Part shown: in pieces, positions 1-64,000 of the stretch | How the letters are laid out: the number at the start of each line of letters is the position of its first letter | Numbering within the stretch: position 1 is the first letter of the stretch | NCBI GenBank assembly: GCA_964517415.1 | Contig: CAZFCA010000001.1 | Coordinates: 54,969-118,968 of the forward strand | Length of the DNA stretch: 64,000 nucleotides | Origin: an uncultured Rhodospirillaceae bacterium | Lineage (GTDB): Bacteria; Pseudomonadota; Alphaproteobacteria; UBA9219 | Reading direction: 5' to 3' | Notes under the pieces: generated by a model | Told to the model about the DNA's origin: nothing | Database searches by the model: none | What the model saw: the letters and a program-made list of their open reading frames with translations, nothing else | Program-made: the position numbers and the translations under genes

Positions 1-764
1 AAATCGGCCAAAGAGCGCGTCGCGTAAAGCAAAACACCAACGGCTCCCAAGGCTGCCAGAAACCCCGCCGCAGCCGCGCGGGAAGATATGTGCAAAGCCT
101 GCTTTTCGAAATGGTTGCCGATGTCTTTGTCGTCCGTGCCGATCAGATGCAAAAGCGAGATCGTGTCGCGCTCCGAGGCCATGACGGCGCGGCAAATCAG
201 GCTGACGGTGATGATCAGCGACAGCCCCGTCAGGAAGATGGTCAGCCCGCCCAAAATGGTCAGGCCGCTCACAAGGCGGCCGACATCCTGCTCCCAGACT
301 CCATGGTCGTCGACGCGCGCGTCGCTTAATACGTTTTTCAGGGCTTTTTGGATATCGGCGGCCGCCAGCGTGGCGCCGGGCTTGCGCTCGATATCGATCA
401 GGGAAGGCAAAGGCAGAACTTTCAACATATCGGACTTGTTAAACCACGGCTGCACAAGACGGCGCACTTCCGCATCGGACAGCGGCTTGACCCGCTCGAC
501 TTCCGGCAGCGTTCGAAGAATGGAGACGGCTTGGCGAACGCGGTCGATTTGCGGCATGGCCGCTTCGTCGCCCAAGGCAGGGATTTCGACGGTCAATGTA
601 TTTGCTGCCGACTGCTCCCACAAATGCCCTGCCGTGAGCAGGAGTGCCTCGGCGACCGTCGCAAAGCTCGCAATAAAAACGACGATGCCGACAATCGCGC
701 TAAACGATCGTCCCAAATGTTGATGCCTGAATGCAGGCGTGAATAAATGGCGGGGAAGGGACAT
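1..764 (-). CDS. ftsX: FtsX-like permease family protein (cell-division FtsX type), N-terminus at 764, C-terminal end runs past the window edge
   Basis: Manual minus-strand translation is an open frame from ATG 764..762 to position 1: MSLPRHLFTPAFRHQHLGRSFSAIVGIVVFIASFATVAEALLLTAGHLWEQ (TM1), about 115 aa periplasmic segment (..VRQAVSILRTLPEVERVKPLSDAEV..), then TM helices (LVSGLTILGGLTIFLTGLSLIITVSLI, FLAALGAVGVLLYATRSLAD). It is missing from the ORF track because there is no stop inside the window. The plus-strand ORFs 88..746 are its antisense. Confidence 0.6.
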   Translation of the reverse strand, partial: MSLPRHLFTPAFRHQHLGRSFSAIVGIVVFIASFATVAEALLLTAGHLWEQSAANTLTVEIPALGDEAAMPQIDRVRQAVSILRTLPEVERVKPLSDAEVRRLVQPWFNKSDMLKVLPLPSLIDIERKPGATLAAADIQKALKNVLSDARVDDHGVWEQDVGRLVSGLTILGGLTIFLTGLSLIITVSLICRAVMASERDTISLLHLIGTDDKDIGNHFEKQALHISSRAAAAGFLAALGAVGVLLYATRSLAD

Positions 765-869
765 TAAAGGATGCGGAAAGGGGGTTGGGATTTTAGATAG
801 AGGATAGGTGTCGGATGATATTAGTCAATCCGCCTTTTTATTAGGCTTTGTCTTGATTGTACAATATCG

Positions 870-1787
870 TTAAACAATAATCGTACCTTCTGCATAGACA
901 TCGAAAAACGTGGGCTGAGCAGATTTTATCTCTTGTTTCGAGGATGAAGTCTCAACAACAATTTTTCTGGATAGCCCTTCTGTCTCTTTTGCTACGCGCT
1001 CTATTGCTACGGTACAATAGGCTGCACTGTTGTCGATAAGTAAGGCGTTCCTGTTTGTCTGTAGGGCTGCAATTCCTGTTGTTCCTGATCCACCAAAAGG
1101 ATCGATGATCAATGAACCGGGACGGCTTAGCAGTTTGATAAAAAAGAGTGGTAATTCAAGAGGGAAAACAGCAGGATGTCCCTTGTTTTTTCCCACTAAT
1201 GCGGCTGTAATGACATTGGAGGGCAAAACATCTTTTTTTCCGACCCAACGGGATATGTCCCTTCCAAAACCACTTCGGTTTTCACTATTGTGCCGAGCCT
1301 TGTCATTGATGCCAAGATTTTGAAGCCGCGATTTGACCCATGAGCCGACGGGAATGCGAACACTATCTTGGTCCATATAGGGACGCTTATTCTTGGAAAG
1401 ATGAAAACAATACTCCCACCCATCTCGTAAACGATTTGGCCAGAAGCCGGGCATAGGGTTTGGTTTATGCCAAATATAATCTTCTATGCAGAACCATCCT
1501 GCATCACGAAGCCTCATAATGGTTTCCCAAACATATCGATGTCTTGTTCCATCGACGACCTTGTCCTTAATGTTAATCACGAGGGAGCCGTCGGGTTTTA
1601 GACATTCCCAAAAAGCATCATGAAATGTCATGAACCAATCTGCAAACGCATCTGGATGCATACTGTCATAATGGCTCTTTCGCGCATCGGCATAAGGGGG
1701 CGAAGTAACAATGAGATCTGCTTGCCCCTGATGTTTCCGTAAAACCTGACGGCAATCCCCCTCAGAAATTGTGCAAGTATTCATCAT
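870..1787 (-). CDS. Type II DNA methyltransferase, beta-class (motif IV SPPY precedes motif I FGGSGTT); N4-cytosine or N6-adenine specific
   Basis: ORF track 870..1802. The real ATG (MMNTC..) is preceded by a perfect AAGGAGG SD. Motifs LIVTSPPYA and IIDPFGGSGTTG are in the beta-class order. Local GC is clearly below the flanks. Confidence 0.8.
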   Translation of the reverse strand: MMNTCTISEGDCRQVLRKHQGQADLIVTSPPYADARKSHYDSMHPDAFADWFMTFHDAFWECLKPDGSLVINIKDKVVDGTRHRYVWETIMRLRDAGWFCIEDYIWHKPNPMPGFWPNRLRDGWEYCFHLSKNKRPYMDQDSVRIPVGSWVKSRLQNLGINDKARHNSENRSGFGRDISRWVGKKDVLPSNVITAALVGKNKGHPAVFPLELPLFFIKLLSRPGSLIIDPFGGSGTTGIAALQTNRNALLIDNSAAYCTVAIERVAKETEGLSRKIVVETSSSKQEIKSAQPTFFDVYAEGTIIV

Positions 1788-2710
1788 GCCTCCTTGCTGC
1801 AAAACGCAAGGAATTTGCGAGGGTCGATCAATCCTTTTTCATTCAACAACCCTAGTTCCAGCAATTTTTCTTTGAGCAAAAGTGCGCACTCTGATTTATA
1901 CTTGAGGGTCATAAAGGGCAGGTGCTTTGCCACATGTTTAAACGCTAGTGCATAAATTTCGTTTGCCTGTCTTCCAGTCAGATATGGAAAAAGAAAGCCA
2001 GGCCCCCAAGTCTCGCAATTCATTGAATACCAATTTTTGTTTTTATCCCGTTTAACTTTTCTGTCTTTATTATAAGGACGAATTTTCCCTCCCGAAGGAG
2101 TTGCCACAGCTATCACGCATAAATAGGGACGGGTAAGATTTTTTTCCTGTTTTGCGCGTGTTTCCAGACGCCGAATAACCCCACCCACATCTTGCCCCCC
2201 GACTGTATCGCCGGATTTTTTCACAGACATGTATATTCTTAAGCCTTGTTTATGAGCGCCGATATGCGGTGTATCTATATCGACAACAATATCGTCCTCG
2301 CTGCTTCCATCAAAGCTCTTCGAAAAACGCTGATGAACTAACTCGAGAAGGAGATACTGATAAAATAAGCCCATCGCGATTCGATGCTGCTGCATTTCAT
2401 GGCTAACAGCATCTAATTCGAAAACATTTTCCACTTCGCATTGTGCCAAAAATGATGGCGACAAGATGGGGTCGCTGCGTTCTCTCAGATGCTTAATGCA
2501 CTGATCGATCAACTGTTCGGGAGTGTCTCGCCTCATTTTTGTTTTGCCAGTTTTATCGAGGCCTGATCGTTGAAAAGCCCGGTCGATAATAAGGTCAATG
2601 CTCTTGGTGTCCATAGGGGGCGGGATTGCATAAAGATTGTCGTCAGACAGCACCTCGCCCTCGGTTCGCGCATACGTTTGCATGGGGTGTTGTGCTGTGC
2701 GTTTAGCCAT
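1784..2710 (-). CDS. Putative type II restriction endonuclease partner of the downstream methyltransferase (family not recognisable)
   Basis: 308-aa ORF immediately upstream and co-oriented with the MTase. Its stop overlaps the MTase start (ATGA). Low GC, no homolog recognised. Assignment is by context only. Confidence 0.5.
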   Translation of the reverse strand: MAKRTAQHPMQTYARTEGEVLSDDNLYAIPPPMDTKSIDLIIDRAFQRSGLDKTGKTKMRRDTPEQLIDQCIKHLRERSDPILSPSFLAQCEVENVFELDAVSHEMQQHRIAMGLFYQYLLLELVHQRFSKSFDGSSEDDIVVDIDTPHIGAHKQGLRIYMSVKKSGDTVGGQDVGGVIRRLETRAKQEKNLTRPYLCVIAVATPSGGKIRPYNKDRKVKRDKNKNWYSMNCETWGPGFLFPYLTGRQANEIYALAFKHVAKHLPFMTLKYKSECALLLKEKLLELGLLNEKGLIDPRKFLAFCSKEA

Positions 2711-2822
2711 TTTGGAGTAATTCTTTCAAAACGAGATGCAACTAAACCTAACACTGCAACGTTGATTCGACTAGAAGGACATTGCTGCGCTCCTTTGTTA
2801 ATATAGTGACGGTTTTAGTGAT

Positions 2823-3665
2823 TTATAATCCCCTAACGCTAACCCCTTTATATTCCGTGCGCAAAGCATCGTGAAGGGCGGGAAACAGGGCGGCGATTTC
2901 ATCGTCCAGTTTCCACGGCGGGTTGACGATCATCATGCCGCATCCGTTCAAGCGGTCGGCGCGAACGTCCTCGTGATAAACGAATTCCGCGCATAAAATT
3001 TTCGGAATGCCGGAACGCGCCAAGGCTTCGTGAAATTTCCAAATCGCGGGGCGATCCTTCACGGGATACCAGATCAAGTAAATCCCATTCGGCCAGCGGC
3101 GATGGGCGGCGACAAGATTTTTCACGACGGCGTCGAATTCGTCCGGCTGTTCATAGGGCGGATCGATCAACGCAAGCCCGCGCTTTTCCGGCGGCGGAAG
3201 AAAAGCGCGAAGCGCGGCAAAGCCGTCGCGCGCATGGACTTGAAAACGCGCATCCTTCGGCGCTTGAAGGCGAAGAATTTCAGCGTCTTCGGGATGCATC
3301 TCGCACGCGATCAGGCGATCCTGCGCCCGCAGCATATGATACGCGAAAAGCGGCGAGCCCGGATAAACTCGAAAGCCTTGCGCGCTTTTGCCGTCCCAAA
3401 GGGGGTTCATTTTCCGCAAAACCGCCATGGTGTCAGCAAGCGCGGGCAGGGCGGGGGCGTTCAAAAGGCTGAGTATTCCTTCCGTCGATTCCTCGGTTTT
3501 TTTCGCGCGGGGGTCTTCAAGATCGTAAAAGCCGATCCCTGCGTGCGTGTCGAGGACGGCAAAAGGGGTTTCCTTGTCGCGCAGACGGCGCAGAACAAGC
3601 GTCAAAATAGCGTGTTTGACGACATCGCAGCGGTTGCCCGCGTGAAAAATGTGGCGGTAGTTCAT
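2823..3665 (-). CDS. rlmJ: 23S rRNA (adenine2030-N6)-methyltransferase RlmJ
   Basis: N-terminus MNYRHIFHAGNRCDVVKH and the LIDPPYE motif are characteristic of the RlmJ/YhiR family. 280 aa. Confidence 0.8.
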   Translation of the reverse strand: MNYRHIFHAGNRCDVVKHAILTLVLRRLRDKETPFAVLDTHAGIGFYDLEDPRAKKTEESTEGILSLLNAPALPALADTMAVLRKMNPLWDGKSAQGFRVYPGSPLFAYHMLRAQDRLIACEMHPEDAEILRLQAPKDARFQVHARDGFAALRAFLPPPEKRGLALIDPPYEQPDEFDAVVKNLVAAHRRWPNGIYLIWYPVKDRPAIWKFHEALARSGIPKILCAEFVYHEDVRADRLNGCGMMIVNPPWKLDDEIAALFPALHDALRTEYKGVSVRGL

Positions 3666-3810
3666 GGAGGTTCTTTTATAATGTAAACAATTGGGGTATA
3701 TATAGTCCGAAATTCACGTGGGGCTAGGGGTTAGGAGTTTGGCTTGGAGATGTTTCCCCAACTCCCCACCCCCAACCCTCAATCCCTAATCCCCAACCCC
3801 CTATCTTCCC

Positions 3811-4641
3811 ATGACCTCTTTCCCCAAAAAATTAGCCTTTGTATTGAGCTTTGCCCTTATCGCCTTCGCGTTTACGGCGCCTCCCGCCGAAGCGCACAAA
3901 AAGAGCTATAAGCACACGCATCACGTAGCCAAGAAGAAGAAAGGCAAAGCCGACGCTGAAACGATCATGATCGTGAAACGGGCGCAGCAACATTTGGCGC
4001 ATTTGGGGTATTATGTCGGCAAGATCGACGGGATCATGGGGCCAGCCACAAAAACGGCTATTAAAAATTTCCAGCGCGATAAAAGCCTGAAAGCCAGCGG
4101 CGCTTTGGATAACAAGACAAGGCTTGCGCTGGAGGAAGCGGACAACATCATCCTGCCGCGCAAGGAATCCGGCGCGGCGCTTCCTGCGCCCAATCCGGCC
4201 GATATGCAGCCTGCGCAGGATTTCGAAGCCCCGCTTAAAGGCGGCTCTAAAGTCGTTTCCTCCCGCTATGCGAGTTTGGATGTGGCCGAAACGGGGCAGG
4301 GCGCCGATAAACGCTACGCCGTGAACCTGAACGGCCAGCCCATCCTTCTTGCGGAAGGTCAACCTTCGGTAGTCGGCATTTCGACGACCTACAATCTAGG
4401 CGAGGAGGATGCCGTTATATTCACAACATTCAGCCCTAACGAGGATGGCTGCACCTATAAGAATCGCGTTCTCGCCATGAAGGGCGGGGAACACAAACTG
4501 CTCGATATCGATAATTGCACGCGAAATTATCAAGCCTTTGTCGATAGGGGTTCCTTGTATATCGTTTTCCCCGAACGCGATGATAACCGCCCCGTCGGCG
4601 CCACATGGCGGCTTGAGGGTATCTCTTTGAACAGGCTTTAG
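3811..4641 (+). CDS. Secreted protein with peptidoglycan-binding (PG_binding_1-like) domain
   Basis: Signal peptide (LAFVLSFALIAFAFTAPPAEA). The segment LGYYVGKIDGIMGPATKTAIKNFQRDKSLKASGALDNKTRLAL matches the PG-binding repeat consensus. C-terminal domain unknown. Confidence 0.55.
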   Translation: MTSFPKKLAFVLSFALIAFAFTAPPAEAHKKSYKHTHHVAKKKKGKADAETIMIVKRAQQHLAHLGYYVGKIDGIMGPATKTAIKNFQRDKSLKASGALDNKTRLALEEADNIILPRKESGAALPAPNPADMQPAQDFEAPLKGGSKVVSSRYASLDVAETGQGADKRYAVNLNGQPILLAEGQPSVVGISTTYNLGEEDAVIFTTFSPNEDGCTYKNRVLAMKGGEHKLLDIDNCTRNYQAFVDRGSLYIVFPERDDNRPVGATWRLEGISLNRL

Positions 4642-5675
4642 AGGGGCAAGAGCGATTCGAGCTTGAGGTTGTTCGTATTAAAGGGAATTTGGCTTTTCGA
4701 ATTGAATGAAACATCGATTCGGTCTTTGCGGGAGTCCGATTCGGCGTAAATATCTATTTTCATTGTCCAATGTGGCGAATCGAGTAGGGAGCGACTCAGA
4801 TTCGGCCCCGATTCGACCAGAATATCTTTGTTTCCCTGTCTCTCAAGAGTTGAAAAGCACGAATCAAGGTCTTTGAAAACGGATACAGAAAATCCGCGTT
4901 CGGATGCCTCCTTTATATATGTATCAGTAACGTTGCCTTTGCGGTCGATAATGGCCAGGACGCGGCGTTTATCCTCGAAATCCTTCACATGCCTAACGGT
5001 AAAAAGCGGATTGTCGGCCAAGATCGTCCCGCTGCCCGTGACAATCGCGTCGGCTTTTTTTCTAAGCCGGTGCGCGAGGATAAGGGATTCTTTTGATGTG
5101 AAAGTTTTCTGGCCTTTTGGGGGAATCATGGAACCGCTCATATCAAAGGCGCGTTTGACGGTGACAAAAGGCTTTCCCGTTTGCGCATGAAAGAGAAAAG
5201 CATGGGCAAGGCGACGGCAGGCCTCGCTTTCGATATTTTCAATGACTTCGATTCCCGCAGCGCGGAGCTTCTCGCAGCCGCCGCCGGAAACGTTCCGATT
5301 CGGGTCGCGCAGGCCGATAACGACGCGGGAAATTTTGGCGGCGATAATCGCATTAACGCAGGGGGGCGTGCGGCCCTGATGGTTGCAGGGCTCTAAAGTG
5401 ACGCAAAGCGTCTCGATTTTATCCGTAAGGCCGCGCGCCGCGCAGTGCTTTAAAAGAGCCGCTTCCGCATGGTCTTCTCCCGCTTTTTGATGAGCGGCCA
5501 GAGCCAAAATGCGCCCCGACTTGTCAAGCGCGGCCGCCCCCACGGGAGGATTCGGAGAAGTCGCCCCCAGCCAATGCCGAGCCTCTTGGCAAGCGGCGAG
5601 CATGGCGGCTGAAAATGCTTGAAAATTCGTCTTTTCCATTGTGGATAAATATATATCTAAATTTCGCGTTTTCAT
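4638..5675 (-). CDS. ribD: Riboflavin biosynthesis protein RibD (pyrimidine deaminase / reductase); true start probably the internal Met near 5639
   Basis: Zinc deaminase motifs HAEAALL and [16 protein letters not shown], followed by a RibD reductase C-domain. Confidence 0.85.
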
Positions 5676-5722
5676 GCCGAATTTTTCTTGACCCTTGCCG
5701 GTTTATCCGCCAAAAAGCCGCT

Positions 5723-6604
5723 ATGCCAAGCCTTAAGGACCTCAAAAACCGCATCTCCAGCGTCAAGTCCACGCGCAAGATCACTTCGGCCATGAAAATG
5801 GTCGCGGGAAGCAAACTTCGCCGCGCGCAGGAACGAGCTGTGTCATCCCGCCCTTATGCCCAGCGCATGGCGCGGATGCTGTCTTCTTTGGCAGAAAATC
5901 TTTCCCCGGAAAATACGCCGCGCATTCTTTCGGGCACGGGGCAGGACAAAACCGTCCTTCTTCTGATTCTGACTTCCGACAGGGGGCTTTGCGGCGCGTT
6001 CAACAGCGCCGTGGTGCGCGAGACGCGGCGGCTTATCCATCAATACGAAACCGAAGGCAAGACGGTGAAACTGTTTTGCGTCGGCCGCAAGGGACGCGAT
6101 CTTCTCCGTCGCGATCATGCCTCGAAGATAGTCCATGCGTTGGAGGAAGTCGGCCGCCGAAGCCTTTCTTACGACGACGCCGTTTCGGTGAAGGAAAAAA
6201 TTTTGGCGATGTTCGAGGCGGGCGAATTCGACGTGTGCCATGTCGTTTTTAACCAATTCAAATCCGCCATTTCGCAGGTCGTGACCGTCAAGCAACTGGT
6301 GCCCTTCGCCATCGACAAGGAAGCCGAGCAGGACGACATGGCTCTGCATTCCTTGTGGGCGTTCGAGCCGAGCGAAAAAGAAATCCTTGAGGTTTTGCTG
6401 CCGCGCGCGCTGGCCGTGACCGTTTTCGGCGTGTTGCTGGAGAACGCGGCGGGCGAGCAGGGCGCGCGCATGACCGCGATGGACAACGCCACCCGCAACG
6501 CGGGCGAGATGATCAATAAGCTGACGCTCAACTACAACCGCAGCCGCCAGGCTTACATCACCAAGGAACTTATCGAAATTATTTCCGGCGCTGAAGCCTT
6601 ATAA
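5723..6604 (+). CDS. atpG: ATP synthase F1 gamma subunit
   Basis: [28 protein letters not shown] is a canonical gamma N-terminus. ORF-track start 5615 trimmed to this Met. Confidence 0.9.
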
Positions 6605-8040
<1,436 letters not shown>

Positions 8041-8041
<1 letters not shown>

Positions 8042-8445
8042 TGCCTGAAACGTTCACCTTTGAACTGGTGTCTCCTGAAAAGGTGCTGTTCAGCGGGCCT
8101 GCGCTGATGGTGACCGTGCCGGGCGAGCAGGGCGAATACGGCGTTTTGCCTGCCCATGCGCCGATGATCACGATGCTGAAGCCGGGCGTGATCGCCGTTT
8201 ATGCGAACGATTTAGCCGCGCCTTCGGCAAAGCTGTTCGTCGCGGGCGGCTTTGCGGAAGTCACGCAATCGCGCCTTACCATTTTGGCCGACGAAGCGAT
8301 GCCGGTCTGCGATTTGAACGCCGCCGAACTGTCCGATCATTGCAAGGATTTGGCCAAACAGCTTGCCGCTGTCGACGAAACCCAGCGCGCCGCGCTTCAG
8401 GCCAAGCATGATGTGGTTATGGCCAAAATAGCGGCGGTTGCGTAA
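8041..8445 (+). CDS. atpC: ATP synthase F1 epsilon subunit
   Basis: 134 aa, start overlaps the atpD stop (TAATG). Typical epsilon N-terminal beta-sandwich sequence. Confidence 0.9.
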
Positions 8446-8514
8446 TACTCTTTCAGGGCGGGATGACGACTGAATTCTTCTGAATCCTGAAATTCGAATC
8501 CTGAACCAATTTTT

Positions 8515-9276
8515 ATGCTCAACCCCGAAACCATCCTTATCACCGGCGCGTCGAGCGGCCTTGGGGCGGCGATGGCGGAATTGTATGCGGAACAAGGAAC
8601 GCATTTATTTCTGCATGGGAGAAACGCCGAAAGGCTTGCGGCCATAGCGGATAAAGTGCGCGGGCGAGGGGCGACTTGTGATGTTCATTGCGGCGACGTT
8701 TCGGACGCGCCCGCGATGGAGGCATGGATCAACGCTTGCGACGAGCAAAAGCCGCTTGATCTGGTTATCGTTAATGCGGGCATTTCAGCCGGAACGGGCG
8801 GCAGGGGCGAAACGGCCGCCCAAACGAAGGCGATCTTTTCCATAAACGTGTCGGGCGTTCTCAACACCGCGCATCCGGCCGCGCAAGTGATGAAAGCCCG
8901 GCGGCGCGGGCAGATCGCGATGATCAGCTCGCTAGCTGGCTTTCGCGGTTTCCCGGGCGCGCCCGCTTACTGCGCCAGCAAAGCCGCCGTGCGGATATAT
9001 GGCGAAGGCTTGCGCGGGGAGCTTGCGCGGCACGGTGTCGAGGTCTGCGTCGTTTGTCCGGGTTTCGTCAAAACGCCCATGACCGACGTAAACCGGTTTT
9101 CTATGCCGTTTTTGATGGATGCGCAGAAAGCGGCGCGGATTATCCAACAAGGGCTGTCCCGCAACCGTCCGCGCATCGCCTTTCCGTGGCCGATGTACTT
9201 GGGGATTCTGTTGCTTTCGCTTTTGCCGCAGAGATTGCTTGATAGAGCATTAAGGCTTACGCCGAGAAAGATTTAA
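8515..9276 (+). CDS. Short-chain dehydrogenase/reductase (SDR) family oxidoreductase
   Basis: TGASSGLGAAMA Rossmann motif and YCASKAA catalytic motif. Confidence 0.8.
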   Translation: MLNPETILITGASSGLGAAMAELYAEQGTHLFLHGRNAERLAAIADKVRGRGATCDVHCGDVSDAPAMEAWINACDEQKPLDLVIVNAGISAGTGGRGETAAQTKAIFSINVSGVLNTAHPAAQVMKARRRGQIAMISSLAGFRGFPGAPAYCASKAAVRIYGEGLRGELARHGVEVCVVCPGFVKTPMTDVNRFSMPFLMDAQKAARIIQQGLSRNRPRIAFPWPMYLGILLLSLLPQRLLDRALRLTPRKI

Positions 9277-9427
9277 GGGAACTAAATGTAAAAGGAATCG
9301 TCAATCCGGAACCTGTCACTCCTCCTGAATATTTACTCTATCGGGGATTTTGAGGGGGGACAGCGCGTTTAACATGGCCTTAAACGCAATTTTCTGCTAT
9401 AAAAGCCGACCTCGGAGACAAGGAATA

Positions 9428-9628
9428 ATGAGCGAACAGGAAAAGCTGAAAGAGCTTTTGGCGCAGCTTAAGGCCGAACATCGTGATTTGGACGATGCCA
9501 TCAGCATGCTTTCGGGGCGCGCTGTTCCCGATATGATTCAGATTCAAAGGCTGAAAAAGCGCAAGCTGATCATCCGCGACGAAATCACGAAGACGGAAAG
9601 CAATCTGCTGCCCGATATTATCGCGTGA
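9428..9628 (+). CDS. DUF465 (YdcH-like) small protein
   Basis: MSEQEKLKELLAQLKAEHRDLDDAI.. is the typical DUF465 coiled-coil. GGAGACAAGGAA RBS before this ATG. The upstream extension in the ORF track is probably spurious. Confidence 0.6.
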   Translation: MSEQEKLKELLAQLKAEHRDLDDAISMLSGRAVPDMIQIQRLKKRKLIIRDEITKTESNLLPDIIA

Positions 9629-9649
9629 CGGTTATCAATTATCGATCTT

Positions 9650-10249
9650 CTATTTCACCACCGACATCATGCTTTTGGCGGAGTGCTTGAGGCTAATCGA
9701 GATATCCTCGTCGTCTCGGAAGGTATAGGCGCCGTAGCTGACCTTGATATCAAGCGCGCAATTGCACAGCCGGTTCAGCGATTGTTGAAGCAGAGAAGCC
9801 AGAATTTCCGCTTTTCGCCAAGCGAAGGCGTTGTCGCAGCGCATCAGCAAGACGCCGAATTCGTCGCCCGCAAGGCGACCGACGATATCGGACGTGCGCA
9901 CATTGCCCGTCAAGATCGTGGCGATTTCTTTAAGCGCGTCCGCCGCCGCTTCGTTGCCGAACTGCGCCGCCGTTTCGGCCAGATTTCCGAAATCGAAATA
10001 CAGGATACTGGAAGTGCCGCCGTAACGCTTGTCAAACGCCAGCATGCGCGCGACTTCGCGGTTGAAATCGGGGCGGTTCAAAATGGGCGATTCCTGCGCC
10101 GCCTCAAGGGCATGAACTTTTTCCTGAAGCTCTCTGTTCTGCGACTTTGCCACCGAAAGCTCTTTTTGCAAGCCGCGCAAAATCTCCCGCTGCTGGTCGG
10201 TCAGCGGCGCATCATTAAGCAGATCAAGCGGAGAATTGGGATTTGTCAT
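9650..10249 (-). CDS. Coiled-coil protein with degenerate GGDEF domain (AGDEF in place of GG[DE]EF)
   Basis: YFDFGNLAETAAQFGNEAAADALKEIATIL...RLAGDEFGVLL...IKVSYGAYTF matches the GGDEF fold with a non-canonical active-site motif. Confidence 0.55.
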   Translation of the reverse strand: MTNPNSPLDLLNDAPLTDQQREILRGLQKELSVAKSQNRELQEKVHALEAAQESPILNRPDFNREVARMLAFDKRYGGTSSILYFDFGNLAETAAQFGNEAAADALKEIATILTGNVRTSDIVGRLAGDEFGVLLMRCDNAFAWRKAEILASLLQQSLNRLCNCALDIKVSYGAYTFRDDEDISISLKHSAKSMMSVVK

Positions 10250-10457
10250 TCGGCCGGGTAATTCGTGAAAGGATAGATACGTTAACAGCTATAGCCTTTT
10301 GGTGAAAAACAGGTTAATTTATATTAGATCGAATGTTAACGTGGGCATGAAGAAGATTCCTTTGGAACGGATAGAGCTCTAATTCTTCTCATTCTTTCCG
10401 CGCCTGTCTTGGCAGCAGCATGGAACGACAGTCATAGTCAAATTGAAGGTGCGCTTT

Positions 10458-10964
10458 ATGGCTAAGAAAACCAGAAAATCCTCCCAAAACCCCGTTGTCG
10501 GCATCGTGATGGGAAGTTCCTCGGACCGCAAGGTCATGCAAAACGCAGCCAAGGTTCTGGACGATTTCGGCGTTTCTTACGAGTCGCTGGTCATGTCGGC
10601 GCATCGTGCGCCGTCGCGCGTCATATCATATGGGGGTGGGGCGGCGTCGCGCGGCCTCAAGGTGCTTATCGCGGGGGCGGGCATGGCGGCGGCCTTGCCC
10701 GGGATGCTGGCGGCATTGACGCCTTTGCCCGTTTTGGGCGTGCCGATTCCCGGCAAGTTTTTGGACGGCTTAGACAGCCTTTTATCCATTGCGCAAATGC
10801 CTGCGGGCATTCCCGTGGGCACGCTGGCCGTCGGCACTGCGGGCGCAAAAAACGCGGCTTTCTTGGCCGTTGCGATACTCGCGTTGAACGACAAGTCTTT
10901 GGCGGCAAAATTGGCCAAATGGCGTAAGGAACAGGCTTCGGCAGTACCTGCGAATCCTAAATAA
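10458..10964 (+). CDS. purE: N5-carboxyaminoimidazole ribonucleotide mutase PurE
   Basis: VGIVMGSSSD and SAHRAP motifs. Start trimmed to the ATG behind an AAGGTG RBS. Confidence 0.85.
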   Translation: MAKKTRKSSQNPVVGIVMGSSSDRKVMQNAAKVLDDFGVSYESLVMSAHRAPSRVISYGGGAASRGLKVLIAGAGMAAALPGMLAALTPLPVLGVPIPGKFLDGLDSLLSIAQMPAGIPVGTLAVGTAGAKNAAFLAVAILALNDKSLAAKLAKWRKEQASAVPANPK

Positions 10965-11034
10965 GTACTTCCAAAGAGCTTTGGGAGCGCGTAGATTTCC
11001 CTTTCGCGATCTTTTTTCCTCCTAAGAGCCTTTC

Positions 11035-11796
11035 ATGCGACAAAAAATCCTCGTTCCTGCCCTTGTCCTGTCCCTTGCGGGTTGCGCGCAATTCGACGCG
11101 ATGTTTTCGCAGACGCCGACGCCTTCCGACTTTCCCGATGTCAAGGCCGCGCCGGTGGAGGCCGTGCAATCCGGCGAAAAGGGTTCCCGAGCAGGGGATA
11201 GCCTGCCCAATATCGATATTCCCGCAGCCAATTTGCACGGCGTTCCGGTAACGGCCGCATTGCAAGCCGTTCTTTACGGCACCGACGTTCCCCTTTCGTG
11301 GGACTCCAAGATGATGGCGCCCCACCCAGTCACGCTTATGAACCTGAAAGGCGATCTGCCGACCGTGGTGGATAAAATCTGCACTGCCGCCAACGTTTCA
11401 TGCGCCTATCGCAGCGGCGTTCTGGAAGTTGCCGAAAAGCAGGCTTTTGCCGAACCGCCCGTTTCGGCTCCGCCTCCGGCGCCGATTCTGACGCCTCCGC
11501 CTCCACCGTCACCCCCTCCTGCGCCTCCGCCTCCGCCCGTGATGCCTGAGCCTGTTGCCGAACCGAAGCCCCAGCCGCGGATGGAGGTTCCTATTCTCGC
11601 TCCGCATCCATCCCTTAAACCTATGAGCGACGAATTGCCGCCCCCCATCCTAATCGACAAGGATGGCGCGCGCCCCGTCGCGCCCCAAAGAAAGCCGGAC
11701 CGCGTATCTTCCCTCGACAGAAAAGTTATGAGTTTAGGCACGATTTCCAAGGACGATTTGACGACCGAAGCCTCAGGAAGGGGGGGGCGGCCATGA
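11035..11796 (+). CDS. Lipoprotein with STN/secretin-N-like domain and proline-rich linker (first gene of uncharacterised envelope operon)
   Basis: Lipobox LSLAGC. LHGVPVTAALQAVLYGTDVPLSW...VTLMNLKGDLPTVVDKICTAANVSCAYRSGVLEV resembles an STN domain. PPPAPILTPPPPPSPPPAPPPPP linker. Confidence 0.5.
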   Translation: MRQKILVPALVLSLAGCAQFDAMFSQTPTPSDFPDVKAAPVEAVQSGEKGSRAGDSLPNIDIPAANLHGVPVTAALQAVLYGTDVPLSWDSKMMAPHPVTLMNLKGDLPTVVDKICTAANVSCAYRSGVLEVAEKQAFAEPPVSAPPPAPILTPPPPPSPPPAPPPPPVMPEPVAEPKPQPRMEVPILAPHPSLKPMSDELPPPILIDKDGARPVAPQRKPDRVSSLDRKVMSLGTISKDDLTTEASGRGGRP

Positions 11797-12908
11797 TGCG
11801 CTTTTCAGCCTTTGTCGCTTTTATGGTTTTGGCTTTCCTCGGCGGGGAGGCTTTAGCGCGCGACGCAGCTTTTATGCCGCCCGAAATGCCGTCGGTAAAA
11901 AAAGAGGAGCCGAAGAAAGAGGAACCGAAGAAAGAGGCTATCGCCCAGGCCCTTCCGGCGAAGGAACAGCCCGCCAAAGCGCCGCCGAAGGAAATCAAGC
12001 CCATCAATTTCGGGACTGCCGTTATAGGGGAGAAGGTTATTCGCGCGACGATGCTGGTCAACGACAGCGCGGACCCCATCGCCATCCGCTCGATAGAAAT
12101 GATCTCGCCGGACAACGGCTTGCAGCGTTTAAGCCAAGGGTGCGTTATCGGAAAGCCCATTGCGCAAGGCACTTCATGCCCCGTTATTTTGCAATGGGAG
12201 CCGAAAAAAGCCGGAACGCTTTCCACCGATCTTGTGATTCACCATAGCGGGAAGGTCGGCTTTACCGTTATCGCCGTGCGCGGCGAAGCGAAAGAAAAAG
12301 CGGATCCGCCCGCAGTGGCACCCGCTCCGGCGCAAAAGGAAGCGGTGGTTTCAACGCCCGCTCCTGCGCCTGCGCAGCTTGAGATAACCGCCCCTGCAAC
12401 GCCCCCGACCGTCTCTCCGTCCGAGCCTTTAAAGGAAATCGCGGTTCCTGCGCAGCAGCCTGCCGCGCCAGCCGCTTCTCCTGCCCAACCGGAGGCCAAA
12501 ATTGAAGCCGCGCCCGCGCCTTCGCTGGAAACTAAAAAGGCGGCGGCTGCTCCCGCGCCTGTTTTGCCGCGCAAACTGGAATTTCATAAATTGGAAGAGC
12601 CCAAGGCGAAGAAGATCGTGGCAGCGGCGGGAATCGACGGCGTTCTGTTGATCGGCACTGTCGGCGATAGGGCTATCTTCCAACTGCCTGAAGGCTATAC
12701 GGCCGTCATTCCCGTCGGCGGGACGCTTCAAACGAAAGCGGGCGGGGCGAAGCTGGTCGCCGTTACGCCCTATGCGGCGGAATTCGTCGTCAAGGGGCAG
12801 GAACGAACCGTTCTTTTGAAAGGGGGCGAGGCCACAGCCGATCCAGCCAAGCCCACGAAGCAGAAGAACGCTTCGCGGCATCCTAAAAACAAGAAAAAAG
12901 GGAGATGA
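11793..12908 (+). CDS. Secreted protein: KKEEP repeats, Ig/ASH-like beta-domain, Ala/Pro-rich linker, C-terminal PilP/GspC-HR-like domain
   Basis: Signal peptide. Start overlaps the upstream stop (ATGA). C-terminal IDGVLLIGTVGDRAIFQLPEGYTAVIPVGGTLQTKAGGAKLVAVTPYAAEFVVKGQERTVLLKGG resembles the PilP/GspC HR beta-sandwich. Confidence 0.45.
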   Translation: MMRFSAFVAFMVLAFLGGEALARDAAFMPPEMPSVKKEEPKKEEPKKEAIAQALPAKEQPAKAPPKEIKPINFGTAVIGEKVIRATMLVNDSADPIAIRSIEMISPDNGLQRLSQGCVIGKPIAQGTSCPVILQWEPKKAGTLSTDLVIHHSGKVGFTVIAVRGEAKEKADPPAVAPAPAQKEAVVSTPAPAPAQLEITAPATPPTVSPSEPLKEIAVPAQQPAAPAASPAQPEAKIEAAPAPSLETKKAAAAPAPVLPRKLEFHKLEEPKAKKIVAAAGIDGVLLIGTVGDRAIFQLPEGYTAVIPVGGTLQTKAGGAKLVAVTPYAAEFVVKGQERTVLLKGGEATADPAKPTKQKNASRHPKNKKKGR

Positions 12909-13864
12909 TAAGGGGGGCGATGAAGAAGCTAGCCGAAAAATTACGCGCCTTGACGGGGCCCGTTGACGAGGCAGCGAACATCTATTTCCCGGGCGATCTT
13001 GTGGGCGGATTTTGCGCCCGCACAGAAGGCGACGAACCCCGCCTTGTTTGGAACGCCGCGACCGAAGCCTGCGGCAGCGAGCGCGTGGTGGTCGCGTGGC
13101 GAAGCGTCGGCAACGGCATTTGGTATTTGGCCGCCAAGTCCGAAGATCTGGCATCGCACGTCCATTCCTGGTGCCCTTTGGCGGCGTTGCTGCCCTCGGA
13201 AAAAAATAAGACGATACTGCCCGTTTGTTATACTCACTACGGAACCTATTTCGGCGAGGATATCGCTCTTTTGATGGTCGTGAAGCCGAACGATTTGCGC
13301 ATCTATCGCAGCACGCCCGTCATTATCCGCGCCAAGGCCGAACGTACGGCGCGGGAATTGGGCGAAGGCACGAAGATCATCGATATCGATCTTGCGCGCA
13401 TTGAGCGAATGACTCCGGCGCCCTGGCGCTCAATGTCGCTTTTTGAGGATCGCGCGCGGCGAATTCTCTCGGCGTTTTCGGTTTTCGCGTCTTTGGCAGT
13501 CGCCGGCGCGGCTTTTGCGGTTTGGCTTTATGCGCAAGTCGATATCCTGTCTTCGACGCGCGCCAATGACAGGGCTGAAGCCCGCTCGGCGGGTATCGTG
13601 GCAAGGGCTGAGGATCTGCGCGTAAGTCCTTTGCGGCGCGAACTTAAGAATCTTTTGGACGTGAACGAAGGCGTTTTATCCGTGGACGGCTATTTGTCTG
13701 TTTACGAACTTCAAGAAGGCGCCGTCCGGTGGCGCGCTTCAGCTCCCGCAGGAACGGATGCGGCGCGGCTTGCCGCGTTTAACGCGAAAATTATCGAAGC
13801 GGGCGATGCCGCCCTTTTGATCGGCAACGAGGCCGAGTTTCAAGCCAGCCGGAAGGAACCATGA
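12905..13864 (+). CDS. Bitopic inner-membrane protein: about 190-aa cytoplasmic domain, one TM, about 100-aa periplasmic domain (GspL-like architecture)
   Basis: TM ILSAFSVFASLAVAGAAFAVWLYA. Translationally coupled on both sides. No recognisable motif. Confidence 0.4.
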   Translation: MIRGAMKKLAEKLRALTGPVDEAANIYFPGDLVGGFCARTEGDEPRLVWNAATEACGSERVVVAWRSVGNGIWYLAAKSEDLASHVHSWCPLAALLPSEKNKTILPVCYTHYGTYFGEDIALLMVVKPNDLRIYRSTPVIIRAKAERTARELGEGTKIIDIDLARIERMTPAPWRSMSLFEDRARRILSAFSVFASLAVAGAAFAVWLYAQVDILSSTRANDRAEARSAGIVARAEDLRVSPLRRELKNLLDVNEGVLSVDGYLSVYELQEGAVRWRASAPAGTDAARLAAFNAKIIEAGDAALLIGNEAEFQASRKEP

Positions 13865-14349
13865 ACGCGCTGAAAAACAGCATGGCAGCCAGAGCCTTTT
13901 CGCCGAGCCTTATCGCGCGGGGATTGACCAGCTTTGACAGGGCGACGGGTTTTCTGGTCGCTTTGTGCTGGGTCGCCGCTTTTGCCATGCTGATTATGGC
14001 CGATATCGCCGTTCATCGCGCAGCGTCGCTGTCCAACGCGGGGGCAGGCGGGGTCGAGGTCGTTTCCTCAGCCATGAGCCCTGATGAGATCCAGCCTGTT
14101 TTCGAGCGTTTGAAGCAGCGTTTTCCCGAGCTTAAAGTATCGCTTGACGAGAGCCAAAAACTTCACATCGCAAGCCCCGAAGGCGCAACTTTCCAGCAAT
14201 GGGTGGCCGCTCTTCAGGCGGTGGAGACCATCGCGCCACTATTCTATTGGAGTATAGACGCCCTTTGCGTCGGGCAGTGCGGGGAGCGCGGGTTGATGAG
14301 CGCTGTTATTGCGGGGCAGAAGAAGGAATTTACGGCGCTGAGGGATTAA
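13861..14349 (+). CDS. Small bitopic membrane protein (GspM/PilO-like architecture)
   Basis: Single TM FLVALCWVAAFAMLIMADIAV followed by about 100-aa periplasmic domain. Start overlaps the upstream stop. Confidence 0.4.
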   Translation: MNALKNSMAARAFSPSLIARGLTSFDRATGFLVALCWVAAFAMLIMADIAVHRAASLSNAGAGGVEVVSSAMSPDEIQPVFERLKQRFPELKVSLDESQKLHIASPEGATFQQWVAALQAVETIAPLFYWSIDALCVGQCGERGLMSAVIAGQKKEFTALRD

Positions 14350-14508
14350 AACGCTTATTGTTTGAATGGGTCAGATTTTTTTTGCGAAGGGACGGTTTGG
14401 GTGATTGGGACAAAAAAATTATGTTTACTTGTTTCCTCATCAATCCCGTCCACCCCAACGCCATCAAGGGGGAGGGTTTCGCTCTATGATGTTGAGTGAG
14501 GTGCATAA

Positions 14509-15201
14509 GTGGCTAAGGAACATATAGAAGATCATGCTGATAAGGGAATCGAGAAAACCGCAAAATTAAATGAAAGCAAAAAACGCCATTCCATCGTCGG
14601 TCCAGTTCTTTTTATTATGGCGGTTTTAGCGATTTTGGCGGCTGCCGTTGCGGCGATGACAGGGACTCCCAAGGGTGCGGCGTTTGAAGGTGTAAACCGC
14701 GCGAAGGCGCTCGCCCTGCTCGGCGCGGGAGAGTCTCTTAAATTAGGCATAGATCGCGTGACGCTTGGCAACGGCCTTCGCGCCGCGGATGTCGATCTAA
14801 GCGTCGGGGCGGGGGAAAATCAGCTTTTTTCTCCAGTCGGGGGCGGTATCGCGCCGCCGTCCGTCGGCATGGCGAATAATCCTATGGCTGATAAATGGCT
14901 TTATCCGAAGGGTATCGTCGTTGGGCTTGGGCTGGGAACGAATAGGGCCATGCTTGCCGTTTTGCCTGTGTCGTCGGGCGTGTGCGCAGAGGTGAACGAG
15001 AAAAGTACAGGAACTCCGTTCGTTCCCGAAAAGTCGGATTTAGGGGATTTTGCTGCAGGCGTCGTTTCCGCCGCCTATGGCGCGTGGCCTGCGCCGATTG
15101 CGTCGAGCTTTGCGGGATGCGTGCAAAACGCAAGCGTATCCGTAGGAGAAGAGGGACCTACTTCGGCATACTTTTTTTATCAGGTGCTTGCGGTGCAGTG
15201 A
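14509..15201 (+). CDS. Membrane-anchored periplasmic protein, Gly/Ala-rich; possibly last gene of the same operon
   Basis: N-terminal cytoplasmic tail, TM IVGPVLFIMAVLAILAAAVAAM. 160 bp gap from the previous gene, so its operon membership is uncertain. Confidence 0.35.
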   Translation: MAKEHIEDHADKGIEKTAKLNESKKRHSIVGPVLFIMAVLAILAAAVAAMTGTPKGAAFEGVNRAKALALLGAGESLKLGIDRVTLGNGLRAADVDLSVGAGENQLFSPVGGGIAPPSVGMANNPMADKWLYPKGIVVGLGLGTNRAMLAVLPVSSGVCAEVNEKSTGTPFVPEKSDLGDFAAGVVSAAYGAWPAPIASSFAGCVQNASVSVGEEGPTSAYFFYQVLAVQ

Positions 15202-15379
15202 TGATCTGTGATCAGTGCGCCCTGCGAAATACAGACGGCCACGCTATAAGAAATGTCCGTTAGGATTGTTCCTGCTTCCCCGTCTCTGTTAACACTGATA
15301 ACCGCTTTCTGCTGCCCTTGCCTCCCAGCCTTTTTTCGCGTATTATCGGGCACAATGTTCAATTATTGTGCTTGTCAAC

Positions 15380-17323
15380 ATGGAAAATACAGTATCCAGC
15401 GTAGCCGCGCGCCTCGTTTCTCCCGATGGCGTCAAAGGCTCTACCCAGCGCAGCGTGGATGCCTTGCTGTCCCTCCAAAAGCCGGATGGCCACTGGGTGT
15501 TCGAGCTTGAAGCCGACGCCACGATTCCGGCCGAGTATATTTTGCTCGACCACTTTTTAGGCTCGATCAATCAGCCGTTGCACGAACGCATGGCCGCGTA
15601 TTTGCGCGATATTCAAGAGTCTCATGGCGGCTGGCCATTGTTCCATCGGGGGGATTTGGATGTCAGCGCGAGCGTCAAAGCCTATTTCGCGCTGAAATGC
15701 GTGGGCGACACACTCGATGCGCCGCACATGGTTCGCGCGCGCGAGGCCATTTTAAGCCATGGCGGCGCGGAAAAAACGAACGTCTTTACCCGCATTCAAA
15801 TGGCTTTGTTCGGCGCCGTGCCATGGCGCGCCGTGCCGGAAATGCCGGTCGAGATCATGCTTTTGCCCAAGTGGTTTCCCTTCCACATGAACAAAATCGC
15901 CTATTGGTCGCGCACGGTCATCGCGCCCTTGCTTGTGCTGATGGCCAAAAAGCCGCTGGCAAAAAATCCGCGCCATATCCGCATCGACGAGCTTTTTCTC
16001 ACGCATCCCGAAGCCGTTAAAAAATGGCCCGGGAATGCGCAGCCTTCCATATGGACTTTCGCCTTCGGCGTTATCGATAACATCCTGCGCGCGCTGGAAC
16101 CGCGCATGCCCAAAAAACTTCGCGCCAAAGCCATTGCGCGGGCGGTGGCGTGGGTGACGGAACGGTTAAATGGGGAGGATGGGCTAGGCGCGATTTACCC
16201 GGCCATGGCGAACAGCGTGATGATGTACGATTGCCTCGGCTTTGCGCCGGATCATCCCGATTACGCCATCGCCCGCAAATCGATTGATAAATTGGTTGTG
16301 GATACGCCTCAGCGTTCGTACTGCCAGCCGTGCCTTTCGCCCATTTGGGATACCGCTTTAGCGGCGCATGCGCTGTTGGAGGCGAACGCCCCGCGCGAGC
16401 GCATCGCGGCGGCCTGCGAATGGCTGAAGGCGCGGCAGGTTCTCGATCTGAAAGGCGACTGGGCTTTTTGGCGACCTCATGCCGTTCAGGGCGGCTGGCC
16501 GTTTCAATACAACAACGCGCATTACCCCGATTTGGACGATACGGCGGTCGTCGTTATGGCGTTGGATCGCTTCGACCGAGTGAAATATCGCGAGTCGATT
16601 GAAAGAGCCGTGGAGTGGGTTTTGGGCATGCAGTCGAAAAACGGCGGCTGGGCCGCTTTCGACGCCGATAACGAATATTATTATCTGAACTACATTCCCT
16701 TTGCCGATCACGGCGCGTTGCTCGACCCGCCAAGCGCGGACGTCACGGCGCGGTGCGTCAGCATGCTAAGCCAGCTTGGCTTCCAAAAGGACCATCCTCA
16801 AGTGGCGGAGGCTATCGCCTATCTGCGGCGCGATCAGGAAAAGGAAGGCTGCTGGTTCGGACGGTGGGGAACGAATTATATTTACGGCACTTGGTCTGTT
16901 TTGTGCGCGTTGAACGCCATTGGCATCGGGCCGGAAGACCCCATGGTTCGCCGCGCCGTGGAATGGCTGAAGGCAAAACAAAGGCCGGACGGCGGCTGGG
17001 GCGAAGACGGCGCAAGCTATTGGCGCGATAAGCCCAAAGGCGAATGCGCCGTCAGCACGCCCGCGCAAACGGCATGGGCTTTGATTGCGCTTATGGCGGC
17101 GGGCGAGGTTGACAGCGCGCCTGTCGAGCGCGGCGTCGCGTGGCTTTCGGAAACACAAAAGGCCGACGGCACATGGGACGAAGACTATTACACGGCCGTG
17201 GGCTTTCCGCGCGTGTTCTACCTTCGCTATCATGGATACAAAGCGTTTTTCCCGCAGTGGGCGCTGGCGCGGTACGCTAATTTGAAATTCGGCAATGGCG
17301 CGCCATCGCTTTATGGGATGTAG
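15380..17323 (+). CDS. shc: Squalene-hopene cyclase
   Basis: DxDD motif (DLDDTAVVVMAL), multiple QW repeats, about 650 aa. ORF-track alt start at 15368; first ATG at 15380. Confidence 0.95.
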   Translation: MENTVSSVAARLVSPDGVKGSTQRSVDALLSLQKPDGHWVFELEADATIPAEYILLDHFLGSINQPLHERMAAYLRDIQESHGGWPLFHRGDLDVSASVKAYFALKCVGDTLDAPHMVRAREAILSHGGAEKTNVFTRIQMALFGAVPWRAVPEMPVEIMLLPKWFPFHMNKIAYWSRTVIAPLLVLMAKKPLAKNPRHIRIDELFLTHPEAVKKWPGNAQPSIWTFAFGVIDNILRALEPRMPKKLRAKAIARAVAWVTERLNGEDGLGAIYPAMANSVMMYDCLGFAPDHPDYAIARKSIDKLVVDTPQRSYCQPCLSPIWDTALAAHALLEANAPRERIAAACEWLKARQVLDLKGDWAFWRPHAVQGGWPFQYNNAHYPDLDDTAVVVMALDRFDRVKYRESIERAVEWVLGMQSKNGGWAAFDADNEYYYLNYIPFADHGALLDPPSADVTARCVSMLSQLGFQKDHPQVAEAIAYLRRDQEKEGCWFGRWGTNYIYGTWSVLCALNAIGIGPEDPMVRRAVEWLKAKQRPDGGWGEDGASYWRDKPKGECAVSTPAQTAWALIALMAAGEVDSAPVERGVAWLSETQKADGTWDEDYYTAVGFPRVFYLRYHGYKAFFPQWALARYANLKFGNGAPSLYGM

Positions 17324-17325
17324 AC

Positions 17326-17967
17326 ATGCTAGGAATTCTCTGCGGCCTTGAATCCGAAAGAAAAATCGCCAGGAAAATCGACGGCGCGTTGGTGTCTTGC
17401 GCGGCGGCAAGGCCGCATATGGCGCGTGAATTGGCGCGGGAGCTTGTGGCGCTCGGCGCCACGCGCCTGATGAGCTTTGGCATCGCAGGCTCGCTGGAGC
17501 CTTCCGTGAGGCTGGGCGATGTTTTTATCGGCACGCGGGTTGAGAACGACAAAGGCCGCTGGGAATGCGACGAAGCATGGGGACGCGAGCTTGCGATGAA
17601 AATTCCGCATGCCAAGCGCGGCGGCATTTACGGCTCCGAAGTTTTGGTCGCGACGTGCGAGGCGAAAAGCGCGCTTTTTCGGGGTACGGGATGCGCTATC
17701 GTCGATATGGAAAGCCAATGCGCGGCCGAGGCTGCGGCGCAGGCAAAGCTGCCTTTCACCGTCATTCGCGCGGTGTGCGACGACGCCGGAATGAACGTGC
17801 CGCCCTTCGTCATGGCGGCGATTAATCCCGATGGCAGCACGAACGTCCTTCGCGCGATGGCGCATCTGGCGATGCATCCTTCCCATACGCGGGATCTGTG
17901 GCATGTCATCGGCGGCATGACCCGCGCTTTAAGGGAGCTGAAGGGCATCAGAAATAGTTTAGCATAG
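17326..17967 (+). CDS. hpnG: Hopanoid-associated phosphorylase/nucleosidase HpnG (PNP/UDP family)
   Basis: Immediately follows shc. PNP_UDP_1-like sequence (GIAGSL, VDMESQ). Confidence 0.8.
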   Translation: MLGILCGLESERKIARKIDGALVSCAAARPHMARELARELVALGATRLMSFGIAGSLEPSVRLGDVFIGTRVENDKGRWECDEAWGRELAMKIPHAKRGGIYGSEVLVATCEAKSALFRGTGCAIVDMESQCAAEAAAQAKLPFTVIRAVCDDAGMNVPPFVMAAINPDGSTNVLRAMAHLAMHPSHTRDLWHVIGGMTRALRELKGIRNSLA

Positions 17968-18113
17968 GCTTGCATTAATTATATTTATCACTTAATTGCA
18001 TTCAGCGTTTTTGCAAAAAATTGCTTTGCTGAACTGAAATTTAAGTTATTGCGCATTTTTTTGATCATTTGATCTTGCGCGTATATTGCACAATCTATGA
18101 GATACGAGGAATA

Positions 18114-18434
18114 ATGGTCACTTTAGTTGGTATTATTAGGGTTATTCCCGGATGCGCTTCGGGTGTTTTGGCGGCAACTTATCCCCAAGCTGCGGTCCCG
18201 ATCATCGGTACGGGATTATGCATGGGCGCAGTTTTGCATGCCTTTCAAGAAACGGGACAGTCAACATCCACAAAGATGATAGAAGGTGTTTTTTTTAACG
18301 GCCTTGGGTGTATGTTTGCTTATTTTCTCGAGGACCAATTTAGTTCTAACTTTTCTTCTGCCTCTCATTGCGTATGCTCGGGCAACACGACGCCTGTTGC
18401 CGCTAATTCTGCGGCGTTGCATCGTAGCCCTTAG
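18114..18434 (+). CDS. Hypothetical small hydrophobic protein in AT-rich region
   Basis: ATG preceded by a GAGGAA RBS. About 42% GC. No homolog recognised. Could be non-coding. Confidence 0.25.
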   Translation: MVTLVGIIRVIPGCASGVLAATYPQAAVPIIGTGLCMGAVLHAFQETGQSTSTKMIEGVFFNGLGCMFAYFLEDQFSSNFSSASHCVCSGNTTPVAANSAALHRSP

Positions 18435-18875
18435 AGCAGTATCAGTTCAGATAAAAGGGATTCAGACTGGCTATCGGAAGATATGACGGTTAGTTATTCG
18501 CAGCGATCAACGAATGAGTGACAGGCAAGTCCTCCATCCATTAACCATGCCCAAAAAATATTTTTACATACTCCCAAAATAAATCTTGCATTTATCCCAC
18601 ACGTGTGATACATCCCACCCTGCATCCTCACGAGGGATGCTGATTATGCGGCTCGTCACCCAGCCAAGCCCAGGGATTGCGGGAACAGGGGAACCGATAA
18701 TCAAAGGCACGTTTGCTCAGCGGCTTTCGCTTGCGCGAAGCTCACATGTGAAACCTGTCTTATTTTTAATAGAGCTTATAAGGAGCTTGTTTTGAAGAAA
18801 GAATATGAAGGATAAAAACAAAATGAAGTAAATCCGACAGAAACACCCAAAGATATTATAATAACCCGCTCTCTT

Positions 18876-18960
18876 GGTTGTCATTCCGCAACCTGTCACT
18901 CACTCGTATAAAGAATGTTTGAGTATTATGAACAGCGATTGGCGAGTGAGTGACAGGTGT
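18876..18960. repeat. Inverted repeat (arms ..TTCCGCAACCTGTCACTCACTCG / CGAGTGAGTGACAGGTGTGCGGAA..) with about 35-bp spacer; related copies at 9305-9330 and 18515-18535
   Basis: Read directly from the sequence. Member of a TGTCATTCCG.AACCTGTCAC-type short repeat family. Confidence 0.5.
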
Positions 18961-18974
18961 GCGGAATCCAGGCG

Positions 18975-19200
18975 TCATCGCCATAAAAAATGTCAGCGCG
19001 GATTATTCCCGCCGCCAACGCACGCCCAAATTTTTGCCGCCATATTCTACGGAAAGTCAGCCTGGATCCCCGCCTTCGCGGGGATGACGTCGTTATTATT
19101 GAGCGGGAAGTACTCTGCCCGATGATGACGTCGGTATTATTGCAGGACAGTTCTTTGCCCGATGATGACTCTGCTATTATGGACAAAGCGGTTCTTCTAT
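18975..19200. repeat. Intergenic repeat element sharing sequence (AATGTCAGCGCGGATTATTC; REP; GTTATTATTG; TTTGCCCGATGATGA) with the 44.43-44.86 kb intergenic region
   Basis: Direct comparison of the two regions. Both lie between convergent genes. Confidence 0.55.
19056..19089. repeat. REP/MITE-like palindromic unit GTCAGCCTGGATCCCCGCCTTCGCGGGGATGACG
   Basis: Core ATCCCCGC-N6-GCGGGGAT palindrome with a CAGCCTGGA flank. Family members at 35168, 35213, 44522, 44703, 46535, 47698 and 55233. Confidence 0.7.
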
Positions 19201-19260
19201 TCCCCGAATCCACAATCAAGAATGTTCGATCCCTAGCCCCTAACCCCTAATCCCCCGACC

Positions 19261-20643
19261 TCAGTCTCTTAGCCACTCCGCGAAATCCCTTTTTGCCCTT
19301 TGCGTATAAAGCAGCTTCCTGTCGCGTTTGCCTTTGCCTTCGGTTATGGGCGGGAAAAGGCCGAAGGCGACGTTCATGGGCTGGAAAGTCTGCGCGTTTG
19401 CATCGCCTGTAATATGCGCGACAAGCGCGCCCATGGCCGTTGTGCGCGGCGGGGCGGTTCGCGTTTCGCCTTTGCGCTCGGCGGCGGCGAACAAGCCCGC
19501 CAGCAATCCCATGGCGGCGGATTCCACATAGCCTTCGACTCCCGTCATTTGCCCCGCAAAGCGAAGATGCGGCCTGCTTTTCAGGCGCAGTTGTTCATCC
19601 AGCAAAAGGGGACTGTTGATGAACGTGTTACGATGCAGCCCGCCAAGGCGGGCGAATTCCGCGTTCTCTAACCCGGGGATCATGCGGAAAACGCGCGTTT
19701 GGTCGGCGTATTTCATTTTTGTCTGGAAGCCGACGAGATTATAAAGCGTGCCCAGCGCGTTATCCTGCCGCAGTTGCACGACCGCATAAGGCCGCTTGTC
19801 CGAATGCGGATTGGTAAGTCCCACAGGCTTCATGGGGCCGTAGCGCAGAGTATCGAGGCCGCGCTCCGCCATCACTTCGATAGGCAAACAACCATCGAAA
19901 TATTTAATTATGTTGCCGCGACTGCTCTGCGCTTCGCGCAACCGCGACTGCGGTATTTCCCAGTCTTTAAATTCCGTCTTTTCCGCGTTCAAAAGTTCGC
20001 GCACGAAGTGTTCGTACTGTTCCTGATCCATCGCGCAGTTGATGTAATCCGCGCCCGTGCCTTCGGGCCCGACTTTGTCGTAGCGCGATTGCATCCATGC
20101 TTTTGACATATCAATGCTCTCGCGCACGACAATGGGCGCAATGGCATCGAAGAAGGAAAGAGAGTCCATGCCCGCGGCCTCGCGGATGGATTCCGCCAGC
20201 GGTTCGGAAGTCAAAGGGCCGGAAGCGATAATGACGGAATCCATGTCGGCGGCAGAGGGCAGGGCGGTGATTTCCTCCCGCGCAATTTTAATAAGCGGAT
20301 GCTTTTCAAGCGCGGCGGTAATATCGGCGGCAAAGGCTTCGCGATCTACGGCCAATGCGCCTCCGGCGGGGACTTTATGCCGATCCGCCGCCGCCATGAC
20401 AAGAGAACCGCAGCGCCTCATTTCGTCATGCAAAAGGCCTACGGCGTTGTAGTCGCTGTCGTCGGAACGCAGGGAGTTGGAGCAAACCAATTCGGCAAGC
20501 GCATTTGATTTATGCGCCTCGGTATTCTTATGCGGGCGCATTTCATGCAAGACGACCGGAACGCCTGCTTGCGCGGCCTGCCATGCCGCCTCGCAGCCCG
20601 CAAGCCCGCCGCCGATGATGTGGATGGGAAGTATAGTGGTCAT
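19261..20643 (-). CDS. trmFO: Methylenetetrahydrofolate--tRNA-(uracil-5-)-methyltransferase TrmFO (Gid)
   Basis: N-terminal FAD motif [16 protein letters not shown], 460 aa, TrmFO-type rather than MnmG (too short). Confidence 0.9.
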
Positions 20644-20834
20644 TATTTCCTAAGCGAAAAAATGGGACCCCCGCCTGCGCGGGGTGACGGTTGTTCCTTT
20701 TAAATGGGCGCTGCTCCACAGTTAAGAAACCAAATCGGATTCCGCATCCCCGCCAATTGTGCCATCAACACCATTCAACCTTTCAAAGAACTTCTATAGG
20801 CACAATAGGCGGGGTGCGGAATGACGCTAAAATC

Positions 20835-21242
20835 TTACTCCAGCCCCTTATCGTGCAGTTTTGGTGTAAGGGAAACAATAACGGCCAAAATAACCGCATA
20901 AGCGAAAAAAGTAACAGGCCTAACGCCCAGCATGAAGGTGGCAAAGGCGCAGGAGAATGCGGTTATGAGTTCAATGGCAAAATAAGCCTTGCCGATTTCG
21001 GCGCGGCAATGGCGGCATCGGCCTTTCAGGTAAATCCACGAAAACAGGGGAACAAGGTCGATCACGCCGAGCTTCGCGCCGCATGAAGGGCAATGCGAGC
21101 GCGGCTTGATAAGCGATAGTTTGCGCGGCAGGCGATAGGCGAGCATCGTCCCGAAGCTGCCCAGAATGCCGCCGATCAAAAAACCGAAGAATAGGCGAAA
21201 CCATGTTTCGTCATAGAAGGGGTGCATTCCATAAATCATCAC
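20835..21242 (-). CDS. Truncated type IV prepilin peptidase: N-terminal zinc-binding (DiS-P-DiS) domain only, A24 aspartyl-protease domain absent
   Basis: CPSCGAKLGVIDLVPLFSWIYLKGRCRHCRA is the tetra-Cys PilD N-domain motif. The ORF stops about 135 aa in, with only 190 bp before trmFO. ATG overlaps the GT4 stop (ATGA). Confidence 0.6.
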   Translation of the reverse strand: MMIYGMHPFYDETWFRLFFGFLIGGILGSFGTMLAYRLPRKLSLIKPRSHCPSCGAKLGVIDLVPLFSWIYLKGRCRHCRAEIGKAYFAIELITAFSCAFATFMLGVRPVTFFAYAVILAVIVSLTPKLHDKGLE

Positions 21243-22906
21243 TGTGGCCTTTCCACCGAACAAATACCCATTTTCAACATCCACCCGAAGCAGCGCATTA
21301 AAAGATCGTGGCTGGAGATCGGGAAGGCGACAAGGATATCGGCAATGCGCACCCTTCCCGCGCGGCGGATGACCCCGCAAAGCTCGACCAGCTGATCTTT
21401 CGGCAGCAAAAGCTGCGGCACGAAAAGATTGATGTCGTGATTCAAAATGGTTTGAACGAACGCCTCGCTTTGCGTTGAATGCAAAATATCCATGGGCGCA
21501 AGATGCGCAGTGGGAAAGCTCTTAAACATCTCCCACGGGTTAGGGTACGCCGGATGCGCGGCCTGCCACGCGTTAGGCAATATCTGCCGTGGCGGCGCGG
21601 CAAGCCGCTTTTCCGAAAGGCTTTGCCAAAGCTCATCATAAGCATGGATGATATGCCGCCAATCGAAAACGCTTTGCGCGCGCGCGCGGCCGCTTTCGCC
21701 GAACGTGCGGCGCAAATCTGGATTGCCTATCAAAACCGCGAGCGATTTCGCGCACCATTCGACATCGACAGCCGTGCTTTGCGTAGACGCGGCCAGAGCG
21801 ACGCCGTAGTTATCCTCGTTATAATAAAACTTTGCCACATCCATGCCTGCGGATGGCGGCGGCGTGAACGTGGGGATAAGGAATCCGTCTTGCCCGTTGC
21901 GAACCCCCTCGCGATAGCCGTCCCAGTCAGAAATAACGGCCGGAAGGCCGCAGGCCATCGCCTCGATAGGCGTCAGGCCGAAACTTTCCTGCACATTATC
22001 GGATAGGGACGCGAATATATCCGCCGCCGCCCAAAGGCCGTCGGGAAAGCGCGGATCGTCGTTCATCACGAATTCGACCTTCGCCGTTTTGCATATATCC
22101 GCCGCCAGATTGCGGAAAAACGGCTCCATATCCTTCGGCAGGAAATAGCCGTAAAGGACAAGGCGCACTTTTTTCTGCGTCAGCCATGCCGCATGCTCGG
22201 CCGCCAAAAACAAGGGCAGGGGATGCGCCTTGGTGGCGAAACTCAGCCTGCCGACGAAAAGGATAACCGTTTCGTCCTCATCGACTCCCAAGGCTTCGCG
22301 CTGCGCCTTTCGTTTCGTGCCGCCGGTCGCTTTTGCGAATTTATCGGTGTCGATGCCCAGCGGAATGATCGGCGTTTGAATGGGGCAGGAAAATGAGCCG
22401 CCGAAACGGTGATTGATATACTCGCAGTTGATGTTCCAAAGATTTAAAACGGCGTCGCGGATAGAGGCCGAAGGGCAGATAAGCGCGTCGGTTTCGTCCG
22501 TCGGCGCGAAGCATAAATCCCCAACCGCGCGGGCGATGCGCTCGCCGCTCATCGTGTGCACAAGGCCGCAGGTGGCATAGCCGCGCCCCTGAACTTGCGG
22601 CCGGCGCCACGCCAGATCGACCGTCAACGGATCGGGACGGAAAAGGCACGATATGCTTTGCAGGTTTTTATCGGGATGGCGCGGATCAAGCCCGATGCAT
22701 CGGTTCTCGGCATCTATGCCCTCGGCCGCTGCGAGCTCCTTAAAATGGTCGAAACTGGGAATATCCGTCGGGCGGCAAAGGAATTGCGGCGACGCGCTGT
22801 GGCGGAAGTAGGCCTTGAGGAAATTGGTCACGGCGACGTCGAAGCCGAAAACCTGGCTGTCGTTTTGTCCCGATGCGGGGCGGCTATATTGGATGCAAAC
22901 GCTCAT
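21239..22906 (-). CDS. Glycosyltransferase family 4 (GT-B, group 1) protein with N-terminal extension
   Basis: C-terminal EX7E-like region GLTPIEAMACGLPAVISDWDGYREGV. 555 aa. Confidence 0.8.
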   Translation of the reverse strand: MSVCIQYSRPASGQNDSQVFGFDVAVTNFLKAYFRHSASPQFLCRPTDIPSFDHFKELAAAEGIDAENRCIGLDPRHPDKNLQSISCLFRPDPLTVDLAWRRPQVQGRGYATCGLVHTMSGERIARAVGDLCFAPTDETDALICPSASIRDAVLNLWNINCEYINHRFGGSFSCPIQTPIIPLGIDTDKFAKATGGTKRKAQREALGVDEDETVILFVGRLSFATKAHPLPLFLAAEHAAWLTQKKVRLVLYGYFLPKDMEPFFRNLAADICKTAKVEFVMNDDPRFPDGLWAAADIFASLSDNVQESFGLTPIEAMACGLPAVISDWDGYREGVRNGQDGFLIPTFTPPPSAGMDVAKFYYNEDNYGVALAASTQSTAVDVEWCAKSLAVLIGNPDLRRTFGESGRARAQSVFDWRHIIHAYDELWQSLSEKRLAAPPRQILPNAWQAAHPAYPNPWEMFKSFPTAHLAPMDILHSTQSEAFVQTILNHDINLFVPQLLLPKDQLVELCGVIRRAGRVRIADILVAFPISSHDLLMRCFGWMLKMGICSVERPQ

Positions 22907-23012
22907 GGAGGGAAAATTTATGGCACGAGGCCGCGATGTTCACAATATATTCTTGCGCGGTAGAGGCGTTTAGCCGATCCTTGTTTTCCGAAACGATTCG
23001 GAGATTTATCAA

Positions 23013-23753
23013 ATGAGCGCCCCTTTTGTTGATGCCGGATTGTCGCCCGAATTCGCGGCCAATCTGGACGTTTTTTTTAAAATCGTCATAGGCTTTTTCC
23101 TCGGCCTTTTGGTGGGGTACGAGCGTTCCTATCACGGCCGCGCCGCCGGCATGCGCACTTACGCGCTCGTTTGCATGGCCTCGTGCGCCATCGTCGCGAT
23201 ATGCGGCGATATGGGGATTTGGTTCGGCGGCCTGGGGCAGGATTTCGCGAAATACGCCGATCCGGGCCGTGCGATTCAGGGCATTACCACGGGCATAGGC
23301 TTTTTGGGCGCGGGCGTGATTATGCGCGACGGCCTTTCCATCAGCGGCCTAACGACGGCCGCCTCGATCTGGGCGGTTTCGGCCATCGGCGTTCTGGTGG
23401 GCGTTGGCTTTTATGGAGCGGCTACGTCGCTTTCCATTTTGCTGGCGATGATCATGATGTGGGGCGCCAAGATCGAAAATATTTTGCCGATACGGCATGC
23501 GGTTTCTGTCACATTGATTTTCCACAGGGATTCTTCACTAACTCAAGATGACGTGAAGCATCTGATGAATTCGCAAGGCTATGAAGTCGCCAATGGTTCG
23601 TTCTGCATCACGCATAGGGGCGGCCAGACGGAATGGCGCTTTGTCGCGGTTTCAAAAGGCAAGAGGAAAAGCACGCCTTTGGTGAAATTAAGCGAAAGCC
23701 TTCATAAAACGCGCGGCATTCAGGATTATACCATCGTCCATGCGCGGAATTAG
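23013..23753 (+). CDS. mgtC: MgtC/SapB family membrane protein
   Basis: GFFLGLLVGYERSYHGRAAGMRTYALV is the MgtC signature. C-terminal ACT-like soluble domain. Confidence 0.75.
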   Translation: MSAPFVDAGLSPEFAANLDVFFKIVIGFFLGLLVGYERSYHGRAAGMRTYALVCMASCAIVAICGDMGIWFGGLGQDFAKYADPGRAIQGITTGIGFLGAGVIMRDGLSISGLTTAASIWAVSAIGVLVGVGFYGAATSLSILLAMIMMWGAKIENILPIRHAVSVTLIFHRDSSLTQDDVKHLMNSQGYEVANGSFCITHRGGQTEWRFVAVSKGKRKSTPLVKLSESLHKTRGIQDYTIVHARN

Positions 23754-23785
23754 GCACGCGGTATATTAACGTCGACTGGATATCC

Positions 23786-25621
23786 TTACCCTGCTTGCAT
23801 GCCGTATAGACGCGCATATGCGCCGCCTTTGGAAAGAAGCGAAGCGTGCCCGCCCTGTTCCACGACGCGCCCCTGGTCGAGGACGACGATCCAATCCGCA
23901 TCGACGATGGTCGAAAGACGATGCGCGACGACGATGGTCGTGCGCCCTTTTTGCAGTTGTTTAAGGGCTTCCTGAACCGCCCGCTCGGATTCGTTGTCGA
24001 GCGCGGAGGTCGCCTCGTCCAAAAGCAAGATCGGCGCGTTTCGCAGCATGGCGCGCGCGATGGCGATGCGTTGCCGTTGCCCGCCCGATAGCTTGACGCC
24101 GAATTCGCCCACTTTCGTGTCGTAACCGTTCGGCAGCTGCCTGATAAAACCGTCGGCAGAAGCCCCAACGGCGGCGCGCTCGACTTCCGCGTTCGATGCC
24201 GTTGGGTTGCCGTAGGCGATGTTGGCGCGCACCGTGTCGTCGAAAAGCGCGGTTTCCTGACTCACAAGCGCGATTTTGGAGCGCAGGCTGCTGAGCGTCG
24301 TTTTGCGGATGTCCATGCCGCCGATGGCGATGCTGCCGGAGGCGATGTCGTAAAAGCGCGGAATCAGGTTGATAATGGTCGATTTTCCCGCGCCCGACGC
24401 GCCGACGATGGCGACCGTCTTGCCGTGGGGGATTTCAATCGTCAGGCAATCCAAGGCTTTCGTGCCGTCGTCGTAGGCGAAGGTGACGTCCGACAGGGTG
24501 ACGGCGTAAGTCGCGACATTCAGTTCCACGGCGTCCGGCGCGCTGACGATTTTGGGGCGCACGTCGAGCAGATCGAAAACGCGGTCCGCCGCCGCCAAGC
24601 CCGCCTGCAATTGCGCGCTGATGCGCCCCATGCGCTTCATCGGGTCGTAGGCGAGCAAAAAAGAGGCGATAAAGGCGACCAAATCGCCCGGCGAATTGCG
24701 GCCCGTATCGACCTGAATATACCCGTAGACCAGAAGGGCGGCGATGGCCACGCTGCTCAGAATCTCCATAACGGGGCCCGTCAGCGATGAAACGCGCACG
24801 CCCTTCAGCGAGAATTTATAAATGGCCTCGGTCAGCTCGCGGATGCGTTCGACTTCCACGCCTTCGTTGCCATAAGCCTTCACATGGCGAATGCCTTGGA
24901 AAGTCTGGTTCAACAGGGCTGACAGATTGCCCGTGGCGTTTTGCGTGCTTGCCGCGATTTTGCGGATTTTCTTGCCGATGCGCGACACATAAAACGCCGA
25001 AATCGGAAAAACGGTAAGCACGATGAACGAAAGTTGCCAATCCTGATAGAACATGACGCCCACAAGGAAAAGCAGTTCCAGCCCGCCGCGAAAGGAATTC
25101 AGGAGGCAATCGTTCACGGCTTGGCGCATGATCGTGACGTCGTTGATGACTCGCGAGACAAGCGTGCCCGAGGGGTTGGCATGGAAAAAGGAGAGATCGA
25201 CGTTCAATAGATGCGCGCACATTTCCTGCTGGACGGTGGCCACGATGCGCTGGCCGATGCGGTTCATGAAAATGGTGTGCAGATAGACCATGACGCTGCG
25301 CAGCCAAAAGCTGCCTATGATCAGCGCGCAGACGCCGCCCATATAGGCGATGCCCCTTTTTTGCACCATGCCGTCAACGACAAGCTGCAAGGTGTGCGTG
25401 AAAAAGCCGCGCATCGAAGCCGCGACAGCCATAAAGACCATAGCGGCGATAAAGGGATTCTTGTGCGGGCGCAGGTAGGATGTGACGAGCCGCTTCAGCA
25501 AATCGACAGTGCTGCGCGTCTTGCAGTTCTGCTGAGAAGAAAGATTGGCGGAGGAGGGGATATGGGTCATGGGAAAAATAGGTCTGTAGCGAGGTTCTCG
25601 ACAGTTTGACAATAATACCAA
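23786..25621 (-). CDS. ABC transporter, fused permease/ATPase exporter (MsbA-like type I exporter)
   Basis: 6-TM N-domain, Walker A GASGAGKST, signature LSGGQRQRIAIARA, Walker B ILLLDEATSALD. Start may be the internal Met near 25570. Confidence 0.85.
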   Translation of the reverse strand: MVLLSNCREPRYRPIFPMTHIPSSANLSSQQNCKTRSTVDLLKRLVTSYLRPHKNPFIAAMVFMAVAASMRGFFTHTLQLVVDGMVQKRGIAYMGGVCALIIGSFWLRSVMVYLHTIFMNRIGQRIVATVQQEMCAHLLNVDLSFFHANPSGTLVSRVINDVTIMRQAVNDCLLNSFRGGLELLFLVGVMFYQDWQLSFIVLTVFPISAFYVSRIGKKIRKIAASTQNATGNLSALLNQTFQGIRHVKAYGNEGVEVERIRELTEAIYKFSLKGVRVSSLTGPVMEILSSVAIAALLVYGYIQVDTGRNSPGDLVAFIASFLLAYDPMKRMGRISAQLQAGLAAADRVFDLLDVRPKIVSAPDAVELNVATYAVTLSDVTFAYDDGTKALDCLTIEIPHGKTVAIVGASGAGKSTIINLIPRFYDIASGSIAIGGMDIRKTTLSSLRSKIALVSQETALFDDTVRANIAYGNPTASNAEVERAAVGASADGFIRQLPNGYDTKVGEFGVKLSGGQRQRIAIARAMLRNAPILLLDEATSALDNESERAVQEALKQLQKGRTTIVVAHRLSTIVDADWIVVLDQGRVVEQGGHASLLSKGGAYARLYGMQAG

Positions 25622-25634
25622 ATAAAAGAAAGAA

Positions 25635-26876
25635 TTATTGACACTGCTTTTCTTTAAATTGCTTGGCCAATTTCAGGCTTTGCCCTTGGTAGTTTGAATT
25701 TCCGCTTTGGCCATAGAGGCAATCGGGCCGCGTGGCCATGCGTTCATATTTGAGCCAGCCGACAAGCTGCCCGTGCTCGAGAAGAAAGGGCACGTCGTGC
25801 GAACGGACTTCCAAAACGCCGCGGCTTCCGCCCGCTTTGCCGGTGGCAGAATTCCATCCGAAACCTGGGTCGAAAAAGCCCGCGTAATGCACGCGGAATT
25901 CGCCAGCCCGCGTGTCGTAGGGAAGCATTTCCGCCGCGTAATCCGGCGGGACGCCGATGGCCTCCTGCGTCATTAAAATATAAAAGCGGTTCGGGTCGAG
26001 AACCAGCGAGCCTTCCTTCTGGTTCGTCACCGGCTCCCAGAAATCCATTGGATCGTAATCGCGGCGCGAAAGATCGATGCGCCCCGCGTTTTCTTTCGAG
26101 CGCCAGCCGATAATCTCATCCGCCTTGCCGTGGCCTTTCAGGTCGATATGAAAGGGCAGGCGGCCTTGACTAATCGGCTCGCCGTTGCCGGGAATATTAT
26201 GAGAGTCGGGCACGATCTGCCCGCCGTGCACAAGCGCGTCCCATTCCTTTTCTGGAATAGGGGCGGCGCGGCCGCCGATAAAGCGAAGCTGGTTCAGGCG
26301 CGCGCCCGCATGCACGACGATGCTGAAACTGCGAGGCGCGATCTCCACATAGAGCTGTCCCGAATAGCCTTCCGGCACTTCGTCGAATTTCGTTGCGCCG
26401 TCGATAATCAGGCGCGTCAAGATATCGAGCCGTCCGGTGGAGCTTTTCGGATTCGCAAAAGCTGAATGCCCCTCGCGTAGCTTGATGGATTCCATCAAAG
26501 GAACGACGTAAACTCTGTTTTTCTCAAGCAAAGCGCCTTTGGCGGCGTTGAGCGGGATTTTGTAATCCTCGCACGCGCCATCAAGCTGGCGCATTTTTTC
26601 CAAAACGCTTTTGCCTCGCCCAGGGAGGAAACTCGTCGCAACCGGATAGGCATAATCGCCGAGCCGCAGATCGAGGCTCGCGGGCTGGATCTGATCGTCT
26701 TCGATTTCCTTTGTCGCCGTGATCTCACCCGCCCGAGCCATACCGTGGATCGCTTGGCAGGGGAAGATGCCTGTGCCAACGGAGGAATCGTTCGTGAGGT
26801 AGATTGGCGGCTTAATCATCTTTTCCAGTTTATTTAGATCCGCTAATGGCTTAACGGGTAATGCGAAGAAGGGCAA
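25635..26876 (-). CDS. dcd: 2'-deoxycytidine 5'-triphosphate deaminase family protein (long alphaproteobacterial form); start uncertain
   Basis: QPASLDLRLGDYAY matches the dCTP deaminase/dUTPase-fold motif. Length about 370-410 aa. Confidence 0.55.
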   Translation of the reverse strand: MPFFALPVKPLADLNKLEKMIKPPIYLTNDSSVGTGIFPCQAIHGMARAGEITATKEIEDDQIQPASLDLRLGDYAYPVATSFLPGRGKSVLEKMRQLDGACEDYKIPLNAAKGALLEKNRVYVVPLMESIKLREGHSAFANPKSSTGRLDILTRLIIDGATKFDEVPEGYSGQLYVEIAPRSFSIVVHAGARLNQLRFIGGRAAPIPEKEWDALVHGGQIVPDSHNIPGNGEPISQGRLPFHIDLKGHGKADEIIGWRSKENAGRIDLSRRDYDPMDFWEPVTNQKEGSLVLDPNRFYILMTQEAIGVPPDYAAEMLPYDTRAGEFRVHYAGFFDPGFGWNSATGKAGGSRGVLEVRSHDVPFLLEHGQLVGWLKYERMATRPDCLYGQSGNSNYQGQSLKLAKQFKEKQCQ

Positions 26877-26946
26877 GAGCGCAAAAACCGCTTTCCACAG
26901 GAAAGACTAAGACTTATTTCACCCGAAAGACGCAAAAATCTTCATC

Positions 26947-27600
26947 CTACATCAAACACCCATCCTGCAAATGCAGATTGCGTTTGCGGAATTTGCCGAC
27001 AAGGTTGTTTTGGTGCGTCGCCAGAATGACGGCGGTTCCCAATTTATTGAGTTCGTCGAATAGATGGAAAAGTTTGAAGGCGGTTTCCTCATCGACATTG
27101 CCTGTCGGCTCGTCGGCGAGCAGAAGCCGCGGCTTTGTGATGACGGCGCGGGCAATGGCCACGCGCTGTTGCTCGCCGCCCGAAAGCTCCGCCGGATACG
27201 AGTCCATTCTCTCGCCCATGCCGACCCATTCCAAAAGCTCTTGCGCATGGCGTTTGATGTTCGTCTCGTTCATGTTCGTCAGGCGCAGCGGCAGGGCGGC
27301 GTTCTCCCACGCCGACAAATGGGGGATAAGCCGGAAATCCTGAAAGACGATGCCCAATTTGCGGCGCACTTCGGCGCGCTTTTCGCGCGTAAGGCTGGCG
27401 AGGGATTCGCCAAAAAGCGTGACTTGACCTGCGCTTGGCGTTTCCTCTTGATAGATAAGGCGCATAAGAGAGGATTTTCCCGCGCCGCTTGTGCCTGTAA
27501 GGAAACAAAACTCCCCATCGTCCATCATGAACGTTATATGGTTCAAAATGTTACGTTTTGGCGCGTAAGAAAGGCTTACGTTCTCGAAAGAAAGGAGCAT
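26947..27600 (-). CDS. ftsE: Cell division ATP-binding protein FtsE
   Basis: 217 aa. GEFCFLTGTSGAGKSSLMRLI, LSGGEQQRVAIARA and LLLADEPTGNVD. Near-colinear with E. coli FtsE. Confidence 0.85.
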   Translation of the reverse strand: MLLSFENVSLSYAPKRNILNHITFMMDDGEFCFLTGTSGAGKSSLMRLIYQEETPSAGQVTLFGESLASLTREKRAEVRRKLGIVFQDFRLIPHLSAWENAALPLRLTNMNETNIKRHAQELLEWVGMGERMDSYPAELSGGEQQRVAIARAVITKPRLLLADEPTGNVDEETAFKLFHLFDELNKLGTAVILATHQNNLVGKFRKRNLHLQDGCLM

Positions 27601-27662
27601 ATCGTTCCGTTAATCATATGATTCCGTTGCCCCCATTCTAAAGGCTTTCTATATATCTTTCC

Positions 27663-28397
27663 ATGATCCTTGAGTGCCCATCATGCAATGCCCGATATCT
27701 TGTCCAGATCGGCCTTTTTGCCCAAGGCGGTCGGCAGGTGCGTTGCGCCCGTTGCAAACATGAATGGTTTGTTAAACTTCCGACTTCCATAGATGTCGTC
27801 ATGCCTCCAGATCCGCCAAAAGAGCCACCGCGGCCTTTTGCGACGGATTGGCCGTCAGCCTCGCCTGCGGAGGACGTTTCCCCGCCGCCCTTGCCGCCGA
27901 TGGAAGCGACGCCGAATTTGCCCGCCGTTTTCGATAAATGGCGCATGCCCAAGAAAATAGCGCGCATTGTTATATACGTCGCGCTTGCGGGAATGGTTTT
28001 ATTGCCCTTCGTCATGCGGCATGAAATGGTCAAAGCCTATCCGGCCATGCGCATGATTTATGATTCGCTCGGTTTTAAAATCGTGCCCCTTTGGGACGGG
28101 CTTGTTTTTAGCGATGTGAAGTCCGAGCTTAGATACGATAGCGGAACGATGAGATTGTTCGTAGCCGGAAAGATAACGAATTCAACCAGCGACGTGCGGA
28201 TACTGCCAAGCATAAAAGCCCGTGCGCGGGGAGCCGATGGCACTGTTATTCAAAGCTGGTCTCTTGAGCCCCCAGCGGCTACTATCGGTCCCGATGCTTC
28301 TGTTCCGTTCCATACGGAGGTTGCAACGCCGATGGAACATACGATAGAAGACGTTAACCTTGAATTCTATCATCGGGACGAGAATGACGGAAAATAG
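27663..28397 (+). CDS. MJ0042-type zinc-ribbon protein with DUF3426-like C-terminal domain
   Basis: CPSCNARY...CARCKHEW zinc ribbon, Pro-rich linker, one TM, beta-rich C-domain. Confidence 0.6.
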   Translation: MILECPSCNARYLVQIGLFAQGGRQVRCARCKHEWFVKLPTSIDVVMPPDPPKEPPRPFATDWPSASPAEDVSPPPLPPMEATPNLPAVFDKWRMPKKIARIVIYVALAGMVLLPFVMRHEMVKAYPAMRMIYDSLGFKIVPLWDGLVFSDVKSELRYDSGTMRLFVAGKITNSTSDVRILPSIKARARGADGTVIQSWSLEPPAATIGPDASVPFHTEVATPMEHTIEDVNLEFYHRDENDGK

Positions 28398-28797
28398 CGA
28401 CCCGCAGGCCCCTGCCTTGCAGCGCGTCCTTGTGGCGGAAGACAACCCCGCCGTAAGGGAGTTCATCGTGCGCTCGCTGGCGTCAGTCGGCTATGCGGTT
28501 ACGGCGGCCATCGACGGCCAGCAAGCGCTGGATATGCTGGCAGGCGACAAATTCGACGTTTTAGTCAGCGATATCGTCATGCCGAATGTCGATGGAATCG
28601 CTTTGGCCATGAAGGCCACGCGCCTTTTTCCCGAACTTAAAGTTGTGATGATTTCCGGCTATGCCCAAGAGCGCATGCGCGCCCACAACCTCGACACGCT
28701 GGTGCACAAGATTTTGGCGAAGCCGTTTTCTCTGGAAGAAATTTGCGATGCCGTGAAAAACGCGCTCGCCATGCCCTCTATCGTTCCTGTTGTATGA
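28384..28797 (+). CDS. cpdR: Single-domain response regulator, CpdR-like
   Basis: VLVAEDNPAVREF...DVLVSDIVMPNVDGIALAMKA...KVVMISGYA is close to the receiver domain of Caulobacter CpdR. Overlaps the upstream gene end. Confidence 0.7.
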   Translation: MTENSDPQAPALQRVLVAEDNPAVREFIVRSLASVGYAVTAAIDGQQALDMLAGDKFDVLVSDIVMPNVDGIALAMKATRLFPELKVVMISGYAQERMRAHNLDTLVHKILAKPFSLEEICDAVKNALAMPSIVPVV

Positions 28798-29677
28798 GAA
28801 TATGATGAAGCAGAAAATCCGCAAAGCCGTTTTTCCCGTCGCCGGTTTGGGCACGCGCTTTTTGCCCGCGACGAAAGCCATGCCGAAGGAGATGCTGACG
28901 CTTGTCGACCGGCCTTTGATTCAGCACGCTGTGGACGAGGCGCGCGCCGCCGGCATCGAGCAGCTTATTTTCATCACGAGCCGCGGGAAAGGCGCGCTTG
29001 AGGACCATTTTGATCTGAATAACGAGCTGAAACGGGTTTTGGAGTCGCGCAACAAAACGCAGGCTTTGGCCATTCTGAAGTCCACGAATTTGGAAGCGGG
29101 GCAGCTTTTATTCACGCGGCAAAGCGAGCCCTTGGGGCTTGGCCATGCCGTATGGTGCGCGAGAAACCTGGTTGGCAACGAACCTTTTGCGGTTTTGCTG
29201 GCGGACGACGTCGTGCTTTCGCCTAAGCCTTGCCTAAAGCAGATGATCGAAGCGTACGATGAAACGGGCGGCAATATGGTTGCCGTCGTCGAAGTGCCGC
29301 GTGAGCACACGAACCGCTACGGCATTTTGGACGTTGAATCCGAAAGCGGGCGTTTGGCCAAAATTTGCGGCCTTGTGGAAAAGCCGGAGCCCGCGAAGGC
29401 GCCGTCCACGCTGTCTATTATCGGAAGGTATATATTGCAGCCCCAGATTTTTGACGAGCTTTCGGCCAAGCGCATCGGGGCAGGGGGCGAGATCCAGTTG
29501 ACCGACGCCATGGCAAAATTGATCGGCAAGCAACCCTTCCACGGCTTCCGCTACGAGGGCACGCGTTACGATTGCGGCGACAGGCTTGGCTTTATCGAGG
29601 CGAATGTCGCATTCGCTATTGCAAATCCCGATTCAGGCGACGCCGTTAAGGCGGCAATTAAGAAACTTGTCGGATAA
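28790..29677 (+). CDS. galU: UTP--glucose-1-phosphate uridylyltransferase GalU
   Basis: KAVFPVAGLGTRFLPATKAMPKEML is the GalU signature. Confidence 0.9.
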   Translation: MYENMMKQKIRKAVFPVAGLGTRFLPATKAMPKEMLTLVDRPLIQHAVDEARAAGIEQLIFITSRGKGALEDHFDLNNELKRVLESRNKTQALAILKSTNLEAGQLLFTRQSEPLGLGHAVWCARNLVGNEPFAVLLADDVVLSPKPCLKQMIEAYDETGGNMVAVVEVPREHTNRYGILDVESESGRLAKICGLVEKPEPAKAPSTLSIIGRYILQPQIFDELSAKRIGAGGEIQLTDAMAKLIGKQPFHGFRYEGTRYDCGDRLGFIEANVAFAIANPDSGDAVKAAIKKLVG

Positions 29678-29682
29678 AAGCC

Positions 29683-30141
29683 TTACGGATTGAGGAAGAG
29701 GTATCCGGCCTTCATGCCATGACCGCTGCGCATAGAGGCATGCCATATTTTTCCGGCGCATAGTTTCAACTCTTTTTCGCTCAACGTGGCATAGGCAAAC
29801 GGTTTGCAAAGCTCATGCGCGTTCATCTGCCACCTAAACTTGTCAATTGCTCTAATCACGACAGGATTTCGAACGGTTCGCGACAGTTTTATCAGCCGGC
29901 ACGCATTAACGCTTGTGGATAGCAGTTTTGAATTGATGCTTATGCTTTTCAGGATAATGTTGGCGAAAGGCAGGGAAAAAGGCGCTAAGACAGCCGCATC
30001 AATCAAGCCCCAAAAAGCGGCTCCTGCATAGTCGCGCTTCTTGAAAAGATTATACGAATGAACAAAGGGAAGGCATCCAACTACCGCATTGAGGAGGTGG
30101 GCGTTATCTTTAATAAATCCTTTATAACTAAATGCGCTCAT
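29683..30141 (-). CDS. Hypothetical membrane protein in AT-rich islet
   Basis: 152 aa, one hydrophobic helix, about 45% GC, no homolog recognised. Confidence 0.3.
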   Translation of the reverse strand: MSAFSYKGFIKDNAHLLNAVVGCLPFVHSYNLFKKRDYAGAAFWGLIDAAVLAPFSLPFANIILKSISINSKLLSTSVNACRLIKLSRTVRNPVVIRAIDKFRWQMNAHELCKPFAYATLSEKELKLCAGKIWHASMRSGHGMKAGYLFLNP

Positions 30142-30295
30142 TGTGCGCTTCCTGATAATTGCTCATAAAAATCAATTTTATTATACGATAAAAAAGGATA
30201 GTTCGAATTCAATAAAATTTGTTTTACTGCACTTTAAGCCGTTAAAAAAACTCTTAAATCAATGAGTTGCCAATTACTTCGGTGGTCTTGGTGAA

Positions 30296-30335
30296 AGTAA
30301 AAAGCGCGACCTTTGAGAGATCGCGCTTTCACCAT
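30296..30335 (-). terminator. Rho-independent terminator of lon
   Basis: Minus-strand hairpin GAAAGCGCGATC-TCTCAAAG-GTCGCGCTTT followed by a T-run, directly after the lon stop. Confidence 0.7.
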
Positions 30336-30344
30336 ATTTACCGG

Positions 30345-32750
30345 TCAGTGTTTTATGAGTTCGCCTTGGCCGTTATTGTCCTTTAGGGGAACAGCTTCGG
30401 CTTCGGCGTTTTCATCCCATTCAATCGGAACGACGGGGCGGACAAGGGCGTGTTTCAGCACTTCGTCGACCGTGTTCATCAAAAGGATGTTCATGCCTTT
30501 TTTGACGTTATCGGGAATTTCCGTCAGATCCTTCTCGTTTTCCTTCGGGATTAAAACCGTTCGGATTCCGCCGCGCAATGCCGCCAGAAGTTTTTCCTTT
30601 AGGCCGCCTATAGGCAGAACGCGCCCGCGCAGCGTGATTTCGCCCGTCATAGCCACATCTTTGCGCACCGGAATTTTCGTAAGGACGGAAACGATGGAGG
30701 TGACCATCGCTACGCCTGCGCTAGGGCCATCTTTCGGCGTCGCCCCTTCGGGCACGTGCACATGGATATCGCGTTTTTCAAGCGATGGAGGCTTCAGCCC
30801 CAGCGCGATGGCGCGTGCCTTCACATAGCTTTCGGCCGCCTGCACGGATTCCTTCATCACTTCGCCCAGCTTGCCGGTCGTCGTGACCTTGCCTTTGCCG
30901 GGCATGCTTACCGCTTCGATGGTCAGCAATTCGCCGCCGACTTCCGTCCAGGCAAGACCCGTCGTGACGCCGATCAGGTCTTCCGGCTCAACCTCGCCGA
31001 AACGGAACTGCTTAACGCCGAGATACTTTTCAAGATTCCGGCGGGTTATGTGGATGCCTTTCGTCTTGCCGGAAACGATTTCCCGCAGCGACTTCCGCGC
31101 GAGGCTTGAGATTTCCCTTTCCAGATTTCGGACGCCGGCTTCCCGCGTGTAGTAGCGCAAGATGTCTCGCAACGCGTCCTCGGAAATCGAAAATTCGCCC
31201 TTCTTGAATCCGTGCTCCTTATGGATTTTCGGAAGAAGATGGCGCTTGGCGATTTCCAGCTTTTCATCCTCGGTATAGCCCGAAAGGCGGATGATCTCCA
31301 TGCGATCCAGCAGCGGCTGGGGCATGCGCATCGTATTGGCCGTGCACACGAACATCACGTCCGAAAGATCGTAATCGACCTCAAGGTAATGATCGTTGAA
31401 CGTGCCGTTCTGCTCGGGGTCAAGCACTTCAAGAAGCGCCGAGGTCGGATCGCCGCGCCAATCGGTGCCCAGCTTGTCGATTTCGTCCAAAAGGAATAGG
31501 GGATTCGACGATTTTGCCTTCTTCATGCCCTGCACGATCTTGCCCGGCATGGAGCCGATGTACGTGCGCCGATGCCCGCGAATTTCGGACTCGTCCCGCA
31601 CGCCACCCAGCGACATGCGCACGAAATTGCGCCCCGTCGCGCGGGCTATGGATTTACCCAGCGAGGTTTTGCCGACGCCTGGAGGGCCGACAAGGCACAA
31701 AATGGGGCCTTTGATTTTGTTCTGGCGCTGCTGAACGGCCAGATATTCAAGAATGCGCTCCTTGACCTTGTCGAGGCCGAAGTGGTCCTCGTTCAAGGTC
31801 TTTTCCGCCGCTTTCAGGTTGCGGCGAACGCGCGTGCGCTCCTGCCATGGGATGCCCAAAACCCAATCGAGGTAGTTGCGAACGACCGTGGATTCCGCAG
31901 ACATCGGGCTCATGCTTTTCAGCTTTTTTAGCTCGGATTCCGCCTTTTCGCGGGCTTCCTTGCTTAGGCTCTTTTCGGCGATGCGCTTGGCGTAATCGTC
32001 GGTTTCGTTGCGGCCGTCTTCGGTTTCGCCCAGCTCTTTCTGAATGGCCTTCATTTGCTCGTTCAGATAGTAGTCGCGCTGAGTCTTCTCCATCTGCTTT
32101 TTGACGCGGGTGCGGATTTTTTTCTCCACTTGCAGAACGTCGATTTCGCCTTCCATGTGGCTAAAAATTTTCTCAAGCCTCTGGTTGACGGAAGCGATTT
32201 CAAGCAACGCCTGCTTTTCGGGAATCTTTAAGGCCAGATGCGCTGCGACAGTGTCGGCCAGCTTTGCCGGATCGTCGATTTGATTGACGGTGACCAAAAC
32301 CTCCGGCGTGATTTTCTTGTTAAGGCGGATGTATTGGTCGAATTGGCCGACGATGGCGCGCGCCATGGCGTCAAGCTCGCCGCGGTCTTCGGTGAATTCA
32401 TCCAATGGCTCGGCGAAAGCCTGAAAGAAATCGACGTTTTGCGTGAACTGGGTCACCTTCGCGCGATGATTGCCTTCGACCAGAACCTTGACCGTTCCGT
32501 CCGGCAGCTTCAAAAGCTGCAAAACGGTGCCGATGGTGCCGATTGTGTAAAGATCTTTGGCGGTGGGGTCTTCTTGCGTCGACGTTTTTTGCGTCAGCAT
32601 CAAAATCTGCTTGTCGTTCTGCATCACGTCTTCAAGCGCGCGCACGGACTTTTCGCGCCCCACGAAAAGGGGAACGACCATGTGCGGGAACACGACTATG
32701 TCGCGCAAGGGAAGTATCGGATAGAGAGCGCCTTCGGTTTGCGTTTCCAT
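30345..32750 (-). CDS. lon: ATP-dependent Lon protease
   Basis: [32 protein letters not shown], Walker [10 protein letters not shown], catalytic PKDGPSAG. The ORF-track TTG start at 32786 overlaps the promoter -10; real ATG is at 32750 behind an AGGAAG RBS. Confidence 0.95.
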
Positions 32751-32786
32751 ATTCTTCCTTTCAATTTTTGCTTTGCTCAAAGTCAA

Positions 32787-32815
32787 ATATGGGGGTGAAA
32801 TGGCAATGCATCAAG
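32787..32815 (-). promoter_or_regulatory. Sigma32 (RpoH) heat-shock promoter of lon: CTTGATG-N13-CCCCCATAT
   Basis: The minus-strand sequence matches the consensus CTTGAAA-N13-15-CCCCATNT. It sits about 35 nt upstream of the lon ATG. Confidence 0.7.
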
Positions 32816-33100
32816 AGTTCCACGCTTATTTCATACGCCTGAAGGTGACCATACAGGGGCAAGAAAAACAAGGATTCGCAGGTATTTGTGAATATATCGC
32901 TAATGGAAAGAAATTGCTCGTACCGCCAGTGCTTCGCGATAATTGCGTAAGCGATACTAAATTAACATGAATATGCCCTGAGCGTTTGGTTGCGATAGGG
33001 TGCGAAAGGCATACTAAATCATGTGCGGAAAAGCCCCCGAATCCCGAATCCTAAATCCACCTATTCTTTCTGCCATCTGATTCCTGTTCTCTTCTTCTGC

Positions 33101-35086
33101 CTATATGTCCACGTCCCTCGCGAATTTGGCGTTTTCCTGAATGAATTTGAAGCGCAGCTCCGCTTTGCGCCCCATCAGACTTTCGACCAAAGTTTCCGTT
33201 TCCTTGATCTCTATTTGGCTATCCTCTTTGTCTTTGGCGATGACGACGCGAAGAAGGGAGCGCGTGGCCGGATTCATCGTCGTTTCGCGCAGTTGCGCGG
33301 GCATCATTTCGCCGAGGCCTTTGAAGCGGCTGATTTCGATCTTGCCGCGTCCGGTAAATTCCTTTTTCAGCAATTCTTCCTTGTGTTCGTCGTCGCGGGC
33401 GTAGCGCGTGGTATTGCCCTGCGAGATGCGGTAAAGCGGCGGCTGGGCCAGATAGACCTTCCCTCCGGAAATCAAGCCGGGCATCTCGCGGTAGAAAAAC
33501 GTCATAAGCAGCGAAGCGATATGCGCGCCGTCAACGTCGGCGTCGGTCATGATGATGATGCGCTCGTAACGCAGCTTGTCGAGCCTGAATTCCGATCCCA
33601 TGCCGCAGCCGATAGCCTGCGCCAGATCCTGCAATTCCTGATTAGCGCGCAGTTTATCGGCCGTCGCGCTGGCGACGTTTAGAATCTTTCCGCGCAGAGG
33701 AAGAATGGCCTGCGTTTCGCGCTTTCGCGCCTGCTTGGCCGAGCCTCCGGCGGAATCGCCTTCGACAAGAAAAATCTCGCTGCCCTCCGCCGAATTTTGC
33801 GAGCAGTCCGCAAGTTTGCCCGGCAGGCGCAGCTTCCGCGTAGCTGACTTTCTGGCCAAATCCTTGGCTTGCGACGCGCGCGTGCGTTCCTCCGCCCTGA
33901 AAATCAATTGATCGAGCAAGCCTTTGCTGGCGGCGGCATCGGCCACCAGCCAATGATCGAGGTGATCCTTGACCGTTTGGTCGACAAGCCGGATGGCTTC
34001 GGGCGTGGCCAGCTTTTCCTTCGTTTGCCCTTGAAACTGCGGATTTTTGATAAACAGAGACAAAAGCACCACGGCATTTCCGAACGCTTCGTCCCCTGAA
34101 ATTGCGGTCGCGCGCTTGTTTCCGATCAATTCGCCGTAGGCGCGAAGGCCGCGCAAAAGCGCGGACCGCATGCCGCTTTCGTGCGTGCCGCCTTGGGGCG
34201 TGGGAACGGTGTTGCAATAGGAATGGCAGCTTCCTTCGCCGTCCAAAGGCCATGCGACAGCCCATTCCACGCGGCCTTGGTTGTCGGGCAAGTCGGCTTC
34301 GCCGTAGAACATTTCCTTCGTCAGCGTTTCGCGTTCTTCCAATGTCGAGGCCAGAAATTCCGCCAAGCCGCCCGGAAAATGCAGGACGGCGCTCAGCGGC
34401 GTTTTATCTTCGCCCTTGATCAGCGAAGGATCGCAGCTCCAGCGAATTTCGACTCCGCGAAAAAGATAGGCTTTCGACCTCGCCATCCGATAAAGCGCCG
34501 AAGGTCTGAAATGCGCTTTGGTGCCGAAAATATCGGCGTCGGGTTTAAAGGTGATCGTCGTGCCGCGCCTGTTGACCACGCCTGCTTTCTTCAGCTTTCC
34601 CTGCGCCGCGCCGCGGCTGTAGTTTTGCGCATAAAGCTGCTTGTCGCGGGCGACTTCGACGGTCATATCCTCAGACAGAGCATTCACTACAGAGATGCCG
34701 ACGCCGTGCAATCCGCCAGACGTTTCGTAGACTTTATTCGAAAACTTTCCGCCGGAGTGCAGAGTCGTCAAAATGACTTCAAGCGCGGATTTGCCCGGAA
34801 ACTTCGGATGGTTATCGATGGGTATGCCGCGCCCGTTATCATGTACCCTGACGACATTATCGGGCTTCAATTCGACTTCGATGAACGAGGCATGACCGGC
34901 GACGGCTTCGTCCATCGCGTTATCCAGAACTTCCGCGACCAGATGATGCATCGCGCCCTCGTCCGTGCCGCCGATATACATTCCTGGGCGGCGGCGAACG
35001 GGCTCTAGGCCTTCTAGAACCTCGATATCATGCGCGCTATAGGCGCTTTCTTTTCTTTTTGCGTTGGAACGGAACAAATCAGCCAT
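33101..35086 (-). CDS. parE: DNA topoisomerase IV subunit B
   Basis: GHKL ATPase (VLDNAMDE), TOPRIM (LVEGDSAGGSAKQ), 661 aa, no GyrB insertion. Confidence 0.8.
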   Translation of the reverse strand: MADLFRSNAKRKESAYSAHDIEVLEGLEPVRRRPGMYIGGTDEGAMHHLVAEVLDNAMDEAVAGHASFIEVELKPDNVVRVHDNGRGIPIDNHPKFPGKSALEVILTTLHSGGKFSNKVYETSGGLHGVGISVVNALSEDMTVEVARDKQLYAQNYSRGAAQGKLKKAGVVNRRGTTITFKPDADIFGTKAHFRPSALYRMARSKAYLFRGVEIRWSCDPSLIKGEDKTPLSAVLHFPGGLAEFLASTLEERETLTKEMFYGEADLPDNQGRVEWAVAWPLDGEGSCHSYCNTVPTPQGGTHESGMRSALLRGLRAYGELIGNKRATAISGDEAFGNAVVLLSLFIKNPQFQGQTKEKLATPEAIRLVDQTVKDHLDHWLVADAAASKGLLDQLIFRAEERTRASQAKDLARKSATRKLRLPGKLADCSQNSAEGSEIFLVEGDSAGGSAKQARKRETQAILPLRGKILNVASATADKLRANQELQDLAQAIGCGMGSEFRLDKLRYERIIIMTDADVDGAHIASLLMTFFYREMPGLISGGKVYLAQPPLYRISQGNTTRYARDDEHKEELLKKEFTGRGKIEISRFKGLGEMMPAQLRETTMNPATRSLLRVVIAKDKEDSQIEIKETETLVESLMGRKAELRFKFIQENAKFARDVDI

Positions 35087-35167
35087 AGTGTTTCTAGTCT
35101 TTTCAGAGTGTTAGGGTAAAACCAAGCCTTATGTAGCCTATCGTTTTGTTTGTACATTCGAAATAAT

Positions 35168-35238
35168 TCACATGCCTAGTCATTCCCGCGAATGCGGGAA
35201 TCCATATTTCTTTCAATAAGATGGATGCCCGCTTTCGC
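35168..35238. repeat. Inverted pair of REP units (GTCATTCCCGCGAATGCGGGAATCC ... GGATGCCCGCTTTCGCGGGAATGACG)
   Basis: Read directly from the sequence. Same family as the 19056 unit. Confidence 0.7.
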
Positions 35239-35309
35239 GGGAATGACGCGTGTCATTATTTGGCACGACCATAGCACGATTCGCCTCCTATAAAGGGTTG
35301 CTCTCCTGC

Positions 35310-35481
35310 GAATCAAAAAGTTGTGGATAAACTTCCAAATATGCCTGTTTTTTATGCATGCACGTGCGGCTTGACATTTTTAAATGTTAATAAATCGTAA
35401 ATACATCAGCATCTTATTAACCCAGATTTAGATGCTATCCACAATTCATCCACAATATATGGTGTTTGCTAGAATCGATTC
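35310..35481. promoter_or_regulatory. gcrA upstream region with DnaA boxes (rc TTATCCACA at 35322-35330; CTATCCACA 35435-35443; TCATCCACA 35447-35455) and GANTC sites (35310-35314; tandem GAATCGATTC 35472-35481)
   Basis: Exact or near matches to the 9-mer DnaA box. GANTC is the CcrM methylation motif. Caulobacter gcrA is known to be DnaA-activated. Confidence 0.5.
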
Positions 35482-35616
35482 GCTGTCCGTGGTATGAGAA
35501 TTGCCGTTAGGCCACAATATCTAGTGGCGAGCACTCAAGTATCAGGGATTTGTTTCGAGATCGCACCGATTTTGAGCATTTCTCCCCGCCAACAAACCGC
35601 CAGGGAGTTAAGAAAC

Positions 35617-36183
35617 ATGACATGGACCGAGCAAAAAATCCAGATGCTCAAGGATATGTGGGGGCACCACAGCGCCAGCGAAATTGCCGATCACATTGGC
35701 GGGTTAACGCGAAATGCCGTTATCGGAAAGGCCCATCGCTTGAAACTTTCAGTTCAGAAGGCGTCGCAGTCGCCCGGCGTCGGTCTGCAATGCGCCGCAG
35801 GAAACATGGTTTTAAAAACCACGCGCAAACGCATGGTGATGAGGCATTTACCTATCACGCCATCGCCACAGAACGCGCCCGCGCAAAGGCCTTTGCCGAC
35901 GGCAAAAGACATTTTCCGCTCGCTTGAAGGCATCGGCGGCTCTATTCGCAGCGAGGGCATCGCGATGACGAAGGCGGGCGAACGCCATTGCCGCTGGCCC
36001 ATCGGCGATCCCCGTTCTCCCGATTTCCGCTTCTGCGGATGCACGGCGCACGAAGGCTTGCCGTATTGCGTCGATCACGCTCGCGTCGCGTATCAGAACG
36101 TCAGCCGCCGCACGCGCGGTTCGTCCGTCAACGAGGAAATCCCGCATATCGAGGAAAAAACCCCGCCAAAGGGAAGAGAGTAA
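35617..36183 (+). CDS. gcrA: Cell-cycle regulator GcrA
   Basis: MTWTEQKIQMLKDMWG...LTRNAVIGKAHRLKL matches the GcrA N-terminal DNA-binding domain. GGGAG RBS. The upstream extension in the ORF track is spurious. Confidence 0.85.
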   Translation: MTWTEQKIQMLKDMWGHHSASEIADHIGGLTRNAVIGKAHRLKLSVQKASQSPGVGLQCAAGNMVLKTTRKRMVMRHLPITPSPQNAPAQRPLPTAKDIFRSLEGIGGSIRSEGIAMTKAGERHCRWPIGDPRSPDFRFCGCTAHEGLPYCVDHARVAYQNVSRRTRGSSVNEEIPHIEEKTPPKGRE

Positions 36184-36358
36184 GCGAGCATTCAGGATTC
36201 GGGGGGAGGAATAGGATTGCCTATTCCTTCCTTTTTTCTGTTGAGCCGTTCCGCCCGTCCCCGCGAAGGTGGGGGTGACGTGTAATCCAACAATTACATA
36301 ACTGGCGATAGTCAAAGAAAGGAACGGGCTATATTCCCTGAATCCCGAATCCCGAATC

Positions 36359-37618
36359 CTATTTCCATCTCATCACGACTTGCGCCGCTTTCATGCCCGA
36401 GCGCAAGGCGCCTTCGATAGTTGTGGGCAGGCCTGTCGCGGTCCATTCGCCCGCGATGGCGACGTTTTTCCATCCCGTATAAGCCGGAGGGCGTATTCTA
36501 TTCTGGTCGGGCGTCGACGCGATGGTGGCGAATTTCTCAAGGAAAATCCTGTGCTGCGGCACAAGATCGGGGTCAAGTTGGAACAGCGCCGCCACTTCCT
36601 CCCAGATCAGCGCGGCCATTTCGCGGACGGGAACGGATTTATACCTATCGGCGCAGCTGATGGTCGTCGATATCACGCCGTTGCGGACGAAAATCCATTC
36701 CGAATAGCCGCCGATAACGCCCGTGAAGCAGTCGTCGACAACCGCGTTTTCGATGCGGAAGTGCGCGCTGATGATGGAGCGGAATTTCACGGGCGTCATG
36801 ACTTCGGGCAAAATCTCGCGCAATATCCAAGCGGGCAGGGCGATCACCACCCAATCCTGCGATCCCAGTTCGACGGAGGCGCCGTTGAAAACCAATTCGC
36901 GCACGACATCGCCTTCCCACAAGATCGCGCGAAGGCGCTGGTAGTATTTGATCTCTGCTCCGCGGTCGCGCAGCGCGTTAAGGCAGGGAATAACGAACGT
37001 TTCCGACAGGCCGATCTTGGGAATGATGGGCACGCTCGCGCGCCCGCCCACGCCGAAACTCTGCGCCAAAACGTTGCGCAACAATCGCGCCGAGGCGATT
37101 TCCGGCTCCGTGTTCAAAGAGCCGATGATCAATGGCTCCCAAAAGCGTTTGTATAAGGCGTTGTTCGGATTGACGAGATTGGCAAGCGTATCGTTTTCCC
37201 GCGCCGACAAAATCTTCGCTGCCGAAAGATAATCAAGCGGCTTCGTTCCCGGAATGCGGCGTTTCTTGTCGAAAATCCACCAAGGGATGGCGCCCTTGCT
37301 CAATTTGATCGTCCATCTTTCGCCTGTAGTAAAATCGACGAACGGAAAAATCGGCTCGCCCGGGCCCGTCACCGTATCCAGCGCGTTCGTGAGGAAAAGG
37401 TAATCCTGAACGGCTGTATTGCCGGAAAGCACCAGATGGTTGCCGTTATCGATGCGGCAGCCAAGATCGCGATCTAAAAAAGAGCGGCATCGCCCTCCCG
37501 CAAAAGGCGCGGCTTCGTAGATCGTGACTTTTTCGCCCGCAAGCGCAAGCTGAAGCGCGGCGGATAATCCCGCTAGCCCTGCGCCGATCACATGCACATG
37601 CCGCTGCGTCATGAGCAT
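36359..37618 (-). CDS. hpnE: Hopanoid-associated FAD-dependent amine-oxidase-like desaturase HpnE
   Basis: VHVIGAGLAGLSAALQLALAG, 419 aa, directly downstream of the two squalene-synthase-like genes. Confidence 0.85.
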   Translation of the reverse strand: MLMTQRHVHVIGAGLAGLSAALQLALAGEKVTIYEAAPFAGGRCRSFLDRDLGCRIDNGNHLVLSGNTAVQDYLFLTNALDTVTGPGEPIFPFVDFTTGERWTIKLSKGAIPWWIFDKKRRIPGTKPLDYLSAAKILSARENDTLANLVNPNNALYKRFWEPLIIGSLNTEPEIASARLLRNVLAQSFGVGGRASVPIIPKIGLSETFVIPCLNALRDRGAEIKYYQRLRAILWEGDVVRELVFNGASVELGSQDWVVIALPAWILREILPEVMTPVKFRSIISAHFRIENAVVDDCFTGVIGGYSEWIFVRNGVISTTISCADRYKSVPVREMAALIWEEVAALFQLDPDLVPQHRIFLEKFATIASTPDQNRIRPPAYTGWKNVAIAGEWTATGLPTTIEGALRSGMKAAQVVMRWK

Positions 37619-38457
37619 AATCCCTTAACAAGCAGCCAAAGTTTCTCGATACGCGAAAGACCGACGCGGTTTTTAGGCTCGCGCCAATCGGCCGCCAGCA
37701 GTTTCTCGAAAATCGCGCCATAATAAAGGCGCATAATGCGCGCAGGGAGCATGGCGGCACGGGGGCAGCTCTTCATAAACGCATCGGCCTGCATATAATG
37801 CTCAAGCGCCAGCGCGGCCAAATCGCGGCAAACAGGAGCAAGGCTGGAATTCTTTAATATATCGGTGGGGTTTCCTGCGATTATCCCATTCTTTTCAAGC
37901 AATTCCCGTGGCAGATAAAGCCGCCCTCGCGCAGCGTCTTCGGCTAAATCGCGCAAGATATTCGTCAACTGGAAGGCGCGCCCCAGATGATGCGCGACAT
38001 TCGTGGCGATTTCGCTCGCGTCGCCGAAAATACGCACCGAGACGCGGCCTACCGCGCTGGCCACGCGGTCGCAATAGGTGTCGAGCGTTTCCAGATCAGG
38101 CGCGACGATGGCGATAGCGTCCATTTCCATGCCGTCGATGATTTCAAGAAAATCCTTTTCCTTCAGATCGAACGCCTGAATCGCGGGCAAAAGCGCGGCG
38201 GTAATTTCATCTGTGGGCTTGCCCTGAAAAACATCCGCGATGCGATGGCGCCACATCTGCAACTCGCGCCCCGCAATTTCCGGCGACGGGCTGTCGTCCG
38301 CCACGTCGTCCACCGCGCGGCAAAAAGCGTAAACGGCGTACATGGCGTCGCGCCGCGCTTTCGGCAAAACGGTCATGCCCGCGCCGAACGATGTGCGCGA
38401 CGCTTTGACTTTGGCTTTCACGGCTTCAAGCGCTTCGGGATAGGAAAGGGAGGTCAT
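37609..38457 (-). CDS. hpnD: Presqualene diphosphate synthase HpnD
   Basis: RRDAMYAVYAFCRAVDDVAD squalene/phytoene-synthase motif. Start set at Met MTSLSYPEAL, which overlaps the hpnC stop (ATGA). Confidence 0.8.
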   Translation of the reverse strand: MTSLSYPEALEAVKAKVKASRTSFGAGMTVLPKARRDAMYAVYAFCRAVDDVADDSPSPEIAGRELQMWRHRIADVFQGKPTDEITAALLPAIQAFDLKEKDFLEIIDGMEMDAIAIVAPDLETLDTYCDRVASAVGRVSVRIFGDASEIATNVAHHLGRAFQLTNILRDLAEDAARGRLYLPRELLEKNGIIAGNPTDILKNSSLAPVCRDLAALALEHYMQADAFMKSCPRAAMLPARIMRLYYGAIFEKLLAADWREPKNRVGLSRIEKLWLLVKGLCS

Positions 38458-39308
38458 GCCCACGCTCTTAGCACACCCGTTACCGTCCCGCAAAGAACGG
38501 ACGCCTTGCCAAGTTTCACATCGTCGCACAAGGGATCGCGTTTTCTCAGCAAGGCCACAAGCCGTTCGGCAAGGACGCAAATGACGGAAACCTCGGCCTT
38601 CAGGCGCAGATCAGGTATCTGCGAAGGAAAACGCCGCGCTTCAGCAAGCAGGGGATCGACCTTGTCCAGCATCGCCTGGAACGTATGGCGCAAGCCTTCC
38701 GGCGCGGCTTCGCGCGCAAGATCCGACGGGCCGGCATGGTTCGCCGCCAGCAAATCCATGGGCAGGTAGACGCGATCAAGTTCGCGATAATCGTTGGCGC
38801 AGTCCTGAATGTGGTTGATGACTTGCAACGCGTTGCATAAAGCGTCGTTGGCTTTCCACACCGCCTCGCCGATGCCGTGCAAGGCCAAAACATGCCTGCC
38901 GACAGGCGCGGCCGAGTAAGTGCAATAATCGATCAGGTCGTCCCAATCGCGATAGCGGAGCTGGGCGGCGTCGCGCTTGAAGGCCTTGAGGAGGTCGAGG
39001 CTATGCTGCGGCGAGACGCCCGTTTCGCGCAGGCTTTCGCGCAAAACAACCGCCGAAGGCACGTCGATGTCGTTTTCGTCCAAAAGGCAGGCGGCGAATT
39101 TGTTCAGGCGAAAAATTTTTTCATCCGGCTCCAAAAGCGGATGGTCGCTGATGTCGTCGGCGTCGCGGGCGAAATTATAAAAAGCGTGTACGTGTGGACG
39201 CAGATCGCGCCGGATCAAAAACGAGCCGACCGGAAAATTCTCGTTATGGCGGTTCTTGCCGCTAGCCTCATCCGGCGGCTCGATCATGCCTGCGCCCGTC
39301 CCTTCCAT
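38454..39308 (-). CDS. hpnC: Squalene synthase HpnC
   Basis: ENFPVGSFLIRRDLRPHVHAFYNFARDADDISD is the HpnC-type signature. Confidence 0.8.
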   Translation of the reverse strand: MEGTGAGMIEPPDEASGKNRHNENFPVGSFLIRRDLRPHVHAFYNFARDADDISDHPLLEPDEKIFRLNKFAACLLDENDIDVPSAVVLRESLRETGVSPQHSLDLLKAFKRDAAQLRYRDWDDLIDYCTYSAAPVGRHVLALHGIGEAVWKANDALCNALQVINHIQDCANDYRELDRVYLPMDLLAANHAGPSDLAREAAPEGLRHTFQAMLDKVDPLLAEARRFPSQIPDLRLKAEVSVICVLAERLVALLRKRDPLCDDVKLGKASVLCGTVTGVLRAWA

Positions 39309-40414
39309 TGGCCGCCCTTTCCCTTATGATAAAGCCGCGCCGAATCCACGGTCGCCGCGACATAAACCAGCGCCGCAGCGGGCAAAGTCAATGCCCACGC
39401 CCACGGCAAATCATAGAACCTGATCGTGGGAAAATATACAAGCGTCATGATTAGATACGCCGCAAAACCGGCAATCAGGCTCCAAAGCGAGGGCGCGTAA
39501 AGGAAAAGCAGGGGCGGCATGAAAAACAAAAGAGTCATGCCTAGAACCGTTCCCGCGAGAAGAAGCGGGGAATAGCCAAGCTGGGTATAGGCAGTGCGGG
39601 CGATCATGCGCCAGACATCATTGATGCGCGAATAAGAGCGAAGGCTGTCGATATCATGCGTCAGGGTAAGCTCGACGTTTCCGGCTTCGCTTTTGATAAA
39701 TTTGGCGAGGCTGCAATCGTCGATCAGGGCGGATTTGATACGCTCTAAACCGCCGATTTTATCCAGCGTCTTCCGGCGCACGAGCATGACGCCCCCGGCC
39801 GCCGCGGCCGTCTGATCGTACATGTTATTCGCTCTGCGGAAAGGATAGATCATCGCAAAAAAGAAAACGAAGGCGGGGATCAGCAGCTTTTCGGCGAAAG
39901 CCGTGCAATTCAACTTCACCATGCGCGAGGCCAGATCGAGCTTCCCTGCCTCCGCCGCCGCCACAAGCTCGCTCAGGCTTTGCGGCCTATGGCGAATGTC
40001 GGCGTCGGTGAAAAGAACCATATTGGCCTTGCTTTGGCCAAGCCCCACGTTCATGGCGGCGACTTTACCTGCCCACCCTGTCGGAAGATCGGGCGCGGAT
40101 ACGACCGTCAGCTTGTCGGCCCTGTCCTGTCTTTCGGCGATTTTGTGCGCGACGGCGGCAGTGCCATCCTTGCTGTGGTCGTCCACCAGAATAACGCGCC
40201 ATTCGCCTTGATAATTTTGTTTCAAAAGCCACGGGAGAGTGAGCGGCAGCATATCGGCCTCGTCCCGCGCTGGAACTATGATATCCACGGACGGCCATGC
40301 GGCAGGCGGTTCGGCCTTGGCGGGCAAAAGGGGAAGCCAAAACTGGCCATGCCAAGCCGCGAGGTATATCCACGCAAGAAGGGCTATAAAACCAAAAAGG
40401 GAAAATAGGAACAT
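39284..40414 (-). CDS. hpnB: Hopanoid-associated GT2 glycosyltransferase HpnB-like
   Basis: VDIIVPARDEA and VDDHSKDGT GT2 motifs with N- and C-terminal TM segments, at the head of the hpnCDE block. Confidence 0.7.
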   Translation of the reverse strand: MFLFSLFGFIALLAWIYLAAWHGQFWLPLLPAKAEPPAAWPSVDIIVPARDEADMLPLTLPWLLKQNYQGEWRVILVDDHSKDGTAAVAHKIAERQDRADKLTVVSAPDLPTGWAGKVAAMNVGLGQSKANMVLFTDADIRHRPQSLSELVAAAEAGKLDLASRMVKLNCTAFAEKLLIPAFVFFFAMIYPFRRANNMYDQTAAAAGGVMLVRRKTLDKIGGLERIKSALIDDCSLAKFIKSEAGNVELTLTHDIDSLRSYSRINDVWRMIARTAYTQLGYSPLLLAGTVLGMTLLFFMPPLLFLYAPSLWSLIAGFAAYLIMTLVYFPTIRFYDLPWAWALTLPAAALVYVAATVDSARLYHKGKGGQWKGRAQA

Positions 40415-40516
40415 CGGGCGAAACCCCTTTAACCTTAGGAGAAGGCGAGAAATAGACGTAAAGAATAAACTACCCCCGCAGTTTCAAAACCTCAACAATT
40501 AACCATAAAGTTCTGT

Positions 40517-41200
40517 TTGAAGAAAGTTCTCCATTTGATAGCCTCCAAAGGCACTATTCATTCAAAGGAGGCAAACGTGCATTTTTGCAGCAAGGACGAT
40601 TTAAGAAAGATCAACTCTCATAACGTGGGCGAAAAGCTTGCGGATTATTTCGACGTTCTCGACAGGACGATGCAGGACAAGCATCATTTCCTTTTTATCG
40701 AAGGCACTGAAGAGGCGAGCGCGTGCACGATCATTTTGCCGCGCCGCGATTCGCCTAGTCTTTTCATGCATGTTTTAAATGGCGTTATTCAACTTGACGG
40801 GCGAAAAACTCTCGTCGCGGCGTTGGAATCAGAGAACACAAAGGAACACATTGTCGTTTCAAATATATGCGGCACTTTCGACTCCGAAATCCGAGCCGCT
40901 TATCTTGCCAATGACAAGAATGTGGTAGGGGACTCTTGCGCCCTAACTTCGCATGGCAAGAATTTGCTCAGAAAATTGGTCGTGAACAAAAAGCTGGTCG
41001 GTCTGTCCCAAATGATGCGCCCGGTCGAGAATCTGCCCGAAGTCATGGATCGTTACTTTGCCGCCGCTTTCGGAAACGAGGCGGTGCCCGAGGTTTCAGT
41101 CGCGCCGCAGCGGCAGGTGATAGCCCCAAAAACGAGCATTCGCCCTGCAGATCGCAGAGAGCCGCCGATGAGGCTTCGGGAAGGATTGCAGTGCGAATAG
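40517..41200 (+). CDS. Hypothetical protein (no recognisable domain)
   Basis: 227 aa, lower GC than its neighbours, divergent from hpnB. Confidence 0.35.
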   Translation: MKKVLHLIASKGTIHSKEANVHFCSKDDLRKINSHNVGEKLADYFDVLDRTMQDKHHFLFIEGTEEASACTIILPRRDSPSLFMHVLNGVIQLDGRKTLVAALESENTKEHIVVSNICGTFDSEIRAAYLANDKNVVGDSCALTSHGKNLLRKLVVNKKLVGLSQMMRPVENLPEVMDRYFAAAFGNEAVPEVSVAPQRQVIAPKTSIRPADRREPPMRLREGLQCE

Positions 41201-41219
41201 AGGGGCTGTACCATTCCCT

Positions 41220-41972
41220 ATGCCTGAAATCCTTTCTGCGCGGAATCTGAAAGAGCTGCCTTTTGTCCGTCACGCCTTTTTCACGCGCGCGTGGGGAGAT
41301 GTGTGCTTTGCGGGAGGCGGCATGCCGCCCCATGCCTTGGAAACCCGCGCGCGCATGGCGGCGCATTTGGATATCGAAGCTCAACATTTTTTGTTCTGCC
41401 GACAAGTCCACTCGCCCGACGTCGTGACGGTCGCAAAGGCTTGGGAGCCGGAAAACGCCCCCATGGCCGACGCGATGGTGACGGATAAGCCCTTTCTCGC
41501 GCTTGGCGTTCTGACGGCGGATTGTGTGCCGGTTTTGCTTTCGGCGCAAGACGGTGCGGTTATCGGCGCAGCGCATGCGGGTTGGCGCGGCGCGCTTTCG
41601 GGCATTTTGGAAAATACGCTTGCGGCGATGGAAAAGCTGGGCGCAAAACGTGGGGATATTCGCGCGGCGCTTGGCCCCAGCATCGCGCAGGAATCTTACG
41701 AAGTCAGGCCCGAATTCCCCGCGCCGTTCATCGCGGAAAACGCGGATAATCAAAAATTTTTTATTCCCGCCAATAGGGCAGGGTATTACCAATTCGATTT
41801 AAAAGGATATGTGGCGGCGAAATTGCGCGGATTGGGCGCAGGCTCAGCAGAAATCATATCCGCCGATACCTGCGCCGATCCGAAACGTTTTTACAGCCAC
41901 CGCCATGCTATCCTTGGCGGCAAAAAGAAAAACGAAGGGAGATTGGTGTCAGCCCTTGCAAAGATCGTGTAA
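41220..41972 (+). CDS. pgeF: Peptidoglycan editing factor PgeF (YfiH / DUF152 laccase-domain protein)
   Basis: QVHSPDVV, ADAMVTDKP, LTADCVPVLL and AHAGWRG conserved motifs. Confidence 0.85.
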   Translation: MPEILSARNLKELPFVRHAFFTRAWGDVCFAGGGMPPHALETRARMAAHLDIEAQHFLFCRQVHSPDVVTVAKAWEPENAPMADAMVTDKPFLALGVLTADCVPVLLSAQDGAVIGAAHAGWRGALSGILENTLAAMEKLGAKRGDIRAALGPSIAQESYEVRPEFPAPFIAENADNQKFFIPANRAGYYQFDLKGYVAAKLRGLGAGSAEIISADTCADPKRFYSHRHAILGGKKKNEGRLVSALAKIV

Positions 41973-42368
41973 AGAACGTGGGTATCCCTTCTTATATAAA
42001 GGATCAAGGGGTCCTCTAAGGGCAGCAGTTGCAGCCAGAGGATCGTATGGAAGTCCATCTTCTTTCCATTCTATACATTTCGTAGCCATATTGGCTTTTT
42101 CCTTCAGGTATTGGTCGTCAAGCACTTCCGCTGTACGCTTAAGAATTTCATATATATGTTCTCCATATGTGGTTTTGGTTGGTAAAAGCGTAACCTGATT
42201 TTGTTTAGGGAAGGAACTGTCTGTATTGGTTTTCGGGTAATCCGTTCTGTGGGCATCGAATTCCAATACCACTAATTCTCTTGCCATTTTGGCAAAGCTA
42301 TTATTTCTATTTACACGATTGCTTTTTATTGTGGCTCTTTTTTCCACATGGTGTAGATTCAGTACCAT
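41949..42368 (-). CDS. Hypothetical protein in AT-rich islet, overlaps pgeF 3' end
   Basis: 139 aa, about 40% GC, no homolog recognised. Confidence 0.3.
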   Translation of the reverse strand: MVLNLHHVEKRATIKSNRVNRNNSFAKMARELVVLEFDAHRTDYPKTNTDSSFPKQNQVTLLPTKTTYGEHIYEILKRTAEVLDDQYLKEKANMATKCIEWKEDGLPYDPLAATAALRGPLDPLYKKGYPRSLHDLCKG

Positions 42369-42628
42369 TTTATTCTCCGTTAGTGTTTTTCTCGAAAAAG
42401 GCTATCTCCCACAGTCATCCGGGCCTTCGCCTACAATGAGGTGAATATTGTTCATCTCACCATGATTTGTCTATAACCGGATGCGCATTAAACAATATTT
42501 TATTGCCGAAAATGCGCCTTTTCAAAAAAAAGCAGTTTTATTTCGGTTAATTCGGGTCAGATTAATACCTTGAATAAAAGAGGCGGGTATGCTCAAAAAC
42601 AGCCCACAAAACGCGCTTTGGACAATCA

Positions 42629-44431
42629 ATGACGGCTCAATCCCATATTCGCAACTTTTCGATCATTGCCCATATCGACCATGGCAAGTCCACGCTCGCG
42701 GATAGGTTGATTCAGACTTGCGGCGCTGTCGAAGCGCGCGAAATGCGCGAGCAAATGCTCGATAACATGGATATCGAGCGCGAGCGCGGCATTACGATCA
42801 AAGCTCAAACTGTGCGCCTGACTTACAAGGCGAAAGACGGGGAAACGTATCAGCTTAATTTGATGGATACGCCCGGGCATGTGGACTTCGCCTACGAAGT
42901 CAGCCGTTCGCTGGCGGCTTGCGAGGGGTCTATTTTGGTGGTGGACGCCTCGCAGGGCGTCGAAGCGCAAACGCTCGCCAATGTTTATCAGGCGCTCGAC
43001 AACAACCACGAAATTATTCCCGTTTTAAACAAAATCGACTTGCCGGCCGCCGAGCCGGAGCGCGTGAAACAGCAGATCGAAGACGTTATTGGCCTCGACG
43101 CTTCGGACGCCATTCCCATTTCCGCAAAGACCGGCCTTGGCGTATCGGACGTTCTGGAAGCCATCGTTACGCGCTTGCCGCCGCCCAAGGGGAATGTTGA
43201 CGCGCCGCTTAAGGCCTTGCTTGTCGATAGCTGGTACGACGCTTATCTGGGCGTCGTGGTTCTTGTGCGCGTTGTGGACGGCGCGATCAGGAAGGGACAA
43301 AAAATCCGCTTCATGGTTACGGGCGCGGTGCGCGATATCGACCGCGTCGGCATTTTTACGCCCAAGAAAATCGAAACCGGCGAATTGAAGGCTGGCGAAA
43401 TCGGCTTTATCACGGCTGGCATCAAGCAAATCAGCGACACGAAAGTAGGCGATACGATCACGGACGATAAAAATCCGGCCGCTTGTCTTTTGCCCGGATT
43501 CAAGCCTTCCGTTCCGGTGGTGTTTTGCGGCCTCTTTCCCGTAGACGCCAACGATTTCGAGCATCTACGCGAATCCTTGGGCAAGCTCGCGCTTAACGAC
43601 GCCAGCTTTATGTTCGAGCCGGAAAGCTCGGTCGCTTTGGGCTTCGGTTTTCGCTGCGGCTTTTTAGGGCTGCTGCATTTGGAGATTATTCAAGAACGGC
43701 TTGAGCGCGAATTTAATCTGAATCTCATCACCACTGCGCCGTCGGTTATCTACAAGGTGCATTTAACCGACCAAACGGTTAAGGAGCTGCACAATCCCGC
43801 CGACATGCCCGACCCCGTGCGCATCGAGCGCATCGAAGAGCCGTGGATCAAGGCCACCATTTTAACGCCGGACGATTATCTGGGCGGCATTTTGGCTTTG
43901 TGCAACGACAGGCGCGGCGAGCAGGTGGAGCTGACTTACGTCGGCGCGCGCGCGATGCTGGTTTATAAACTGCCGTTGAACGAAGTGGTGTTCGATTTCT
44001 ACGACCGATTGAAATCCATCAGCCGCGGGTACGCCAGTTTTGATTACGCGCTGGACGCCTATCGCGAAGGCGATTTGGTGAAAATGTCCATTCTTGTGAA
44101 TGCCGAGCCTGTGGACGCTCTTTCGATTATCGTCCACCGCGCCAACGCCGAAAAGCGCGGGCACATGCTGTGCGAGCGTTTGAAGGATTTGATCCCGAGG
44201 CATTTGTTTAAAATCGCGATTCAAGCGTCGATTGGCAGCCGTGTCATCGCGCGGGAAACCATCTCGGCCATGCGTAAGGACGTGACCGCGAAATGCTATG
44301 GCGGCGATATTTCCCGAAAGCGCAAACTGCTTGAAAAGCAGAAAGAAGGCAAAAAGCGCATGCGCCAGTTCGGGCAGGTCGAAATTCCCCAAACGGCCTT
44401 CATCGCAGCCTTAAAGATGGACGATAAGTAA
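42629..44431 (+). CDS. lepA: Elongation factor 4 (LepA)
   Basis: [21 protein letters not shown], 600 aa, colinear with LepA. Confidence 0.95.
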
Positions 44432-44521
44432 GACAGATGCCAGAAGACAGATGTCAGATAACAAGGCATAGGAAAGCAGTTTTTCAGTATCAAAAAAATC
44501 CTTCTGAAGCGCATCAGCCAT

Positions 44522-44736
44522 TAATACTGGCGTCATCCCCGCGAAAGCGGGGATCCAGGCTGACTTTCCACAAGAACAATCCGTCCAGAATTCATCCCTC
44601 ACTTCCCCCCATCATTCTGGACAATTTGCGCGTCAATACCACAAGAAATGTCAGCGCGGATTATTCGCGTCGTAATTGTTATTCCCGAATTCTATCCGCC
44701 ATTTCTTTTGATAGTCAGCCTGGATTCCCGCTTGCG
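44522..44736. repeat. MITE-like composite: two REP units in inverted orientation (44522-44555 and 44703-44736) flanking about 147 bp that also occurs near 18985
   Basis: CGTCATCCCCGCGAAAGCGGGGATCCAGGCTGAC ... GTCAGCCTGGATTCCCGCTTGCGCGGGAATGACG. Internal AATGTCAGCGCGGATTATTC shared with 18981-19004. Confidence 0.65.
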
Positions 44737-44858
44737 CGGGAATGACGCCGGTTATTATTGCGGCGATAGTTTGCCCGAGGATGATGCCCAATTTATGGCT
44801 GATGCGCTTCAGAAGGATTTGTGTCCCTTATAACTGATCACTGATCACTGATTGCTGC

Positions 44859-45851
44859 CTAACAATACCCTTCCGCCTTAAACCACGCGATGGCGTCGGC
44901 AAGGGCGTCGCGGGCGGGGCGGAATGTGTATCCCAATTCACGCTGTGCCTTCGATGACGAGAAGTACATTTTCTTTTCCGACATGCGCAGGGCGTCCAAC
45001 GTCAGCATCGGCTGCCATCCAGTCGCCCGGGCGATCATTTCCATGACAAATGCGACCGGATAAAGCGGCGCGCGCGGAATCCTGATTTTCGGCGCGCGCC
45101 TTCCTTGAAGATCGGCGACGGTCGCCATGATTTCGCCAAGCGGCATATTCGCGCCGCCGAGGATGTACTTGTCGCCGATTTTGCCTTTTTCAAGCGCGAG
45201 CCAGTGGCCGTGCGCCACATCGTCCACATGGACAACGTTTAATCCCGTATCTACATAAGCGGGCATTTTCCCGCCCGCCGCGTCGAGGATAACGCGGCCT
45301 GTGGGAGTCGGCTTGATGTCGCGCGGCCCAATGGGCGTCGACGGATTGACGATGACGGCCGGCAGTTTGTGATGCGTAATCAGGCGATAAATTTCCTTTT
45401 CGGCAAGGTATTTCGACTGCTTATACGCGCCGACCATATCTTCATAATGGACGGGGGAATCTTCGTTCGAAGGCGTGCCGTCCTTGTTCAGCCCGAGCGT
45501 GGCGACGGAGCTTGTGTAGACCACGCGCTCCACCCCCGCCGCCACGGCGGAAAGCATCAACGCGCAGGTGCCTTCGATGTTCACGCGGTTCATGTGCGCT
45601 GCGTTTGGAACCCAGATTCGGTAATCCGCTGCGACATGGAAAAGATTCCTGCATCCTTTGAGTGCCCCGCGATAGCTTTCAGGTTTTTCCAAATCGCCTT
45701 CGATAATTTCGACATCAAGTCCTTTCAGATTGCGACGGTCGTTCCCCGGGCGCGAAAGGACTCGCAGGGCATGGCCTTTAGACAAAAGCACTCGGGCTAC
45801 TGCGGCGCCGACAAAACCGGTCGCACCGGTGAGGAATGTGGTTTCGGTCAT
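44859..45851 (-). CDS. hpnA: NAD-dependent epimerase/dehydratase, HpnA-like (hopanoid-associated sugar epimerase)
   Basis: FLTGATGFVGAAVARVLLSKGHALRVL and YxxxK (YKQSK) extended-SDR motifs. 330 aa. Confidence 0.6.
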   Translation of the reverse strand: MTETTFLTGATGFVGAAVARVLLSKGHALRVLSRPGNDRRNLKGLDVEIIEGDLEKPESYRGALKGCRNLFHVAADYRIWVPNAAHMNRVNIEGTCALMLSAVAAGVERVVYTSSVATLGLNKDGTPSNEDSPVHYEDMVGAYKQSKYLAEKEIYRLITHHKLPAVIVNPSTPIGPRDIKPTPTGRVILDAAGGKMPAYVDTGLNVVHVDDVAHGHWLALEKGKIGDKYILGGANMPLGEIMATVADLQGRRAPKIRIPRAPLYPVAFVMEMIARATGWQPMLTLDALRMSEKKMYFSSSKAQRELGYTFRPARDALADAIAWFKAEGYC

Positions 45852-45853
45852 TA

Positions 45854-46357
45854 TTATCCTCGGCCTTTTCTAGGTTGCGCGACTTTGGCGCCGACGCGGA
45901 CGGGGCGTTCGGCGAAGCCGCCAAGGCTTATCATGCGGTCGTAGATGACGATGGCTCCGGCGATGCCGACGTTGACGCAGAATTTTGTCGGGATTTTCAC
46001 AATATGGTCGCAGCGCTTGACCATTTCGGGGGAAAGGCTGCCTTTTTCAGGCCCCAGCACATACGCGGCGCGCAACGGGTGGCGGAAGCTGGGCATATCG
46101 ATGGAGTCGTCGATCAGTTCCACGCCTACAAGAGAGCAGTCTTTCGGCAACGTGAATTCTTCGATGCTTTTATATGCATAGAAGGGCAGGTGAATGTCGG
46201 CGTGGGAGGTGTCGGTCGATTTGATTTCGGCATAGTTCACCGATGCGCCGACCGTAAAGAAAAAACTCGCGCCGAAAGCGTGCGAGGTGCGCACAAGGTT
46301 GCCGAGGTTGAAGCCTTTGTTGATGCCTTCCGCGCCGATGGCGAAATAACCGCGCAT
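45854..46357 (-). CDS. SpoU/TrmH-family RNA 2'-O-methyltransferase (TrmL-like)
   Basis: MRGYFAIGAEGINKGFNLGNLVRTSHAFGA SPOUT N-terminus and C-terminal knot motifs. Confidence 0.7.
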   Translation of the reverse strand: MRGYFAIGAEGINKGFNLGNLVRTSHAFGASFFFTVGASVNYAEIKSTDTSHADIHLPFYAYKSIEEFTLPKDCSLVGVELIDDSIDMPSFRHPLRAAYVLGPEKGSLSPEMVKRCDHIVKIPTKFCVNVGIAGAIVIYDRMISLGGFAERPVRVGAKVAQPRKGRG

Positions 46358-46534
46358 TATTCTATGTCTCCTTTTTGACCCCTCACATGCAAGGGAAGAG
46401 GAAAGATGATATTTATCTGGAAAATCGCATGTTTCACGGGAATAGCCAAGAATAAAGCGGCTTTATAAATACGGAAAATATTTTCTGGATTAACGGGATG
46501 CCATGCATTAGAAAGCGCTTCCTGAAGGAAGGAT

Positions 46535-46560
46535 GGATCTCCGCTTTCACGGGGATGACG
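46535..46560. repeat. Degenerate REP unit GGATCTCCGCTTTCACGGGGATGACG
   Basis: Direct read. Confidence 0.5.
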
Positions 46561-46603
46561 CTCTTTTGGATGCAGTTACATAAATAGGTTAAGGAGCATA
46601 AGC

Positions 46604-46870
46604 ATGCCACAGGCAGCAAAGGCAAAAGAGGAAGTAGGCGGTATTTCAGGAGAAAGATTGCGCACGATCATTCAGCGCATCGAACGGCTGGAAGAGGACA
46701 AGGCAGCCGTTGGCGAGGATTTGAAGGAAGTCTACGCTGAAGCCAAAGGCGTCGGTTATGATACCAAAATTATTCGTAAAATCGTGAGTTTGCGCAAAAT
46801 CGAGATCGACAAGCGCCGCGAGACCGAGGAGCTTCTGGATCTCTATATGTCCGCCATCGGCATGGAGTAA
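46604..46870 (+). CDS. gapR: Nucleoid-associated protein GapR (DUF2312)
   Basis: LRTIIQRIERLEEDKAAVGEDLKEVYAEAKGVGYDTKIIRKIVSLRK matches GapR. Confidence 0.8.
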   Translation: MPQAAKAKEEVGGISGERLRTIIQRIERLEEDKAAVGEDLKEVYAEAKGVGYDTKIIRKIVSLRKIEIDKRRETEELLDLYMSAIGME

Positions 46871-46872
46871 AT

Positions 46873-47661
46873 TTGTCCTTCGCGCTTTCCAAAATTCTTT
46901 GGGCGGTCGTCGCGCCAGGAACGATGCTTACCCTTTTGCTGGGCGTCGGCTTGCTTTCCATGGCGTTTCGCCCGCTTGCGAAATTCGGAAAACGCCTATG
47001 CTTTTTGGTCTTCCTTTGCTTCGCTTCGATTGCGGTGTTGCCCGTGGGTAACTGGGCTTTAGCGCCGCTTGAAAATCGCTTTGCTTTCGATCCGCCCGAG
47101 CATATCGACGGCGTTATCGTCTTGGGTGGCGATGAAAGAACGGACATCACCGCCGCGCGGAGCTATCCGGTTGCGCTGGATTCCATGAGAAGGTTCGCGA
47201 CATTCGGCGATATGGCCAAGCGCTATCCCGACGCGAAGCTGGTTTATGCCGGAGGTTCAGGTCTTTTAAATCCCGACAAGACGCTGCTGGAGGCCGATGT
47301 AGCCAGCCTGATCATGGCTCAGATGGGCATTCCGGTCGAGCGGGTTATTTTTGAAAAAGAGTCCCGCAATACTTTTGAAAACGCCGTTTTCTCTGCCGCT
47401 CTCGTCAAGCCCGAAACGAACGAAAACTGGCTTCTGGTCACCAGCGCGTGGCACATGCCTCGCGCGATGGGCTGTTTCCGTCAAGCGGGCTGGAACATTT
47501 ATCCTGTTCCTACGGGTTATTTTACGACAGGAGATTACCGCTTTTCCTTTCTTTTCCGCTTTGACGAGCAAATACGCGCTTTAAGCTATGCAAAGCGTGA
47601 GTATATTGGCCTTATCGCTTACTGGCTGATGGGCAGAACAGACGCCTTGTGGCCCCAGTAA
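46873..47661 (+). CDS. YdcF/ElyC (DUF218) family membrane protein
   Basis: DGVIVLGGDE ... VTSAWHMPRA DUF218 motifs with N-terminal TM helices. Confidence 0.75.
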   Translation: MSFALSKILWAVVAPGTMLTLLLGVGLLSMAFRPLAKFGKRLCFLVFLCFASIAVLPVGNWALAPLENRFAFDPPEHIDGVIVLGGDERTDITAARSYPVALDSMRRFATFGDMAKRYPDAKLVYAGGSGLLNPDKTLLEADVASLIMAQMGIPVERVIFEKESRNTFENAVFSAALVKPETNENWLLVTSAWHMPRAMGCFRQAGWNIYPVPTGYFTTGDYRFSFLFRFDEQIRALSYAKREYIGLIAYWLMGRTDALWPQ

Positions 47662-47697
47662 GAATTCCTTTAGGTTTTCGATCTAGAACAAACGAAT

Positions 47698-47723
47698 GGG
47701 ATGCCCGCTGATCCGGGCATGAC
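47698..47723. repeat. REP variant GGATGCCCGCTGATCCGGGCATGACG
   Basis: Direct read. Overlaps the 5' end of the ORF-track extension of mltB. Confidence 0.5.
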
Positions 47724-47766
47724 GGGGGAAATCGGGATGCCCTTCATTTGGGAAAACAGAAAAACA

Positions 47767-48771
47767 ATGAGCAGACGGCAAGGCGCTTGCAAGTTAATTT
47801 CTTTGTCCGCCGCTATTATGGTTTTTGTCACTGCGTGTGCTTCGGCGACGCCTTTAAGGACGGCGCCGAATGCGTCATGGCTGCAGCAGCTTCAGCAGCA
47901 GGCGATCAGCGAGGGCGTATCGCCGGCGGTCGTTCACGAAGCGCTTGATAACTTCAGGCCTAATCCGCGCGTGATCGAGCTTGACCAAAGGCAACCGGAA
48001 AGCACCATTACTTATGACACCTACAAGCAAAGAACCGTCACAGCCAGCCGCATTCGCAAGGGCGCGGAATTGGCGCGTCTTTATGCCCTCCCTCTGGCCG
48101 AAATTGAAGCGCGCACGGGCGTGCCGCCGCAAGTCGTCGTCGCGCTGTGGGGAATCGAAAGCAGCTACGGCGAAAACCCTGGCAATTTCGAGGTCATCAA
48201 TTCGCTGGCGACGCTGGCTTATGAAGGGCGCCGGTCGTCGCTCTTCCGCAAAGAGCTGATCAATGCTTTGAAGATTCTGGAGCGCGAGAACATGACCGCC
48301 GATCAATTGCGCGGCTCGTGGGCGGGGGCGATGGGGCAATGCCAGTTCATGCCCTCGACGTATTTGAGATACGCCTACGACTCTCGGGGCGACGGCAAAA
48401 GCGACATTTGGAACGACCCGATGGATGTTCTGGGCTCTATCGCGAATTACCTCGCTGCAGAGGGGTGGAAACGCGGCCAGCCTTGGGGCTATGAAGTGAG
48501 AGGGCAGGTGCCTTTGTCAGAAGTGGGCATGGAGCAGAAACGTCCCGTTCACCAGTGGGCTTCGATGAATTTGGTTTCCAAGGTCGGCATGGCGTTGCCG
48601 CATAGCGATCATCAGGCTTCGCTTGTCCAGCCCGGCGGGCAGGAGGGCCCCAGCTTCCTTGTTTACGACAACACGCGCGCGCTGATGCGCTGGAATCGCT
48701 CCACCTATTTTGCCGTTTCCGTTGGCCTTTTGGCGGACGGCATTAAGGACGGGGCACAAATGGGGCGGTAG
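47767..48771 (+). CDS. mltB: Lytic murein transglycosylase (MltB family), probable lipoprotein
   Basis: VVVALWGIESSYGENPG and CQFMPSTY motifs. Lipobox VTAC. Confidence 0.8.
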   Translation: MSRRQGACKLISLSAAIMVFVTACASATPLRTAPNASWLQQLQQQAISEGVSPAVVHEALDNFRPNPRVIELDQRQPESTITYDTYKQRTVTASRIRKGAELARLYALPLAEIEARTGVPPQVVVALWGIESSYGENPGNFEVINSLATLAYEGRRSSLFRKELINALKILERENMTADQLRGSWAGAMGQCQFMPSTYLRYAYDSRGDGKSDIWNDPMDVLGSIANYLAAEGWKRGQPWGYEVRGQVPLSEVGMEQKRPVHQWASMNLVSKVGMALPHSDHQASLVQPGGQEGPSFLVYDNTRALMRWNRSTYFAVSVGLLADGIKDGAQMGR

Positions 48772-48899
48772 AGCGCGGATTCTATCAAATCCAGACTTAT
48801 TACGCTTTTGCTGAGTCTGCCCTAACCCCAGCCCCCAGCCCCTTAATTTTTGTTAATAAATATGGTGTAGCCTGATCGCCCATCATGGAGGCATGAGTA

Positions 48900-49553
48900 A
48901 TGTCATATCGCGCCGTTCGATCTTCTTGCCGCCGCCTTGGCTTTACGCTGGTCGAGGTCGCGATTGTGCTTGGCATCTGCGGGTTGCTTATATTCGGGGT
49001 TTATTCCGCTATGAGCTCGTCGCGCAGTTCGCACATAGCGGAGGAAGTGACAACCAATCTTGGCCAAGTCGTCGACAACGTGCGCAATTATTACGCGCGC
49101 GGCGGCTCAAGCGACAGCGTCACCGGCAGTAACTGTACCGCCGCTGGTGCGAATACCAGCTTTGAGGAGCTTAATTTTGCCACCGGAATTTTTCCTCAGC
49201 ATATGAAAAAATTGTTTGAGGATAATATAGTAGACGTCGGTGTTTGCGACCTTCCGGCCGGAACGCCGCGTGTCTTTGTGCATTATGCGCGAATTCCTTC
49301 GTACGCCTGCCATAATGTCGTTGTGGCGGCTTCTTTCGCGGGCGTGGATATGGAGCTTTCCAAGGTCGTCGTCTTCGGGGATGCGACAAGCACGTTTTTT
49401 ATCGACGAGGCGGTGGGCACATCACTTCCGGCAAATGTCGATGCGGATTCCAGGCATATCAAGATCAATTCGCCGTTGCTCTTTGAATCGTGCCCAAATG
49501 ATCCCGCGAACGCCTTTCTGACGATAGATTTCTATTACAAATTGAGGCCATGA
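48900..49553 (+). CDS. Type IV pilin-like / pseudopilin protein with prepilin N-terminal motif G|FTLVEVAIVLGI
   Basis: Class III signal: Gly-1, Glu+5 and a hydrophobic alpha1 helix. 217 aa. Confidence 0.6.
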   Translation: MSYRAVRSSCRRLGFTLVEVAIVLGICGLLIFGVYSAMSSSRSSHIAEEVTTNLGQVVDNVRNYYARGGSSDSVTGSNCTAAGANTSFEELNFATGIFPQHMKKLFEDNIVDVGVCDLPAGTPRVFVHYARIPSYACHNVVVAASFAGVDMELSKVVVFGDATSTFFIDEAVGTSLPANVDADSRHIKINSPLLFESCPNDPANAFLTIDFYYKLRP

Positions 49554-49554
49554 C

Positions 49555-50205
49555 ATGAGAGCCGAAAAATTCAAAAAAGGCTACACGCTTGCGGAAATGG
49601 CAATTGTGCTTGCCGTGGCAGGGTTTCTTACGGCGAGTATCTGGGCGGCGGCTTCGTCGGCGCGGGCAAGCAAAAGAATCGCGCAAACCTCTCAGCAGAT
49701 CATGACCGTGGTGCAGCGGACGCGGGATTATTATTTAGGAGCGCAAACAATCGAAGGGGCTGCATTTCAAGATCTCATTGTTCCCCTTTTCCAGAGAGAC
49801 GTTTTCCCTGCCGAAATGAAAGCCAGATGCGGGGGGGCTTTGTGTCTCAATTCCGCCGTTTCGGCCGATCCGACCGGCGCTTTCAGGATGAGAACGGGGC
49901 AAACAAATAGCCACTTCAGAATAATTTTGATTTCTTTGTCGCGGGAGGAGTGTGTCAATCTATTGTCTAATGCAGTGAATTTCCGCGACCAAACCCTTGG
50001 CGTCGATGGCATATGCGTCGGCACGTCCGTTAACCGTTGTATTGCTGATACAAATTTGGGCACTAATCCTTGGCGCTTGATCGACTCGACCACAACGCCC
50101 GGTGTTCGTTCCATCGCGGGCGGAGAGACGGTGATGGGCATGTGCGGCGCGCTGCCGGATAATAATTTAAATCAAGTCGGCTGGGACTTCAATTTGCGGA
50201 AATAG
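49555..50205 (+). CDS. Type IV pilin-like / pseudopilin protein with prepilin N-terminal motif G|YTLAEMAIVLAVAG
   Basis: Class III signal as above. 216 aa. Starts 2 bp after the previous pilin-like gene. Confidence 0.6.
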   Translation: MRAEKFKKGYTLAEMAIVLAVAGFLTASIWAAASSARASKRIAQTSQQIMTVVQRTRDYYLGAQTIEGAAFQDLIVPLFQRDVFPAEMKARCGGALCLNSAVSADPTGAFRMRTGQTNSHFRIILISLSREECVNLLSNAVNFRDQTLGVDGICVGTSVNRCIADTNLGTNPWRLIDSTTTPGVRSIAGGETVMGMCGALPDNNLNQVGWDFNLRK

Positions 50206-50227
50206 CGCCGCCCGCTGCGCTAAAAAT

Positions 50228-52048
50228 TCACTCCACCGTTACGCTTTTCGCCAGATTGCGCGGTTGGTCGACATCTGTTCCTTTGGCGACGGCGATATAA
50301 TAGGCGAGAAGCTGCACGGGCAGGGCATAGAGAATAGGCGCGACGGCCGAGTCGACCAAAGGCATCTCGATGCTGCGGAAAACCTTGGCGCCGACGCTTT
50401 CAATGCCCTTTTTGTCCGAGAATAATACCACTTTGCCCCCGCGTGCGGCCACTTCTTGGATATTGGAGGCGGTTTTCTCATAAAGCGCGTCGCTGGGCGC
50501 GAGGAAGACGACCGGCATGGCCTCGTCGATCAAAGCGATGGGGCCATGCTTCATTTCACCCGCCGGATAGCCTTCGGCATGGATGTACGAGATTTCCTTC
50601 AGTTTCAGCGCGCCTTCCATCGCCAGCGGATAAAGCAATCCGCGGCCGAGATAGAGAACGTCGCGCGCGTCGCTCATATTCTGCGCGAGTTCCTGAAAAC
50701 GGTTTTCGGCGCGCAGGACGAAATCGATTGCAGCAGGAAGGTCGCGCAAAGATTGCAAGATTTCAGCGATGCGCGAAGGGGGCAGGGCGCCGCGCTCTTG
50801 CGCCGCCGATAAAACAAGGCAAAGCAAGACCGCAAGCTGCGTCGTAAAGGCTTTCGTCGAGGCGACGCCTATTTCCGGACCCGCAAGCGTCGGTATCACG
50901 ACATGCGAAGCGCGGGCAATGGAGCTTTGCGGGACGTTGACGATTGATAGTATATTCTGCCCCATCGATTTCGCGTAATGCAGCGCCGCCAGCGTGTCCG
51001 CCGTCTCTCCCGATTGGGAAACGACAATCGTCAAGCCGCCATCGGGCATGGGCGCTTCGCGATAGCGGAATTCCGACGCGATATCGACTTCCACGGAAAG
51101 CCGCGCAAGCTGTTCGAACCAATACTTGGCAACAAGGCCGGTATATGAAGCCGTGCCGCACGCGATGATGGTGACGCGCGAAATTTCTTTCCATTTAAAG
51201 GGCATTTTAGGCAAATTCATCCTCCCGTCCGGCGCGACAAGAGACGCGAACGTATCGGCAATGACGGCGGGCTGCTGGAAAATCTCTTTCAGCATATAAT
51301 GGCGATAGCCGCCTTTGCCGATGGTATCGGCCGAAAGACCGGTTTGATGGATTTTGCGCTCGACGATTTTGTCCGAAGCGTCGTGAATGATAATTTTATC
51401 GGGATAGATTTCCGCCCAATCGCCTTCTTCCAAATATGCAATGCGGTTCGTCAGCGGCGCAAGCGCCATGGCATCGGATCCAAGGTACATTTCCCCTTCG
51501 CCGTATCCAAGCGCGAGCGGACTGCCGCGCCTTGCGCCGATGATCAAATCACCGTGCCCTTGAAACAAAATCCCCAAGGCGAAGGCGCCCTCAAGGCGTT
51601 TAAGAGCCTTGGCCGTCGCCTGTTGGGGCGTCAGGCCTTCGCGCAAATTGACGCTGATAAGATGAGAAATCGTTTCCGTATCGGTTTCCGAAGCGAACGC
51701 GCAGCCTCGGGCTTCAAGCTCGGCGCGAAGCTCGCGGTGATTTTCGATAATGCCGTTGTGCACGACGGCGACGCAATCCGTCGCATGCGGATGGGCGTTC
51801 GTTTCGTTAGGCTTGCCGTGCGTCGCCCAGCGGGTATGCCCGATGCCGATAGTGCCGGAAAGCGGCGTTCCGTTCAGGCGAGAAGCGAGGCGGTCCAATT
51901 TGCCCTCGGCGCGGCAAAGGCTGATGTCGCCATTCACAAGCGTCGCAATACCGGCGCTGTCGTAGCCCCTGTATTCCAGCCGCGTTAAACCGTCCAAAAG
52001 AATTGGCGCGACGGCCCGCGCCCCCACCATACCGACAATGCCACACAT
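50228..52048 (-). CDS. glmS: Glutamine--fructose-6-phosphate aminotransferase GlmS
   Basis: MCGIVG N-terminal nucleophile and two SIS domains. 606 aa. Confidence 0.95.
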   Translation of the reverse strand: MCGIVGMVGARAVAPILLDGLTRLEYRGYDSAGIATLVNGDISLCRAEGKLDRLASRLNGTPLSGTIGIGHTRWATHGKPNETNAHPHATDCVAVVHNGIIENHRELRAELEARGCAFASETDTETISHLISVNLREGLTPQQATAKALKRLEGAFALGILFQGHGDLIIGARRGSPLALGYGEGEMYLGSDAMALAPLTNRIAYLEEGDWAEIYPDKIIIHDASDKIVERKIHQTGLSADTIGKGGYRHYMLKEIFQQPAVIADTFASLVAPDGRMNLPKMPFKWKEISRVTIIACGTASYTGLVAKYWFEQLARLSVEVDIASEFRYREAPMPDGGLTIVVSQSGETADTLAALHYAKSMGQNILSIVNVPQSSIARASHVVIPTLAGPEIGVASTKAFTTQLAVLLCLVLSAAQERGALPPSRIAEILQSLRDLPAAIDFVLRAENRFQELAQNMSDARDVLYLGRGLLYPLAMEGALKLKEISYIHAEGYPAGEMKHGPIALIDEAMPVVFLAPSDALYEKTASNIQEVAARGGKVVLFSDKKGIESVGAKVFRSIEMPLVDSAVAPILYALPVQLLAYYIAVAKGTDVDQPRNLAKSVTVE

Positions 52049-52201
52049 TAGAATGCTGCTCCTTTAAGCCATGCCTTTGCCTTGGACTGTAGCGGGACTT
52101 TAGATCATGAATTTGATAATGGACAATATAGGGTTGAGGCGGCTTTGGCGAAGATTCAATTTTAGCGACTGGATGTTACCAGATCGCTACCCTCTTGAAT
52201 C

Positions 52202-52276
52202 TGGTGCCGTTGGAGGGATTTGAACCCCCGACCTTGGCTTTACGAAAGCCCTGCTCTACCTCTGAGCTACAACGGC
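52202..52276 (-). tRNA. tRNA-Thr (anticodon CGT)
   Basis: Manual fold: acceptor GCCGTTG/CAACGGC, D-arm GCTC..GAGC, anticodon loop TTCGTAA, T-arm GGGGG-TTCAAAT-CCCTC, discriminator A, encoded CCA. Confidence 0.8.
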
Positions 52277-52320
52277 GATAATACAAATCAAGCGTCGAAA
52301 CGCTCATGCATAGCAAATTA

Positions 52321-52555
52321 AGTTCAGCAAGCGACAGGCTCCTCGCAACCGCTCGTGACCCAAGGAGTCATTTCATTGGGTCGTTGGTATTATACCTAAC
52401 AACCAATGAATGTATCCACGCCGCGTGACTTCACTCCTGTCACTTGCTAAGCTGAGCCTTTGATATCCATAGCATATTCAGCTCAGCAAGTGACAGGCTC
52501 GTGACCTAAGCAGGTCATTTCATCGGCCGATTGGTATTAAAGGCTTAGGGCGTTA
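52321..52555. repeat. Two about 70-bp direct repeats (52321-52398 and 52478-52555) plus an inverted copy (52437-52462) between tRNA-Thr and the GT2 gene
   Basis: TCAGCAAG(C/T)GACAGGCTC...GTCATTTCAT(T/C)GG..GATTGGTATTA in both copies. The inverted copy is CTCCTGTCACTTGCTAAGCTGAGC. Confidence 0.6.
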
Positions 52556-52593
52556 ACGTCAACTTCATTATGGAAACAAGCGTCCAAACTTGA

Positions 52594-53556
52594 TCATTCC
52601 CCCGAATTATTAAGCGGCGCGGGAATGTTAAGATAACGCATGCGCTTCATTTCCTGCCGCCCGCGTGTAACCGTATCTAAAATCAACCCGCAGGTGAGGC
52701 ACAGAAAGGCGACGATCATGAGCCCCATCGACAAAACGGCCGTCGGCAAGCGGGGGACAAGGCCGGTATTCAGGAATTCGATAAGAATGGGGATGATCAG
52801 GACAGAGGAAAAGAAGGCGAACAAAGCGGCGCAAGCCGAAAAAAACTGCATCGGTCTTTCTTCCTTCACGAGGACGACGATAGTCCACAAAATCCTGAAG
52901 CCGTCCTTAAAAGTGTTGAGCTTGCTGATGGAGCCTTCAGGACGATCTTTGTAGGGCGTCGGGACCTCGCTGATGGGCATGCGCAGTTCAAGGGCGTGAA
53001 CCGTCAGTTCCGTTTCCGTCTCGAAACCCGCCGAAAGCGCGGGAAAACTTTTGACATAGCGGCGCGACAGAACACGATAGCCCGAAAGCATGTCGGATAG
53101 ACGGCTTCCGAAAATCCACGAAACCATGCTGGTAAGCAGCCAATTGCCGAAGCGGTGCCCCAAGCGGTAGGCTTCCTTGATGTTGGTGACGCGCGCGCCG
53201 TTCACCATATCGAGCGACTCGCGCCGCAGGAGGTTGATCATTTTCTGAGCCGAGGGCGCGTCGTAGGTCGCGTCCCCGTCTACGAGAACATAAACGTCGG
53301 CTTCGATGTCGGCGAACATGCGGCGCACGACGTTGCCTTTGCCTTGCAAAGGCTCCTGACGCACGATTGCGCCCGCTTGCCGAGCCACGGCGACAGTGCG
53401 GTCTTTGGAGTTGTTGTCGTAAACATAGATTTTCGCGCCCGGCAAAGCGGCTCGAAAATCGGCGATAACGGATGCGATGGCGGCTTCTTCGTTATAGCAG
53501 GGGATAAGAACGGCCGTTCTGGGCATGGGCTGACCTATAGCTTGGATGCTGGGCAC
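52594..53556 (-). CDS. GT2 polyprenyl-phosphate glycosyltransferase (GtrB/ArnC-like) with two C-terminal TM helices
   Basis: VLIPCYNEE, YDNNSKD and VDGDATY motifs. 320 aa with C-terminal TM pair. Confidence 0.75.
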   Translation of the reverse strand: MPSIQAIGQPMPRTAVLIPCYNEEAAIASVIADFRAALPGAKIYVYDNNSKDRTVAVARQAGAIVRQEPLQGKGNVVRRMFADIEADVYVLVDGDATYDAPSAQKMINLLRRESLDMVNGARVTNIKEAYRLGHRFGNWLLTSMVSWIFGSRLSDMLSGYRVLSRRYVKSFPALSAGFETETELTVHALELRMPISEVPTPYKDRPEGSISKLNTFKDGFRILWTIVVLVKEERPMQFFSACAALFAFFSSVLIIPILIEFLNTGLVPRLPTAVLSMGLMIVAFLCLTCGLILDTVTRGRQEMKRMRYLNIPAPLNNSGE

Positions 53557-55178
53557 AGGCTTAAGGATTTATCATCAAAAAGCCTGTCCGTCACGCTTTG
53601 GCAGCCTTTGGTGTCCAATTTAAGGCCGAAATGGGACAAAGCCTCGTCACCGACGCCCAGTTGCCACGAGGGGATAAGCATCATAAAGCGGCCTTGCGCG
53701 GCTTTTTGCGCCTCCACGCGCTCGCGCAAAAGCCTATTGATTCCCTTGTTTTGTTCAGGGCTGGAGAAGTTGCTTTGTATGCGCACAAAGCGGATTTCAG
53801 GCGGAAACAGGGGGACAAGGTGGGAATAAGGCTCGAAACCGGCCATAAGGATCATAAGATTGGATGTATCGCCCAGCGGCGGAATTTGCGCCTGCACGAA
53901 GGGCCCGTCGAGCCATGCATAGCGCCGATACCAATTGCCGGGCTTAACGGAGCCCGCGATAAGAATAAGGATGAAGCAGATGATCAGGCGGCGTTCGACA
54001 TTTTTGATGGGCGCAAGGCCAATGGCAAGGACGATGAGCAAAGGCGCGATCATTTCCAGCGTCACGGCATAGCGATAGATGGAAAACATGGCGAGCCAAA
54101 CGATATAGGCGAGCGCAAACGCAAAAAGGAGATAGCGCGCGCCGTAGGGAACCGCCAGCGCGTCTTCGGCTTTCTTATTCCGGCCATAGGCAATGCGTAA
54201 AAGGGCGCAGAGGGGAAGCAAAACGTATAGTATTGTAAGCCGCCAGTCGCGCCATTCGATCTCGCCGACGCGATAGGGGCTATCGGCGAAAAGGAAGGGC
54301 ATAAGGACATAATCGCTTAGGCTATGCGGCGCGTATTGGATGTCGCGCGCGCTAGCATGCGGCGCAAGATCGGATTTAAAGATATTATTAAAGTAGGGGA
54401 ATAGCGGGCTTCCGAAGTTGGCTTGAAGGAAAGCCGCCCAATAACCCAAGGTCGTCGCGCACCCGATAAGGACTCCAAGGCCGAAGGCGAAGCTCAGCAA
54501 AAAGCCGCGCTTCCATCCGCCGCCGCAGAAAAGCAGCGCGCCGCAAAGCCCGACGGCAAAGACAACAGCGGGAAGTTTCAGGCCGAACATGATGCCCGAA
54601 GGCAAACCGAAAAGAAGGGCGAGGATGAAAGCGGTTTTCGCTTTATCCTTTTGAAGTTTGCCAAGATACCGCACGATAAGCGCGGCGGACAAAAACGTCC
54701 CGAGGCTTGTCATATTATCCCCGAAAGTCGTGCCGATTTGCGCGATGCCGCCTCCGCCCAGCATGCCTAAAGCGGCCAAAGCGGCGCAAACAAAGACTTT
54801 CTGCCGCTTGTTCGGGATAATCAGAACGGCATGCGCAATCATGAAAAGCAGGATGAAATTGAACCCCTGAACGAAACCCAGCGCGAAGCCCGCCGCTCTT
54901 GCCGGAACATGCATCGCCAGAAGATAGAAAGGCACGTCCATCAGGGGATTGTAGAAGTATGGCGTTTGCGACGGCAAAAGGTCGATGCCGTAGCGGTTCG
55001 TCAAAAACGCATAGGCGTTATAAAAATGGTAATTGCGCAAATCCCAGTTCGCGTCCTGCCCCAGATAGAGGGCGAGCAAGCCGAAGGCCACGGGCGCGAG
55101 GCATAAAAGGGCAATCGCCAAGCCACGCGAACGGTGGTTTTTGGGGGGGAGGAAAGGCAGGGAGAGCGTGTGGTTCAT
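53535..55178 (-). CDS. Polytopic GT-C-fold membrane glycosyltransferase (ArnT/Gtr-type/DUF2029-like)
   Basis: 547 aa, at least 11 predicted TM helices, overlaps the downstream GT2 gene by 22 bp. Confidence 0.5.
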   Translation of the reverse strand: MNHTLSLPFLPPKNHRSRGLAIALLCLAPVAFGLLALYLGQDANWDLRNYHFYNAYAFLTNRYGIDLLPSQTPYFYNPLMDVPFYLLAMHVPARAAGFALGFVQGFNFILLFMIAHAVLIIPNKRQKVFVCAALAALGMLGGGGIAQIGTTFGDNMTSLGTFLSAALIVRYLGKLQKDKAKTAFILALLFGLPSGIMFGLKLPAVVFAVGLCGALLFCGGGWKRGFLLSFAFGLGVLIGCATTLGYWAAFLQANFGSPLFPYFNNIFKSDLAPHASARDIQYAPHSLSDYVLMPFLFADSPYRVGEIEWRDWRLTILYVLLPLCALLRIAYGRNKKAEDALAVPYGARYLLFAFALAYIVWLAMFSIYRYAVTLEMIAPLLIVLAIGLAPIKNVERRLIICFILILIAGSVKPGNWYRRYAWLDGPFVQAQIPPLGDTSNLMILMAGFEPYSHLVPLFPPEIRFVRIQSNFSSPEQNKGINRLLRERVEAQKAAQGRFMMLIPSWQLGVGDEALSHFGLKLDTKGCQSVTDRLFDDKSLSLCPASKL

Positions 55179-55232
55179 GGGCAGAAAGTCTTATCGCATT
55201 CAGGCGCGGGAGTCATTAATAGAAAAAAGATG

Positions 55233-55257
55233 GATCCCCGCATTCGCGGGGATGACG
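55233..55257. repeat. REP unit GGATCCCCGCATTCGCGGGGATGACG
   Basis: Direct read. Confidence 0.7.
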
Positions 55258-55309
55258 CAAATATTGTTCCTAAATCTTGAATCCAAAATCCAGAATGCCG
55301 AATCCAGCT

Positions 55310-56023
55310 TTACTTTACATTCGTGCCGGAAAGCAAAGGCGGGGCGGAAAGGGAGGAGCCTGCCCCTTGGCCGGACATTTCAATCGCCGGACTGGAAGAG
55401 GAAACGGACGGCGACACAGGCGCGACCGGCGCGGCGTTGACGGATGCGTCCACGATCATGCTGCTCATGTGCTGTTTGATGCCCGAGTCCAAATGTTCGC
55501 CCAAATCTTTCATCAGGCCGTTCAGCATCGCGTAATAGGCTTCCTGCTTTTCGAGGCTCGTGGGATTTTCGGGCAGGGTCAAGACGCGCGTCGCATCCGC
55601 GCTCGCCATGGCATAGCCTTCGCGCCCGCTGGCCTCGATAGAAACCTCGGCGTGGCCGATGTACTTCACGCCTTGATGGCGCGTCAAAAGGTCGTCAAAA
55701 AAACCGTCCTTTTTGACGGATATGGGCTGCGCGACGAGCGAAGCGTCTTTGATAAGGACAATGGCGTTGCCCGTTTGTCCGGCGGCTTGCAAGCGGTCGA
55801 CCGCCCACTGCTTGATGGCCTCGGCAATCGTCGGGCTGAAGCTGTTTGCCTTAAAGACAGAACTCGTTTGCGCGCCGCTGCGGTCGGCCAGCGAGACGGT
55901 TTTCACATCAAGCGCGATTTTCGGCAGCCTCGGCTTTTCCGTGGAGGCGATAGGGGGCGGCGCGTCGCCCGCGCAGGCAGCAAGCAAAAGCGCAAAACTA
56001 AAAGCGGCGACGGCGTTCTTAAT
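55310..56023 (-). CDS. Lipoprotein (start at MIKNAVAAFSFALLLAAC), Ser/Ala/Pro-rich C-terminus
   Basis: Lipobox LAAC. The ORF track extends to 56179, but the signal peptide starts at the internal Met. Confidence 0.45.
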   Translation of the reverse strand: MKNAVAAFSFALLLAACAGDAPPPIASTEKPRLPKIALDVKTVSLADRSGAQTSSVFKANSFSPTIAEAIKQWAVDRLQAAGQTGNAIVLIKDASLVAQPISVKKDGFFDDLLTRHQGVKYIGHAEVSIEASGREGYAMASADATRVLTLPENPTSLEKQEAYYAMLNGLMKDLGEHLDSGIKQHMSSMIVDASVNAAPVAPVSPSVSSSSPAIEMSGQGAGSSLSAPPLLSGTNVK

Positions 56024-56620
56024 CATCAAAAAGGCTCCTAAATTCATGAAAGGGGCGGCATGTGTATGGTTAATCCGGATACTAAAGGCGACTTTTGAAA
56101 AGGAAAGAAGAAATGTGCCCATAAGAATAATTTTAATCTTGTTGGTGCGAAAGGAGTGAAATATTTTGTCGGGATGCATTTATGGAGTTTTTTTATGCGA
56201 TTTTCAGACCTAAAGGATAGCGTTTCGACGCTTTCTTTATGCGCAAAGACAATGCCGGAAAAGACCTTGCTGTCAGGATTATGGGTTGCTACGGCTCTCT
56301 TTTTGGCCGGAAGGGCGGGCGTTGCCATGGCTTCTGGGGATTATGCGCCTATGGCACTTTCTCTGTTGGGGACTGTTGTTGTTGTTCCGATAGCCGAAAG
56401 GCAGATCCAGACGATCCGAAGGACGCCCCTTTATATGACTGAACCTGCCTGATACGAGGCAATCTCCCGCTAAAAAGCATTGCATTAACTATATTAGGGT
56501 GAAAAACCGTGAAAAAGCTCAGAAAAAGGGCTTTTAGCAATATTTTTTTAATTATGCAGGAACCGTTTTTTAAGGTATTTCCGTTAGATAGATTAGATTG
56601 CTTATTCATTGGTTGATGGA

Positions 56621-59149
56621 ATGTATATCGGCATTGATCTTGGCACATCGAACAGCGCGATAGCTGGCATCGTCGGCGGCAAGGCGCGTGTTTTTCACCC
56701 CGCCGAAGGCGGCGAGGTTTTGCCTTCCCTCATCTATTTCGACAAGCGGGGGCATCGCCTTTATGGGCGGCGCGCGCACGATCAAGCCCTTGTCTCGCCC
56801 GAAAACGTCGCGGCGGGATTCAAGCGATTGATGGGCACGTCGACTCCGATTGAAGTGAAAGGGGTCGAGCAAACGTTGACGCCGGAAGAATGCTCGGCGG
56901 AGATTATCCGCCAGCTTGTGGGACAGGCGACCACCGAAATAGGCGGCGAGAAGATCGAAGGCGCCGTCATCACCATTCCCGCGTCGTTCAATCAGATGCA
57001 GTCCGAGGCCACGCTGCGCGCCGCGAAACTGGCAGGGCTGGAACGCGTCGATCTTTTGCAGGAGCCCATCGCGGCCGCGTTGGCCGCTATGGAGGGATCG
57101 AAACGCTCCGGCTATTTCATCATTTACGATTTCGGCGGCGGCACGTTCGACGCGGCTATTGCTCAAGCAACGAATGGGGATGTGAAGATTATCGCGCATC
57201 AGGGCATCAATATGCTGGGCGGCCGAGATTTCGACCGCATGATCGTGAACGAGATCGTGCGCCCATGGCTGGCCGAAACTTTCGATTTGCCGGAAAATTT
57301 CCACCGCGATCCCAATTATCGCCGCTTGATACGCCTTGCGCAATTGGCGGCCGAAAAGGCCAAGATTGAATTATCCTCGAAGGAGGACGCCTCGATTTTC
57401 GCGTCCGACGAGGAACTGCGCATCGTTGACCAGAACGAGATGGAGATGTATCTGGACGTTTCTTTGACGCGCGCGCGCTTCGAGGAATTGATCCGCGACC
57501 CGATCATGCAGACGATCAGTCTTGTGCGCGATCTTTTGACGGAGAACAACATTGGCCTCGAAGAGGTAGACCGCATCGTTTTCGTCGGCGGGCCGAGCCG
57601 CACGCCATTGATCAGGCAAATGGTGTCGCAGGAACTCGGCATCGCGGCCGATATGAAAACGGATTCTTTGACCGCCGTCGCCGTCGGAGCGGCTTATTAT
57701 TGCGAAGGCCGCGAGTGGGACGGCGAAAATATCAGCAAGCCGAAGCCCAAGGAGGCCGAAGCGACAGTGCCGCAGGAGTCCCGTGTTTCCTACGCCTATA
57801 CCGCCCGCACACCCGCCGAAAAAACGGTGGTGACTTTACGTGTCGAGGGCGAAGCGCCAAAGGATCGGCATGTCAAAATTACAGGCAATAATTGGGATTC
57901 CGGCGTTTTGCCCTTAACCGACAGCCTGACGATACTCGTGCCGCTTCCCGAAGCCGGAGATCATCGTTTTGTCGCCCATGTGCTGGACGCCAAGGGGGAG
58001 GTTTTGGCCCAGCATGATCAGGCTTTGACGATCACGCGGCTTGTGGCCACGGCAGGGAGCATCCCCGCCGCTCAGACCGTCGCCGTCAAGGCTCTGGCCC
58101 ATGCCCAGGCGCAGGAAAATGTCTTAACACCGCTCGTAAAAAAAGGCGATACGCTACCCGCGAAAGGTTCTGTTAAATTCGCCAGCGCGCGCACCCTTAA
58201 GGCGGGGCAGGCCGGGCATGTGAGCTTCGAGTTGTTTCAGGTCGAATATCCGGAACGCATAGACTTGAATCTTTGCGTCGGCGTTTTCCGCGTCGGCGGC
58301 GAGGACTTGCCGGAAGAATTCGCGCTTGTTGAAGGCGCTGAGCTTGTTTTCGATTGGCAGATGAGCGACGGCGGCATTCTTCAAGCCACCGTATCAATCA
58401 GCATGGACGGCAAGACCCTTGAGCTTAAGGCGCCGCGTTTTTACGCGCCGCAAGCCGGGCAACTTTCATTCGCAGGCGAGGAGGGCGCGCAATTCGCCAC
58501 GGCGATCTTGCGGCAGGGGGACGAGGAATGGGGCGATCTGGCCGCGGCCGTCGGCCCCGATGGCGGACCCGAATTGCAACTTCTTAAGATGCGCCTTCAG
58601 GAACAAAACGAATTGATGCAGGAATCTTCGGGCGATGCGGAAGTTTTGCGCCGCGTTTCCGAGGAAGCCCGTTTCGTGCGCCAGGATATCGCGAGGCTCG
58701 GCAAAAAACATCGGGCGGCCTTGTTGCAGAGGCGACTTGGCAAAATGGCGGCCGTTTATAACCGCATCGTGCGCAAATCCGCCGGCAAAAGCGAAAACGA
58801 GCGTTTCGATAACCACGCGCGTAAAGTTCAAGAGATTATCGACGCCGGAAAGCCCGCGGCATTGGACGATGCCGATTTGCATTTATCCGAGATGCGCGAT
58901 GTTTTCTTCGCCGTGGCCTGGCGCGATCGCGATTATGTTTCGACTTGGTTCAAGCGTCTGGCGGGCGAGCCTTTCCTTTTTCCCGATCAGGACGAATTCA
59001 AGCGGATGGTGAAGGAAGGCATGGCGCTTGATCCTGCGCGCGATGCCGACGCGCTTCGCGAACTTGTTCGGCGCATGCTGTCCGCGCGCATCGCCCTAGG
59101 CGCCAGCGACACCGCCAATGAATTGGCGACCATCGTGAAGGCGAAGTAA
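56621..59149 (+). CDS. Non-canonical Hsp70-family protein (about 842 aa): actin-like NBD, about 90-aa insertion, SBD-beta-like segment, long helical C-terminus
   Basis: IGIDLGTSNSAIA, IYDFGGGTFDAAI and VGGPSRTPLIRQMV Hsp70 motifs. VFDWQMSDGGILQATVSISMDGKT resembles SBD-beta. No dnaJ or grpE nearby. Confidence 0.65.
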   Translation: MYIGIDLGTSNSAIAGIVGGKARVFHPAEGGEVLPSLIYFDKRGHRLYGRRAHDQALVSPENVAAGFKRLMGTSTPIEVKGVEQTLTPEECSAEIIRQLVGQATTEIGGEKIEGAVITIPASFNQMQSEATLRAAKLAGLERVDLLQEPIAAALAAMEGSKRSGYFIIYDFGGGTFDAAIAQATNGDVKIIAHQGINMLGGRDFDRMIVNEIVRPWLAETFDLPENFHRDPNYRRLIRLAQLAAEKAKIELSSKEDASIFASDEELRIVDQNEMEMYLDVSLTRARFEELIRDPIMQTISLVRDLLTENNIGLEEVDRIVFVGGPSRTPLIRQMVSQELGIAADMKTDSLTAVAVGAAYYCEGREWDGENISKPKPKEAEATVPQESRVSYAYTARTPAEKTVVTLRVEGEAPKDRHVKITGNNWDSGVLPLTDSLTILVPLPEAGDHRFVAHVLDAKGEVLAQHDQALTITRLVATAGSIPAAQTVAVKALAHAQAQENVLTPLVKKGDTLPAKGSVKFASARTLKAGQAGHVSFELFQVEYPERIDLNLCVGVFRVGGEDLPEEFALVEGAELVFDWQMSDGGILQATVSISMDGKTLELKAPRFYAPQAGQLSFAGEEGAQFATAILRQGDEEWGDLAAAVGPDGGPELQLLKMRLQEQNELMQESSGDAEVLRRVSEEARFVRQDIARLGKKHRAALLQRRLGKMAAVYNRIVRKSAGKSENERFDNHARKVQEIIDAGKPAALDDADLHLSEMRDVFFAVAWRDRDYVSTWFKRLAGEPFLFPDQDEFKRMVKEGMALDPARDADALRELVRRMLSARIALGASDTANELATIVKAK

Positions 59150-59243
59150 TAACGACGTTCGGGATTCGGGGAAGGAATAATCCGCGCTGGCATTTTTTGT
59201 TTTCAACGCAGCCTAGATTCCGGACAAATTTGCTTCGCAAATT

Positions 59244-59316
59244 TTCCGGAATGACAGCTTTTATATATATATCTATCTACTGGCACAATCGGCGGGGTTC
59301 CGGAATGACAGCTTTT
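59244..59316. repeat. Direct repeat TTCCGGAATGACAGCTTTT x2 (59244-59262, 59298-59316)
   Basis: Direct read, downstream of the glnA stop. Confidence 0.6.
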
Positions 59317-59350
59317 CCTCTTCTGAATCCCCAGCCCCTAACCACAGCCC

Positions 59351-60769
59351 CTACGACGAATAATACATATCGAATTCAATCGGGTGGGGCGCTATGCGGT
59401 AGCGGTCCCACTCCTCGCGCTTGAGGTCGAGATAGCTGTCGATCAGATCTTGCGTAAAGACGCCGCCTTTCAGCAAGAAGTCGTGGTCTTTTTCCAAAGC
59501 CTTGATCGCTTCGTCTAACGAGCCGCAAACCGTCGGGATTTTCGCCAGCTCTTTCGGCGGCAGATGATACAAATCCTGCTCGGCGTGTTTGCCCGGATCG
59601 ATTTTGTTCTTGATGCCGTCCAGCCCCGCCATCAACATCGCCGAGAACGCGAGATAGGGGTTGGCCATCGGGTCGGGAAAGCGCACTTCGACGCGCTTGG
59701 CCTTCGCGTGGCTGGCTACCGGAATGCGGCACGAGGCCGAGCGGTTGCCGACCGAATAAGCCAGAAGCACGGGCGCTTCGTAGCCCGGAACAAGCCTTTT
59801 ATAGCTATTTGTCGTGGGGTTGGTTATGGCGTTCAGAGCCTTGGCGTGCTTGATGATGCCGCCGATGTAATACAAGGCAGTTTTCGACAAGCCAGCATAT
59901 TCCTTGCCCGCGAATAGCGGCGTGGTGTTTTTCCATATCGACTGGTGCACATGCATGCCAGAGCCGTTATCGTCGATGATGGGCTTTGGCAGGAAGGTGG
60001 CCGTTTTGCCGTAAAGCGCGGCAACGTTATGAATAACGTATTTATAAATCTGCATGTTATCAGCGCATTTCAAAAGCGGCGCGAATTTGAGCCCCAGTTC
60101 ATGCTGGGAGGAGGCCACTTCATGATGATGCTTTTCCGTCGCTACGCCCAATTGCTTGATGACGGAAAGCATCTCGGTGCGCAGATCCTGCGCGCTGTCC
60201 ACCGGATTGACGGGGAAATAGCCGCCTTTTGTGCGCGGGCGGTGGCCCGTGTTGCCTTCGGGATAATCGCGCCCGCTGTTCGATGGGCTTTCCATCGACT
60301 CGACCTTGAAGAAGGTGTCCATCGGCTGGTTCGAAAAGCGCACGTCGTCGAAAACAAAAAATTCGCATTCAGGGCCAAAGAACGCCTGCGTGCCGACGCC
60401 TGAAGTTACAAGATATTTCTCCGCCTTCTTTGCAACCGAGCGCGGGCATCGCGCGTAAGGCTTGCCCGTTTCGGGATCGTGGACATCGCAATAGACGGCG
60501 ATGGTCGGCTCGGCATAAAAGGGATCGAGAACGGCGGTTGCCGTGTCCAGCATCAGGGTCATGTCGGATTCATTGATCGCTTTCCAGCCTGCGATCGACG
60601 AACCGTCGAACATAAGGCCTTCCTTGACCGCTTCGTCGTCGATGGTGTCAATGTGATGGGTGACATGCTGCAATTTTCCGCGCGGATCGGTGAAGCGCAG
60701 ATCCACATAACTAGCGTTATGCTTATGGATTAAATCGAAGAGAGGATTGGATTTAGCCATTTTGTTCAT
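59351..60769 (-). CDS. glnA: Glutamine synthetase type I
   Basis: FDGSSIAGW, adenylylation-loop region and about 470 aa length. Confidence 0.9.
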   Translation of the reverse strand: MNKMAKSNPLFDLIHKHNASYVDLRFTDPRGKLQHVTHHIDTIDDEAVKEGLMFDGSSIAGWKAINESDMTLMLDTATAVLDPFYAEPTIAVYCDVHDPETGKPYARCPRSVAKKAEKYLVTSGVGTQAFFGPECEFFVFDDVRFSNQPMDTFFKVESMESPSNSGRDYPEGNTGHRPRTKGGYFPVNPVDSAQDLRTEMLSVIKQLGVATEKHHHEVASSQHELGLKFAPLLKCADNMQIYKYVIHNVAALYGKTATFLPKPIIDDNGSGMHVHQSIWKNTTPLFAGKEYAGLSKTALYYIGGIIKHAKALNAITNPTTNSYKRLVPGYEAPVLLAYSVGNRSASCRIPVASHAKAKRVEVRFPDPMANPYLAFSAMLMAGLDGIKNKIDPGKHAEQDLYHLPPKELAKIPTVCGSLDEAIKALEKDHDFLLKGGVFTQDLIDSYLDLKREEWDRYRIAPHPIEFDMYYSS

Positions 60770-61141
60770 TGTCCTTATGGGTCAGAGGGCGCGCCGAAAC
60801 GATAGTCGCCTGTCGCAAAAAAAACGATAAGAATCAGCGCACAAATTTTCAGTACGCTACGGCGCGGCGCGGGAGACGTTGAATCAAGAATTGTGACAGT
60901 TATGCTTTTGCGCGTTAGGGATGGGCGGGGGCACTTCGCCGCGCGGCGAGCGCGAAAGATCATATGTTAATGAAACAAAAAGGCGTAACTGCTTGACAAA
61001 CTTGCTCTCTTTAGGTTATCGGTTTTGCTATGGCGATCTGATTGCAAACCGCACGCTCGTGTTTAATTCCTATCGCAAATCATAAGTTGGGGTGATAAAG
61101 AATTGCCCTCTCCCGCAAGAGGAGAGGTAAGTGACTTTTAT

Positions 61142-61218
61142 GGCGGTTGTAGCTCAGTTGGTAGAGCCCTCGGTTGTGGTCCGAGTGGTCGCGGGTTCGA
61201 GTCCCGTCAACCGCCCCA
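61142..61218 (+). tRNA. tRNA-His (anticodon GTG) with encoded G-1 and CCA
   Basis: Manual fold: G-1 + GGCGGTT/AACCGCC acceptor, anticodon stem CTCGG/CCGAG with loop TTGTGGT, discriminator C, CCA. Confidence 0.8.
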
Positions 61219-61295
61219 GTTTTTCTACACATTTTTTAAGTGACTTGCTCCGCGTGAATTTCATATTATTTTTGAGAATTATTTCGGGAGGATTT

Positions 61296-61760
61296 ATGCA
61301 AATTTTCGACAAAGCTAATAATTATGGAATAGAGCCGAATACGCCTGCTTATTCTCTTTGGACAAGCAACGGCTCGGCAAAAATTTTGTGCGGCTTTGTT
61401 TTTACGCATTTTCCAGGATTTGCCAACCTCTGCGCGCCGTCTCTTTTTAAACTTCCACCGGATGCCCGCGTTGCGAATTCGGATAGGATTTATCGAGTGG
61501 AGAAATATGAACCCGGCGCTCATTCTTTGACGCTGAAGTCCGGCATCAACACGGCTATTGTGCTTCCTTATCGTTCTGATGCCGTCAAGCGTCCCTATCA
61601 TGAGCAAGCCGATGTGTCGCAAAGACAGAACAGTTACGTTTACGTTCTTAAAGGAGGCTTGACGCCGGAACTGGCCATTCACATAACCAGTCCTGTTCGT
61701 TCAGACGAGCCGTTTCTGACGCAAAAGCAGTTGAAGGATCTTGTGAAGCTAAGATTTTAA
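61296..61760 (+). CDS. Hypothetical protein downstream of tRNA-His (lower GC)
   Basis: 154 aa from Met MQIFDK. The ORF-track extension over the tRNA is spurious. No homolog recognised. Confidence 0.35.
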   Translation: MQIFDKANNYGIEPNTPAYSLWTSNGSAKILCGFVFTHFPGFANLCAPSLFKLPPDARVANSDRIYRVEKYEPGAHSLTLKSGINTAIVLPYRSDAVKRPYHEQADVSQRQNSYVYVLKGGLTPELAIHITSPVRSDEPFLTQKQLKDLVKLRF

Positions 61761-61773
61761 TAGAGAGAGACTA

Positions 61774-62214
61774 TCAGGCGCTTTTGGGGGCCTGCGCAGG
61801 GGACTGCTTGGCGACAGTGGCGGCGATCATTTTCTTCACCTGATCGACCGTGAGCGGCGCTTCCATCGGGCCGAGGTCGTGATCCATATCCAGATCAATC
61901 GTGATCATTGCCTTGTTGTCCACTACAGTAAACGCTTTCTTTCCGTCACGCGGCAAAACGATGTTGTTTTCGATAAGGAACAAAATGAGCGGCTGCAAAA
62001 CATCGCCGCCTTTGAACGACAGCTCGATATTGTTGACCGAATCCCCGTAAGTCGCTTCCACTTTGACCTTAATCTTGCTTTCGTCGCCCGCTATCGGCGT
62101 GCAGGAAACCAATTTGCCCGAAGGCAGAAACTGAGGCGTTTTGCGCGCGAAAGACTGAAAGGCCGTTATAAGCTCTTCGGTCGTAAAAATAATTTGGCGG
62201 ATTTCATAAACCAT
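61774..62214 (-). CDS. Hypothetical protein
   Basis: 146 aa, no recognisable domain. Confidence 0.35.
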   Translation of the reverse strand: MVYEIRQIIFTTEELITAFQSFARKTPQFLPSGKLVSCTPIAGDESKIKVKVEATYGDSVNNIELSFKGGDVLQPLILFLIENNIVLPRDGKKAFTVVDNKAMITIDLDMDHDLGPMEAPLTVDQVKKMIAATVAKQSPAQAPKSA

Positions 62215-62426
62215 ATGAGACTCTCCGACTTAACCAAAAGCCTGCATGGACTTTGACGGCTAAAACATACGTATAGAGTATATAGGCAAAACGATAACTT
62301 TTGATTAAATCCCATAGTTTCTAAGGGGTTAATATTTGGCTTTATTTAACAAGTTAAAGAGAGTTTTGTCGTTTTTTCTGCTATTCTCATTAATTATGAA
62401 CAACATCTTAATTCGGGATTTGAAAC

Positions 62427-63815
62427 ATGGCCGAGCGTTCTGTTCGCACTGAAAAGGACAGCATAGGTTCTATCGAAGTGCCCTATAGCCGCTATTGGGG
62501 AGCTCAAACTCAACGCAGTCTGCAAAACTTCCGCATCGGCACGGAAAAAATGCCTTTGCCGCTCATGCATGCTCTAGGGGTTGTGAAAATGGCGGCCGCT
62601 ATGGCGAATGTGCAGCTTGGCCTTTTAGATGAACAGGTGGGCAAAGCCATCGCCGAAGCCGCGAAAGAAGTCGCCATGGGGCGGCGCGACGATGAATTTC
62701 CGCTTTCCGTTTGGCAAACTGGCTCGGGCACACAAACGAACATGAACGTGAACGAGGTTGTCGCCAACCGCGCCATCGAACTTATGGGCGGCATTATGGG
62801 AAGCAAAATTCCCGCACATCCCAACGATCATGTGAACAAGGGGCAAAGCTCGAACGATTGCTTTCCGACAGCTATGCACATCGCGACAGTGATGGAGATC
62901 GAAAATTTCCTTATCCCCGCTTTGGAGCATTTGCATGAGACGCTGCGCGTGAAGAAAGAGGAATTTCGCGAGATCGTCAAAATCGGCCGCACCCATCTGC
63001 AAGACGCCGTGCCCATGACTTTAGGGCAGGAGTTTTCCGGCTATGCCGCGCAAGCGCGTCTGGGGATCGAGCGGGCGCGTCATGTTTTGCCGCATTTGTA
63101 TCCTTTGGCGCAAGGCGGAACGGCCGTGGGAACGGGGTTGAACGCCGATCCACGTTTCGACGATGCTTTTATCGCCCACGTTATCGATATCACGAAAAAG
63201 CCTTTCGTTATCGCCGAAAACAAATTCGAGGCCTTGGCAAGCAACGACGCGATGGTCGAAGTTTCGGGAATGCTCAATACGCTGGCCGCTAGCTTCATGA
63301 AAATCGCGAACGACATGCGGCTTCTGGCTTCGGGGCCGCGCTGCGGTATCGGCGAAATCACGCTGCCTGCGAATGAGCCTGGATCGTCGATCATGCCAGG
63401 GAAGGTTAATCCGACGCAGGCCGAAGCCATGACGATGGTCGCGGCGCAGGTCATGGGCAACCATGTGGCCGTAACGATAGGCGGCGCAGGCGGGCAATTG
63501 GAACTGAACGTTTTCAAACCGATGATTATCCATAACGTTTTGCAGTCTATTCGTTTGCTTGGCGATGCGGCGCGCAGCTTTGCGGATAAATGCGTGCGCG
63601 ACATCATGCCGAACAGAGAGCGCATTCAGGAACTGGTGGAAAAGTCTTTGATGCTTGTAACCGCATTGACGCCCATTATCGGCTATGACAAAGCGGCGAT
63701 GGTCGCCAAAAAGGCTTTTGACGAAAACAAGACGCTTAAAGAAGCCGTTTTGGACATGGGGCTGATGTCGGCCGAGGAATTCACGAATCTTGTAAGGCCG
63801 GAGAGTATGGTGTGA
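62427..63815 (+). CDS. fumC: Fumarate hydratase class II
   Basis: [13 protein letters not shown] and [13 protein letters not shown] signature motifs. 462 aa. Confidence 0.95.
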
Positions 63816-63861
63816 CGAGGTTTAGAGCATTTTCCGTTCAGGTGTGGACGTCACCCCCCGC

Positions 63862-63887
63862 GCAGGCGGGTATCCCGCCTGCGAATC
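63862..63887 (+). terminator. GC-rich hairpin CGCAGGCGGG-TATC-CCCGCCTGCG downstream of fumC (terminator/REP-like)
   Basis: Perfect 10-bp arms. No strong T-run, so it may be a REP rather than an intrinsic terminator. Confidence 0.4.
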
Positions 63888-63926
63888 CTTCTTCCATTCC
63901 CCATATTTCCCGTTAATCTGGGCGCA

Positions 63927-64000
63927 TGAAACGCTCGATCCGCATCGCAGGTCATAATACAAGCCTGTCGCTCGAACCTGAATTTTGGAATGAACTGAAA
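63927..64000 (+). CDS. 5' end of a ribbon-helix-helix (RHH_4-like) small protein, truncated by the window edge
   Basis: MKRSIRIAGHNTSLSLEPEFWNELK matches the N-terminus of the small alphaproteobacterial RHH-domain protein family. Confidence 0.4.

What the first reader, a model, noticed from the sequence alone, without database searches (positions are those of the whole stretch)
870..2710. Low-GC type II restriction-modification module with overlapping R and M genes
A beta-class amino-MTase (SPPY before FGGSGTT) sits directly downstream of a 308-aa ORF of unknown family that is presumably the cognate endonuclease. The REase stop and MTase start overlap (ATGA), and a perfect AAGGAGG SD lies inside the REase 3' end. 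GC is about 45% against about 60% in the flanks, which suggests horizontal acquisition. The R gene belongs to no family recognisable by eye and could be a novel REase.
Basis: partly seen in the sequence, partly recalled or inferred. Interest (0 to 1): 0.55.

Follow-up and report, generated by a model that had tools for sequence, protein, structure and literature searches.

The report
Two-gene restriction-modification cassette, uncatalogued nuclease family
This is an ordinary, horizontally acquired two-gene restriction-modification (bacterial anti-phage) module, and its only unusual feature is that the cutting enzyme belongs to a widespread family absent from the standard protein-family libraries, with a predicted fold closest to the known enzyme EcoO109I.

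Summary
Two minus-strand genes, a 308-aa ORF (2710..1784) and a beta-class amino-methyltransferase (1787..870), overlap by ATGA. They fill a 2.1-kb island of 44.6% GC, the lowest-GC 2-kb stretch of the window.

The interpretation also holds. The MTase is PF01555 (E 2.7e-38), and its nearest solved relative is the N4-cytosine enzyme M.PvuII.

Homologues sit next to this MTase family in 72 of 73 informative metagenome loci. The flanks are unrelated and the gene orientation varies. None of 80 related alphaproteobacterial loci carries either gene next to rlmJ.

This is therefore a mobile Type II R-M system with an uncatalogued but structurally conventional nuclease. Its specificity is unknown; CAGCTG is a weak lead. 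It is a new member of a known kind, of modest interest.

The parts
1784..2710 (-). R gene: 308-aa predicted Type II restriction endonuclease. PD-(D/E)XK fold, EcoO109I-like, in a sequence family absent from Pfam, NCBIfam, PADLOC and PHROGs.
2291..2299 (-). Codons for E138-D139-D140, the 'E-x-D' half of the predicted active site. D140 is invariant even in 21-26%-identical relatives.
   Evidence: Alignments A1 and A2. EcoO109I active-site variant E108-P-D110...xxK described in PMC3424549. Codons read.
2219..2227 (-). Codons for S162-V163-K164, the '(D/E)xK' position of the predicted active site on core strand beta-3. One distant relative has QxK here, as AvaII does.
   Evidence: AvaII Q161-x-K163 in PMC7337904.
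2162..2164 (-). Codon for E183, invariant across the whole superfamily, on the helix after beta-3. It is a candidate additional metal ligand, by analogy with Cfr10I-type PD-xxK-E sites.
   Evidence: Its role is inferred only.
870..1787 (-). M gene: beta-class N4/N6 amino-DNA-methyltransferase, 305 aa from the first ATG or 304 aa from the ATG at 1784.
   Evidence: PF01555 E 2.7e-38. PADLOC MTase_II 3.2e-46. Best solved relative M.PvuII, 1.2e-29 over residues 10-259. 1646 homologues.
1692..1703 (-). Motif IV, SPPY (catalytic loop).
   Evidence: Read. Aligned to SPPF of M.PvuII.
1077..1097 (-). Motif I, FGGSGTT (AdoMet binding). It lies C-terminal to motif IV, which is the beta-class order.
   Evidence: Read. 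Aligned to FGGSNTT of M.PvuII.
1784..1795 (-). Gene junction: AAGGAGG (1795-1789), then ATGATGA, in which the R stop TGA (1786-1784) overlaps the M start. Probable translational coupling.
   Evidence: In 59 co-directional homologous cassettes the stop/start distance is -4 in 14, +4 in 12, -32 in 8, and -1, -8 and -11 in 4 each.
750..2822 (.). Low-GC island (44.6%): the two genes plus their 105-nt and 112-nt intergenic flanks. It lies between an FtsX-like gene (runs off the window start, minus strand) and rlmJ (2823-3665, minus strand).
   Evidence: No flanking direct or inverted repeats beyond chance.

Best explanation
This is a horizontally acquired, self-contained Type II restriction-modification cassette.

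MTase. The downstream gene encodes a beta-class amino-methyltransferase. It uses AdoMet to methylate an exocyclic amino group in a short recognition sequence on host DNA. N4 of cytosine is the more likely target, given the SPPY motif and the M.PvuII relationship.

REase. The upstream gene encodes the cognate Mg2+-dependent PD-(D/E)XK endonuclease. It probably acts as a homodimer, like its structural neighbour EcoO109I, and cuts the same sequence when it is unmethylated, as in incoming phage or plasmid DNA. The predicted catalytic residues are E138, D140 and K164, with S162 at the usual acidic position and possibly E183.

Expression. The two genes are co-transcribed R then M, and M translation is coupled to R termination at the ATGA/AAGGAGG junction. 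There is no controller (C) protein.

What is shown: gene anatomy, family assignments, predicted fold, conserved motif, obligate R-M pairing across genomes, compositional foreignness, and absence from related genomes.

What is inferred: catalysis, dimeric state, base modified, recognition sequence. CAGCTG is a weak lead, at about 0.25 probability.
For: - Anatomy and motifs.
- MTase family: PF01555 2.7e-38, PADLOC MTase_II, M.PvuII 1.2e-29 aligned over nearly the full length.
- Motif: E138-x-D140...S162-x-K164 is invariant in the close family. D140 is invariant and S162/K164 nearly invariant in relatives of 19-26% identity, and E183 is invariant throughout. This matches the EcoO109I variant 'EPD-XXK' described in PMC3424549.
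- Linkage: R is followed by an N6_N4 MTase in 6 of 6 unrelated contexts, including an insertion between hisF and hisI. In 80 metagenome loci, 72 have the MTase adjacent and 7 of the other 8 end too early. The pair is co-directional, convergent or M-first in different subfamilies. An MTase 67% identical pairs with an R only 30% identical.
- Foreignness: GC z = -4.2 and low GC3. R and M are absent from 80 rlmJ loci of relatives.
Against: - No biochemical data exist, and no family member carries a functional name.
- Similarity to EcoO109I is structural only: 9-13% identity, and no Pfam hit of any kind for the window protein at E <= 1 beyond one chance-level match.
- The acidic residue normally at the (D/E)xK position is serine, so the metal-ligand set is inferred by analogy.
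- Some close MTase homologues (68% identity) have no R gene nearby, so this MTase family can persist alone.
- R-before-M operons without a C protein raise an unanswered question: how is the host protected on first entry? No internal promoter was found above chance.
Confidence: 0.85

Rival explanations
1. The MTase is effectively an orphan, with an epigenetic or regulatory role. The 308-aa protein is a non-catalytic or differently functioning DNA-binding partner: a PD-(D/E)XK-fold protein that has lost nuclease activity, or a regulator.
For: Serine replaces the canonical acidic residue in the (D/E)xK triad. Close MTase homologues occur without R. PD-(D/E)XK folds include non-nucleases (PMC3424549).
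Against: E138, D140, K164 and E183 are strictly conserved over ~300 sequences from many phyla. SxK and QxK variants are active in Cfr10I-type enzymes and AvaII. The pair moves as a unit with variable orientation, which is the signature of R-M pairs.
Confidence: 0.05
2. The cassette is a genuine R-M system by descent, but this copy is decaying or silent: either R is inactivated or the cassette is not expressed. Only methylation, if anything, would remain.
For: No convincing promoter was found in the 112-nt upstream spacer. Solitary MTases of the same family exist.
Against: Both ORFs are full length. The window R keeps every family-invariant residue. The junction keeps a perfect SD. The identical protein recurs in several independent metagenome assemblies.
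Confidence: 0.07
3. The pair belongs to a larger or different defence system, for example one with an additional specificity, helicase or controller component, rather than a two-gene Type IIP system.
For: The window copy sits in a slot downstream of rlmJ that also holds other low-GC genes in the closest relative.
Against: Flanking genes differ completely among 6 fully inspected contexts, and no third gene is shared. The island boundaries by GC enclose only the two genes. PADLOC matches only MTase_II and orphan-MTase models, and only for M.
Confidence: 0.03

Closest known systems
R.EcoO109I (Type IIP, RG/GNCCY; PDB 1wtd/1wte)
   Different: There is no detectable sequence similarity (9-13% identity in structural alignments) and no Pfam hit. 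The protein is 308 aa against 272 aa, and the D-to-K spacing is 24 against 16. The partner here is a beta-class amino-MTase without a C protein. From my own knowledge, the EcoO109I system uses a C5-cytosine MTase and a controller protein. Cross-host data do not support a GGNCC-type specificity here (O/E 0.84 against 0.76 in control loci).
PvuII R-M system (CAGCTG; M.PvuII, PDB 1boo)
   Same: M.PvuII is the nearest solved relative of the MTase (E 1.2e-29, aligned over residues 10-259). Both are beta class with an SPP(Y/F) motif typical of N4-cytosine enzymes. CAGCTG is the most depleted palindrome by the Markov estimate in 38 host contigs carrying the close subfamily (28 observed against 93.7 expected). 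It is also depleted in the window (3 against 14.5).
   Different: The alignment with M.PvuII is good in the catalytic motifs and poor in the target-recognition region. R is unrelated to the 157-aa R.PvuII, since no Pfam hit was found. There is no C protein and the gene order differs. The depletion signal is not unique: GTCGAC, AGATCT and CTAG-containing hexamers are similarly low.
Eco47II family (PF09553; GGNCC) and AvaII (G/GWCC)
   Different: All hits are below Pfam's gathering score, and the window protein itself gives none. AvaII is a much weaker structural match than EcoO109I.
Cfr10I/NgoMIV-type PD...SxK...E endonucleases
   Same: Serine sits at the first position of the xK triad. An invariant glutamate (E183) lies on the helix that follows beta-3, the position from which Cfr10I recruits its migrated glutamate.

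Membership tests
Type II restriction-modification system | Separate, adjacent REase and MTase genes that are inherited together | tested here: met
   The genes overlap in the window. The pair is adjacent in 6 of 6 and 72 of 73 informative loci, with unrelated flanks and variable orientation.
Type II restriction-modification system | Sequence-specific cleavage blocked by the cognate methylation | not testable with these tools
   This needs enzyme assays or a methylome. Only an indirect palindrome-depletion lead exists, for CAGCTG.
Beta-class N4/N6 amino-DNA-MTase (Pfam PF01555 N6_N4_Mtase) | Profile match above the curated threshold | tested here: met
   132.6 bits against a cut-off of 26.7, E 2.7e-38, covering profile positions 2-220 of 221.
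Beta-class N4/N6 amino-DNA-MTase (Pfam PF01555 N6_N4_Mtase) | Motif IV ((S/D/N)PP(Y/F)) N-terminal to motif I (FxGxG), with the target-recognition region between them | tested here: met
   SPPY at residues 29-32 and FGGSGTT at 231-237.
N4-cytosine-specific MTases (M.PvuII-like) | SPP(Y/F) rather than (D/N)PP(Y/F), and closest relatives that are m4C enzymes | tested here: inconclusive
   SPPY is present, and the best solved relative is M.PvuII (m4C) at 1.2e-29. Adenine enzymes (CcrM, RsrI, MboIIA, DpnA) score far weaker. Source annotations of homologues are mixed adenine/cytosine. The modified base has not been measured.
PD-(D/E)XK nuclease superfamily | Alpha-beta-beta-beta-alpha-beta core fold | tested here: met
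PD-(D/E)XK nuclease superfamily | Conserved acidic residues and lysine at the beta-2/beta-3 positions | tested here: met
   D140 is at the start of beta-2 and S162-x-K164 is on beta-3, with E138 and E183 conserved. This is a variant motif, as in EcoO109I and Cfr10I.
EcoO109I restriction endonuclease family | Detectable sequence homology to EcoO109I | tested here: not met
   phmmer and two family profiles against all PDB sequences at E <= 10 do not retrieve 1wtd. Pfam scans at E <= 1 gave no restriction-enzyme family for the window protein.
EcoO109I restriction endonuclease family | Shared overall architecture and active-site variant | tested here: met
Eco47II restriction endonuclease family (PF09553) | Profile match above the gathering score | tested here: not met
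   The window protein gives no hit. Six distant relatives score 15-20.5 bits against a cut-off of 25.9.
C-protein-controlled R-M systems (as PvuII, EcoO109I) | A small HTH controller gene next to R | tested here: not met
   The island holds only two genes, with spacers of 105 and 112 nt. No third shared gene appears in homologous loci.

The most novel reading that the evidence does not exclude
The 308-aa protein founds a widely dispersed restriction-endonuclease family that is not catalogued in Pfam, NCBIfam, PADLOC or PHROGs. It has about 300 clusters at 90% identity, found in Alphaproteobacteria, Nitrospirae, Bacteroidota, Planctomycetota and Chloroflexi. Its architecture is EcoO109I-like. 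On this reading it has been recruited to an M.PvuII-like m4C methyltransferase and cleaves CAGCTG. That would make it a structurally unrelated isoschizomer of PvuII, and would show that one MTase lineage (65-72% identical) can partner REase subfamilies as little as 30% identical to each other.
Probability: 0.25. Interest if true: 0.4.

Novelty: new member of a known kind. Interest (0 to 1): 0.3.

Why it matters
It adds a well-supported assignment (nuclease fold, catalytic residues, obligate MTase partner) to a family of about 300 proteins that carry no functional name. This family could be added to defence-system and R-M annotation libraries.

If the specificity were determined, it would provide either a new enzyme specificity or a non-homologous isoschizomer. 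It would also give a second, sequence-divergent example of the rare EcoO109I-type 'ExD...xxK' active site.

For the host genome it only marks a recent horizontal acquisition. Nothing here challenges current understanding of R-M systems.

Tried and rejected
- Sequence searches for R. Pfam, NCBIfam, PADLOC, PHROGs, PDB phmmer and two PDB profile searches gave no meaningful hit. The TraI and calcineurin-B-like hits at E 0.07-1 are chance.
- Vehicles. tblastn of R against 72,556 plasmids gave no match. A scan of 2.9 million viral contigs found no relative. No plasmid or phage vehicle was identified.
- Flanking repeats and integration scars. Nothing beyond short chance matches.
- Promoter and terminator scan. 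Counts equal the shuffled expectation. A promoter-like site inside R (2613-2586) was not pursued.
- GGNCC specificity. This hypothesis came from the EcoO109I fold and the Eco47II sub-threshold hits. GGNCC is the most depleted palindrome in the window (82 against 198). It is not depleted across 48 host contigs carrying the cassette (O/E 0.84 against 0.76 in control loci). I rejected it as attributable to this cassette.
- CAGCTG specificity. It ranks top by the Markov estimator in hosts of the close subfamily (O/E 0.30, against 0.68 in hosts of the divergent subfamily and 0.57 in control loci). It is also low in the window. With a neighbour-ratio estimator, however, AGATCT and CTAG-containing hexamers are as low, and GTCGAC nearly so. 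I kept it only as a weak lead.
- 'Weak SD on R, strong SD on M' as a family-wide expression design. Mean SD match is 3.5 against 3.8 of 6 across 59 cassettes, so I rejected it.
- MTase homologues paired with R.PvuII-type genes. Three contexts were inspected and none had one.
- Exact empty site in a sister genome. The upstream synteny (PG-binding gene, rlmJ) is conserved in 14 relatives, but the downstream side differs. No precise empty-site comparison was possible.
- The afdb50 fold library was unavailable. The organism name could not be recovered.

Full report
**1. Observation**

The minus strand of window 870-2710 carries two long ORFs. The first is a 308-aa ORF (2710..1784, ATG), here called R. 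The second is a 305-aa ORF (1787..870), here called M.

The R stop TGA (1786-1784) overlaps the first M ATG (1787-1785), giving ATGA. AAGGAGG lies at 1795-1789. That SD is 1 nt from the first ATG and 4 nt from a second in-frame ATG (1784-1782). The database copy of the protein is the 304-aa form. The overlap may therefore be 1 nt (TGATG) rather than 4.

Family-invariant residues Q11, Y13 and R15 support the ATG at 2710 as the R start. A 289-aa database copy would begin downstream of them.

SPPY (residues 29-32) precedes FGGSGTT (231-237) in M.

The stretch 750-2820 is 44.6% GC. This is the lowest of all 2.07-kb windows in the 64 kb, which average 54.8 +/- 2.4% (z = -4.2). GC3 is 0.45 and 0.40, against 0.56-0.64 in neighbouring genes.

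**2. The methyltransferase**

M matches Pfam PF01555 N6_N4_Mtase at E 2.7e-38 over the whole profile. It also matches PADLOC Type II MTase models, up to 3.2e-46.

Its best solved relative is the N4-cytosine enzyme M.PvuII (E 1.2e-29, residues 10-259 aligned to 20-288). N6-adenine enzymes (CcrM, RsrI, MboIIA, DpnA) score far lower. The alignment with M.PvuII is good around motifs IV-VIII and X-I and poor in the target-recognition region.

The motif order is beta class. SPPY, rather than DPPY or NPPY, is typical of m4C enzymes by established knowledge of amino-MTase motifs. The base modified remains an inference.

M has 1646 homologues at E <= 1e-20. The best 120 listed are 62-72% identical and carry only generic names.

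**3. The upstream protein**

R has no significant hit in Pfam, NCBIfam, PADLOC or PHROGs. It has no hit among PDB sequences, either as a single sequence or as family profiles.

It has 296 homologues at E <= 1e-3. The best 120 are about 270-325 aa and 51-64% identical, and all are unnamed or 'hypothetical'. Those with organism names include Nitrospirae, Sedimentisphaerales, Bacteroidales and Sphingobacteriia.

A profile search of 1.84 billion representative proteins found only 94 hits. The family is therefore compact. It has a fringe of full-length relatives at 19-26% identity.

*Predicted fold.* An AlphaFold2 model of the window protein has mean pLDDT 87.6 and pTM 0.84. Its element order is H93-128, E132-134, E140-145, E157-166, H175-188, E196-204, which is the alpha-beta-beta-beta-alpha-beta core of PD-(D/E)XK nucleases.
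- Foldseek against the PDB returns the Type IIP enzyme EcoO109I as the only hits with E <= 0.001 (E 1.5e-4, probability 1.0, TM 0.50-0.58 over about 305 columns).

*Active site.* In the close family E138, D140, S162, K164, D168, Q173, D174 and E183 are invariant. When the 19-26%-identical relatives are added, D140 and E183 stay invariant and S162 and K164 are kept in at least 90% of sequences. One relative has QxK.

PMC3424549 describes the EcoO109I active site as a variant. The glutamate has moved from the (D/E)xK triad to a position two residues before the PD aspartate: E108-P-D110...xxK126. R has exactly this pattern, E138-x-D140...S162-x-K164. AvaII, a relative of EcoO109I, uses Q161-x-K163 (PMC7337904).

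E183 lies on the helix after beta-3. That is where Cfr10I-type enzymes place a migrated glutamate. I could not inspect side-chain geometry in the model.

*Eco47II link.* Six of 25 family members, all of them distant relatives, give sub-threshold hits to Pfam RE_Eco47II over the catalytic core. The best E is 4e-4, at 15-20.5 bits against a cut-off of 25.9. This is the only recurrent Pfam family. It is a hint of remote homology to the GGNCC group of REases, not membership.

**4. Linkage and mobility**

In six independently inspected contexts R is immediately followed by an N6_N4 MTase, and the flanks are completely different each time. They include an insertion inside a histidine operon between hisF and hisI.

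A metagenome scan returned 80 loci with an R homologue. Of these, 72 have an M homologue adjacent. Seven of the other eight end before there is room for it.
- In the close subfamily the genes are co-directional, R then M. The stop/start distances are tight: -4 in 14 cassettes, +4 in 12, -32 in 8, and -1, -8 and -11 in 4 each.
- In a 43-46%-identical subfamily the genes are convergent.
- In two loci M precedes R.

A Chloroflexi MTase 67% identical to M pairs with an R relative only 30% identical. Two other 68%-identical MTases have no R nearby. Persistent pairing despite rearrangement, and no third shared gene, is what is expected of a Type II R-M pair.

R relatives were not found on plasmids or in viral contigs. 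No flanking repeats mark the island.

**5. Absence from relatives**

Eighty loci encoding relatives of the neighbouring rlmJ were fetched. They are Rhodospirillaceae-like MAGs at 62-79% identity, and Azospirillum and others at about 50%. None contains R or M.

The gene upstream of rlmJ is syntenic in the 14 closest loci, but the downstream slot is variable. In the closest relative it holds other low-GC genes. The MTase is therefore not a conserved orphan at this locus. An exact empty site could not be shown.

**6. Specificity (unresolved)**

I looked for the recognition site through palindrome depletion.

In the window, GGNCC is the most depleted palindrome (82 observed against 198 expected). 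AAGCTT (2 against 27), CGATCG (3 against 34), CCWGG, GCCGGC and CAGCTG (3 against 14.5) are also depleted.

Across 48 non-redundant host flanks (459 kb) of homologous cassettes, GGNCC is not depleted (O/E 0.84, against 0.76 in control loci). CAGCTG ranks first (O/E 0.40).

Restricting to the 38 hosts of the close subfamily gives CAGCTG 28 against 93.7 (0.30), GTCGAC 0.32 and AGATCT 0.43. In hosts of the divergent subfamily CAGCTG is 0.68, and in control loci 0.57.

A second estimator, the site count over the mean of its one-mismatch neighbours, gives CAGCTG 0.22 in hosts of the close subfamily and 0.21 in the window. It gives 0.78 in hosts of the divergent subfamily and 0.50 in the closest relatives. 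With that estimator, however, AGATCT and the CTAG-containing hexamers are equally low, and GTCGAC nearly so. Hosts of the close subfamily avoid palindromes generally.

CAGCTG also fits the M.PvuII relationship. I rate it a weak lead, at about 0.25 probability.

**7. Mechanism**

*Best explanation (confidence 0.85).* This is a mobile two-gene Type II R-M cassette. M methylates a short site on host DNA using AdoMet, probably at N4 of cytosine. R is a Mg2+-dependent PD-(D/E)XK endonuclease, probably a homodimer, with catalytic residues E138, D140 and K164 and perhaps E183. It cleaves the same site when it is unmodified.

The genes are co-transcribed, and M translation is coupled to R termination. 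No controller protein is present. How the host is protected on first entry is not explained. An SD-strength asymmetry is not a family feature, and promoter-like sites are at chance level.

*Rivals.*
- A non-catalytic partner with an effectively orphan MTase (0.05).
- A decayed or silent copy (0.07).
- Part of a larger system (0.03).

**8. Comparison and novelty**

The system works like any Type IIP R-M system.

R is structurally an EcoO109I-like enzyme and shares its unusual active-site arrangement. It fails the sequence-membership tests for the EcoO109I and Eco47II families. It is absent from PADLOC's defence-protein models.

M is an ordinary member of PF01555, closest to M.PvuII.

The finding is a new member of a known kind: a conventional R-M module whose nuclease family has simply not been catalogued. 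REBASE could not be consulted.

Interest is modest (0.3). The most novel reading not excluded is a non-homologous PvuII isoschizomer family with an EcoO109I-like fold. That has probability about 0.25 and would merit about 0.4.

Noticed in passing
whole window (1-64000): Several palindromes are strongly depleted in the window but are not tied to this cassette: AAGCTT 2 observed against 26.9 expected, CGATCG 3 against 34.1, GGNCC 82 against 198, CCWGG 34 against 110, GCCGGC 11 against 35. Close relatives lacking the cassette show AAGCTT at O/E 0.88 and GGSCC at 0.90. The host genome probably carries, or recently carried, other R-M systems with HindIII-, PvuI- and Sau96I-like specificities.
   Followed up: partly
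window 17976-19260: A stretch of about 1.3 kb at ~44% GC has no ORF longer than 121 aa and no Rfam match. It lies between the gene at 17326-17967 (+) and the 460-aa gene at 19261-20643 (-). It is the second-lowest-GC kilobase of the window.
   Followed up: no
L014 6840-8800 (closest relative, uncultured Rhodospirillaceae MAG): The slot downstream of rlmJ, where the R-M cassette sits in the window, holds different lower-GC genes here: a 208-aa ORF at 7042-7668 and a 289-aa ORF at 7700-8569, neither identified. This position looks like a variable insertion hotspot in the lineage.
   Followed up: partly
L004 6001-7904 (also L005, L006): A homologous R-M pair (R 56% identical) is inserted inside a histidine-biosynthesis operon, between the hisF-like and hisI-like (PRA-CH) genes. 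It is co-directional with the operon and has overlapping gene boundaries.
   Followed up: no
L176 1130-6957: An MTase 68% identical to M stands without any R homologue. Its neighbours are a DDE transposase fragment, a second N6_N4 MTase fused to HNH repeats, and a GmrSD-type gene, so it may sit in a defence island.
   Followed up: no
L152, L154, L162, L164, L167-L170, L172, L173; L156, L157: In the more divergent R subfamily (43-48% identity) the MTase gene is convergent with R, or precedes it, rather than following it. Hosts of this subfamily do not show the CAGCTG depletion seen in hosts of the close subfamily. The two subfamilies may differ in specificity.
   Followed up: partly
window 2586-2613 (minus strand): The best sigma-70-like match in the region (TGGACA, 16-nt spacer, TATTAT; 10 of 12) lies about 100 nt inside the R coding sequence. 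If functional, it would give a transcript able to express M but not full-length R. The number of such sites in the region is at chance level.
   Followed up: no

Follow-up and report, generated by a model that had tools for sequence, protein, structure and literature searches.

A reduced operon related to type IV filament machines in an uncultured alphaproteobacterium and its possible role as a trans-envelope scaffold

[quoted passage not shown] To our knowledge, the alignment subcomplex of known systems never occurs without motor, platform and pore, and no T4F derivative has been described that selection maintains after loss of the core; our literature search, which was not exhaustive, returned none. 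The chlamydial T2SS without GspL/M has been classed as a "generic" or incomplete T4F (Denise et al., 2019, PMC6668835), and Micavibrio aeruginosavorus has been reported to carry a "type II secretion system lacking GspC/G/H/K" (PMC3189940).

Here we analyse a five-gene operon within a 64-kb stretch of DNA (hereafter the window) from an uncultured Rhodospirillaceae bacterium. It keeps parts like those of the T2SS and of type IVa pili: an actin-like bitopic protein (g3), a small bitopic protein (g4), an adaptor (g2) and a secretin N-domain (g1). Their topologies are those of GspC-GspL-GspM with the N0 domain of GspD and of PilM-N-O-P with the N0 domain of PilQ, and their connectivity is presumed to be the same.

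The operon and its complete relatives

A preliminary description of the window had singled out five same-strand genes at 11035-15201, joined by three ATGA stop/start overlaps and not recognisable by motif, and all of this holds. The overlaps can be read from the sequence at 11793-96, 12905-08 and 13861-64 (the g1/g2, g2/g3 and g3/g4 junctions), and none of the five proteins reached a family cut-off in Pfam or NCBIfam, sub-threshold ASH/Ig matches in g2 being the sole signals. The operon is not an assembly artefact, since it is identical in three independent SRA assemblies. Promoter and terminator prediction in the g4-g5 spacer gave nothing above chance; a GAGG Shine-Dalgarno sequence lies 7 nt upstream of the g5 start codon, and complete operons have a gap of ~200-280 nt at the equivalent place, ahead of the first pilin gene (architecture table).

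Homologues of g3 are found inside a conserved operon in ~60 other uncultured alphaproteobacterial species, in the order lipoprotein secretin, Ig-domain periplasmic protein (IG), GspE/PilB-type ATPase, GspF-type platform, L, M and one to five pilin-like genes (P); in every complete relative the platform gene separates the ATPase gene from L. The products of g1 to g5 match the secretin N-terminus, IG, L, M and P in the same order (E 7e-26 to 4e-88), g3 being the equivalent of L, g4 of M and g5 of the P genes. The neighbourhood survey proposed in the preliminary description thus places all five orthologues in secretin-ATPase-platform operons. It supports and sharpens the suggestion of a "diverged or dispersed" T4F-like platform: the kinship stands, and "dispersed" is too mild a word, as deletions deprived the ancestral operon of its pore, an Ig domain, and the ATPase and platform genes.

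In GTDB species representatives, 66 loci share the architecture, only the window and L006 being reduced among them; the host genomes are labelled Rhodospirillaceae, Micavibrio, "Bdellovibrionales" and Rickettsiales. No NCBIfam model for T4b, MSHA or T2SS reached its cut-off for this family, and its ATPase scores 202 bits with GspE/EpsE, about 180 with PilB and 89 with BfpD. A Peptidase_A24 gene lies directly 3' of the P genes in L065, L056 and L054. Basal lineages have a short A24 peptidase in the operon; most complete systems encode the peptidase away from the operon. On this sequence evidence, the parent machine is an unclassified, and perhaps undescribed, T4F branch that is widespread in a group of uncultured Alphaproteobacteria. 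Its prepilin signal, AG/IAIGP without Glu5, is missed entirely by current annotation models, and the family surfaces in poorly known, partly predatory (Micavibrio-like) Alphaproteobacteria.

Table 1. Features of the operon and prepilin-type genes in the window (slashes mark cleavage sites).
Feature	Position	Strand	Remarks
g1	11035..11796	+	253 aa; predicted outer-membrane lipoprotein, secretin minus pore
g1 lipobox LSLAG/C, through Cys17	11035-11085	+	seen in sequence
g1 conserved secretin N-domain	11203-11448	+	~residues 57-138
g1 Pro-rich spacer	11449-11631	+	~residues 139-199; poly-Pro tract seen in sequence
g1 conserved secretin C-tail LPPPILIDKDGARP...	11632-11793	+	residues 200-253
g2	11793..12908	+	371 aa; secreted periplasmic protein
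g2 signal peptide ..EALA/RDAAF		+	residues 1-22; mature N-terminus RDAAF invariant; seen in sequence
g2 KKEEP repeats	~11898-11936	+	seen in sequence
g2 ASH-type Ig domain (one)	11988-12296	+	residues 66-168; Ala/Pro-rich linker next
g2 C-terminal conserved beta-rich domain LIGTVGDRA...	12627-12827	+	residues 279-345
g3	12905..13864	+	319 aa, or 314 aa from ATG at 12920; BfpC/PilO2/GspL type
g3 cytoplasmic actin-like domain	12977-13438	+	residues ~25-178
g3 TM helix	13463-13540	+	~187-212; coiled stalk next
g3 periplasmic alpha/beta domain	13625-13861	+	241-319
g4	13861..14349	+	162 aa; bitopic; GspM/PilO position, 3' of g3
g4 TM	13948-14016	+	~residues 30-52
g4-g5 spacer	14350..14508		159 nt
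g5	14509..15201	+	230 aa, GTG start; type IV pilin-fold
g5 charged leader	14509-14589	+	27 aa
g5 hydrophobic alpha1-N helix SIVGPVLFIMAVLAILAAAVAAM	14590-14658	+	
g5 globular domain		+	residues 55-230; two conserved Cys
Prepilin-type genes (two)	48900-49553; 49555-50205		N_methyl 22.0, 18.4 bits; cut-off 21.2

The five products

For g1, the lipobox and a tblastn match to the lipoprotein secretin of L004 (591 aa; residues 2-159 aligned, 41.5% identity, E 7e-26) bear out the lipoprotein with a secretin-N-like domain and poly-Pro linker that had first been described; of the STN assignment, homology to the secretin N-domain stands, Pfam STN itself giving a weak, sub-threshold match on the full-length secretin (E 0.039). 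Aligned with full secretins, g1 keeps both ends, the Pro-rich spacer taking the place of ~350 aa that include the Pfam Secretin domain. The missing pore domain (PF00263), for which Pfam finds no match in g1, is residues 309-480 of the L004 secretin. Residues 1-142 gave 56 matches in the representatives, mostly to proteins of 530-700 aa, the short ones alone having been inspected singly. Judged from these alignments, g1 is a truncated secretin with the pore region deleted in frame. Its N-domain (dN/dS 0.09-0.14) and C-tail (0.14-0.18) are more constrained than the spacer (0.33).

The orthologue of g2 is a protein of 415-535 aa encoded between secretin and ATPase, with two Ig domains in complete operons; the first (~100 aa) is absent from g2 of the window, L006, L072 and L077. 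The KKEEP repeats and Ig/ASH domain noticed earlier were recovered, the former in the sequence and the latter at 46 bits for ASH on the full-length L007 orthologue. Both the Ig domain (dN/dS 0.06-0.08) and the C-terminal domain (0.08-0.09) are strongly constrained. The latter, put forward in the preliminary description as a candidate PilP/GspC-HR-like beta-sandwich, has a conserved LIGTVGxRA... motif, no match in Pfam or in a profile search of PDB sequences, and a probability of 0.1% in hhalign against GspC/HofP.

A single TM helix is predicted from sequence in each of g3, g4 and g5. The g3 protein has the GspL/BfpC/PilO2 (R64-type) layout, in which a cytoplasmic actin-like domain is joined through one TM helix to a periplasmic alpha/beta domain, in agreement with the GspL-like order recognised at the outset. 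Structure comparison, run for g3 and g5, puts PilO2Bp and BfpC as the closest folds to the g3 cytoplasmic domain. At the sequence level, g3 matches no Pfam or NCBIfam family, its 57-sequence profile retrieved no PDB sequence at E<=10, and hhalign against E. coli GspL and HofM gave probabilities below 1%. Gene-calling programs place the start of g3 at an internal ATG, 12920 (P0001, 314 aa); we favour the overlapping start because L006 keeps it and has no Met at the position equivalent to 12920. The known role of GspL/BfpC-type cytoplasmic domains is ATPase binding, and since no part of g3 is more constrained than this domain (dN/dS 0.09-0.17), a cytoplasmic partner may still be present.

The topology and gene position of g4 fit the small bitopic GspM/PilO proteins, and its periplasmic domain carries an invariant W..C.G.C motif. 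The L004 orthologue is a 167-aa gene 3' of L (31% identity, E 3e-28), and a gene of this type was found at every locus with enough sequence. The g4 profile matched neither PDB sequences nor E. coli GspM/HofO, and its dN/dS is 0.16-0.17.

Fold comparison matches g5 to type IV pilins, with a long N-terminal alpha-helix packed against an antiparallel beta-sheet. Its initial portrayal as a Gly/Ala-rich anchored protein was right as to the anchor and incomplete as to the fold, and the statement that the operon holds no secretin or pilin was inaccurate on both counts, g1 being a secretin remnant and g5 a pilin-fold protein. The N_methyl motif (G-1, hydrophobic +1, Glu+5) had no match anywhere in the pilins of the family, whose profile naG/IAIGP aligns onto kkG/FTLIE of a solved pilin. 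Conservation of G-1 and I+1 across the family is 90% or higher, but both are replaced in three reduced lineages: the window, L072 and L006 share a change of the near-invariant Gly-Ile at the predicted cleavage site to His-Ser, together with a lengthened leader. The fourth reduced lineage retains the Gly. Loss of G-1 blocks processing and assembly in known type IV pilins; the N-terminus of g5 is non-canonical and probably uncleavable at the predicted site.

Loss of the core, selection and competing explanations

No homologues of T2SSE, T2SSF, the secretin core or A24 were detected within the window. Queries with the family ATPase and E. coli GspE found no GspE/PilB-type ATPase there, as had been said of the operon itself; as a positive control, the GspE query recovers the L004 ATPase at 3e-56. 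Nor did the window yield a credible match to the polytopic platform (GspF/PilC, T2SSF). The "truncated prepilin peptidase" previously placed in the window could not be found: the A24 motif is absent from every frame, tblastn of the window with E. coli GspO and the family A24 peptidase gave no match, and neither did Peptidase_A24 in 18 further window ORFs. The two prepilin-type genes reported elsewhere in the window, at 48.9-50.2 kb, are present, and as canonical prepilin genes they show that another T4F-type system exists. Of the marks of a self-contained T4F machine, the ATPase, the platform and the A24 peptidase are lacking in the 64 kb, and g5 lacks the G-1/I+1 of the family's prepilins. 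This is the part of the genome that was covered, and its other parts could encode an ATPase, platform, secretin and peptidase.

The reduced architecture occurs in four lineages: the window, L006, L072, and L077 with L086. Genes or regions for the secretin core, first Ig domain, ATPase and platform are absent from the window, L006, L072 and L077, and the deletion boundaries are visible in alignments. In a neighbour-joining tree of g3, the window, L072 and L006 form one clade, on a long branch, nested among lineages that bear ATPase and platform. Of the positions near-invariant in complete systems, this clade has altered 11-13 of 67 in L, 4 of 14 in M and 9-10 of 29 in P, against a median of 0-1 deviations in complete-system members.

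We lean towards the view that the operon in the window descends, in reduced form, from a T4F machine and is retained as a trans-envelope "alignment" scaffold that no longer makes a filament of its own. The ancestral operon encoded a lipoprotein secretin, a two-Ig protein, ATPase, platform, L, M and one to five prepilin-like genes. In the window's clade, discrete deletions cut the pore region out of the secretin gene in frame, shortened g2 by the first of its Ig domains and eliminated the genes for ATPase and platform altogether. The window/L072/L006 subclade subsequently lost an N-terminal extension of g3, and the cleavage site and leader of g5 changed there as well. What survives would correspond to the alignment/assembly subcomplex of a T4F machine and would link cytoplasm and outer membrane through a chain made of the g3 cytoplasmic domain, the g3/g4 inner-membrane pair, periplasmic g2 and outer-membrane-anchored g1, with the g2 C-domain docking on the g1 N-domain. 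The g5 protein may be an uncleaved pilin-like subunit, permanently anchored in the membrane. Extrusion of its own filament would be lost because the system has no motor, platform or pore of its own. A static scaffold or tether seems the likeliest outcome, a signalling or localisation platform a possible one.

With more reserve, we suggest that the stripped subcomplex and its probably uncleavable pilin could have been co-opted as a self-standing trans-envelope complex that has a new role other than making filaments, for instance as an envelope tether, polar scaffold or signalling platform. The locus amounts to a natural experiment: the core has gone, and the accessory proteins persist under selection across four lineages, which suggests that the alignment subcomplex can have an independent function. 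It may also be a minimal system for studying how that subcomplex bridges two membranes.

Alternatively, g1-g5 might build a pilus or pseudopilus with ATPase, platform, secretin and peptidase encoded elsewhere, as relocated orthologues or as parts borrowed from the second T4F system with its prepilins at 48.9-50.2 kb. We consider such a dispersed but complete machine rather unlikely, even though the constraint on the g3 cytoplasmic domain, the canonical prepilin genes, the G-1 kept in the fourth lineage and the off-operon peptidase of most complete systems would all suit it. The secretin was not relocated but gutted in frame with its two ends retained, g2 lost an Ig domain, and the pilin cleavage site was abandoned in three lineages; the many deviations in L, M and P and the absence of ATPase and platform from the 64 kb point the same way.

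Far less probable, and largely refuted, is a decaying relic, the non-functional leftovers of a deleted pilus operon heading for loss. Large deletions of essential parts, the long branch and the many changed family-invariant positions could be read as decay, but none of the five ORFs is disrupted, and independent reduced lineages preserve translational coupling at 40-84% amino-acid identity. The dN/dS of g1-g5 (0.11-0.25, approximate for the more distant pairs, where dS is near saturation) equals that of the flanking SDR, GGDEF and purE genes (0.07-0.19) and of complete systems (0.04-0.22 for L, M, P and IG), and folded domains are far more constrained than linkers. Because selection has kept them intact in four related uncultured bacteria, g1-g5 are probably still functional. 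A new envelope complex of unrelated origin, such as a Tol-Pal-like accessory with a coincidental T2SS/T4P-like topology, would fit the want of any Pfam, NCBIfam or PDB-sequence match for g1-g5 and is refuted by direct orthology to genes within secretin-T2SSE-T2SSF operons and by the PilO2/BfpC and pilin folds of g3 and g5.

Comparison with described systems

Unlike their topologies, the sequences of g1-g5 have no detectable similarity to E. coli GspC/L/M, HofM/N/O/P or PDB sequences, and g2 is a soluble secreted protein whereas PilP is a lipoprotein and GspC is TM-anchored. The type IVb pilus machines compared (EPEC Bfp with BfpB/BfpC/BfpD, R64 and the PilO2-type of Burkholderia pseudomallei) are alike in several respects: the secretin of complete relatives is a lipoprotein whose sole PDB sequence match is BfpB, the g3 cytoplasmic domain is structurally closest to PilO2Bp and BfpC, and the best full-length fold alignment of g5 is with the type IVb pilin CofA, TcpA and PilS also matching. 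The family nevertheless differs from them in an ATPase much nearer GspE/EpsE and PilB than BfpD, in gene order, in its ASH-Ig periplasmic protein, and in pilins that carry Pro rather than Glu at +5 and share an invariant N-terminus unique to them; the window version, moreover, has no ATPase, platform or pore.

Like the operon, the chlamydial and Micavibrio T2SS are T4F-superfamily loci outside the named subfamilies from which canonical parts are apparently missing. The Micavibrio "T2SS" may be the same system as the operon family, since the complete form is present in a MAG of Micavibrio sp. (L045). In those T2SS, however, the core is kept and accessory parts are missing, whereas the window operon is the inverse, accessories without the core.

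Organization of the five-gene operon

The preliminary description of five co-oriented genes joined by three ATGA stop/start overlaps was borne out by the ORF coordinates and by direct reading of the junctions. Each overlap is preceded by a purine-rich Shine-Dalgarno sequence, and a 159-nt spacer lies ahead of g5. All products were said to be exported or membrane proteins. In the sequences, g1 carries a lipobox (LSLAG|C), g2 a cleavable signal peptide (EALA|RDAAF) and g3, g4 and g5 one hydrophobic helix apiece. None was said to be recognizable by motif; scans of g1-g5 against Pfam and NCBIfam had no match above cut-off, and the sole matches below it were to ASH/Ig domains in g2. In its AlphaFold2 model (pLDDT 86.4), g3 has an alpha/beta cytoplasmic domain, a long helix that forms the transmembrane segment and stalk, and a small alpha/beta domain in the periplasm, in the order proposed earlier. 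Lower-placed fold matches of g5 were PilA4, EpsG, TcpA, PilS and PulG.

Scanned for promoters and terminators, the operon showed nothing exceeding shuffled expectation. It is flanked by purE upstream and, downstream, by the squalene-hopene cyclase gene shc and a gene of the PNP_UDP_1 family that resembles hpnG in its position. The same locus was assembled independently and identically from three SRA sequencing runs, which rules out an assembly artefact.

Gene callers start g3 at an internal ATG (12920; protein P0001). Of the two possible starts, the ATG at 12905 lies on the g2 stop with GGGAG adjoining, and that at 12920 has GGGGGG 2 nt before it; in databases the protein is present at both lengths, 314 aa and 319 aa (P0001, P0122). 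The overlapping start is probably the real one, because the related locus L006 has Leu at the position of the internal ATG and keeps the overlap. The number of KKEEP repeats in g2 differs among near-identical strains, a 376-aa cluster member (P0120) having one unit more than the 371-aa window protein.

Coordinates of features in the window and in related loci
Feature	Locus	Position	Strand	Remarks
g1	window	11035-11796	same as g2-g5	253-aa ORF
g2	window	11793-12908	same as g1, g3-g5	371-aa ORF
g3	window	12905-13864	same as other four	319-aa ORF
g4	window	13861-14349	same as other four	162-aa ORF
g5	window	14509-15201	same as g1-g4	230-aa ORF, GTG start
ATGA overlaps	window	11793-96, 12905-08, 13861-64
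KKEEP repeats	window	11898-11936		in g2
Possible g3 starts	window	12905-12922
Small GGDEF protein gene	window	9650-10249	minus	upstream of purE
shc, hpnG-like	window	15368-17967		after g5
hpnA/hpnB/SQS_PSY	window	39284-45851
Separate prepilin cluster	window	46873-50205		includes ElyC/DUF218 gene
MltB-type lytic transglycosylase	window	47701-48771
Prepilin-type gene	window	48900-49553		GFTLVE; N_methyl 22 bits
Prepilin-type gene	window	49555-50205		weak GspH and PilS_N similarity
hpnA-like, hpnB-like	L004	1-2711
Split Ig-protein gene	L004	5593-7028		overlapping ORFs, 222 + 258 aa
Pilin genes	L004	11885-14091
Regulator/kinase pair	L004	14118-18074
Regulator/kinase pair	L006	12631-16475
Regulator/kinase pair	L086	1908-3650
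Pilin-like genes	L065	11636-15524		minor-pilin-like paralogues among them
Remote version	L070	3051-6974
Remote version	L071	4183-7032		Azospirillum oryzae A2P

Complete operons in relatives and their neighbourhood

Relatives of g3 are rare (57 at 90% clustering among 5.8 billion proteins), and all are unnamed proteins from uncultured Alphaproteobacteria. In L004, the contig of a distant homologue, the g3 homologue sits inside a complete operon, which precomputed Pfam calls resolve as Secretin, two unannotated ORFs, T2SSE, T2SSF, the g3 homologue, a 167-aa gene and three paralogues of about 210 aa. In tblastn searches, g1 matched residues 2-159 of the 591-aa L004 lipoprotein secretin (41.5% identity, E 7e-26), g2 the two ORFs after it, g3 its homologue (42%, E 4e-88), g4 the 167-aa protein (31%, E 3e-28) and g5 the three paralogues (38-41%). 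The Ig-domain protein (IG) matching g2 is encoded by a single gene of 415-535 aa in other loci; the L004 split probably reflects a frameshift or an error of assembly. The L004 ATPase (E) and platform (F) had no tblastn match anywhere in the 64-kb window, in line with the earlier statement that the operon has no ATPase.

A profile scan of GTDB species representatives recovered 66 loci, all from alphaproteobacterial MAGs, with labels including Rhodospirillaceae, Micavibrio sp., 'Bdellovibrionales' and Rickettsiales. The order secretin, IG, E, F, L, M and one to five P genes (L, M and P corresponding to g3, g4 and g5) is common to all loci with enough flank, the window and L006 being the only exceptions to completeness among these representatives. 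Gene-neighbourhood conservation, proposed as a check, is seen in orthologues of g1-g5 that recur in the same order in secretin-ATPase-platform operons. Remote versions, with L just 26-27% identical, occur in L070 and L071, where very long upstream-extended ORFs (949-1307 aa as read) hold the secretin position. Azospirillum oryzae, a cultured species carrying one of them, could give experimental entry to the wider family.

Judged from its sequences, the parent system is an unclassified branch of the type IV filament (T4F) superfamily that misses the curated cut-offs of all named subfamilies. The best NCBIfam match of the secretin is MshL (103 bits, cut-off 250), and BfpB is its only match among PDB sequences (E 6.5e-6). 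The ATPase is closest to GspE (262 bits, cut-off 630) and, among PDB sequences, to EpsE (202 bits), PilB (about 180) and BfpD (89), in that order; the platform scores 51 bits with ComGB (cut-off 240) and 47 bits with GspF (cut-off 424). P proteins have a leader of about 16 residues and then a nearly invariant N-terminus, AG|IAIGPILFIIAILAILAAAIAAGSGSF, which is class-III-like but non-canonical, with Pro rather than Glu at +5 and no N_methyl/TIGR02532 match. The minor-pilin-like paralogues of L065 carry it too. Their identification as prepilins is supported by a 157-aa Peptidase_A24 gene (28.5 bits, cut-off 26.5) directly 3' of the P genes in the basal loci L065, L056 and L054, and by the P family profile, which places 'naG|IAIGP' on 'kkG|FTLIE' of a solved pilin, a weak alignment (E 1.1). 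This Geopilin N-terminus was the only match of the P profile among PDB sequences, where the L, M and IG profiles had none. In hhalign comparisons of the four family alignments with single E. coli GspL/M/C/G/H and HofM/N/O/P sequences all probabilities were at most 2%, which is uninformative rather than negative. From topology, position and analogy, g4 is putatively GspM/PilO-like and the C-terminal domain of g2 putatively PilP/GspC-HR-like.

By gene neighbourhood, the operon is linked to hopanoid biosynthesis genes, a link that may be functional or a matter of synteny alone. At least 24 loci have genes resembling hpnA and hpnB (GT2) immediately upstream of the secretin gene, accompanied by a squalene synthase-like (SQS_PSY) gene where the contig is long enough, as in L004. 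In the window, shc and the hpnG-like gene follow g5, and hpnA/hpnB/SQS_PSY lie 25-30 kb away. Immediately 3' of the pilin genes, an EAL-domain response regulator and a 7TMR-DISM histidine kinase are found in 16 distinct loci, reduced L006 included (17 regulator matches counting L005, a duplicate of the L004 contig), and again in L086, from a second reduced lineage; the 64 kb of the window lack the pair. In reduced lineages, a gene for a small GGDEF protein is conserved upstream of purE. The EAL and GGDEF neighbours hint at a link to c-di-GMP signalling.

Derivation of the reduced form

The lost parts are the motor, the platform and the pore. Aligned with full secretins, g1 keeps the lipobox, the conserved N-domain (roughly residues 57-138) and, at its C-terminus, the tail LPxxxxIDKDG.... 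A Pro-rich spacer of 60-90 residues stands in place of some 350 middle residues, among them the Pfam Secretin domain (309-480 in the numbering of the L004 protein); this is an in-frame internal deletion. All complete systems have two Ig (ASH/HYDIN-type) domains in the IG protein; g2 has lost the first and retains the second, together with the linker, the C-terminal domain, which is conserved, and the mature N-terminus RDAAF, which is invariant. E and F are absent, g2 overlaps g3, and one P gene is left. The survivors are a secretin N-domain anchored to the outer membrane by lipid, a periplasmic adaptor, the inner-membrane pair L/M, which has an actin-like domain in the cytoplasm, and a protein of pilin fold.

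Besides the window, the reduced form occurs in three other lineages. The g3 proteins of L072 and L006 are 84% and 70% identical to that of the window, and a more divergent fourth lineage was found by searching with the g1 N-domain alone, the poly-Pro tract left out. Short N-domain matches other than P0128 were, by eye, contig-end fragments of full-length secretins or ORFs continuing into sequence that is out of frame, and were not counted among the reduced forms. In L077, a 256-aa truncated secretin with the same terminal remnants is followed by a single-Ig g2 homologue and directly by L; L086, from the same two samples, holds the C-terminal part of L, then M, P, the EAL response regulator and the kinase, and we infer that the two represent one genome. 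A JGI metagenome scan with the reduced-g1 alignment returned complete systems only.

A neighbour-joining tree of L proteins (purely distance-based, with no support values; outgroups L070 and L071) joins the window, L072 and L006 in a single clade that lies within the E/F-bearing lineages. This nesting marks the reduction as derived and, with the ATPase and platform present in both outgroups, rules out the reduced form as the ancestral state. The clade has changed at many of the positions that complete systems conserve to 90% or more: L at 11-13 of 67, M at 4 of 14 and P at 9-10 of 29, against a median of 0-1 in complete-system members. In P these changes are concentrated in the N-terminal motif: H-S replaces G-1/I+1 to yield 'RHS(I/L)(V/I)GP', 'AAGSGSF' turns into 'AAMTGTP', and the leader lengthens to 27-43 residues. 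In the L077/L086 lineage, AG|VAIGP and the long N-terminal extension of L both persist, so the core deletions preceded the loss of the cleavage site.

Pseudogenization is ruled out by dN/dS (Nei-Gojobori, with dS near saturation for more distant pairs). Within the reduced clade, values were 0.16-0.22 for g1, 0.14-0.20 for g2, 0.11-0.25 for g3, 0.16-0.17 for g4 and 0.22 for g5. Controls gave 0.07-0.19 for the flanking SDR, GGDEF and purE genes and, in complete systems, 0.04-0.21 for L, 0.06-0.22 for M, 0.07-0.20 for P and 0.14-0.19 for IG. The constraint is located in the folded domains of g1-g3, namely the g1 N-domain (0.09-0.14; 0.33 in the Pro-rich spacer), the Ig domain (0.06-0.08) and C-domain (0.08-0.09) of g2 and the cytoplasmic domain of g3 (0.09-0.17).

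Possible roles and comparison with known systems

In the T2SS, the GspC HR domain contacts GspD N0, and GspL contacts both GspM and GspE; in T4aP, alignment involves PilP with PilQ N0 and PilM/N/O. By analogy with both, the survivors would be the counterpart of the alignment/assembly subcomplex and might still connect the cytoplasm to the outer membrane as a chain. A non-Gly residue at -1 stops cleavage and assembly of known type IV pilins, and by the same reasoning window g5 is most likely a permanent bitopic membrane protein. We lean towards the view that the operon encodes a static trans-envelope scaffold and no longer makes a filament of its own.

The main alternative, though unlikely, is that g1-g5 act with a motor, a platform and a pore whose genes lie at other sites in the genome; the absence of these parts refers to 64 kb of it. 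The cytoplasmic domain of g3 is under tight constraint and the fourth reduced lineage has kept G-1, both of which are compatible with this, as are the two canonical prepilin-type genes that the preliminary description had placed elsewhere in the window and that we located in a separate cluster with ElyC/DUF218 and MltB-type genes. No ATPase, platform, secretin or peptidase gene adjoins them, and the truncated prepilin peptidase of the preliminary description was not found in the window by motif regex, tblastn (GspO, family A24) or Pfam on 18 extra ORFs. Neutral decay and an unrelated complex are both effectively refuted.

The literature searched held no account of this operon family, nor of motor-less T4F remnants. 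T4F systems without accessory parts have been described, such as the chlamydial T2SS without GspL/M, and the inverse case of accessory parts only is not described in the same study (Denise et al., 2019; PMC6668835), whose scheme would class such loci as 'generic' T4F. In the genome of Micavibrio aeruginosavorus, a 'type II secretion system' without GspC/G/H/K has been reported (PMC3189940), which may be the same system, since a Micavibrio sp. MAG (L045) carries the complete family. The pilin signal of the family is non-canonical. Type IVb pili are the closest known systems, with a lipoprotein secretin, a BfpC/PilO2-like L and a CofA-like pilin fold in common, and g1-g5 have the same topology as the alignment subcomplexes of T2SS and T4aP. 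The novelty lies in a T4F-derived, accessory-only derivative maintained by selection.

Follow-up and report, generated by a model that had tools for sequence, protein, structure and literature searches.

The GC-rich palindromes scattered through the 64-kb stretch of DNA analysed here (the window) are probably CGTC-1 REPs, the same repeats as dRS3/NTS of Neisseria and the 'Ssn-related motif' (SRM), and this identity, with a putative role as targets of the nuclease SsnA, explains them best. The repeat family is already described and very widespread, and for that reason the finding is correct but ordinary. The sequence-only reading had recognized a REP-like, GC-rich palindromic family in intergenic DNA, and rightly so, as a search of the 64-kb window for ATYCCCGC-N4-GCGGGRAT with up to 2 mismatches gave 7 matches where 0.31 were expected. 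A structure-aware scan of the window gave 7-8 matches and none in 30 shuffles, and the published SRM search pattern gave 8 matches in the whole window compared with 0.44 in shuffled sequence.

The repeat unit is oriented and 27 nt long (27-28 nt), CGTC-AT(Y)CCCGC-N4-GCGGG(R)AT-CCA, and is built of a CGTC tag, an 8-bp stem opening with AT, a 4-nt loop of the form G-N-A-N and a CCA tail. The loop had been read as six nucleotides, but ATCCCCGC-N6-GCGGGGAT has no match even when 2 mismatches are allowed. A C follows the palindrome in every window copy, the unpaired flanks are common to the copies, and the long GTCAGCC extension is limited to 3 copies. Good copies fold into hairpins on one strand of ssDNA, at -9 to -12.5 kcal/mol. 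Compensatory changes maintain the stem: in a set of 46 distinct copies, selected blind to the inner stem, paired cells make up 96% and both sides have changed in 4 of the 8 pairs, values reached by none of 500 shuffles.

A repeat is present at all eight sites listed in the earlier reading, but their quality is uneven (6 good copies, 1 decayed and 1 weak, or 8 copies per 64 kb). The starts given there fall at the same sites but 0-18 nt (mostly 7-10) upstream of the exact 27-nt cores, because flanking sequence was counted in. The SRM pattern fits 7 of the 8 copies. The units and related sites are:

19063..19089 (-), CGTC-1 REP singleton, matching the SRM pattern; its CGTC...CCA strand reads CGTCATCCCCGCGAAGGCGGGGATCCA; 171 nt 3' of the stop codon of trmFO and in sense orientation to that gene; ssDNA fold -9.7 kcal/mol
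35178..35204 (+), left unit of a head-to-head dimer in the intergenic region from which parE and gcrA diverge, fitting the SRM pattern; tag AGTC in the window, CGTC in the relative L121
35222..35248 (-), right unit of this dimer after a 17-nt spacer, fitting the SRM pattern; 1 stem mismatch in the window, perfect stem in L121 and L123
44531..44557 (+), left unit of a long-spacer head-to-head dimer between the convergent genes lepA and hpnA, fitting the SRM pattern; GGCTGAC tail extension; ssDNA fold -12.5 kcal/mol
44721..44747 (-), right unit of the long-spacer dimer, a perfect Neisseria NTS consensus, CGTCATTCCCGCGMAVGCGGGAATCYRG
46534..46560 (-), decayed REP singleton between a divergent SpoU-type methylase gene and gapR, fitting the SRM pattern; 2 stem mismatches; barely folds (-2.5 kcal/mol, z -0.4)
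47698..47724 (-), weak REP-like hairpin of doubtful membership between DUF218 and SLT_2 genes, with an ATGCCCG stem and a longer loop but no match to the SRM pattern; overlaps the start codon predicted for the ORF at 47701
55231..55257 (-), REP singleton flanked by two minus-strand genes, fitting the SRM pattern; 53 nt 3' of the stop at 55310 and in sense orientation
8456..8468 (-), weak half-site after the atpC stop, previously placed at 8462; only GGGCGGGATGACG is present, and it may be a REP remnant
63849..63877 (+), ambiguous match to the SRM pattern just 3' of the fumarase gene, left out of the copy count; better explained as a different 10-bp hairpin, CGCAGGCGGG-TAT-CCCGCCTGCG

As had been claimed, all copies lie outside real genes, and since intergenic DNA makes up only 12.3% of the window, the probability that at least 7 of 8 copies would do so by chance is ~3e-6. 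Four units (19063, 44531, 44721 and 55231) lie 3' of a stop codon and read CGTC...CCA in the same direction as the gene upstream of them. Three others, the 35.2-kb dimer and the 46.5-kb copy, are in divergent promoter regions, so that 2 of 6 sites are not 3' of genes, and one of these is conserved. The parE-gcrA dimer is retained in a relative of 86-90% nucleotide identity with 2 differences in 75 nt, whereas the remaining spacer is ~17% divergent (P ~1e-4). This conserved site could have a different, local role.

Some window REPs stand alone, and others form head-to-head dimers whose CGTC ends point outward. Both inverted pairs noticed earlier are real (35178/35222 and 44531/44721), but the distance of about 147 bp given for the second is 163 nt when measured from core to core and 141 nt from one extended arm to the other. 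At 120 loci in other genomes, pairs are head-to-head in 91 cases, tail-to-tail in 16 and tandem in 18, and 2 of the 91 dimers have a spacer above 100 nt; both window dimers are head-to-head.

These properties are those of the CGTC-1 REPs of Di Nocera, De Gregorio & Rocco 2013, BMC Genomics 14:522 (PMC3733652), whose tag, 8-bp AT stem, 4-nt loop and CCA tail are all found in the window copies, as are the intergenic location, the head-to-head dimers and the lack of a neighbouring transposase. The REP-encoded peptides given for CGTC-1, VIPAKAGI and LDSRLRGND (PMC3733652), are both obtained when the window copies are translated. Nothing structural separates the two sets; they differ in that 2 window sites are divergent, while unidirectional and convergent contexts predominate in that paper (PMC3733652), and in the unusually long 163-nt spacer of one dimer. 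The same authors equate CGTC-1 with Neisseria dRS3, give Alphaproteobacteria as its main hosts and list Micavibrio aeruginosavorus among them (PMC3733652). By gene content the window is alphaproteobacterial (GcrA, GapR, TrmFO and hopanoid genes), the closest relatives of its LepA are MAGs labelled 'Bdellovibrionales' or 'Alphaproteobacteria', and Micavibrio is likely a relative of this bacterium. NCBI places Micavibrio under Bdellovibrionales. The Rickettsia palindromic element RPE-6 of R. conorii has also been equated with CGTC-1 as one REP class (PMC3733652), but Rickettsia RPEs are often in frame within genes, which the window copies never are.

SsnA, a GIY-YIG nuclease, has the NTS/SRM as its ssDNA target (Chenal et al. 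2025, Nat Commun 16:2388, PMC11893778). The enzyme acts only on ssDNA and on one strand only, cleaving upstream of the motif, is inactive on RNA, and reportedly depends for binding most critically on the C that follows the palindrome (PMC11893778). This single-strand nuclease, now known as the partner of the family (PMC11893778), was not considered in the sequence-only reading. In other bacteria, ssnA genes are bracketed by head-to-head pairs of the window repeat, and this was independently confirmed. At locus L144, a 96-aa GIY-YIG gene begins 12 nt after a CGTC REP and ends 11 nt before an inverted REP that is identical (27/27) to window positions 19063-19089. Of 25 ssnA loci taken from IMG/VR, SRMs lie within 400 bp at 17, and 9 follow the exact order CGTC-REP> gene <REP-CGTC with distances of 16-66 nt; in N. 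meningitidis ssnA sits within a dRS3 cluster.

The likeness to dRS3/NTS/SRM and SsnA thus includes a perfect NTS, a fit of most copies to the SRM pattern and a REP-gene-REP bracket verified in other genomes. On the other side, most window stems are ATCCCCGC instead of ATTCCCGC, a compensated change, the window lacks the large REP clusters of pathogenic Neisseria, and it has no ssnA. Neither ssnA nor any other GIY-YIG gene was found in the 64 kb by Pfam scans of all 57 candidate ORFs, and a profile of 120 SsnA homologues run against all six frames of the window gave a best E-value of 9. A published survey found no SsnA homologue in 19% of the genomes that have more than 200 SRMs. No DNA uptake sequence occurs in the window.

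The repeats could instead act at the RNA level, as 3' UTR hairpins that would block 3' exonucleases or stop convergent read-through, an account that we consider rather unlikely. It would suit the four units that follow stop codons with CGTC...CCA on the sense strand and the segment 44490-44826, which folds as a single long hairpin at -162.6 kcal/mol (z -12.5), and Di Nocera et al. argue that most REPs are transcribed (PMC3733652). However, no unit is followed 3' by a T-run and none is selected by a terminator scan, which also leaves the earlier suggestion of terminators unsupported; 3 units are in divergent promoter regions, and SsnA does not act on RNA (PMC11893778). The giant hairpin of 325 nt that separates lepA from hpnA would be the foremost case under an RNA-level account, which may coexist with the SsnA-target explanation.

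That hairpin belongs to one of several mosaics in which REP variants are joined by companion repeats. As had been observed, additional sequence is common to the 18.9-19.2 and 44.4-44.9 kb regions, and both lie between convergent genes (hpnG/trmFO and lepA/hpnA); this sequence is also found in a third region, at 59.15-59.31 kb. Their components are:

18879..18973 (+), long-stem REP-related hairpin with a second 16-bp palindrome inserted; its outer ends, TGTCATTCCGCA...TGCGGAATCCAGGC, resemble a CGTC REP
59211..59256 (-), long-stem REP variant, TGTC-ATTCCGGAAAATTTGC-GAA-GCAAATTTGTCCGGAAT-CTAGGC
44496..44820 (no strand), 325-bp composite in which 30-nt inverted outer arms (44496-44525 and 44791-44820, 1 mismatch) enclose a head-to-head dimer
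19083..19169 (+), tandem repeat of 2.2 copies of a 40-nt unit, GATGACG..GTTATTATTG..TGCCC, which starts within the REP 3' end; one further copy at 44765-44796
18988..19008 (+), 44646-44666 (+) and 59175-59195 (-), 21-nt motif AAATGYCAGCGCGGATTATTC accompanying REP mosaics

The 21-nt motif has 3 matches in the window against 0.01 expected; it was not found in the loci retrieved from other organisms, and its sole match beyond the window is in L123, a near-identical copy of the same region. The mosaics resemble Neisseria NIMEs and enterobacterial BIMEs in mixing REPs with other short repeats in intergenic DNA, but differ in that their companion repeats (the 21-nt motif, the 40-nt tandem units and the long-stem variants) are lineage-specific and undescribed. 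The mosaics at 18.9-19.2, 44.5-44.8 and 59.2 kb would have built up locally from REP variants and companion repeats.

The arrangement had been called MITE-like, and the composite at 44496-44820, and by extension the inverted pairs, might be a deletion derivative of an IS, moved in trans via 30-bp TIRs. The near-perfect arms and the non-coding 325 bp agree with this, but it is very unlikely: the composite is single-copy, its arms occurring once in the window and nowhere else in the one collection searched, its ends lack a target-site duplication (CAGTATC vs GTGTCCC), its interior consists of REP units and companion repeats also found separately elsewhere, and the window has no transposase. The inverted pairs themselves are standard head-to-head REP dimers and not transposon terminal inverted repeats.

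There is a similarly slim chance that the units are mainly landing sites for IS110/IS1111-type IS and filamentous phages, as in Neisseria, where dRS3 is reported as a phage recombinase target and where, as in Pseudomonas and Sinorhizobium, REPs are IS targets (PMC3733652, PMC11893778). No unit is interrupted by an element in the window or in its relatives L121, L123 and L125, however, the window has no IS110-type gene, and such use would be an exploitation of the repeats, not the reason for their existence.

Mobilization of REPs or REPINs by a RAYT (IS200/IS605 TnpA), with the inverted pairs as the mobile unit, has a very slim probability, even though the general resemblance, namely oriented hairpins in many intergenic copies and inverted pairs, is real. 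GTAG REPs with a RAYT (Nunvar 2010; Bertels & Rainey 2011) also share with the CGTC system a gene that is present once and has its own repeats on both sides, many gene-less copies and a protein acting on an ssDNA hairpin, but there the tag is GTAG, not CGTC, and the protein an HUH tyrosine transposase, not the GIY-YIG nuclease whose gene lies between such pairs elsewhere. The CGTC class is reported to flank no tyrosine transposase gene (PMC3733652), no window ORF has a Y1_Tnp domain, and neither a RAYT nor any other transposase gene was found in the window, so the suggestion of TnpA-REP substrates is not supported. Unrelated chance palindromes are already refuted by the match counts, the shared unpaired flanks, the exclusively intergenic placement and identical units in more than 120 loci across many phyla; nothing but the weak 47698 copy and the 8456 half-site would suit them.

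Under the preferred explanation, we infer that the hairpins in this bacterium are also recognition sites of a putative Ssn-family GIY-YIG nuclease, which would bind the hairpin solely in ssDNA and cut on the 5' side of the CGTC tag, a few nucleotides away. As DNA is taken up, repaired or replicated, the units may thereby mark it for single-strand cleavage. Head-to-head dimers that enclose no gene would derive from a REP-ssnA-REP cassette, and this cassette may have been the vehicle by which the family spread.

A 27-nt intergenic hairpin repeat occurs in eight copies in the window.

Unit cores (27 nt each), by position in the window
19063, good copy
35178, good copy, first unit of the parE-gcrA dimer
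35222, good copy, second unit of the parE-gcrA dimer
44531, good copy, first unit of the long-spacer lepA-hpnA dimer
44721, good copy, second unit of the long-spacer lepA-hpnA dimer
46534, decayed copy
47698, weak relative
55231, good copy

On the informative strand the consensus is CGTC-AT(Y)CCCGC-N4-GCGGG(R)AT-CCA, and the six good copies fold as single-stranded DNA (ssDNA) with energies of -6 to -12.5 kcal/mol. The core ATYCCCGC-N4-GCGGGRAT matches the window 7 times against 0.31 expected, while a scan for TGG and GACG flanks around a paired 8-bp stem returned 7 copies and none in 30 shuffles; looser settings also picked up the decayed copy at 46534. The sequence-only reading had given the family a 6-nt loop (ATCCCCGC-N6-GCGGGGAT), a pattern found nowhere in the window, also when two mismatches are allowed. 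Read in the sites themselves, the loop is 4 nt, and the 18-nt left half of the core proposed there occurs three times. That reading was right about the REP label, about both inverted pairs, about the further likeness between the 18.9-19.2 and 44.4-44.9 kb regions and about the intergenic placement: non-genic DNA makes up 12.3% of the window and holds all copies (for at least 7 of 8 to fall there by chance, P is about 3e-6). Extrapolation from 8 copies in 64 kb gives some 300 copies per 2.5-Mb genome. At the gathering threshold, Rfam reported two tRNAs only across the window.

CGTC-tagged REPs were defined by Di Nocera et al. (2013, PMC3733652), whose family 1 (CGTC-1) has a CGTC tag, an 8-bp stem beginning AT, a 4-nt loop and a CCA tail. 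By the criteria of that study the unpaired tag is CGTC, or TGTC/CCTC, the first and second stem positions hold A and T, copies number from tens to thousands and are dispersed over the genome, dimers are mostly head-to-head, that is, with the tags outside, and the family has no associated transposase (PMC3733652). The window units agree with CGTC-1 on every structural point. Seven of the 8 copies have CGTC as their tag; 35178 reads AGTC, but its orthologue in the related locus L121 reads CGTC. Stem and loop follow AT(C/T/G)CCCGC-N4-GCGGG(G/A/C)AT with 0-1 stem mismatch in six copies, the exceptions being 46534, with 2 mismatches, and 47698, which deviates. The CCA tail is present in 7/8 copies, the weak copy 47698 having CCC (GGG on the + strand), and both window dimers are head-to-head. 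VIPAKAGI and LDSRLRGND, the peptides given for intragenic CGTC-1 copies (PMC3733652), are direct translations of window units. The main hosts of CGTC-1 are Alphaproteobacteria, Micavibrio aeruginosavorus being named among them, and the family was equated with Neisseria dRS3 and Rickettsia RPE-6 (PMC3733652). It is thus an already described family to which the window element belongs.

Chenal et al. (2025, PMC11893778) later redefined oriented dRS3: NTS (CGTCATTCCCGCGMAVGCGGGAATCYRG) is the narrower form and the Ssn-related motif, SRM, the broader one. The same study shows that SsnA, some 94 aa long and of the GIY-YIG type, recognises the hairpin solely in ssDNA and solely on the CGTC strand, that its cut falls immediately upstream of the motif, and that copies of the motif typically flank ssnA genes (PMC11893778). 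The published SRM search pattern, HGTCWYN(0-2)YYVSBRHN(0-5)WNVSBRGN(0-2)RNCYNB (PMC11893778), matches 7 of the 8 window copies, and 44721-44747 fits NTS perfectly. Over the whole window the pattern gives 8 matches, where 50 shuffles average 0.44. The eighth match (63849) is chance-like, and a different hairpin that overlaps it accounts for it better.

63851-63883, perfect 10-bp hairpin, CGCAGGCGGG-TAT-CCCGCCTGCG, 47 nt after the fumarase stop

An exact search for TGGATCCCCGC-N4-GCGGGGATGACG, with one genome per species, found at least 120 loci, and the matches listed include Alpha-, Beta- and Gammaproteobacteria, Gemmatimonadota, Planctomycetota, Verrucomicrobiota, Desulfobacterota, Chloroflexota and others. 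Close pairs among these listed matches are head-to-head in 91 of 125 cases, tail-to-tail in 16 and tandem in 18, with head-to-head spacers mostly of 15-45 nt. For covariation, units were chosen solely by tag, AT pairs and tail, with the inner stem left free. In 46 distinct copies 96% of cells are paired, both-sided changes occur in 4 of 8 pairs, and pairing as high was reached in 0 of 500 shuffles and approached by no slid register. The third stem pair varies between T-A, C-G and G-C; CCGG, CTG and TGAC variants are fully compensated; and the loop on the CGTC strand is G-N-A-N. The hairpin in ssDNA is kept by compensatory change. Singleton orientation, compared with local GC skew as a test of avoidance of exposed lagging-strand template, showed no association (n=57 singletons). 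In a locus of Rhodopseudomonas pentothenatexigens (L005:5846-7311), six CGTC-1 units all point the same way and recur regularly about every 310 bp, as a tandem array of a longer REP-containing unit, unlike the usual head-to-head dimers.

Around several window units the repeats form mosaics with other elements.

Mosaic elements, a further repeat and ORFs in the window
44496-44820, composite of 325 bp, long-spacer dimer enclosed by inverted outer arms of 30 nt
18988-19008, 44646-44666 and 59175-59195 (- strand), 21-nt companion motif AAATGYCAGCGCGGATTATTC
20790-20826 (- strand) and 59274-59310 (- strand), repeat GTCATTCCGSA(A)CCCCGCCKATTGTGCC with a CGTC-REP-like head, two copies about 85% alike
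18926-19219 (- strand), 18990-19250 (+ strand) and 44437-44745 (+ strand), ORFs of 86-102 aa across the mosaics

When folded, the 325-bp composite forms a single hairpin (-162.6 kcal/mol, z -12.5). Long-stem REP variants lie at 18.9-19.2 and 59.2 kb and have common ends, TGTCAT...ATCCAGG or ATCTAGG, and the 40-nt tandem units in the mosaics begin within the REP 3' end. The companion motif, found 3 times against 0.01 expected, always sits in convergent intergenic regions beside REP-type hairpins; outside the window, among the other fetched loci, it occurs in L123 alone, a near-identical copy of the region. The GTCATTCCGSA(A)CCCCGCCKATTGTGCC repeat lacks a hairpin partner. These mosaics of REP variants and companion repeats appear similar to the neisserial NIMEs. 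The ORFs that span them encode REP peptides (LDPRLRGDD type), match no Pfam family and are almost certainly not real genes.

The Pfam search of all window ORFs found no GIY-YIG, Y1 transposase or IS110-type gene. SsnA homologues were fetched with a consensus query, and those retrieved include a 94-aa N. meningitidis protein whose Y6, Y17 and E64 correspond to the residues mutated in PMC11893778. A profile of 120 homologues gave no hit in a six-frame search of the window (best E-value 9), and ssnA is therefore absent from these 64 kb. Regex, phmmer with two query sequences and the 120-homologue profile found ssnA neither in the window nor in the 145 fetched loci. In a Pseudoxanthomonas MAG, an ssnA homologue has a CGTC unit 12 nt before it and an inverted one 11 nt after it; the downstream one is identical to window 19063-19089 at 27/27 positions. 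The N. meningitidis gene is inside a dRS3 cluster, and in IMG/VR 17 of 25 ssnA-homologue loci have an SRM within 400 bp, 9 of the 25 with the exact head-to-head bracket at 16-66 nt. The published association of motif and ssnA holds up independently in other genomes, and given this REP-ssnA-REP bracket the head-to-head dimers of the window look like the bracket without its gene. Two candidate links to the window were rejected. Those IMG/VR ssnA loci with about 57-59% GC do not have its heptamer signature, described below, so they cannot be connected to it, and a GTCAGCC extension is not a lineage marker, since its 18 metagenome loci (mostly 62-74% GC, without ssnA) come mostly from other organisms.

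The best-supported reading of function is that the units would be recognised as ssDNA hairpins by an Ssn-type nuclease, as suggested by their identity with proven substrates and by the verified bracket. The units may also have a role at mRNA 3' ends, where four of them follow stop codons with CGTC...CCA on the sense strand. As terminators they are poor candidates: the terminator scan reported no unit, and the tails (CCAGGCTGAC or CCATCTT) have no T-run. The MITE reading suggested earlier is not supported, because the 30-nt arms of the composite are single-copy and its flanks, CAGTATC and GTGTCCC, show no target-site duplication. Also unsupported is the proposal of a substrate for a REP-associated tyrosine transposase (RAYT): no unit has a GTAG tag (CGTC in 7/8 copies, AGTC in 35178), the suggested search for such a gene among the window ORFs (Pfam) found none, and no tyrosine transposase is reported beside CGTC repeats (PMC3733652).

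The REP-ssnA-REP bracket puts one CGTC-oriented hairpin on each strand, at the 5' boundary that the cassette has on that strand, and with the reported cleavage 5' of the motif the cut would fall just outside the cassette on either strand. REPINs depend on RAYTs, and by analogy one could speculate, though we consider it rather unlikely, that gene-less dimers such as 35178-35248 are non-autonomous derivatives of REP-ssnA-REP and that SsnA, not a transposase, is the long-missing factor behind the propagation of CGTC REPs.

The host genes are alphaproteobacterial (GcrA, GapR, TrmFO, squalene-hopene cyclase, HpnA/HpnG, ParE, LepA, Lon), and GC is about 54%. LepA has a 100% identical counterpart on a 133-kb NCBI contig, and its identity to proteins from MAGs that carry the label 'Alphaproteobacteria' or 'Bdellovibrionales' is 86-96%; as NCBI places Micavibrio within Bdellovibrionales, the source is probably a Micavibrio-like organism. 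A neisserial origin, suspected from the dRS3-like sequence, was dismissed on these genes and on the absence from the window of DUS of any dialect. The Logan contig L123, 99.96% identical to window 35197-52359, starts inside the parE-gcrA dimer, and L121, with 86-90% nucleotide identity to the window, ends 119 nt after lepA; that short-read contigs of close relatives begin or end inside or beside REP units indicates a tendency of the repeats to break assemblies. The parE-gcrA dimer is kept in L121, 17-nt spacer included: 75 nt hold 2 differences, whereas the rest of that intergenic region diverges by about 17% (P ~1e-4). Directly after lepA, the lineage of L125 (91% LepA identity) carries another head-to-head dimer, whose ATTCCGGC stem is compensated; two other relatives have none in that place. 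The units thus have a long history and are under partial constraint, and between lineages there is some turnover. Three DnaA-box-like sequences adjoin the parE-gcrA dimer and are conserved in L121.

35320-35470, parE-gcrA intergenic, TGTGGATAA, TATCCACA and ATCCACA

In Caulobacter gcrA is under DnaA control, with which these putative sites would fit. Since its conservation is well above that of its surroundings and these sites adjoin it, the dimer may have been co-opted as a local regulatory element.

Other features of the window were recorded alongside the repeats.

Heptamer arrays, hopanoid genes and an ORF pair in the window
3756-3801, 8470-8510, 19231-19254, 33036-33062, 36335-36359, 44432-44463, 44833-44852, 48826-48842, 55268-55307 and 59320-59350, heptamer tandem arrays
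15368-17967, 36359-40414 and 44859-45851, hopanoid biosynthesis genes
48900-50205, adjacent pair of ORFs, about 217 aa each, with a prepilin-type N-terminal methylation motif (weak Pfam matches) and no other annotation

The heptamer arrays, of 3-7 copies, directly follow the stop codons of many genes, and their unit differs by site (CCCCAAC, CCCTAAC, CCCGAAT, GACAGAT, ACTGATC and CCCCAGC among others). Several are rich in G-runs on the sense strand, e.g. GGGGATTAGGGGTTAGGGGCTAGGG after trmFO, and L121 has a different array in the same place after lepA (L121:11803-11870). The hopanoid set comprises shc, hpnG, an hpnE-like amine oxidase, two squalene/phytoene synthase genes, a glycosyltransferase and hpnA.

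Published work already covers the family and its structure, how widely it is distributed, its occurrence in Micavibrio-type bacteria and the nuclease that partners it. For annotation, the units matter as a source of spurious ORFs and of breaks in short-read assemblies. The window adds a further host lineage to the Ssn/SRM system, and the REP-ssnA-REP bracket, independently supported here from unrelated loci, bears on how CGTC repeats spread.

Follow-up and report, generated by a model that had tools for sequence, protein, structure and literature searches.

The window, the stretch of 64,000 nucleotides of DNA that was analysed here, carries on its minus strand a gene for a 555-aa GT4 glycosyltransferase (21239..22906), a gene for a 134-aa protein consisting of a stand-alone PilD N-terminal domain (A24_N_bact; 20835..21239, including the stop codon) and, as the next gene, trmFO (19261..20643). 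The gene upstream of the GT4 gene is a divergent mgtC. The sequence-only reading had assigned the second gene to the open reading frame 20835..21380. This frame is present in the window, but it overstates the extent of the gene, which in fact starts at the ATG at 21239..21237 and encodes 134 aa. The 47 codons between the TTG at 21380 and this ATG sit within the 3' end of the GT4 gene, in a different frame. The start at 21239 was called identically in three independent assemblies (L004-L006), and the N-termini of homologs align there.

The 134-aa protein, referred to below as the A24_N protein, matched the Pfam family A24_N_bact over residues 21-102 (profile positions 1-82 of 84; E=5.6e-29) with a score of 100.5 bits against a cut-off of 23, which places it in PF06750/IPR010627. 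No match to Peptidase_A24 (PF01478) was found in the protein, and thus it does not belong to the prepilin peptidases, which have two catalytic Asp residues and a GXGD motif. Its Cys residues form two pairs, C50-P-S-C53 and C75-R-H-C78, separated by 21 residues. This CXXC-X21-CXXC arrangement matches the spacing described for PilD (PMC3584216) and, together with the Pfam match, bears out the earlier recognition of a PilD tetra-Cys domain. Searches of NCBIfam with the protein gave only a sub-threshold match to the zinc-finger model TIGR04104 (23 bits, cut-off 45), and a PDB sequence search with the family profile gave spurious matches to CTCF zinc fingers only, with no solved structure having this domain.

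Three membrane helices were predicted for the A24_N protein, rather than the two initially proposed. The AlphaFold2 model (pLDDT 77) has helices at residues 7-39, 84-104 and 108-129. The first of these includes predicted membrane helix 1 (approximately residues 13-35; 21135..21203, minus strand), with a G23/G27-S28-F29 motif whose four residues are common to canonical PilDs. Predicted helix 2 (20928..20990, minus strand) contains the invariant residues Y86 and E90, and predicted helix 3 is encoded at 20853..20918 (minus strand). Helices 1 and 2 are joined by a putative zinc-ribbon loop containing the four Cys (residues 46-83; 20991..21104, minus strand), the third of which is preceded by G73-R74. 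As the loop between these helices has 11 Arg or Lys residues, it is predicted to be cytoplasmic by the positive-inside rule. The equivalent loop of PilD is cytoplasmic (PMC3584216; PMC10191384), and we infer that the Cys loop of the A24_N protein also faces the cytoplasm. The tetra-Cys motif of PilD has a role in zinc binding and pilin N-methylation (PMC3584216), and the A24_N protein, judging by its sequence, probably binds zinc as well.

The A24_N protein ends at approximately the point where canonical PilDs have their first catalytic Asp, whose column aligns to position 127 and is unconserved in the family. We considered D130 as a relic of the catalytic Asp, and dropped it since it is three residues off the canonical column and unconserved in the family. 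Alignment to a full-length PilD HMM, a check suggested by the sequence-only reading, matched only HMM positions 5-120 (E=1.9e-50) in the window. With this HMM, filters off and six-frame translations, no significant match to the peptidase half was found anywhere in the 64 kb. The claims that the frame ends before the A24 catalytic aspartates, and that the DNA that follows is unable to encode them, therefore held. This DNA is a 191-bp spacer (20644..20834, minus strand) from the A24_N stop codon (20835..20837) to the trmFO start. Within it, a hairpin, CCCCGC-GCAG-GCGGGG (20669..20684), and a T6 run (20657..20662) can be read from the sequence; the hairpin was not called by the terminator scan, and the promoter and terminator scan of 19100..23200 gave counts no higher than chance.

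The GT4 stop codon (21241..21239) and the A24_N start codon (21239..21237) have one base in common in a TGATG junction (21237..21241, minus strand), as had been noticed previously, and the overlap is confined to the first base of the A24_N start codon. A GGAAAGG sequence located 8 nt 5' of the ATG, within the end of the GT4 gene (21248..21254, minus strand), is Shine-Dalgarno-like by its resemblance to the consensus. At the same junction in four relatives (L003, L007, L108 and L109) the genes have 4-nt ATGA overlaps.

The GT4 protein has a GT-B core and a conserved C-terminal extension of approximately 125 aa. It belongs to the GT4 family by its Glycos_transf_1 profile match, GT-B fold and EX7E motif. 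Its NCBIfam matches to named GT4 equivalogs (WaaG, MshA, BshA, PimA etc.) were all far under cut-off, the best at 65.9 bits versus 302, and we found nothing relevant in the literature on GT4 heptosyltransferases. It has no predicted membrane helix and the standard soluble GT-B fold. Just 8 of its residues are specific to the clade paired with A24_N, and the three of these that lie in the linker 444-456 are a weak hint of an interface. With only 8 such residues, the definition of an interface from them was given up as too weak.

The pairing of the two genes was found in two unrelated neighbourhoods, one with the order mgtC | GT4-A24_N-trmFO, as in the window, and the other with the order hldD-hldE-GT4-A24_N | alaS. 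Among genome loci anchored on A24_N, the GT4 gene was directly upstream in 10 of 13. In metagenome loci anchored on GT4 with at least 50% GT4 identity, A24_N was directly downstream in 23 of the 25 that were evaluable, and this order was also seen in L025-L027, L108 and L109. Exceptions were found on both sides: A24_N is kept without an adjoining GT4 in L020, L021 and L024, and GT4 is kept without A24_N in L028 and L045. Approximately 50 loci with distant GT4s (45% identity or less) were without A24_N, save for a degenerate copy in L065. As the GT4 of this sister clade works without A24_N, a membrane anchor is not intrinsically required. The adjacency of the genes in two neighbourhoods, often with ATGA overlaps, supports their probable co-expression, as proposed from the window, although genes with overlapping codons can stay adjacent through mere inertia.

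The hldD-hldE genes directly upstream of GT4 were seen in the clade of 50-65% identity. Their products make ADP-heptose (ADP-L-glycero-beta-D-manno-heptose), and the HldE and HldD of the relatives scored above the NCBIfam cut-offs (TIGR02198, 364 versus 345 bits; TIGR02199, 195 versus 181.5; TIGR02197, 393 versus 274.6). The hldD-hldE-GT4-A24_N neighbourhood may be the older of the two. This operon does not occur in the window, as HldE and HldD had no match at E<1e-8 in the 64 kb. Hopanoid genes (shc and hpnG-like) were considered as a functional link and rejected; L001, the closest relative, is the only one in which they adjoin the pair, and L003, L007 and the hldDE clade do not have them there.

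We found 31 homologs of the A24_N protein, approximately 25 of which are short and contain A24_N only. A profile search returned at least 55 clusters of proteins of 97-182 aa with A24_N alone, which outscored every canonical PilD and were all from MAGs or metagenomes. A profile search of 1.84 billion cluster representatives gave 19,519 relatives, only 21 of which had E<1e-30. The GT4-linked clade has so far been seen only in uncultured Alphaproteobacteria, and within it translation of the A24_N gene is in most cases probably coupled to that of the GT4 gene. Our search of the literature for stand-alone A24_N, DiS-P-DiS or truncated PilD proteins found nothing relevant.

Three homologs are longer than the window protein (243-264 aa) and differ from it in having a membrane C-terminal half, which aligns to the A24 domain. 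Two of these long forms, P0041 (251 aa) and P0046 (264 aa), occupy the same GT4-linked slot as the short A24_N, with a 4-nt overlap, and the third, P0049 (243 aa), has the same sequence signature as these two. A TML-x-YRLPR signature is common to the long forms and the short family. All three long forms retain the first Asp (V/IDLE), and the GXGD position is without its Asp. The genes hldD-hldE are also present at the long-form locus L109. The presence in the GT4 slot of long forms that have lost the GXGD Asp suggests that the protease activity was lost before the truncation took place. Full-length homologs had been named as possible evidence of a wrong gene model; those that exist instead show the origin of the short form.

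The sequence-only reading had left a choice between a pseudogene and a stand-alone domain protein. A decaying pseudogene, that is, a non-functional remnant of a cut-down prepilin peptidase, would account for a protein that stops approximately where the peptidase half should start, and the long forms show that this half has decayed. However, we consider it highly improbable based on the conservation of the gene. The dN/dS values (NG86) were 0.13-0.31 for the closest pairs, with a median of 0.34 over 269 pairs with dS<2, and this apparent constraint does not come from gene overlap because GT4 shares no more than the first base of the start codon with A24_N. A length of 123-137 aa has been kept across 36 non-redundant GT4-linked homologs that share 40-93% identity, the reading frame is unbroken in all loci examined, and 22 positions are invariant among 23 diverse family members. 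Of the N-domain positions (residues 23-105) with at least 80% conservation among 107 canonical PilDs, all 24 have also been retained by the family, and its losses among canonical residues are confined to the first catalytic Asp and what lies beyond it. The A24_N gene is therefore under purifying selection and encodes a conserved stand-alone protein, not a broken peptidase. Nothing was found in favour of an assembly or frameshift artefact masking a full-length PilD, and its probability is close to nil. The gene model is the same in the three independent assemblies, and the same short architecture recurs in dozens of unrelated samples. With trmFO beginning 191 bp after A24_N, there is no room for a frameshift to bring back an A24 domain, and no A24-like coding potential was found in any frame.

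A functional A24_N protein might still act on pilins, as one half of a split PilD that methylates type IV pilins or pseudopilins in trans, together with an A24 peptidase encoded by another gene; its adjacency to GT4 would then be a historical accident. A real example of such a split exists in L010 (MAG GCA_050261415.1), in which pilC and pilM flank a 148-aa A24_N ORF that shares 40% identity with the protein of the window, and Peptidase_A24 has its own 217-aa ORF after pilO. Like the window, L010 has a separate A24_N ORF, but there it is part of a pilB-pilT-pilC-A24_N-pilM-pilN-pilO-Peptidase_A24 cluster without GT4. Outside the pilus cluster of L010/L011, no homologs of PilB, PilT, PilC, PilM, PilN, PilO or an A24 peptidase were found in the window and 107 other loci (0.98 Mb in total), so that none of the GT4-linked members has pilus genes nearby in these flanks. 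The association with type IV pilus, T2SS or competence genes that characterises prepilin peptidases was likewise not seen within the window and these loci. Five unannotated ORFs in the window (11035..15201) were considered as a pilus-like system and rejected, as they are without Pfam or NCBIfam support and the window is without PilB-type and PilC-type genes. In addition, the adjacency to GT4 has outlasted a total swap of neighbours, the GT4-linked clade scores apart from the split-PilD subgroup, and the sister long forms own a peptidase half with its GXGD Asp lost, which is sensible only if cleavage is dispensable. A split PilD is thus an unlikely explanation for the GT4-linked proteins. Their near-constant position behind one GT4 points to a role apart from pili, and we propose that the A24_N protein does not process pilins. 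The description of the gene as a reduced prepilin peptidase accordingly stands for its ancestry and is misleading as to its function. A possible, though clearly less favoured, explanation than the one that we prefer, with which it overlaps, is a stand-alone SAM-dependent methyltransferase with a new substrate, such as an amine on the GT4 product, a lipid or a membrane protein, in which case the link to GT4 would be metabolic and not physical. PMC10191384 calls A24_N the methylase domain, and every conserved residue of the PilD N-domain is kept, a conservation that exceeds the need of a passive anchor. The residues kept include the Gly and basic residue by the third Cys that, as cited from Pepe and Lory 1998 in PMC3584216, have been implicated in methylation; in the window protein they are present as G73-R74-C75. 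The four Cys and G73 are invariant both in the family and in the 107 canonical PilDs, and residue 74 in the family is mostly Arg or Lys and occasionally His, with Tyr or Leu in single members.

Our preferred explanation, which we hold with somewhat better than even confidence, is that the A24_N protein is a protease-free descendant of PilD that acts as an inner-membrane partner of the GT4 in the formation of a heptose-related envelope glycoconjugate. Its ancestor would have been a PilD-type prepilin peptidase/N-methyltransferase, from which the methylase module alone, with three membrane helices and a four-Cys zinc ribbon, was kept. It would be embedded in the inner membrane and work with the GT4 on the cytoplasmic side, for example in assembly of the LPS core. 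The zinc-ribbon loop could dock or activate the soluble GT4, or the protein could have retained the chemistry of the PilD N-domain, SAM-dependent methyl transfer, and use it on the pathway product, and the two options may combine. A partnership of GT4 and A24_N, physical or functional, is probable; the methyltransferase activity of A24_N and the nature of the glycoconjugate are suggestions drawn from sequence. More doubtfully, we speculate that the PilD methylase module has been re-used, away from type IV filament biology, as the membrane-embedded recognition or methylating subunit of a hitherto unrecognised glycosylation system at the cytoplasmic face. The GT4, fed by dedicated ADP-heptose synthesis, would then modify a lipid or the N-terminus of a membrane protein bound by the PilD-derived subunit, and the system would have come about through pseudo-enzyme evolution, with the peptidase dying before it was truncated.

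The known proteins most similar to the A24_N protein are PilD, XcpA, OutO and PulO (MEROPS A24A; IPR010627 + IPR000045), whose N-terminal module is homologous and has the same Cys spacing, the 24 conserved residues (24/24) and the same predicted topology. In contrast to PilD, the A24_N protein is without five of the eight helices, both catalytic Asp residues and GXGD, and it is encoded with GT4 (and, in relatives, ADP-heptose genes) and not with pilus or T2SS genes. It also has the family-specific residues G19, L26, T31, M32 and A100, and a short PPPFD-like extension at the N-terminus. Peptidases of the TadV/CpaA/FlaK type are without the methylase domain, showing PilD to be built of two modules that can be separated (PMC10191384). 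The A24_N protein is the mirror image of these peptidases, in which the peptidase is kept and the N-domain is absent. In Alg13/Alg14, a cytoplasmic GT-B enzyme pairs with a small membrane protein, and the partner is half of the GT-B fold. The likeness to the system described here would lie in a soluble GT-B enzyme with a small membrane partner that could recruit it; there is no homology, and the GT4 here is complete.

Dozens of proteins from MAGs bear the label "prepilin peptidase" but are unable to act as peptidases, and they should therefore not be taken as evidence for the capability to form a pilus or T2SS. The GT4 partner, with its conserved C-terminal extension and its connection to ADP-heptose, is likewise an uncharacterised enzyme, and one that is widespread in Alphaproteobacteria. 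For decades it has been unclear what purpose the N-terminal domain of PilD and the N-methylation of pilins serve (PMC10191384). The A24_N protein represents a natural separation-of-function experiment, in which the N-domain occurs alone, under purifying selection, with its conserved residues whole and in a non-pilus operon. If it still methylates, it would provide a minimal 134-aa system for such chemistry and a new class of substrate. If it does not, the domain would have a further role, as a binding or scaffolding module, and might play it within PilD too.

The open reading frame placed at 20835..21380 on the reverse strand by the sequence-only reading (181 aa from a TTG) is present in the sequence, and that observation was confirmed overall, with its start coordinate and number of helices corrected. 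The true start is not at 21380; it is the ATG at 21239..21237, which gives a protein of 134 aa (20835..21239, reverse strand) with A24_N_bact as its only domain. This model was also called in an identical locus from three independent assemblies (L004–L006). The N-termini of homologs align at this Met, a GGAAAGG motif lies 8 nt 5' of the ATG, and the 47 codons 5' of it are an other-frame reading inside the 3' end of the upstream gene, which encodes a 555 aa GT4 glycosyltransferase (21239..22906, reverse strand; Pfam Glycos_transf_1, E = 3e-21). The proposed overlap of the two genes holds, as the GT4 stop (21241..21239) and the ATG have one base in common, in TGATG.

Pfam A24_N_bact (PF06750), the N-terminal "methylase" domain of PilD, covers residues 21–102 (E = 5.6e-29, 100.5 bits vs. 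a cut-off of 23); in descent as in domain content, the protein is a member of the PilD N-domain family. The tetra-Cys domain described earlier was found as C50-P-S-C53 and C75-R-H-C78, with 21 residues between the pairs; in P. aeruginosa PilD, CXXC-X21-CXXC is the zinc-binding arrangement and is required for N-methylation, not cleavage (PMC3584216). Two TM helices had been claimed, whereas the AlphaFold2 model (pLDDT 77) shows three helices, all of them long (residues 7–39, 84–104 and 108–129), with the Cys loop between helices 1 and 2. Because this basic loop contains 11 Arg/Lys and the loop of PilD is cytoplasmic (PMC3584216, PMC10191384), we infer that it faces the cytoplasm, the same compartment as that of the soluble GT4.

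The protein has no Pfam match to Peptidase_A24 and terminates early, as had been noted, without the A24 catalytic part: 191 bp follow the stop codon, and then trmFO begins (19261..20643, reverse strand; GIDA family, Pfam E = 5.9e-97). A PilD HMM, built from 68 PilD-type sequences of 235–300 aa taken from profile matches, was used without any filtering to search all six-frame translations of the window. Its only match was at the A24_N gene and spanned HMM positions 5–120, with nothing significant for the peptidase half in six frames across the 64 kb. Having no A24 domain, catalytic Asp or pilus context, the protein does not qualify as a prepilin peptidase.

A search of 5.8 billion proteins identified 31 relatives, about 25 of which are 97–135 aa long and have the A24_N domain alone (47–93% identity). 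With a profile of diverse members, at least 55 clusters (97–182 aa) outscored every canonical two-domain PilD. These clusters are all from MAGs or metagenomes labeled Alphaproteobacteria, Pseudomonadota or Rhodospirillaceae, and the majority carry the annotation "prepilin peptidase"; all hosts of the A24_N-only family are uncultured. A profile search without filters over 1.84 billion cluster representatives gave 19,519 relatives but just 21 with E < 1e-30, showing the clade to be small and distinct.

Selection on the family was evident from 36 non-redundant GT4-linked A24_N coding sequences (123–137 aa, one with a low-complexity tail), for which Nei-Gojobori dN/dS was 0.13–0.31 in the closest pairs, with a median of 0.34 over 269 pairs with dS < 2. 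In a comparison of 38 family members and 107 canonical PilDs, 24 positions within residues 23–105 reached at least 80% conservation in the canonical enzymes, and the family conserves every one of them: G23, G27, S28, F29, R36, P38, R39, S42, S48, C50, P51, C53, D61, P64, S67, G73, C75, R76, C78, I82, R85, Y86, E90 and G105. The sole canonical residues missing are the first catalytic Asp (aligned position 127) and everything beyond it, and the family has signature residues of its own (G19, L26, T31, M32 and A100). The sequence-only reading had offered two alternatives, a decayed pseudogene or a stand-alone domain protein. Based on the homologs of the same length, the low dN/dS of the closest pairs and the conserved N-domain residues, we reject the pseudogene, and a frameshift artefact with it; the stand-alone alternative is supported.

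The association with GT4 was tested from both sides, using A24_N-anchored and GT4-anchored loci. GT4 is directly upstream of A24_N in 10 of 13 A24_N-anchored loci (one genome per species). The other three keep A24_N with no adjoining GT4, either as mgtC-A24_N(-trmFO) (L020, 1147..1545; L024, 2572..2763) or flanked by an ABC-2 transporter and obg (L021, 5893..6315), so A24_N retention does not strictly need GT4 in cis. The GT4-anchored set comprised 80 JGI metagenome loci, of which 25 extended far enough downstream and had a GT4 of at least 50% identity; A24_N is directly downstream in 23 of the 25 (exceptions, L028 and L045). Among about 50 loci with a GT4 of at most 45% identity, many of them marine, none had an adjacent A24_N save for a degenerate copy in L065. 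That A24_N-like ORF (2530..2826, 99 aa), with a GT4 of 43% identity and an hldD-like gene nearby, has its third Cys substituted (RGRARCCG) and is perhaps a copy in decay on the fringe of the paired clade.

The coupling is conserved in two unrelated neighborhoods. One, the window's own arrangement, has a divergent mgtC followed by GT4-A24_N-trmFO, with GT4s at least 69% identical to the window's. The other is hldD-hldE-GT4-A24_N with a convergent alaS, with GT4s 50–65% identical to the window's. HldE scored above its NCBIfam cut-offs (TIGR02198, 364 vs. 345 bits; TIGR02199, 195 vs. 181.5), as did HldD (TIGR02197, 393 vs. 274.6 bits), and ATGA start/stop overlaps link genes in L003, L007, L108 and L109. 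Both hldE and hldD are absent from the 64-kb window.

The GT4 has more than 120 orthologs (548–560 aa; identity as low as 51%; mean column identity 69%), which share a conserved extension of some 125 aa at the C-terminus (PNPW..F..FP, H.MN.F.P.LL, R..GW.LK.G). No named equivalog was found, every NCBIfam match being far under its cut-off. GT4 enzymes are normally retaining, preserving the anomeric configuration of the donor, the LPS ADP-heptose transferases known so far are GT9, and our literature search found no GT4 heptosyltransferase; for these reasons the GT4 may act on a heptosylated acceptor, in a WaaG-like manner, rather than transferring heptose. A weak PDB sequence match was to WaaG (E = 1.9e-6). 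The window's GT4 represents an uncharacterised family with 417 relatives in JGI metagenomes. Its large sister clade (at most 45% identity, many marine, among L057–L107) has no adjoining A24_N or hldDE, and its neighbors include lrp-type regulators, infA, aceE and nfu-like genes.

Elsewhere in the window, a squalene-hopene cyclase gene (651 aa) and a PNP_UDP_1 (HpnG-like) gene (15368..17967, forward strand) overlap stop to start, and the host therefore probably makes hopanoids; these genes adjoin the GT4 locus also in its closest relative, L001, and only there. Directly upstream are five consecutive co-directional ORFs (11035..15201, forward strand; 253, 371, 319, 162 and 230 aa) with no significant Pfam or NCBIfam match. 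Stops and starts overlap in ORFs 1–4; ORF 1 combines a lipoprotein-like LAGC signal with a Pro-rich region, ORF 2 is Pro/Ala-rich, and ORFs 3, 4 and 5 are bitopic membrane proteins. Together they may be an uncharacterised envelope-spanning module. The stretch of roughly 1.2 kb that separates trmFO from the hpnG-like gene contains short repeats and no convincing ORF (18490..19180), with a perfect 16-nt inverted repeat (18891..18906/18943..18958), a related copy (18510..18525) and three repeat units at about 40-nt spacing (19068..19180); this stretch had no Rfam match. A perfect 6-bp GC hairpin read from the sequence (CCCCGC-GCAG-GCGGGG; 20657..20684, reverse strand), with T6 6 nt later and 14 nt ahead of the trmFO start codon, may act as a weak terminator or attenuator separating trmFO from the GT4/A24_N pair; a consensus terminator scan did not call it.

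The origin of the short form is illuminated by the best-scoring longer relatives, P0041 (251 aa), P0046 (264 aa) and P0049 (243 aa), all three of which have the family signature GSF-x-T-(M/A/L)-(L/I)-S-(Y/H)-R-(L/M)-P-R. The PilD profile can still be aligned over their C-terminal halves, in which the first Asp is present (V/IDLE) and the GXGD Asp column, within W-F/L-rich segments, is Asn, Ala or Ser; P0041 has no Pfam match to Peptidase_A24. The P0041 and P0046 genes are directly behind the same GT4 with 4-nt overlaps, the P0046 locus being an hldD-hldE-GT4 unit. The simplest history would be that a PilD-type gene entered the GT4 operon, that its protease site decayed, and that the dead half was then deleted in most lineages, including the window's, with the N-domain under constraint at every stage. 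Dead-peptidase PilD-like proteins appear common beyond the GT4-linked clade: 24 of 68 PilD-like cluster representatives (235–300 aa) had no Asp at one or both catalytic columns, although alignment errors are possible for some. Other unusual PilD architectures, possibly gene-call fusions, are P0082 (378 aa), with A24_N, a partial Peptidase_A24 and a class I RMKL/UPF0020-type methyltransferase domain, and P0039, P0060 and P0063, with two tandem A24_N domains ahead of the peptidase.

The window protein could instead be one half of a split PilD whose A24 peptidase is encoded elsewhere. A genuine split PilD occurs in L010 (MAG GCA_050261415.1), from a distant subgroup with 40% identity, as an A24_N-only ORF between pilC and pilM (4144..4590, 148 aa) and a Peptidase_A24-only ORF after pilO (6900..7553, 217 aa), which shows that the A24_N module can function as a polypeptide of its own. 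However, the L010 A24_N is in an obvious pilus context and the window's is not. Single-sequence searches with PilB, PilT, PilC, PilM, PilN, PilO and the stand-alone A24 peptidase, all taken from L010, found none of these in the window or in the 107 loci outside the L010/L011 pilus cluster (0.98 Mb). This absence and the dead-peptidase long forms make a split PilD an unlikely explanation.

Based on genomic context, we favor with moderate confidence a role for the A24_N protein as a membrane-embedded partner of GT4 in an ADP-heptose-tied pathway, the product of which may be LPS core or a related envelope glycoconjugate. It might dock or activate GT4 at the membrane, or a kept methylase-type chemistry might act on the pathway product, and the two modes would be compatible with each other. 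The fact that the PilD N-domain residues are all kept speaks for more than a passive anchor, and the sister GT4 clade, which functions with no A24_N partner, argues against a strict anchoring requirement. Our literature search found no description of stand-alone A24_N proteins or of their link to GT4. The A24_N domain is absent from solved structures. TadV, CpaA and FlaK keep the peptidase half only and are the reciprocal natural truncation. These findings correct a recurring annotation error ("prepilin peptidase"), and the family represents a clean natural separation-of-function for an enigmatic domain.
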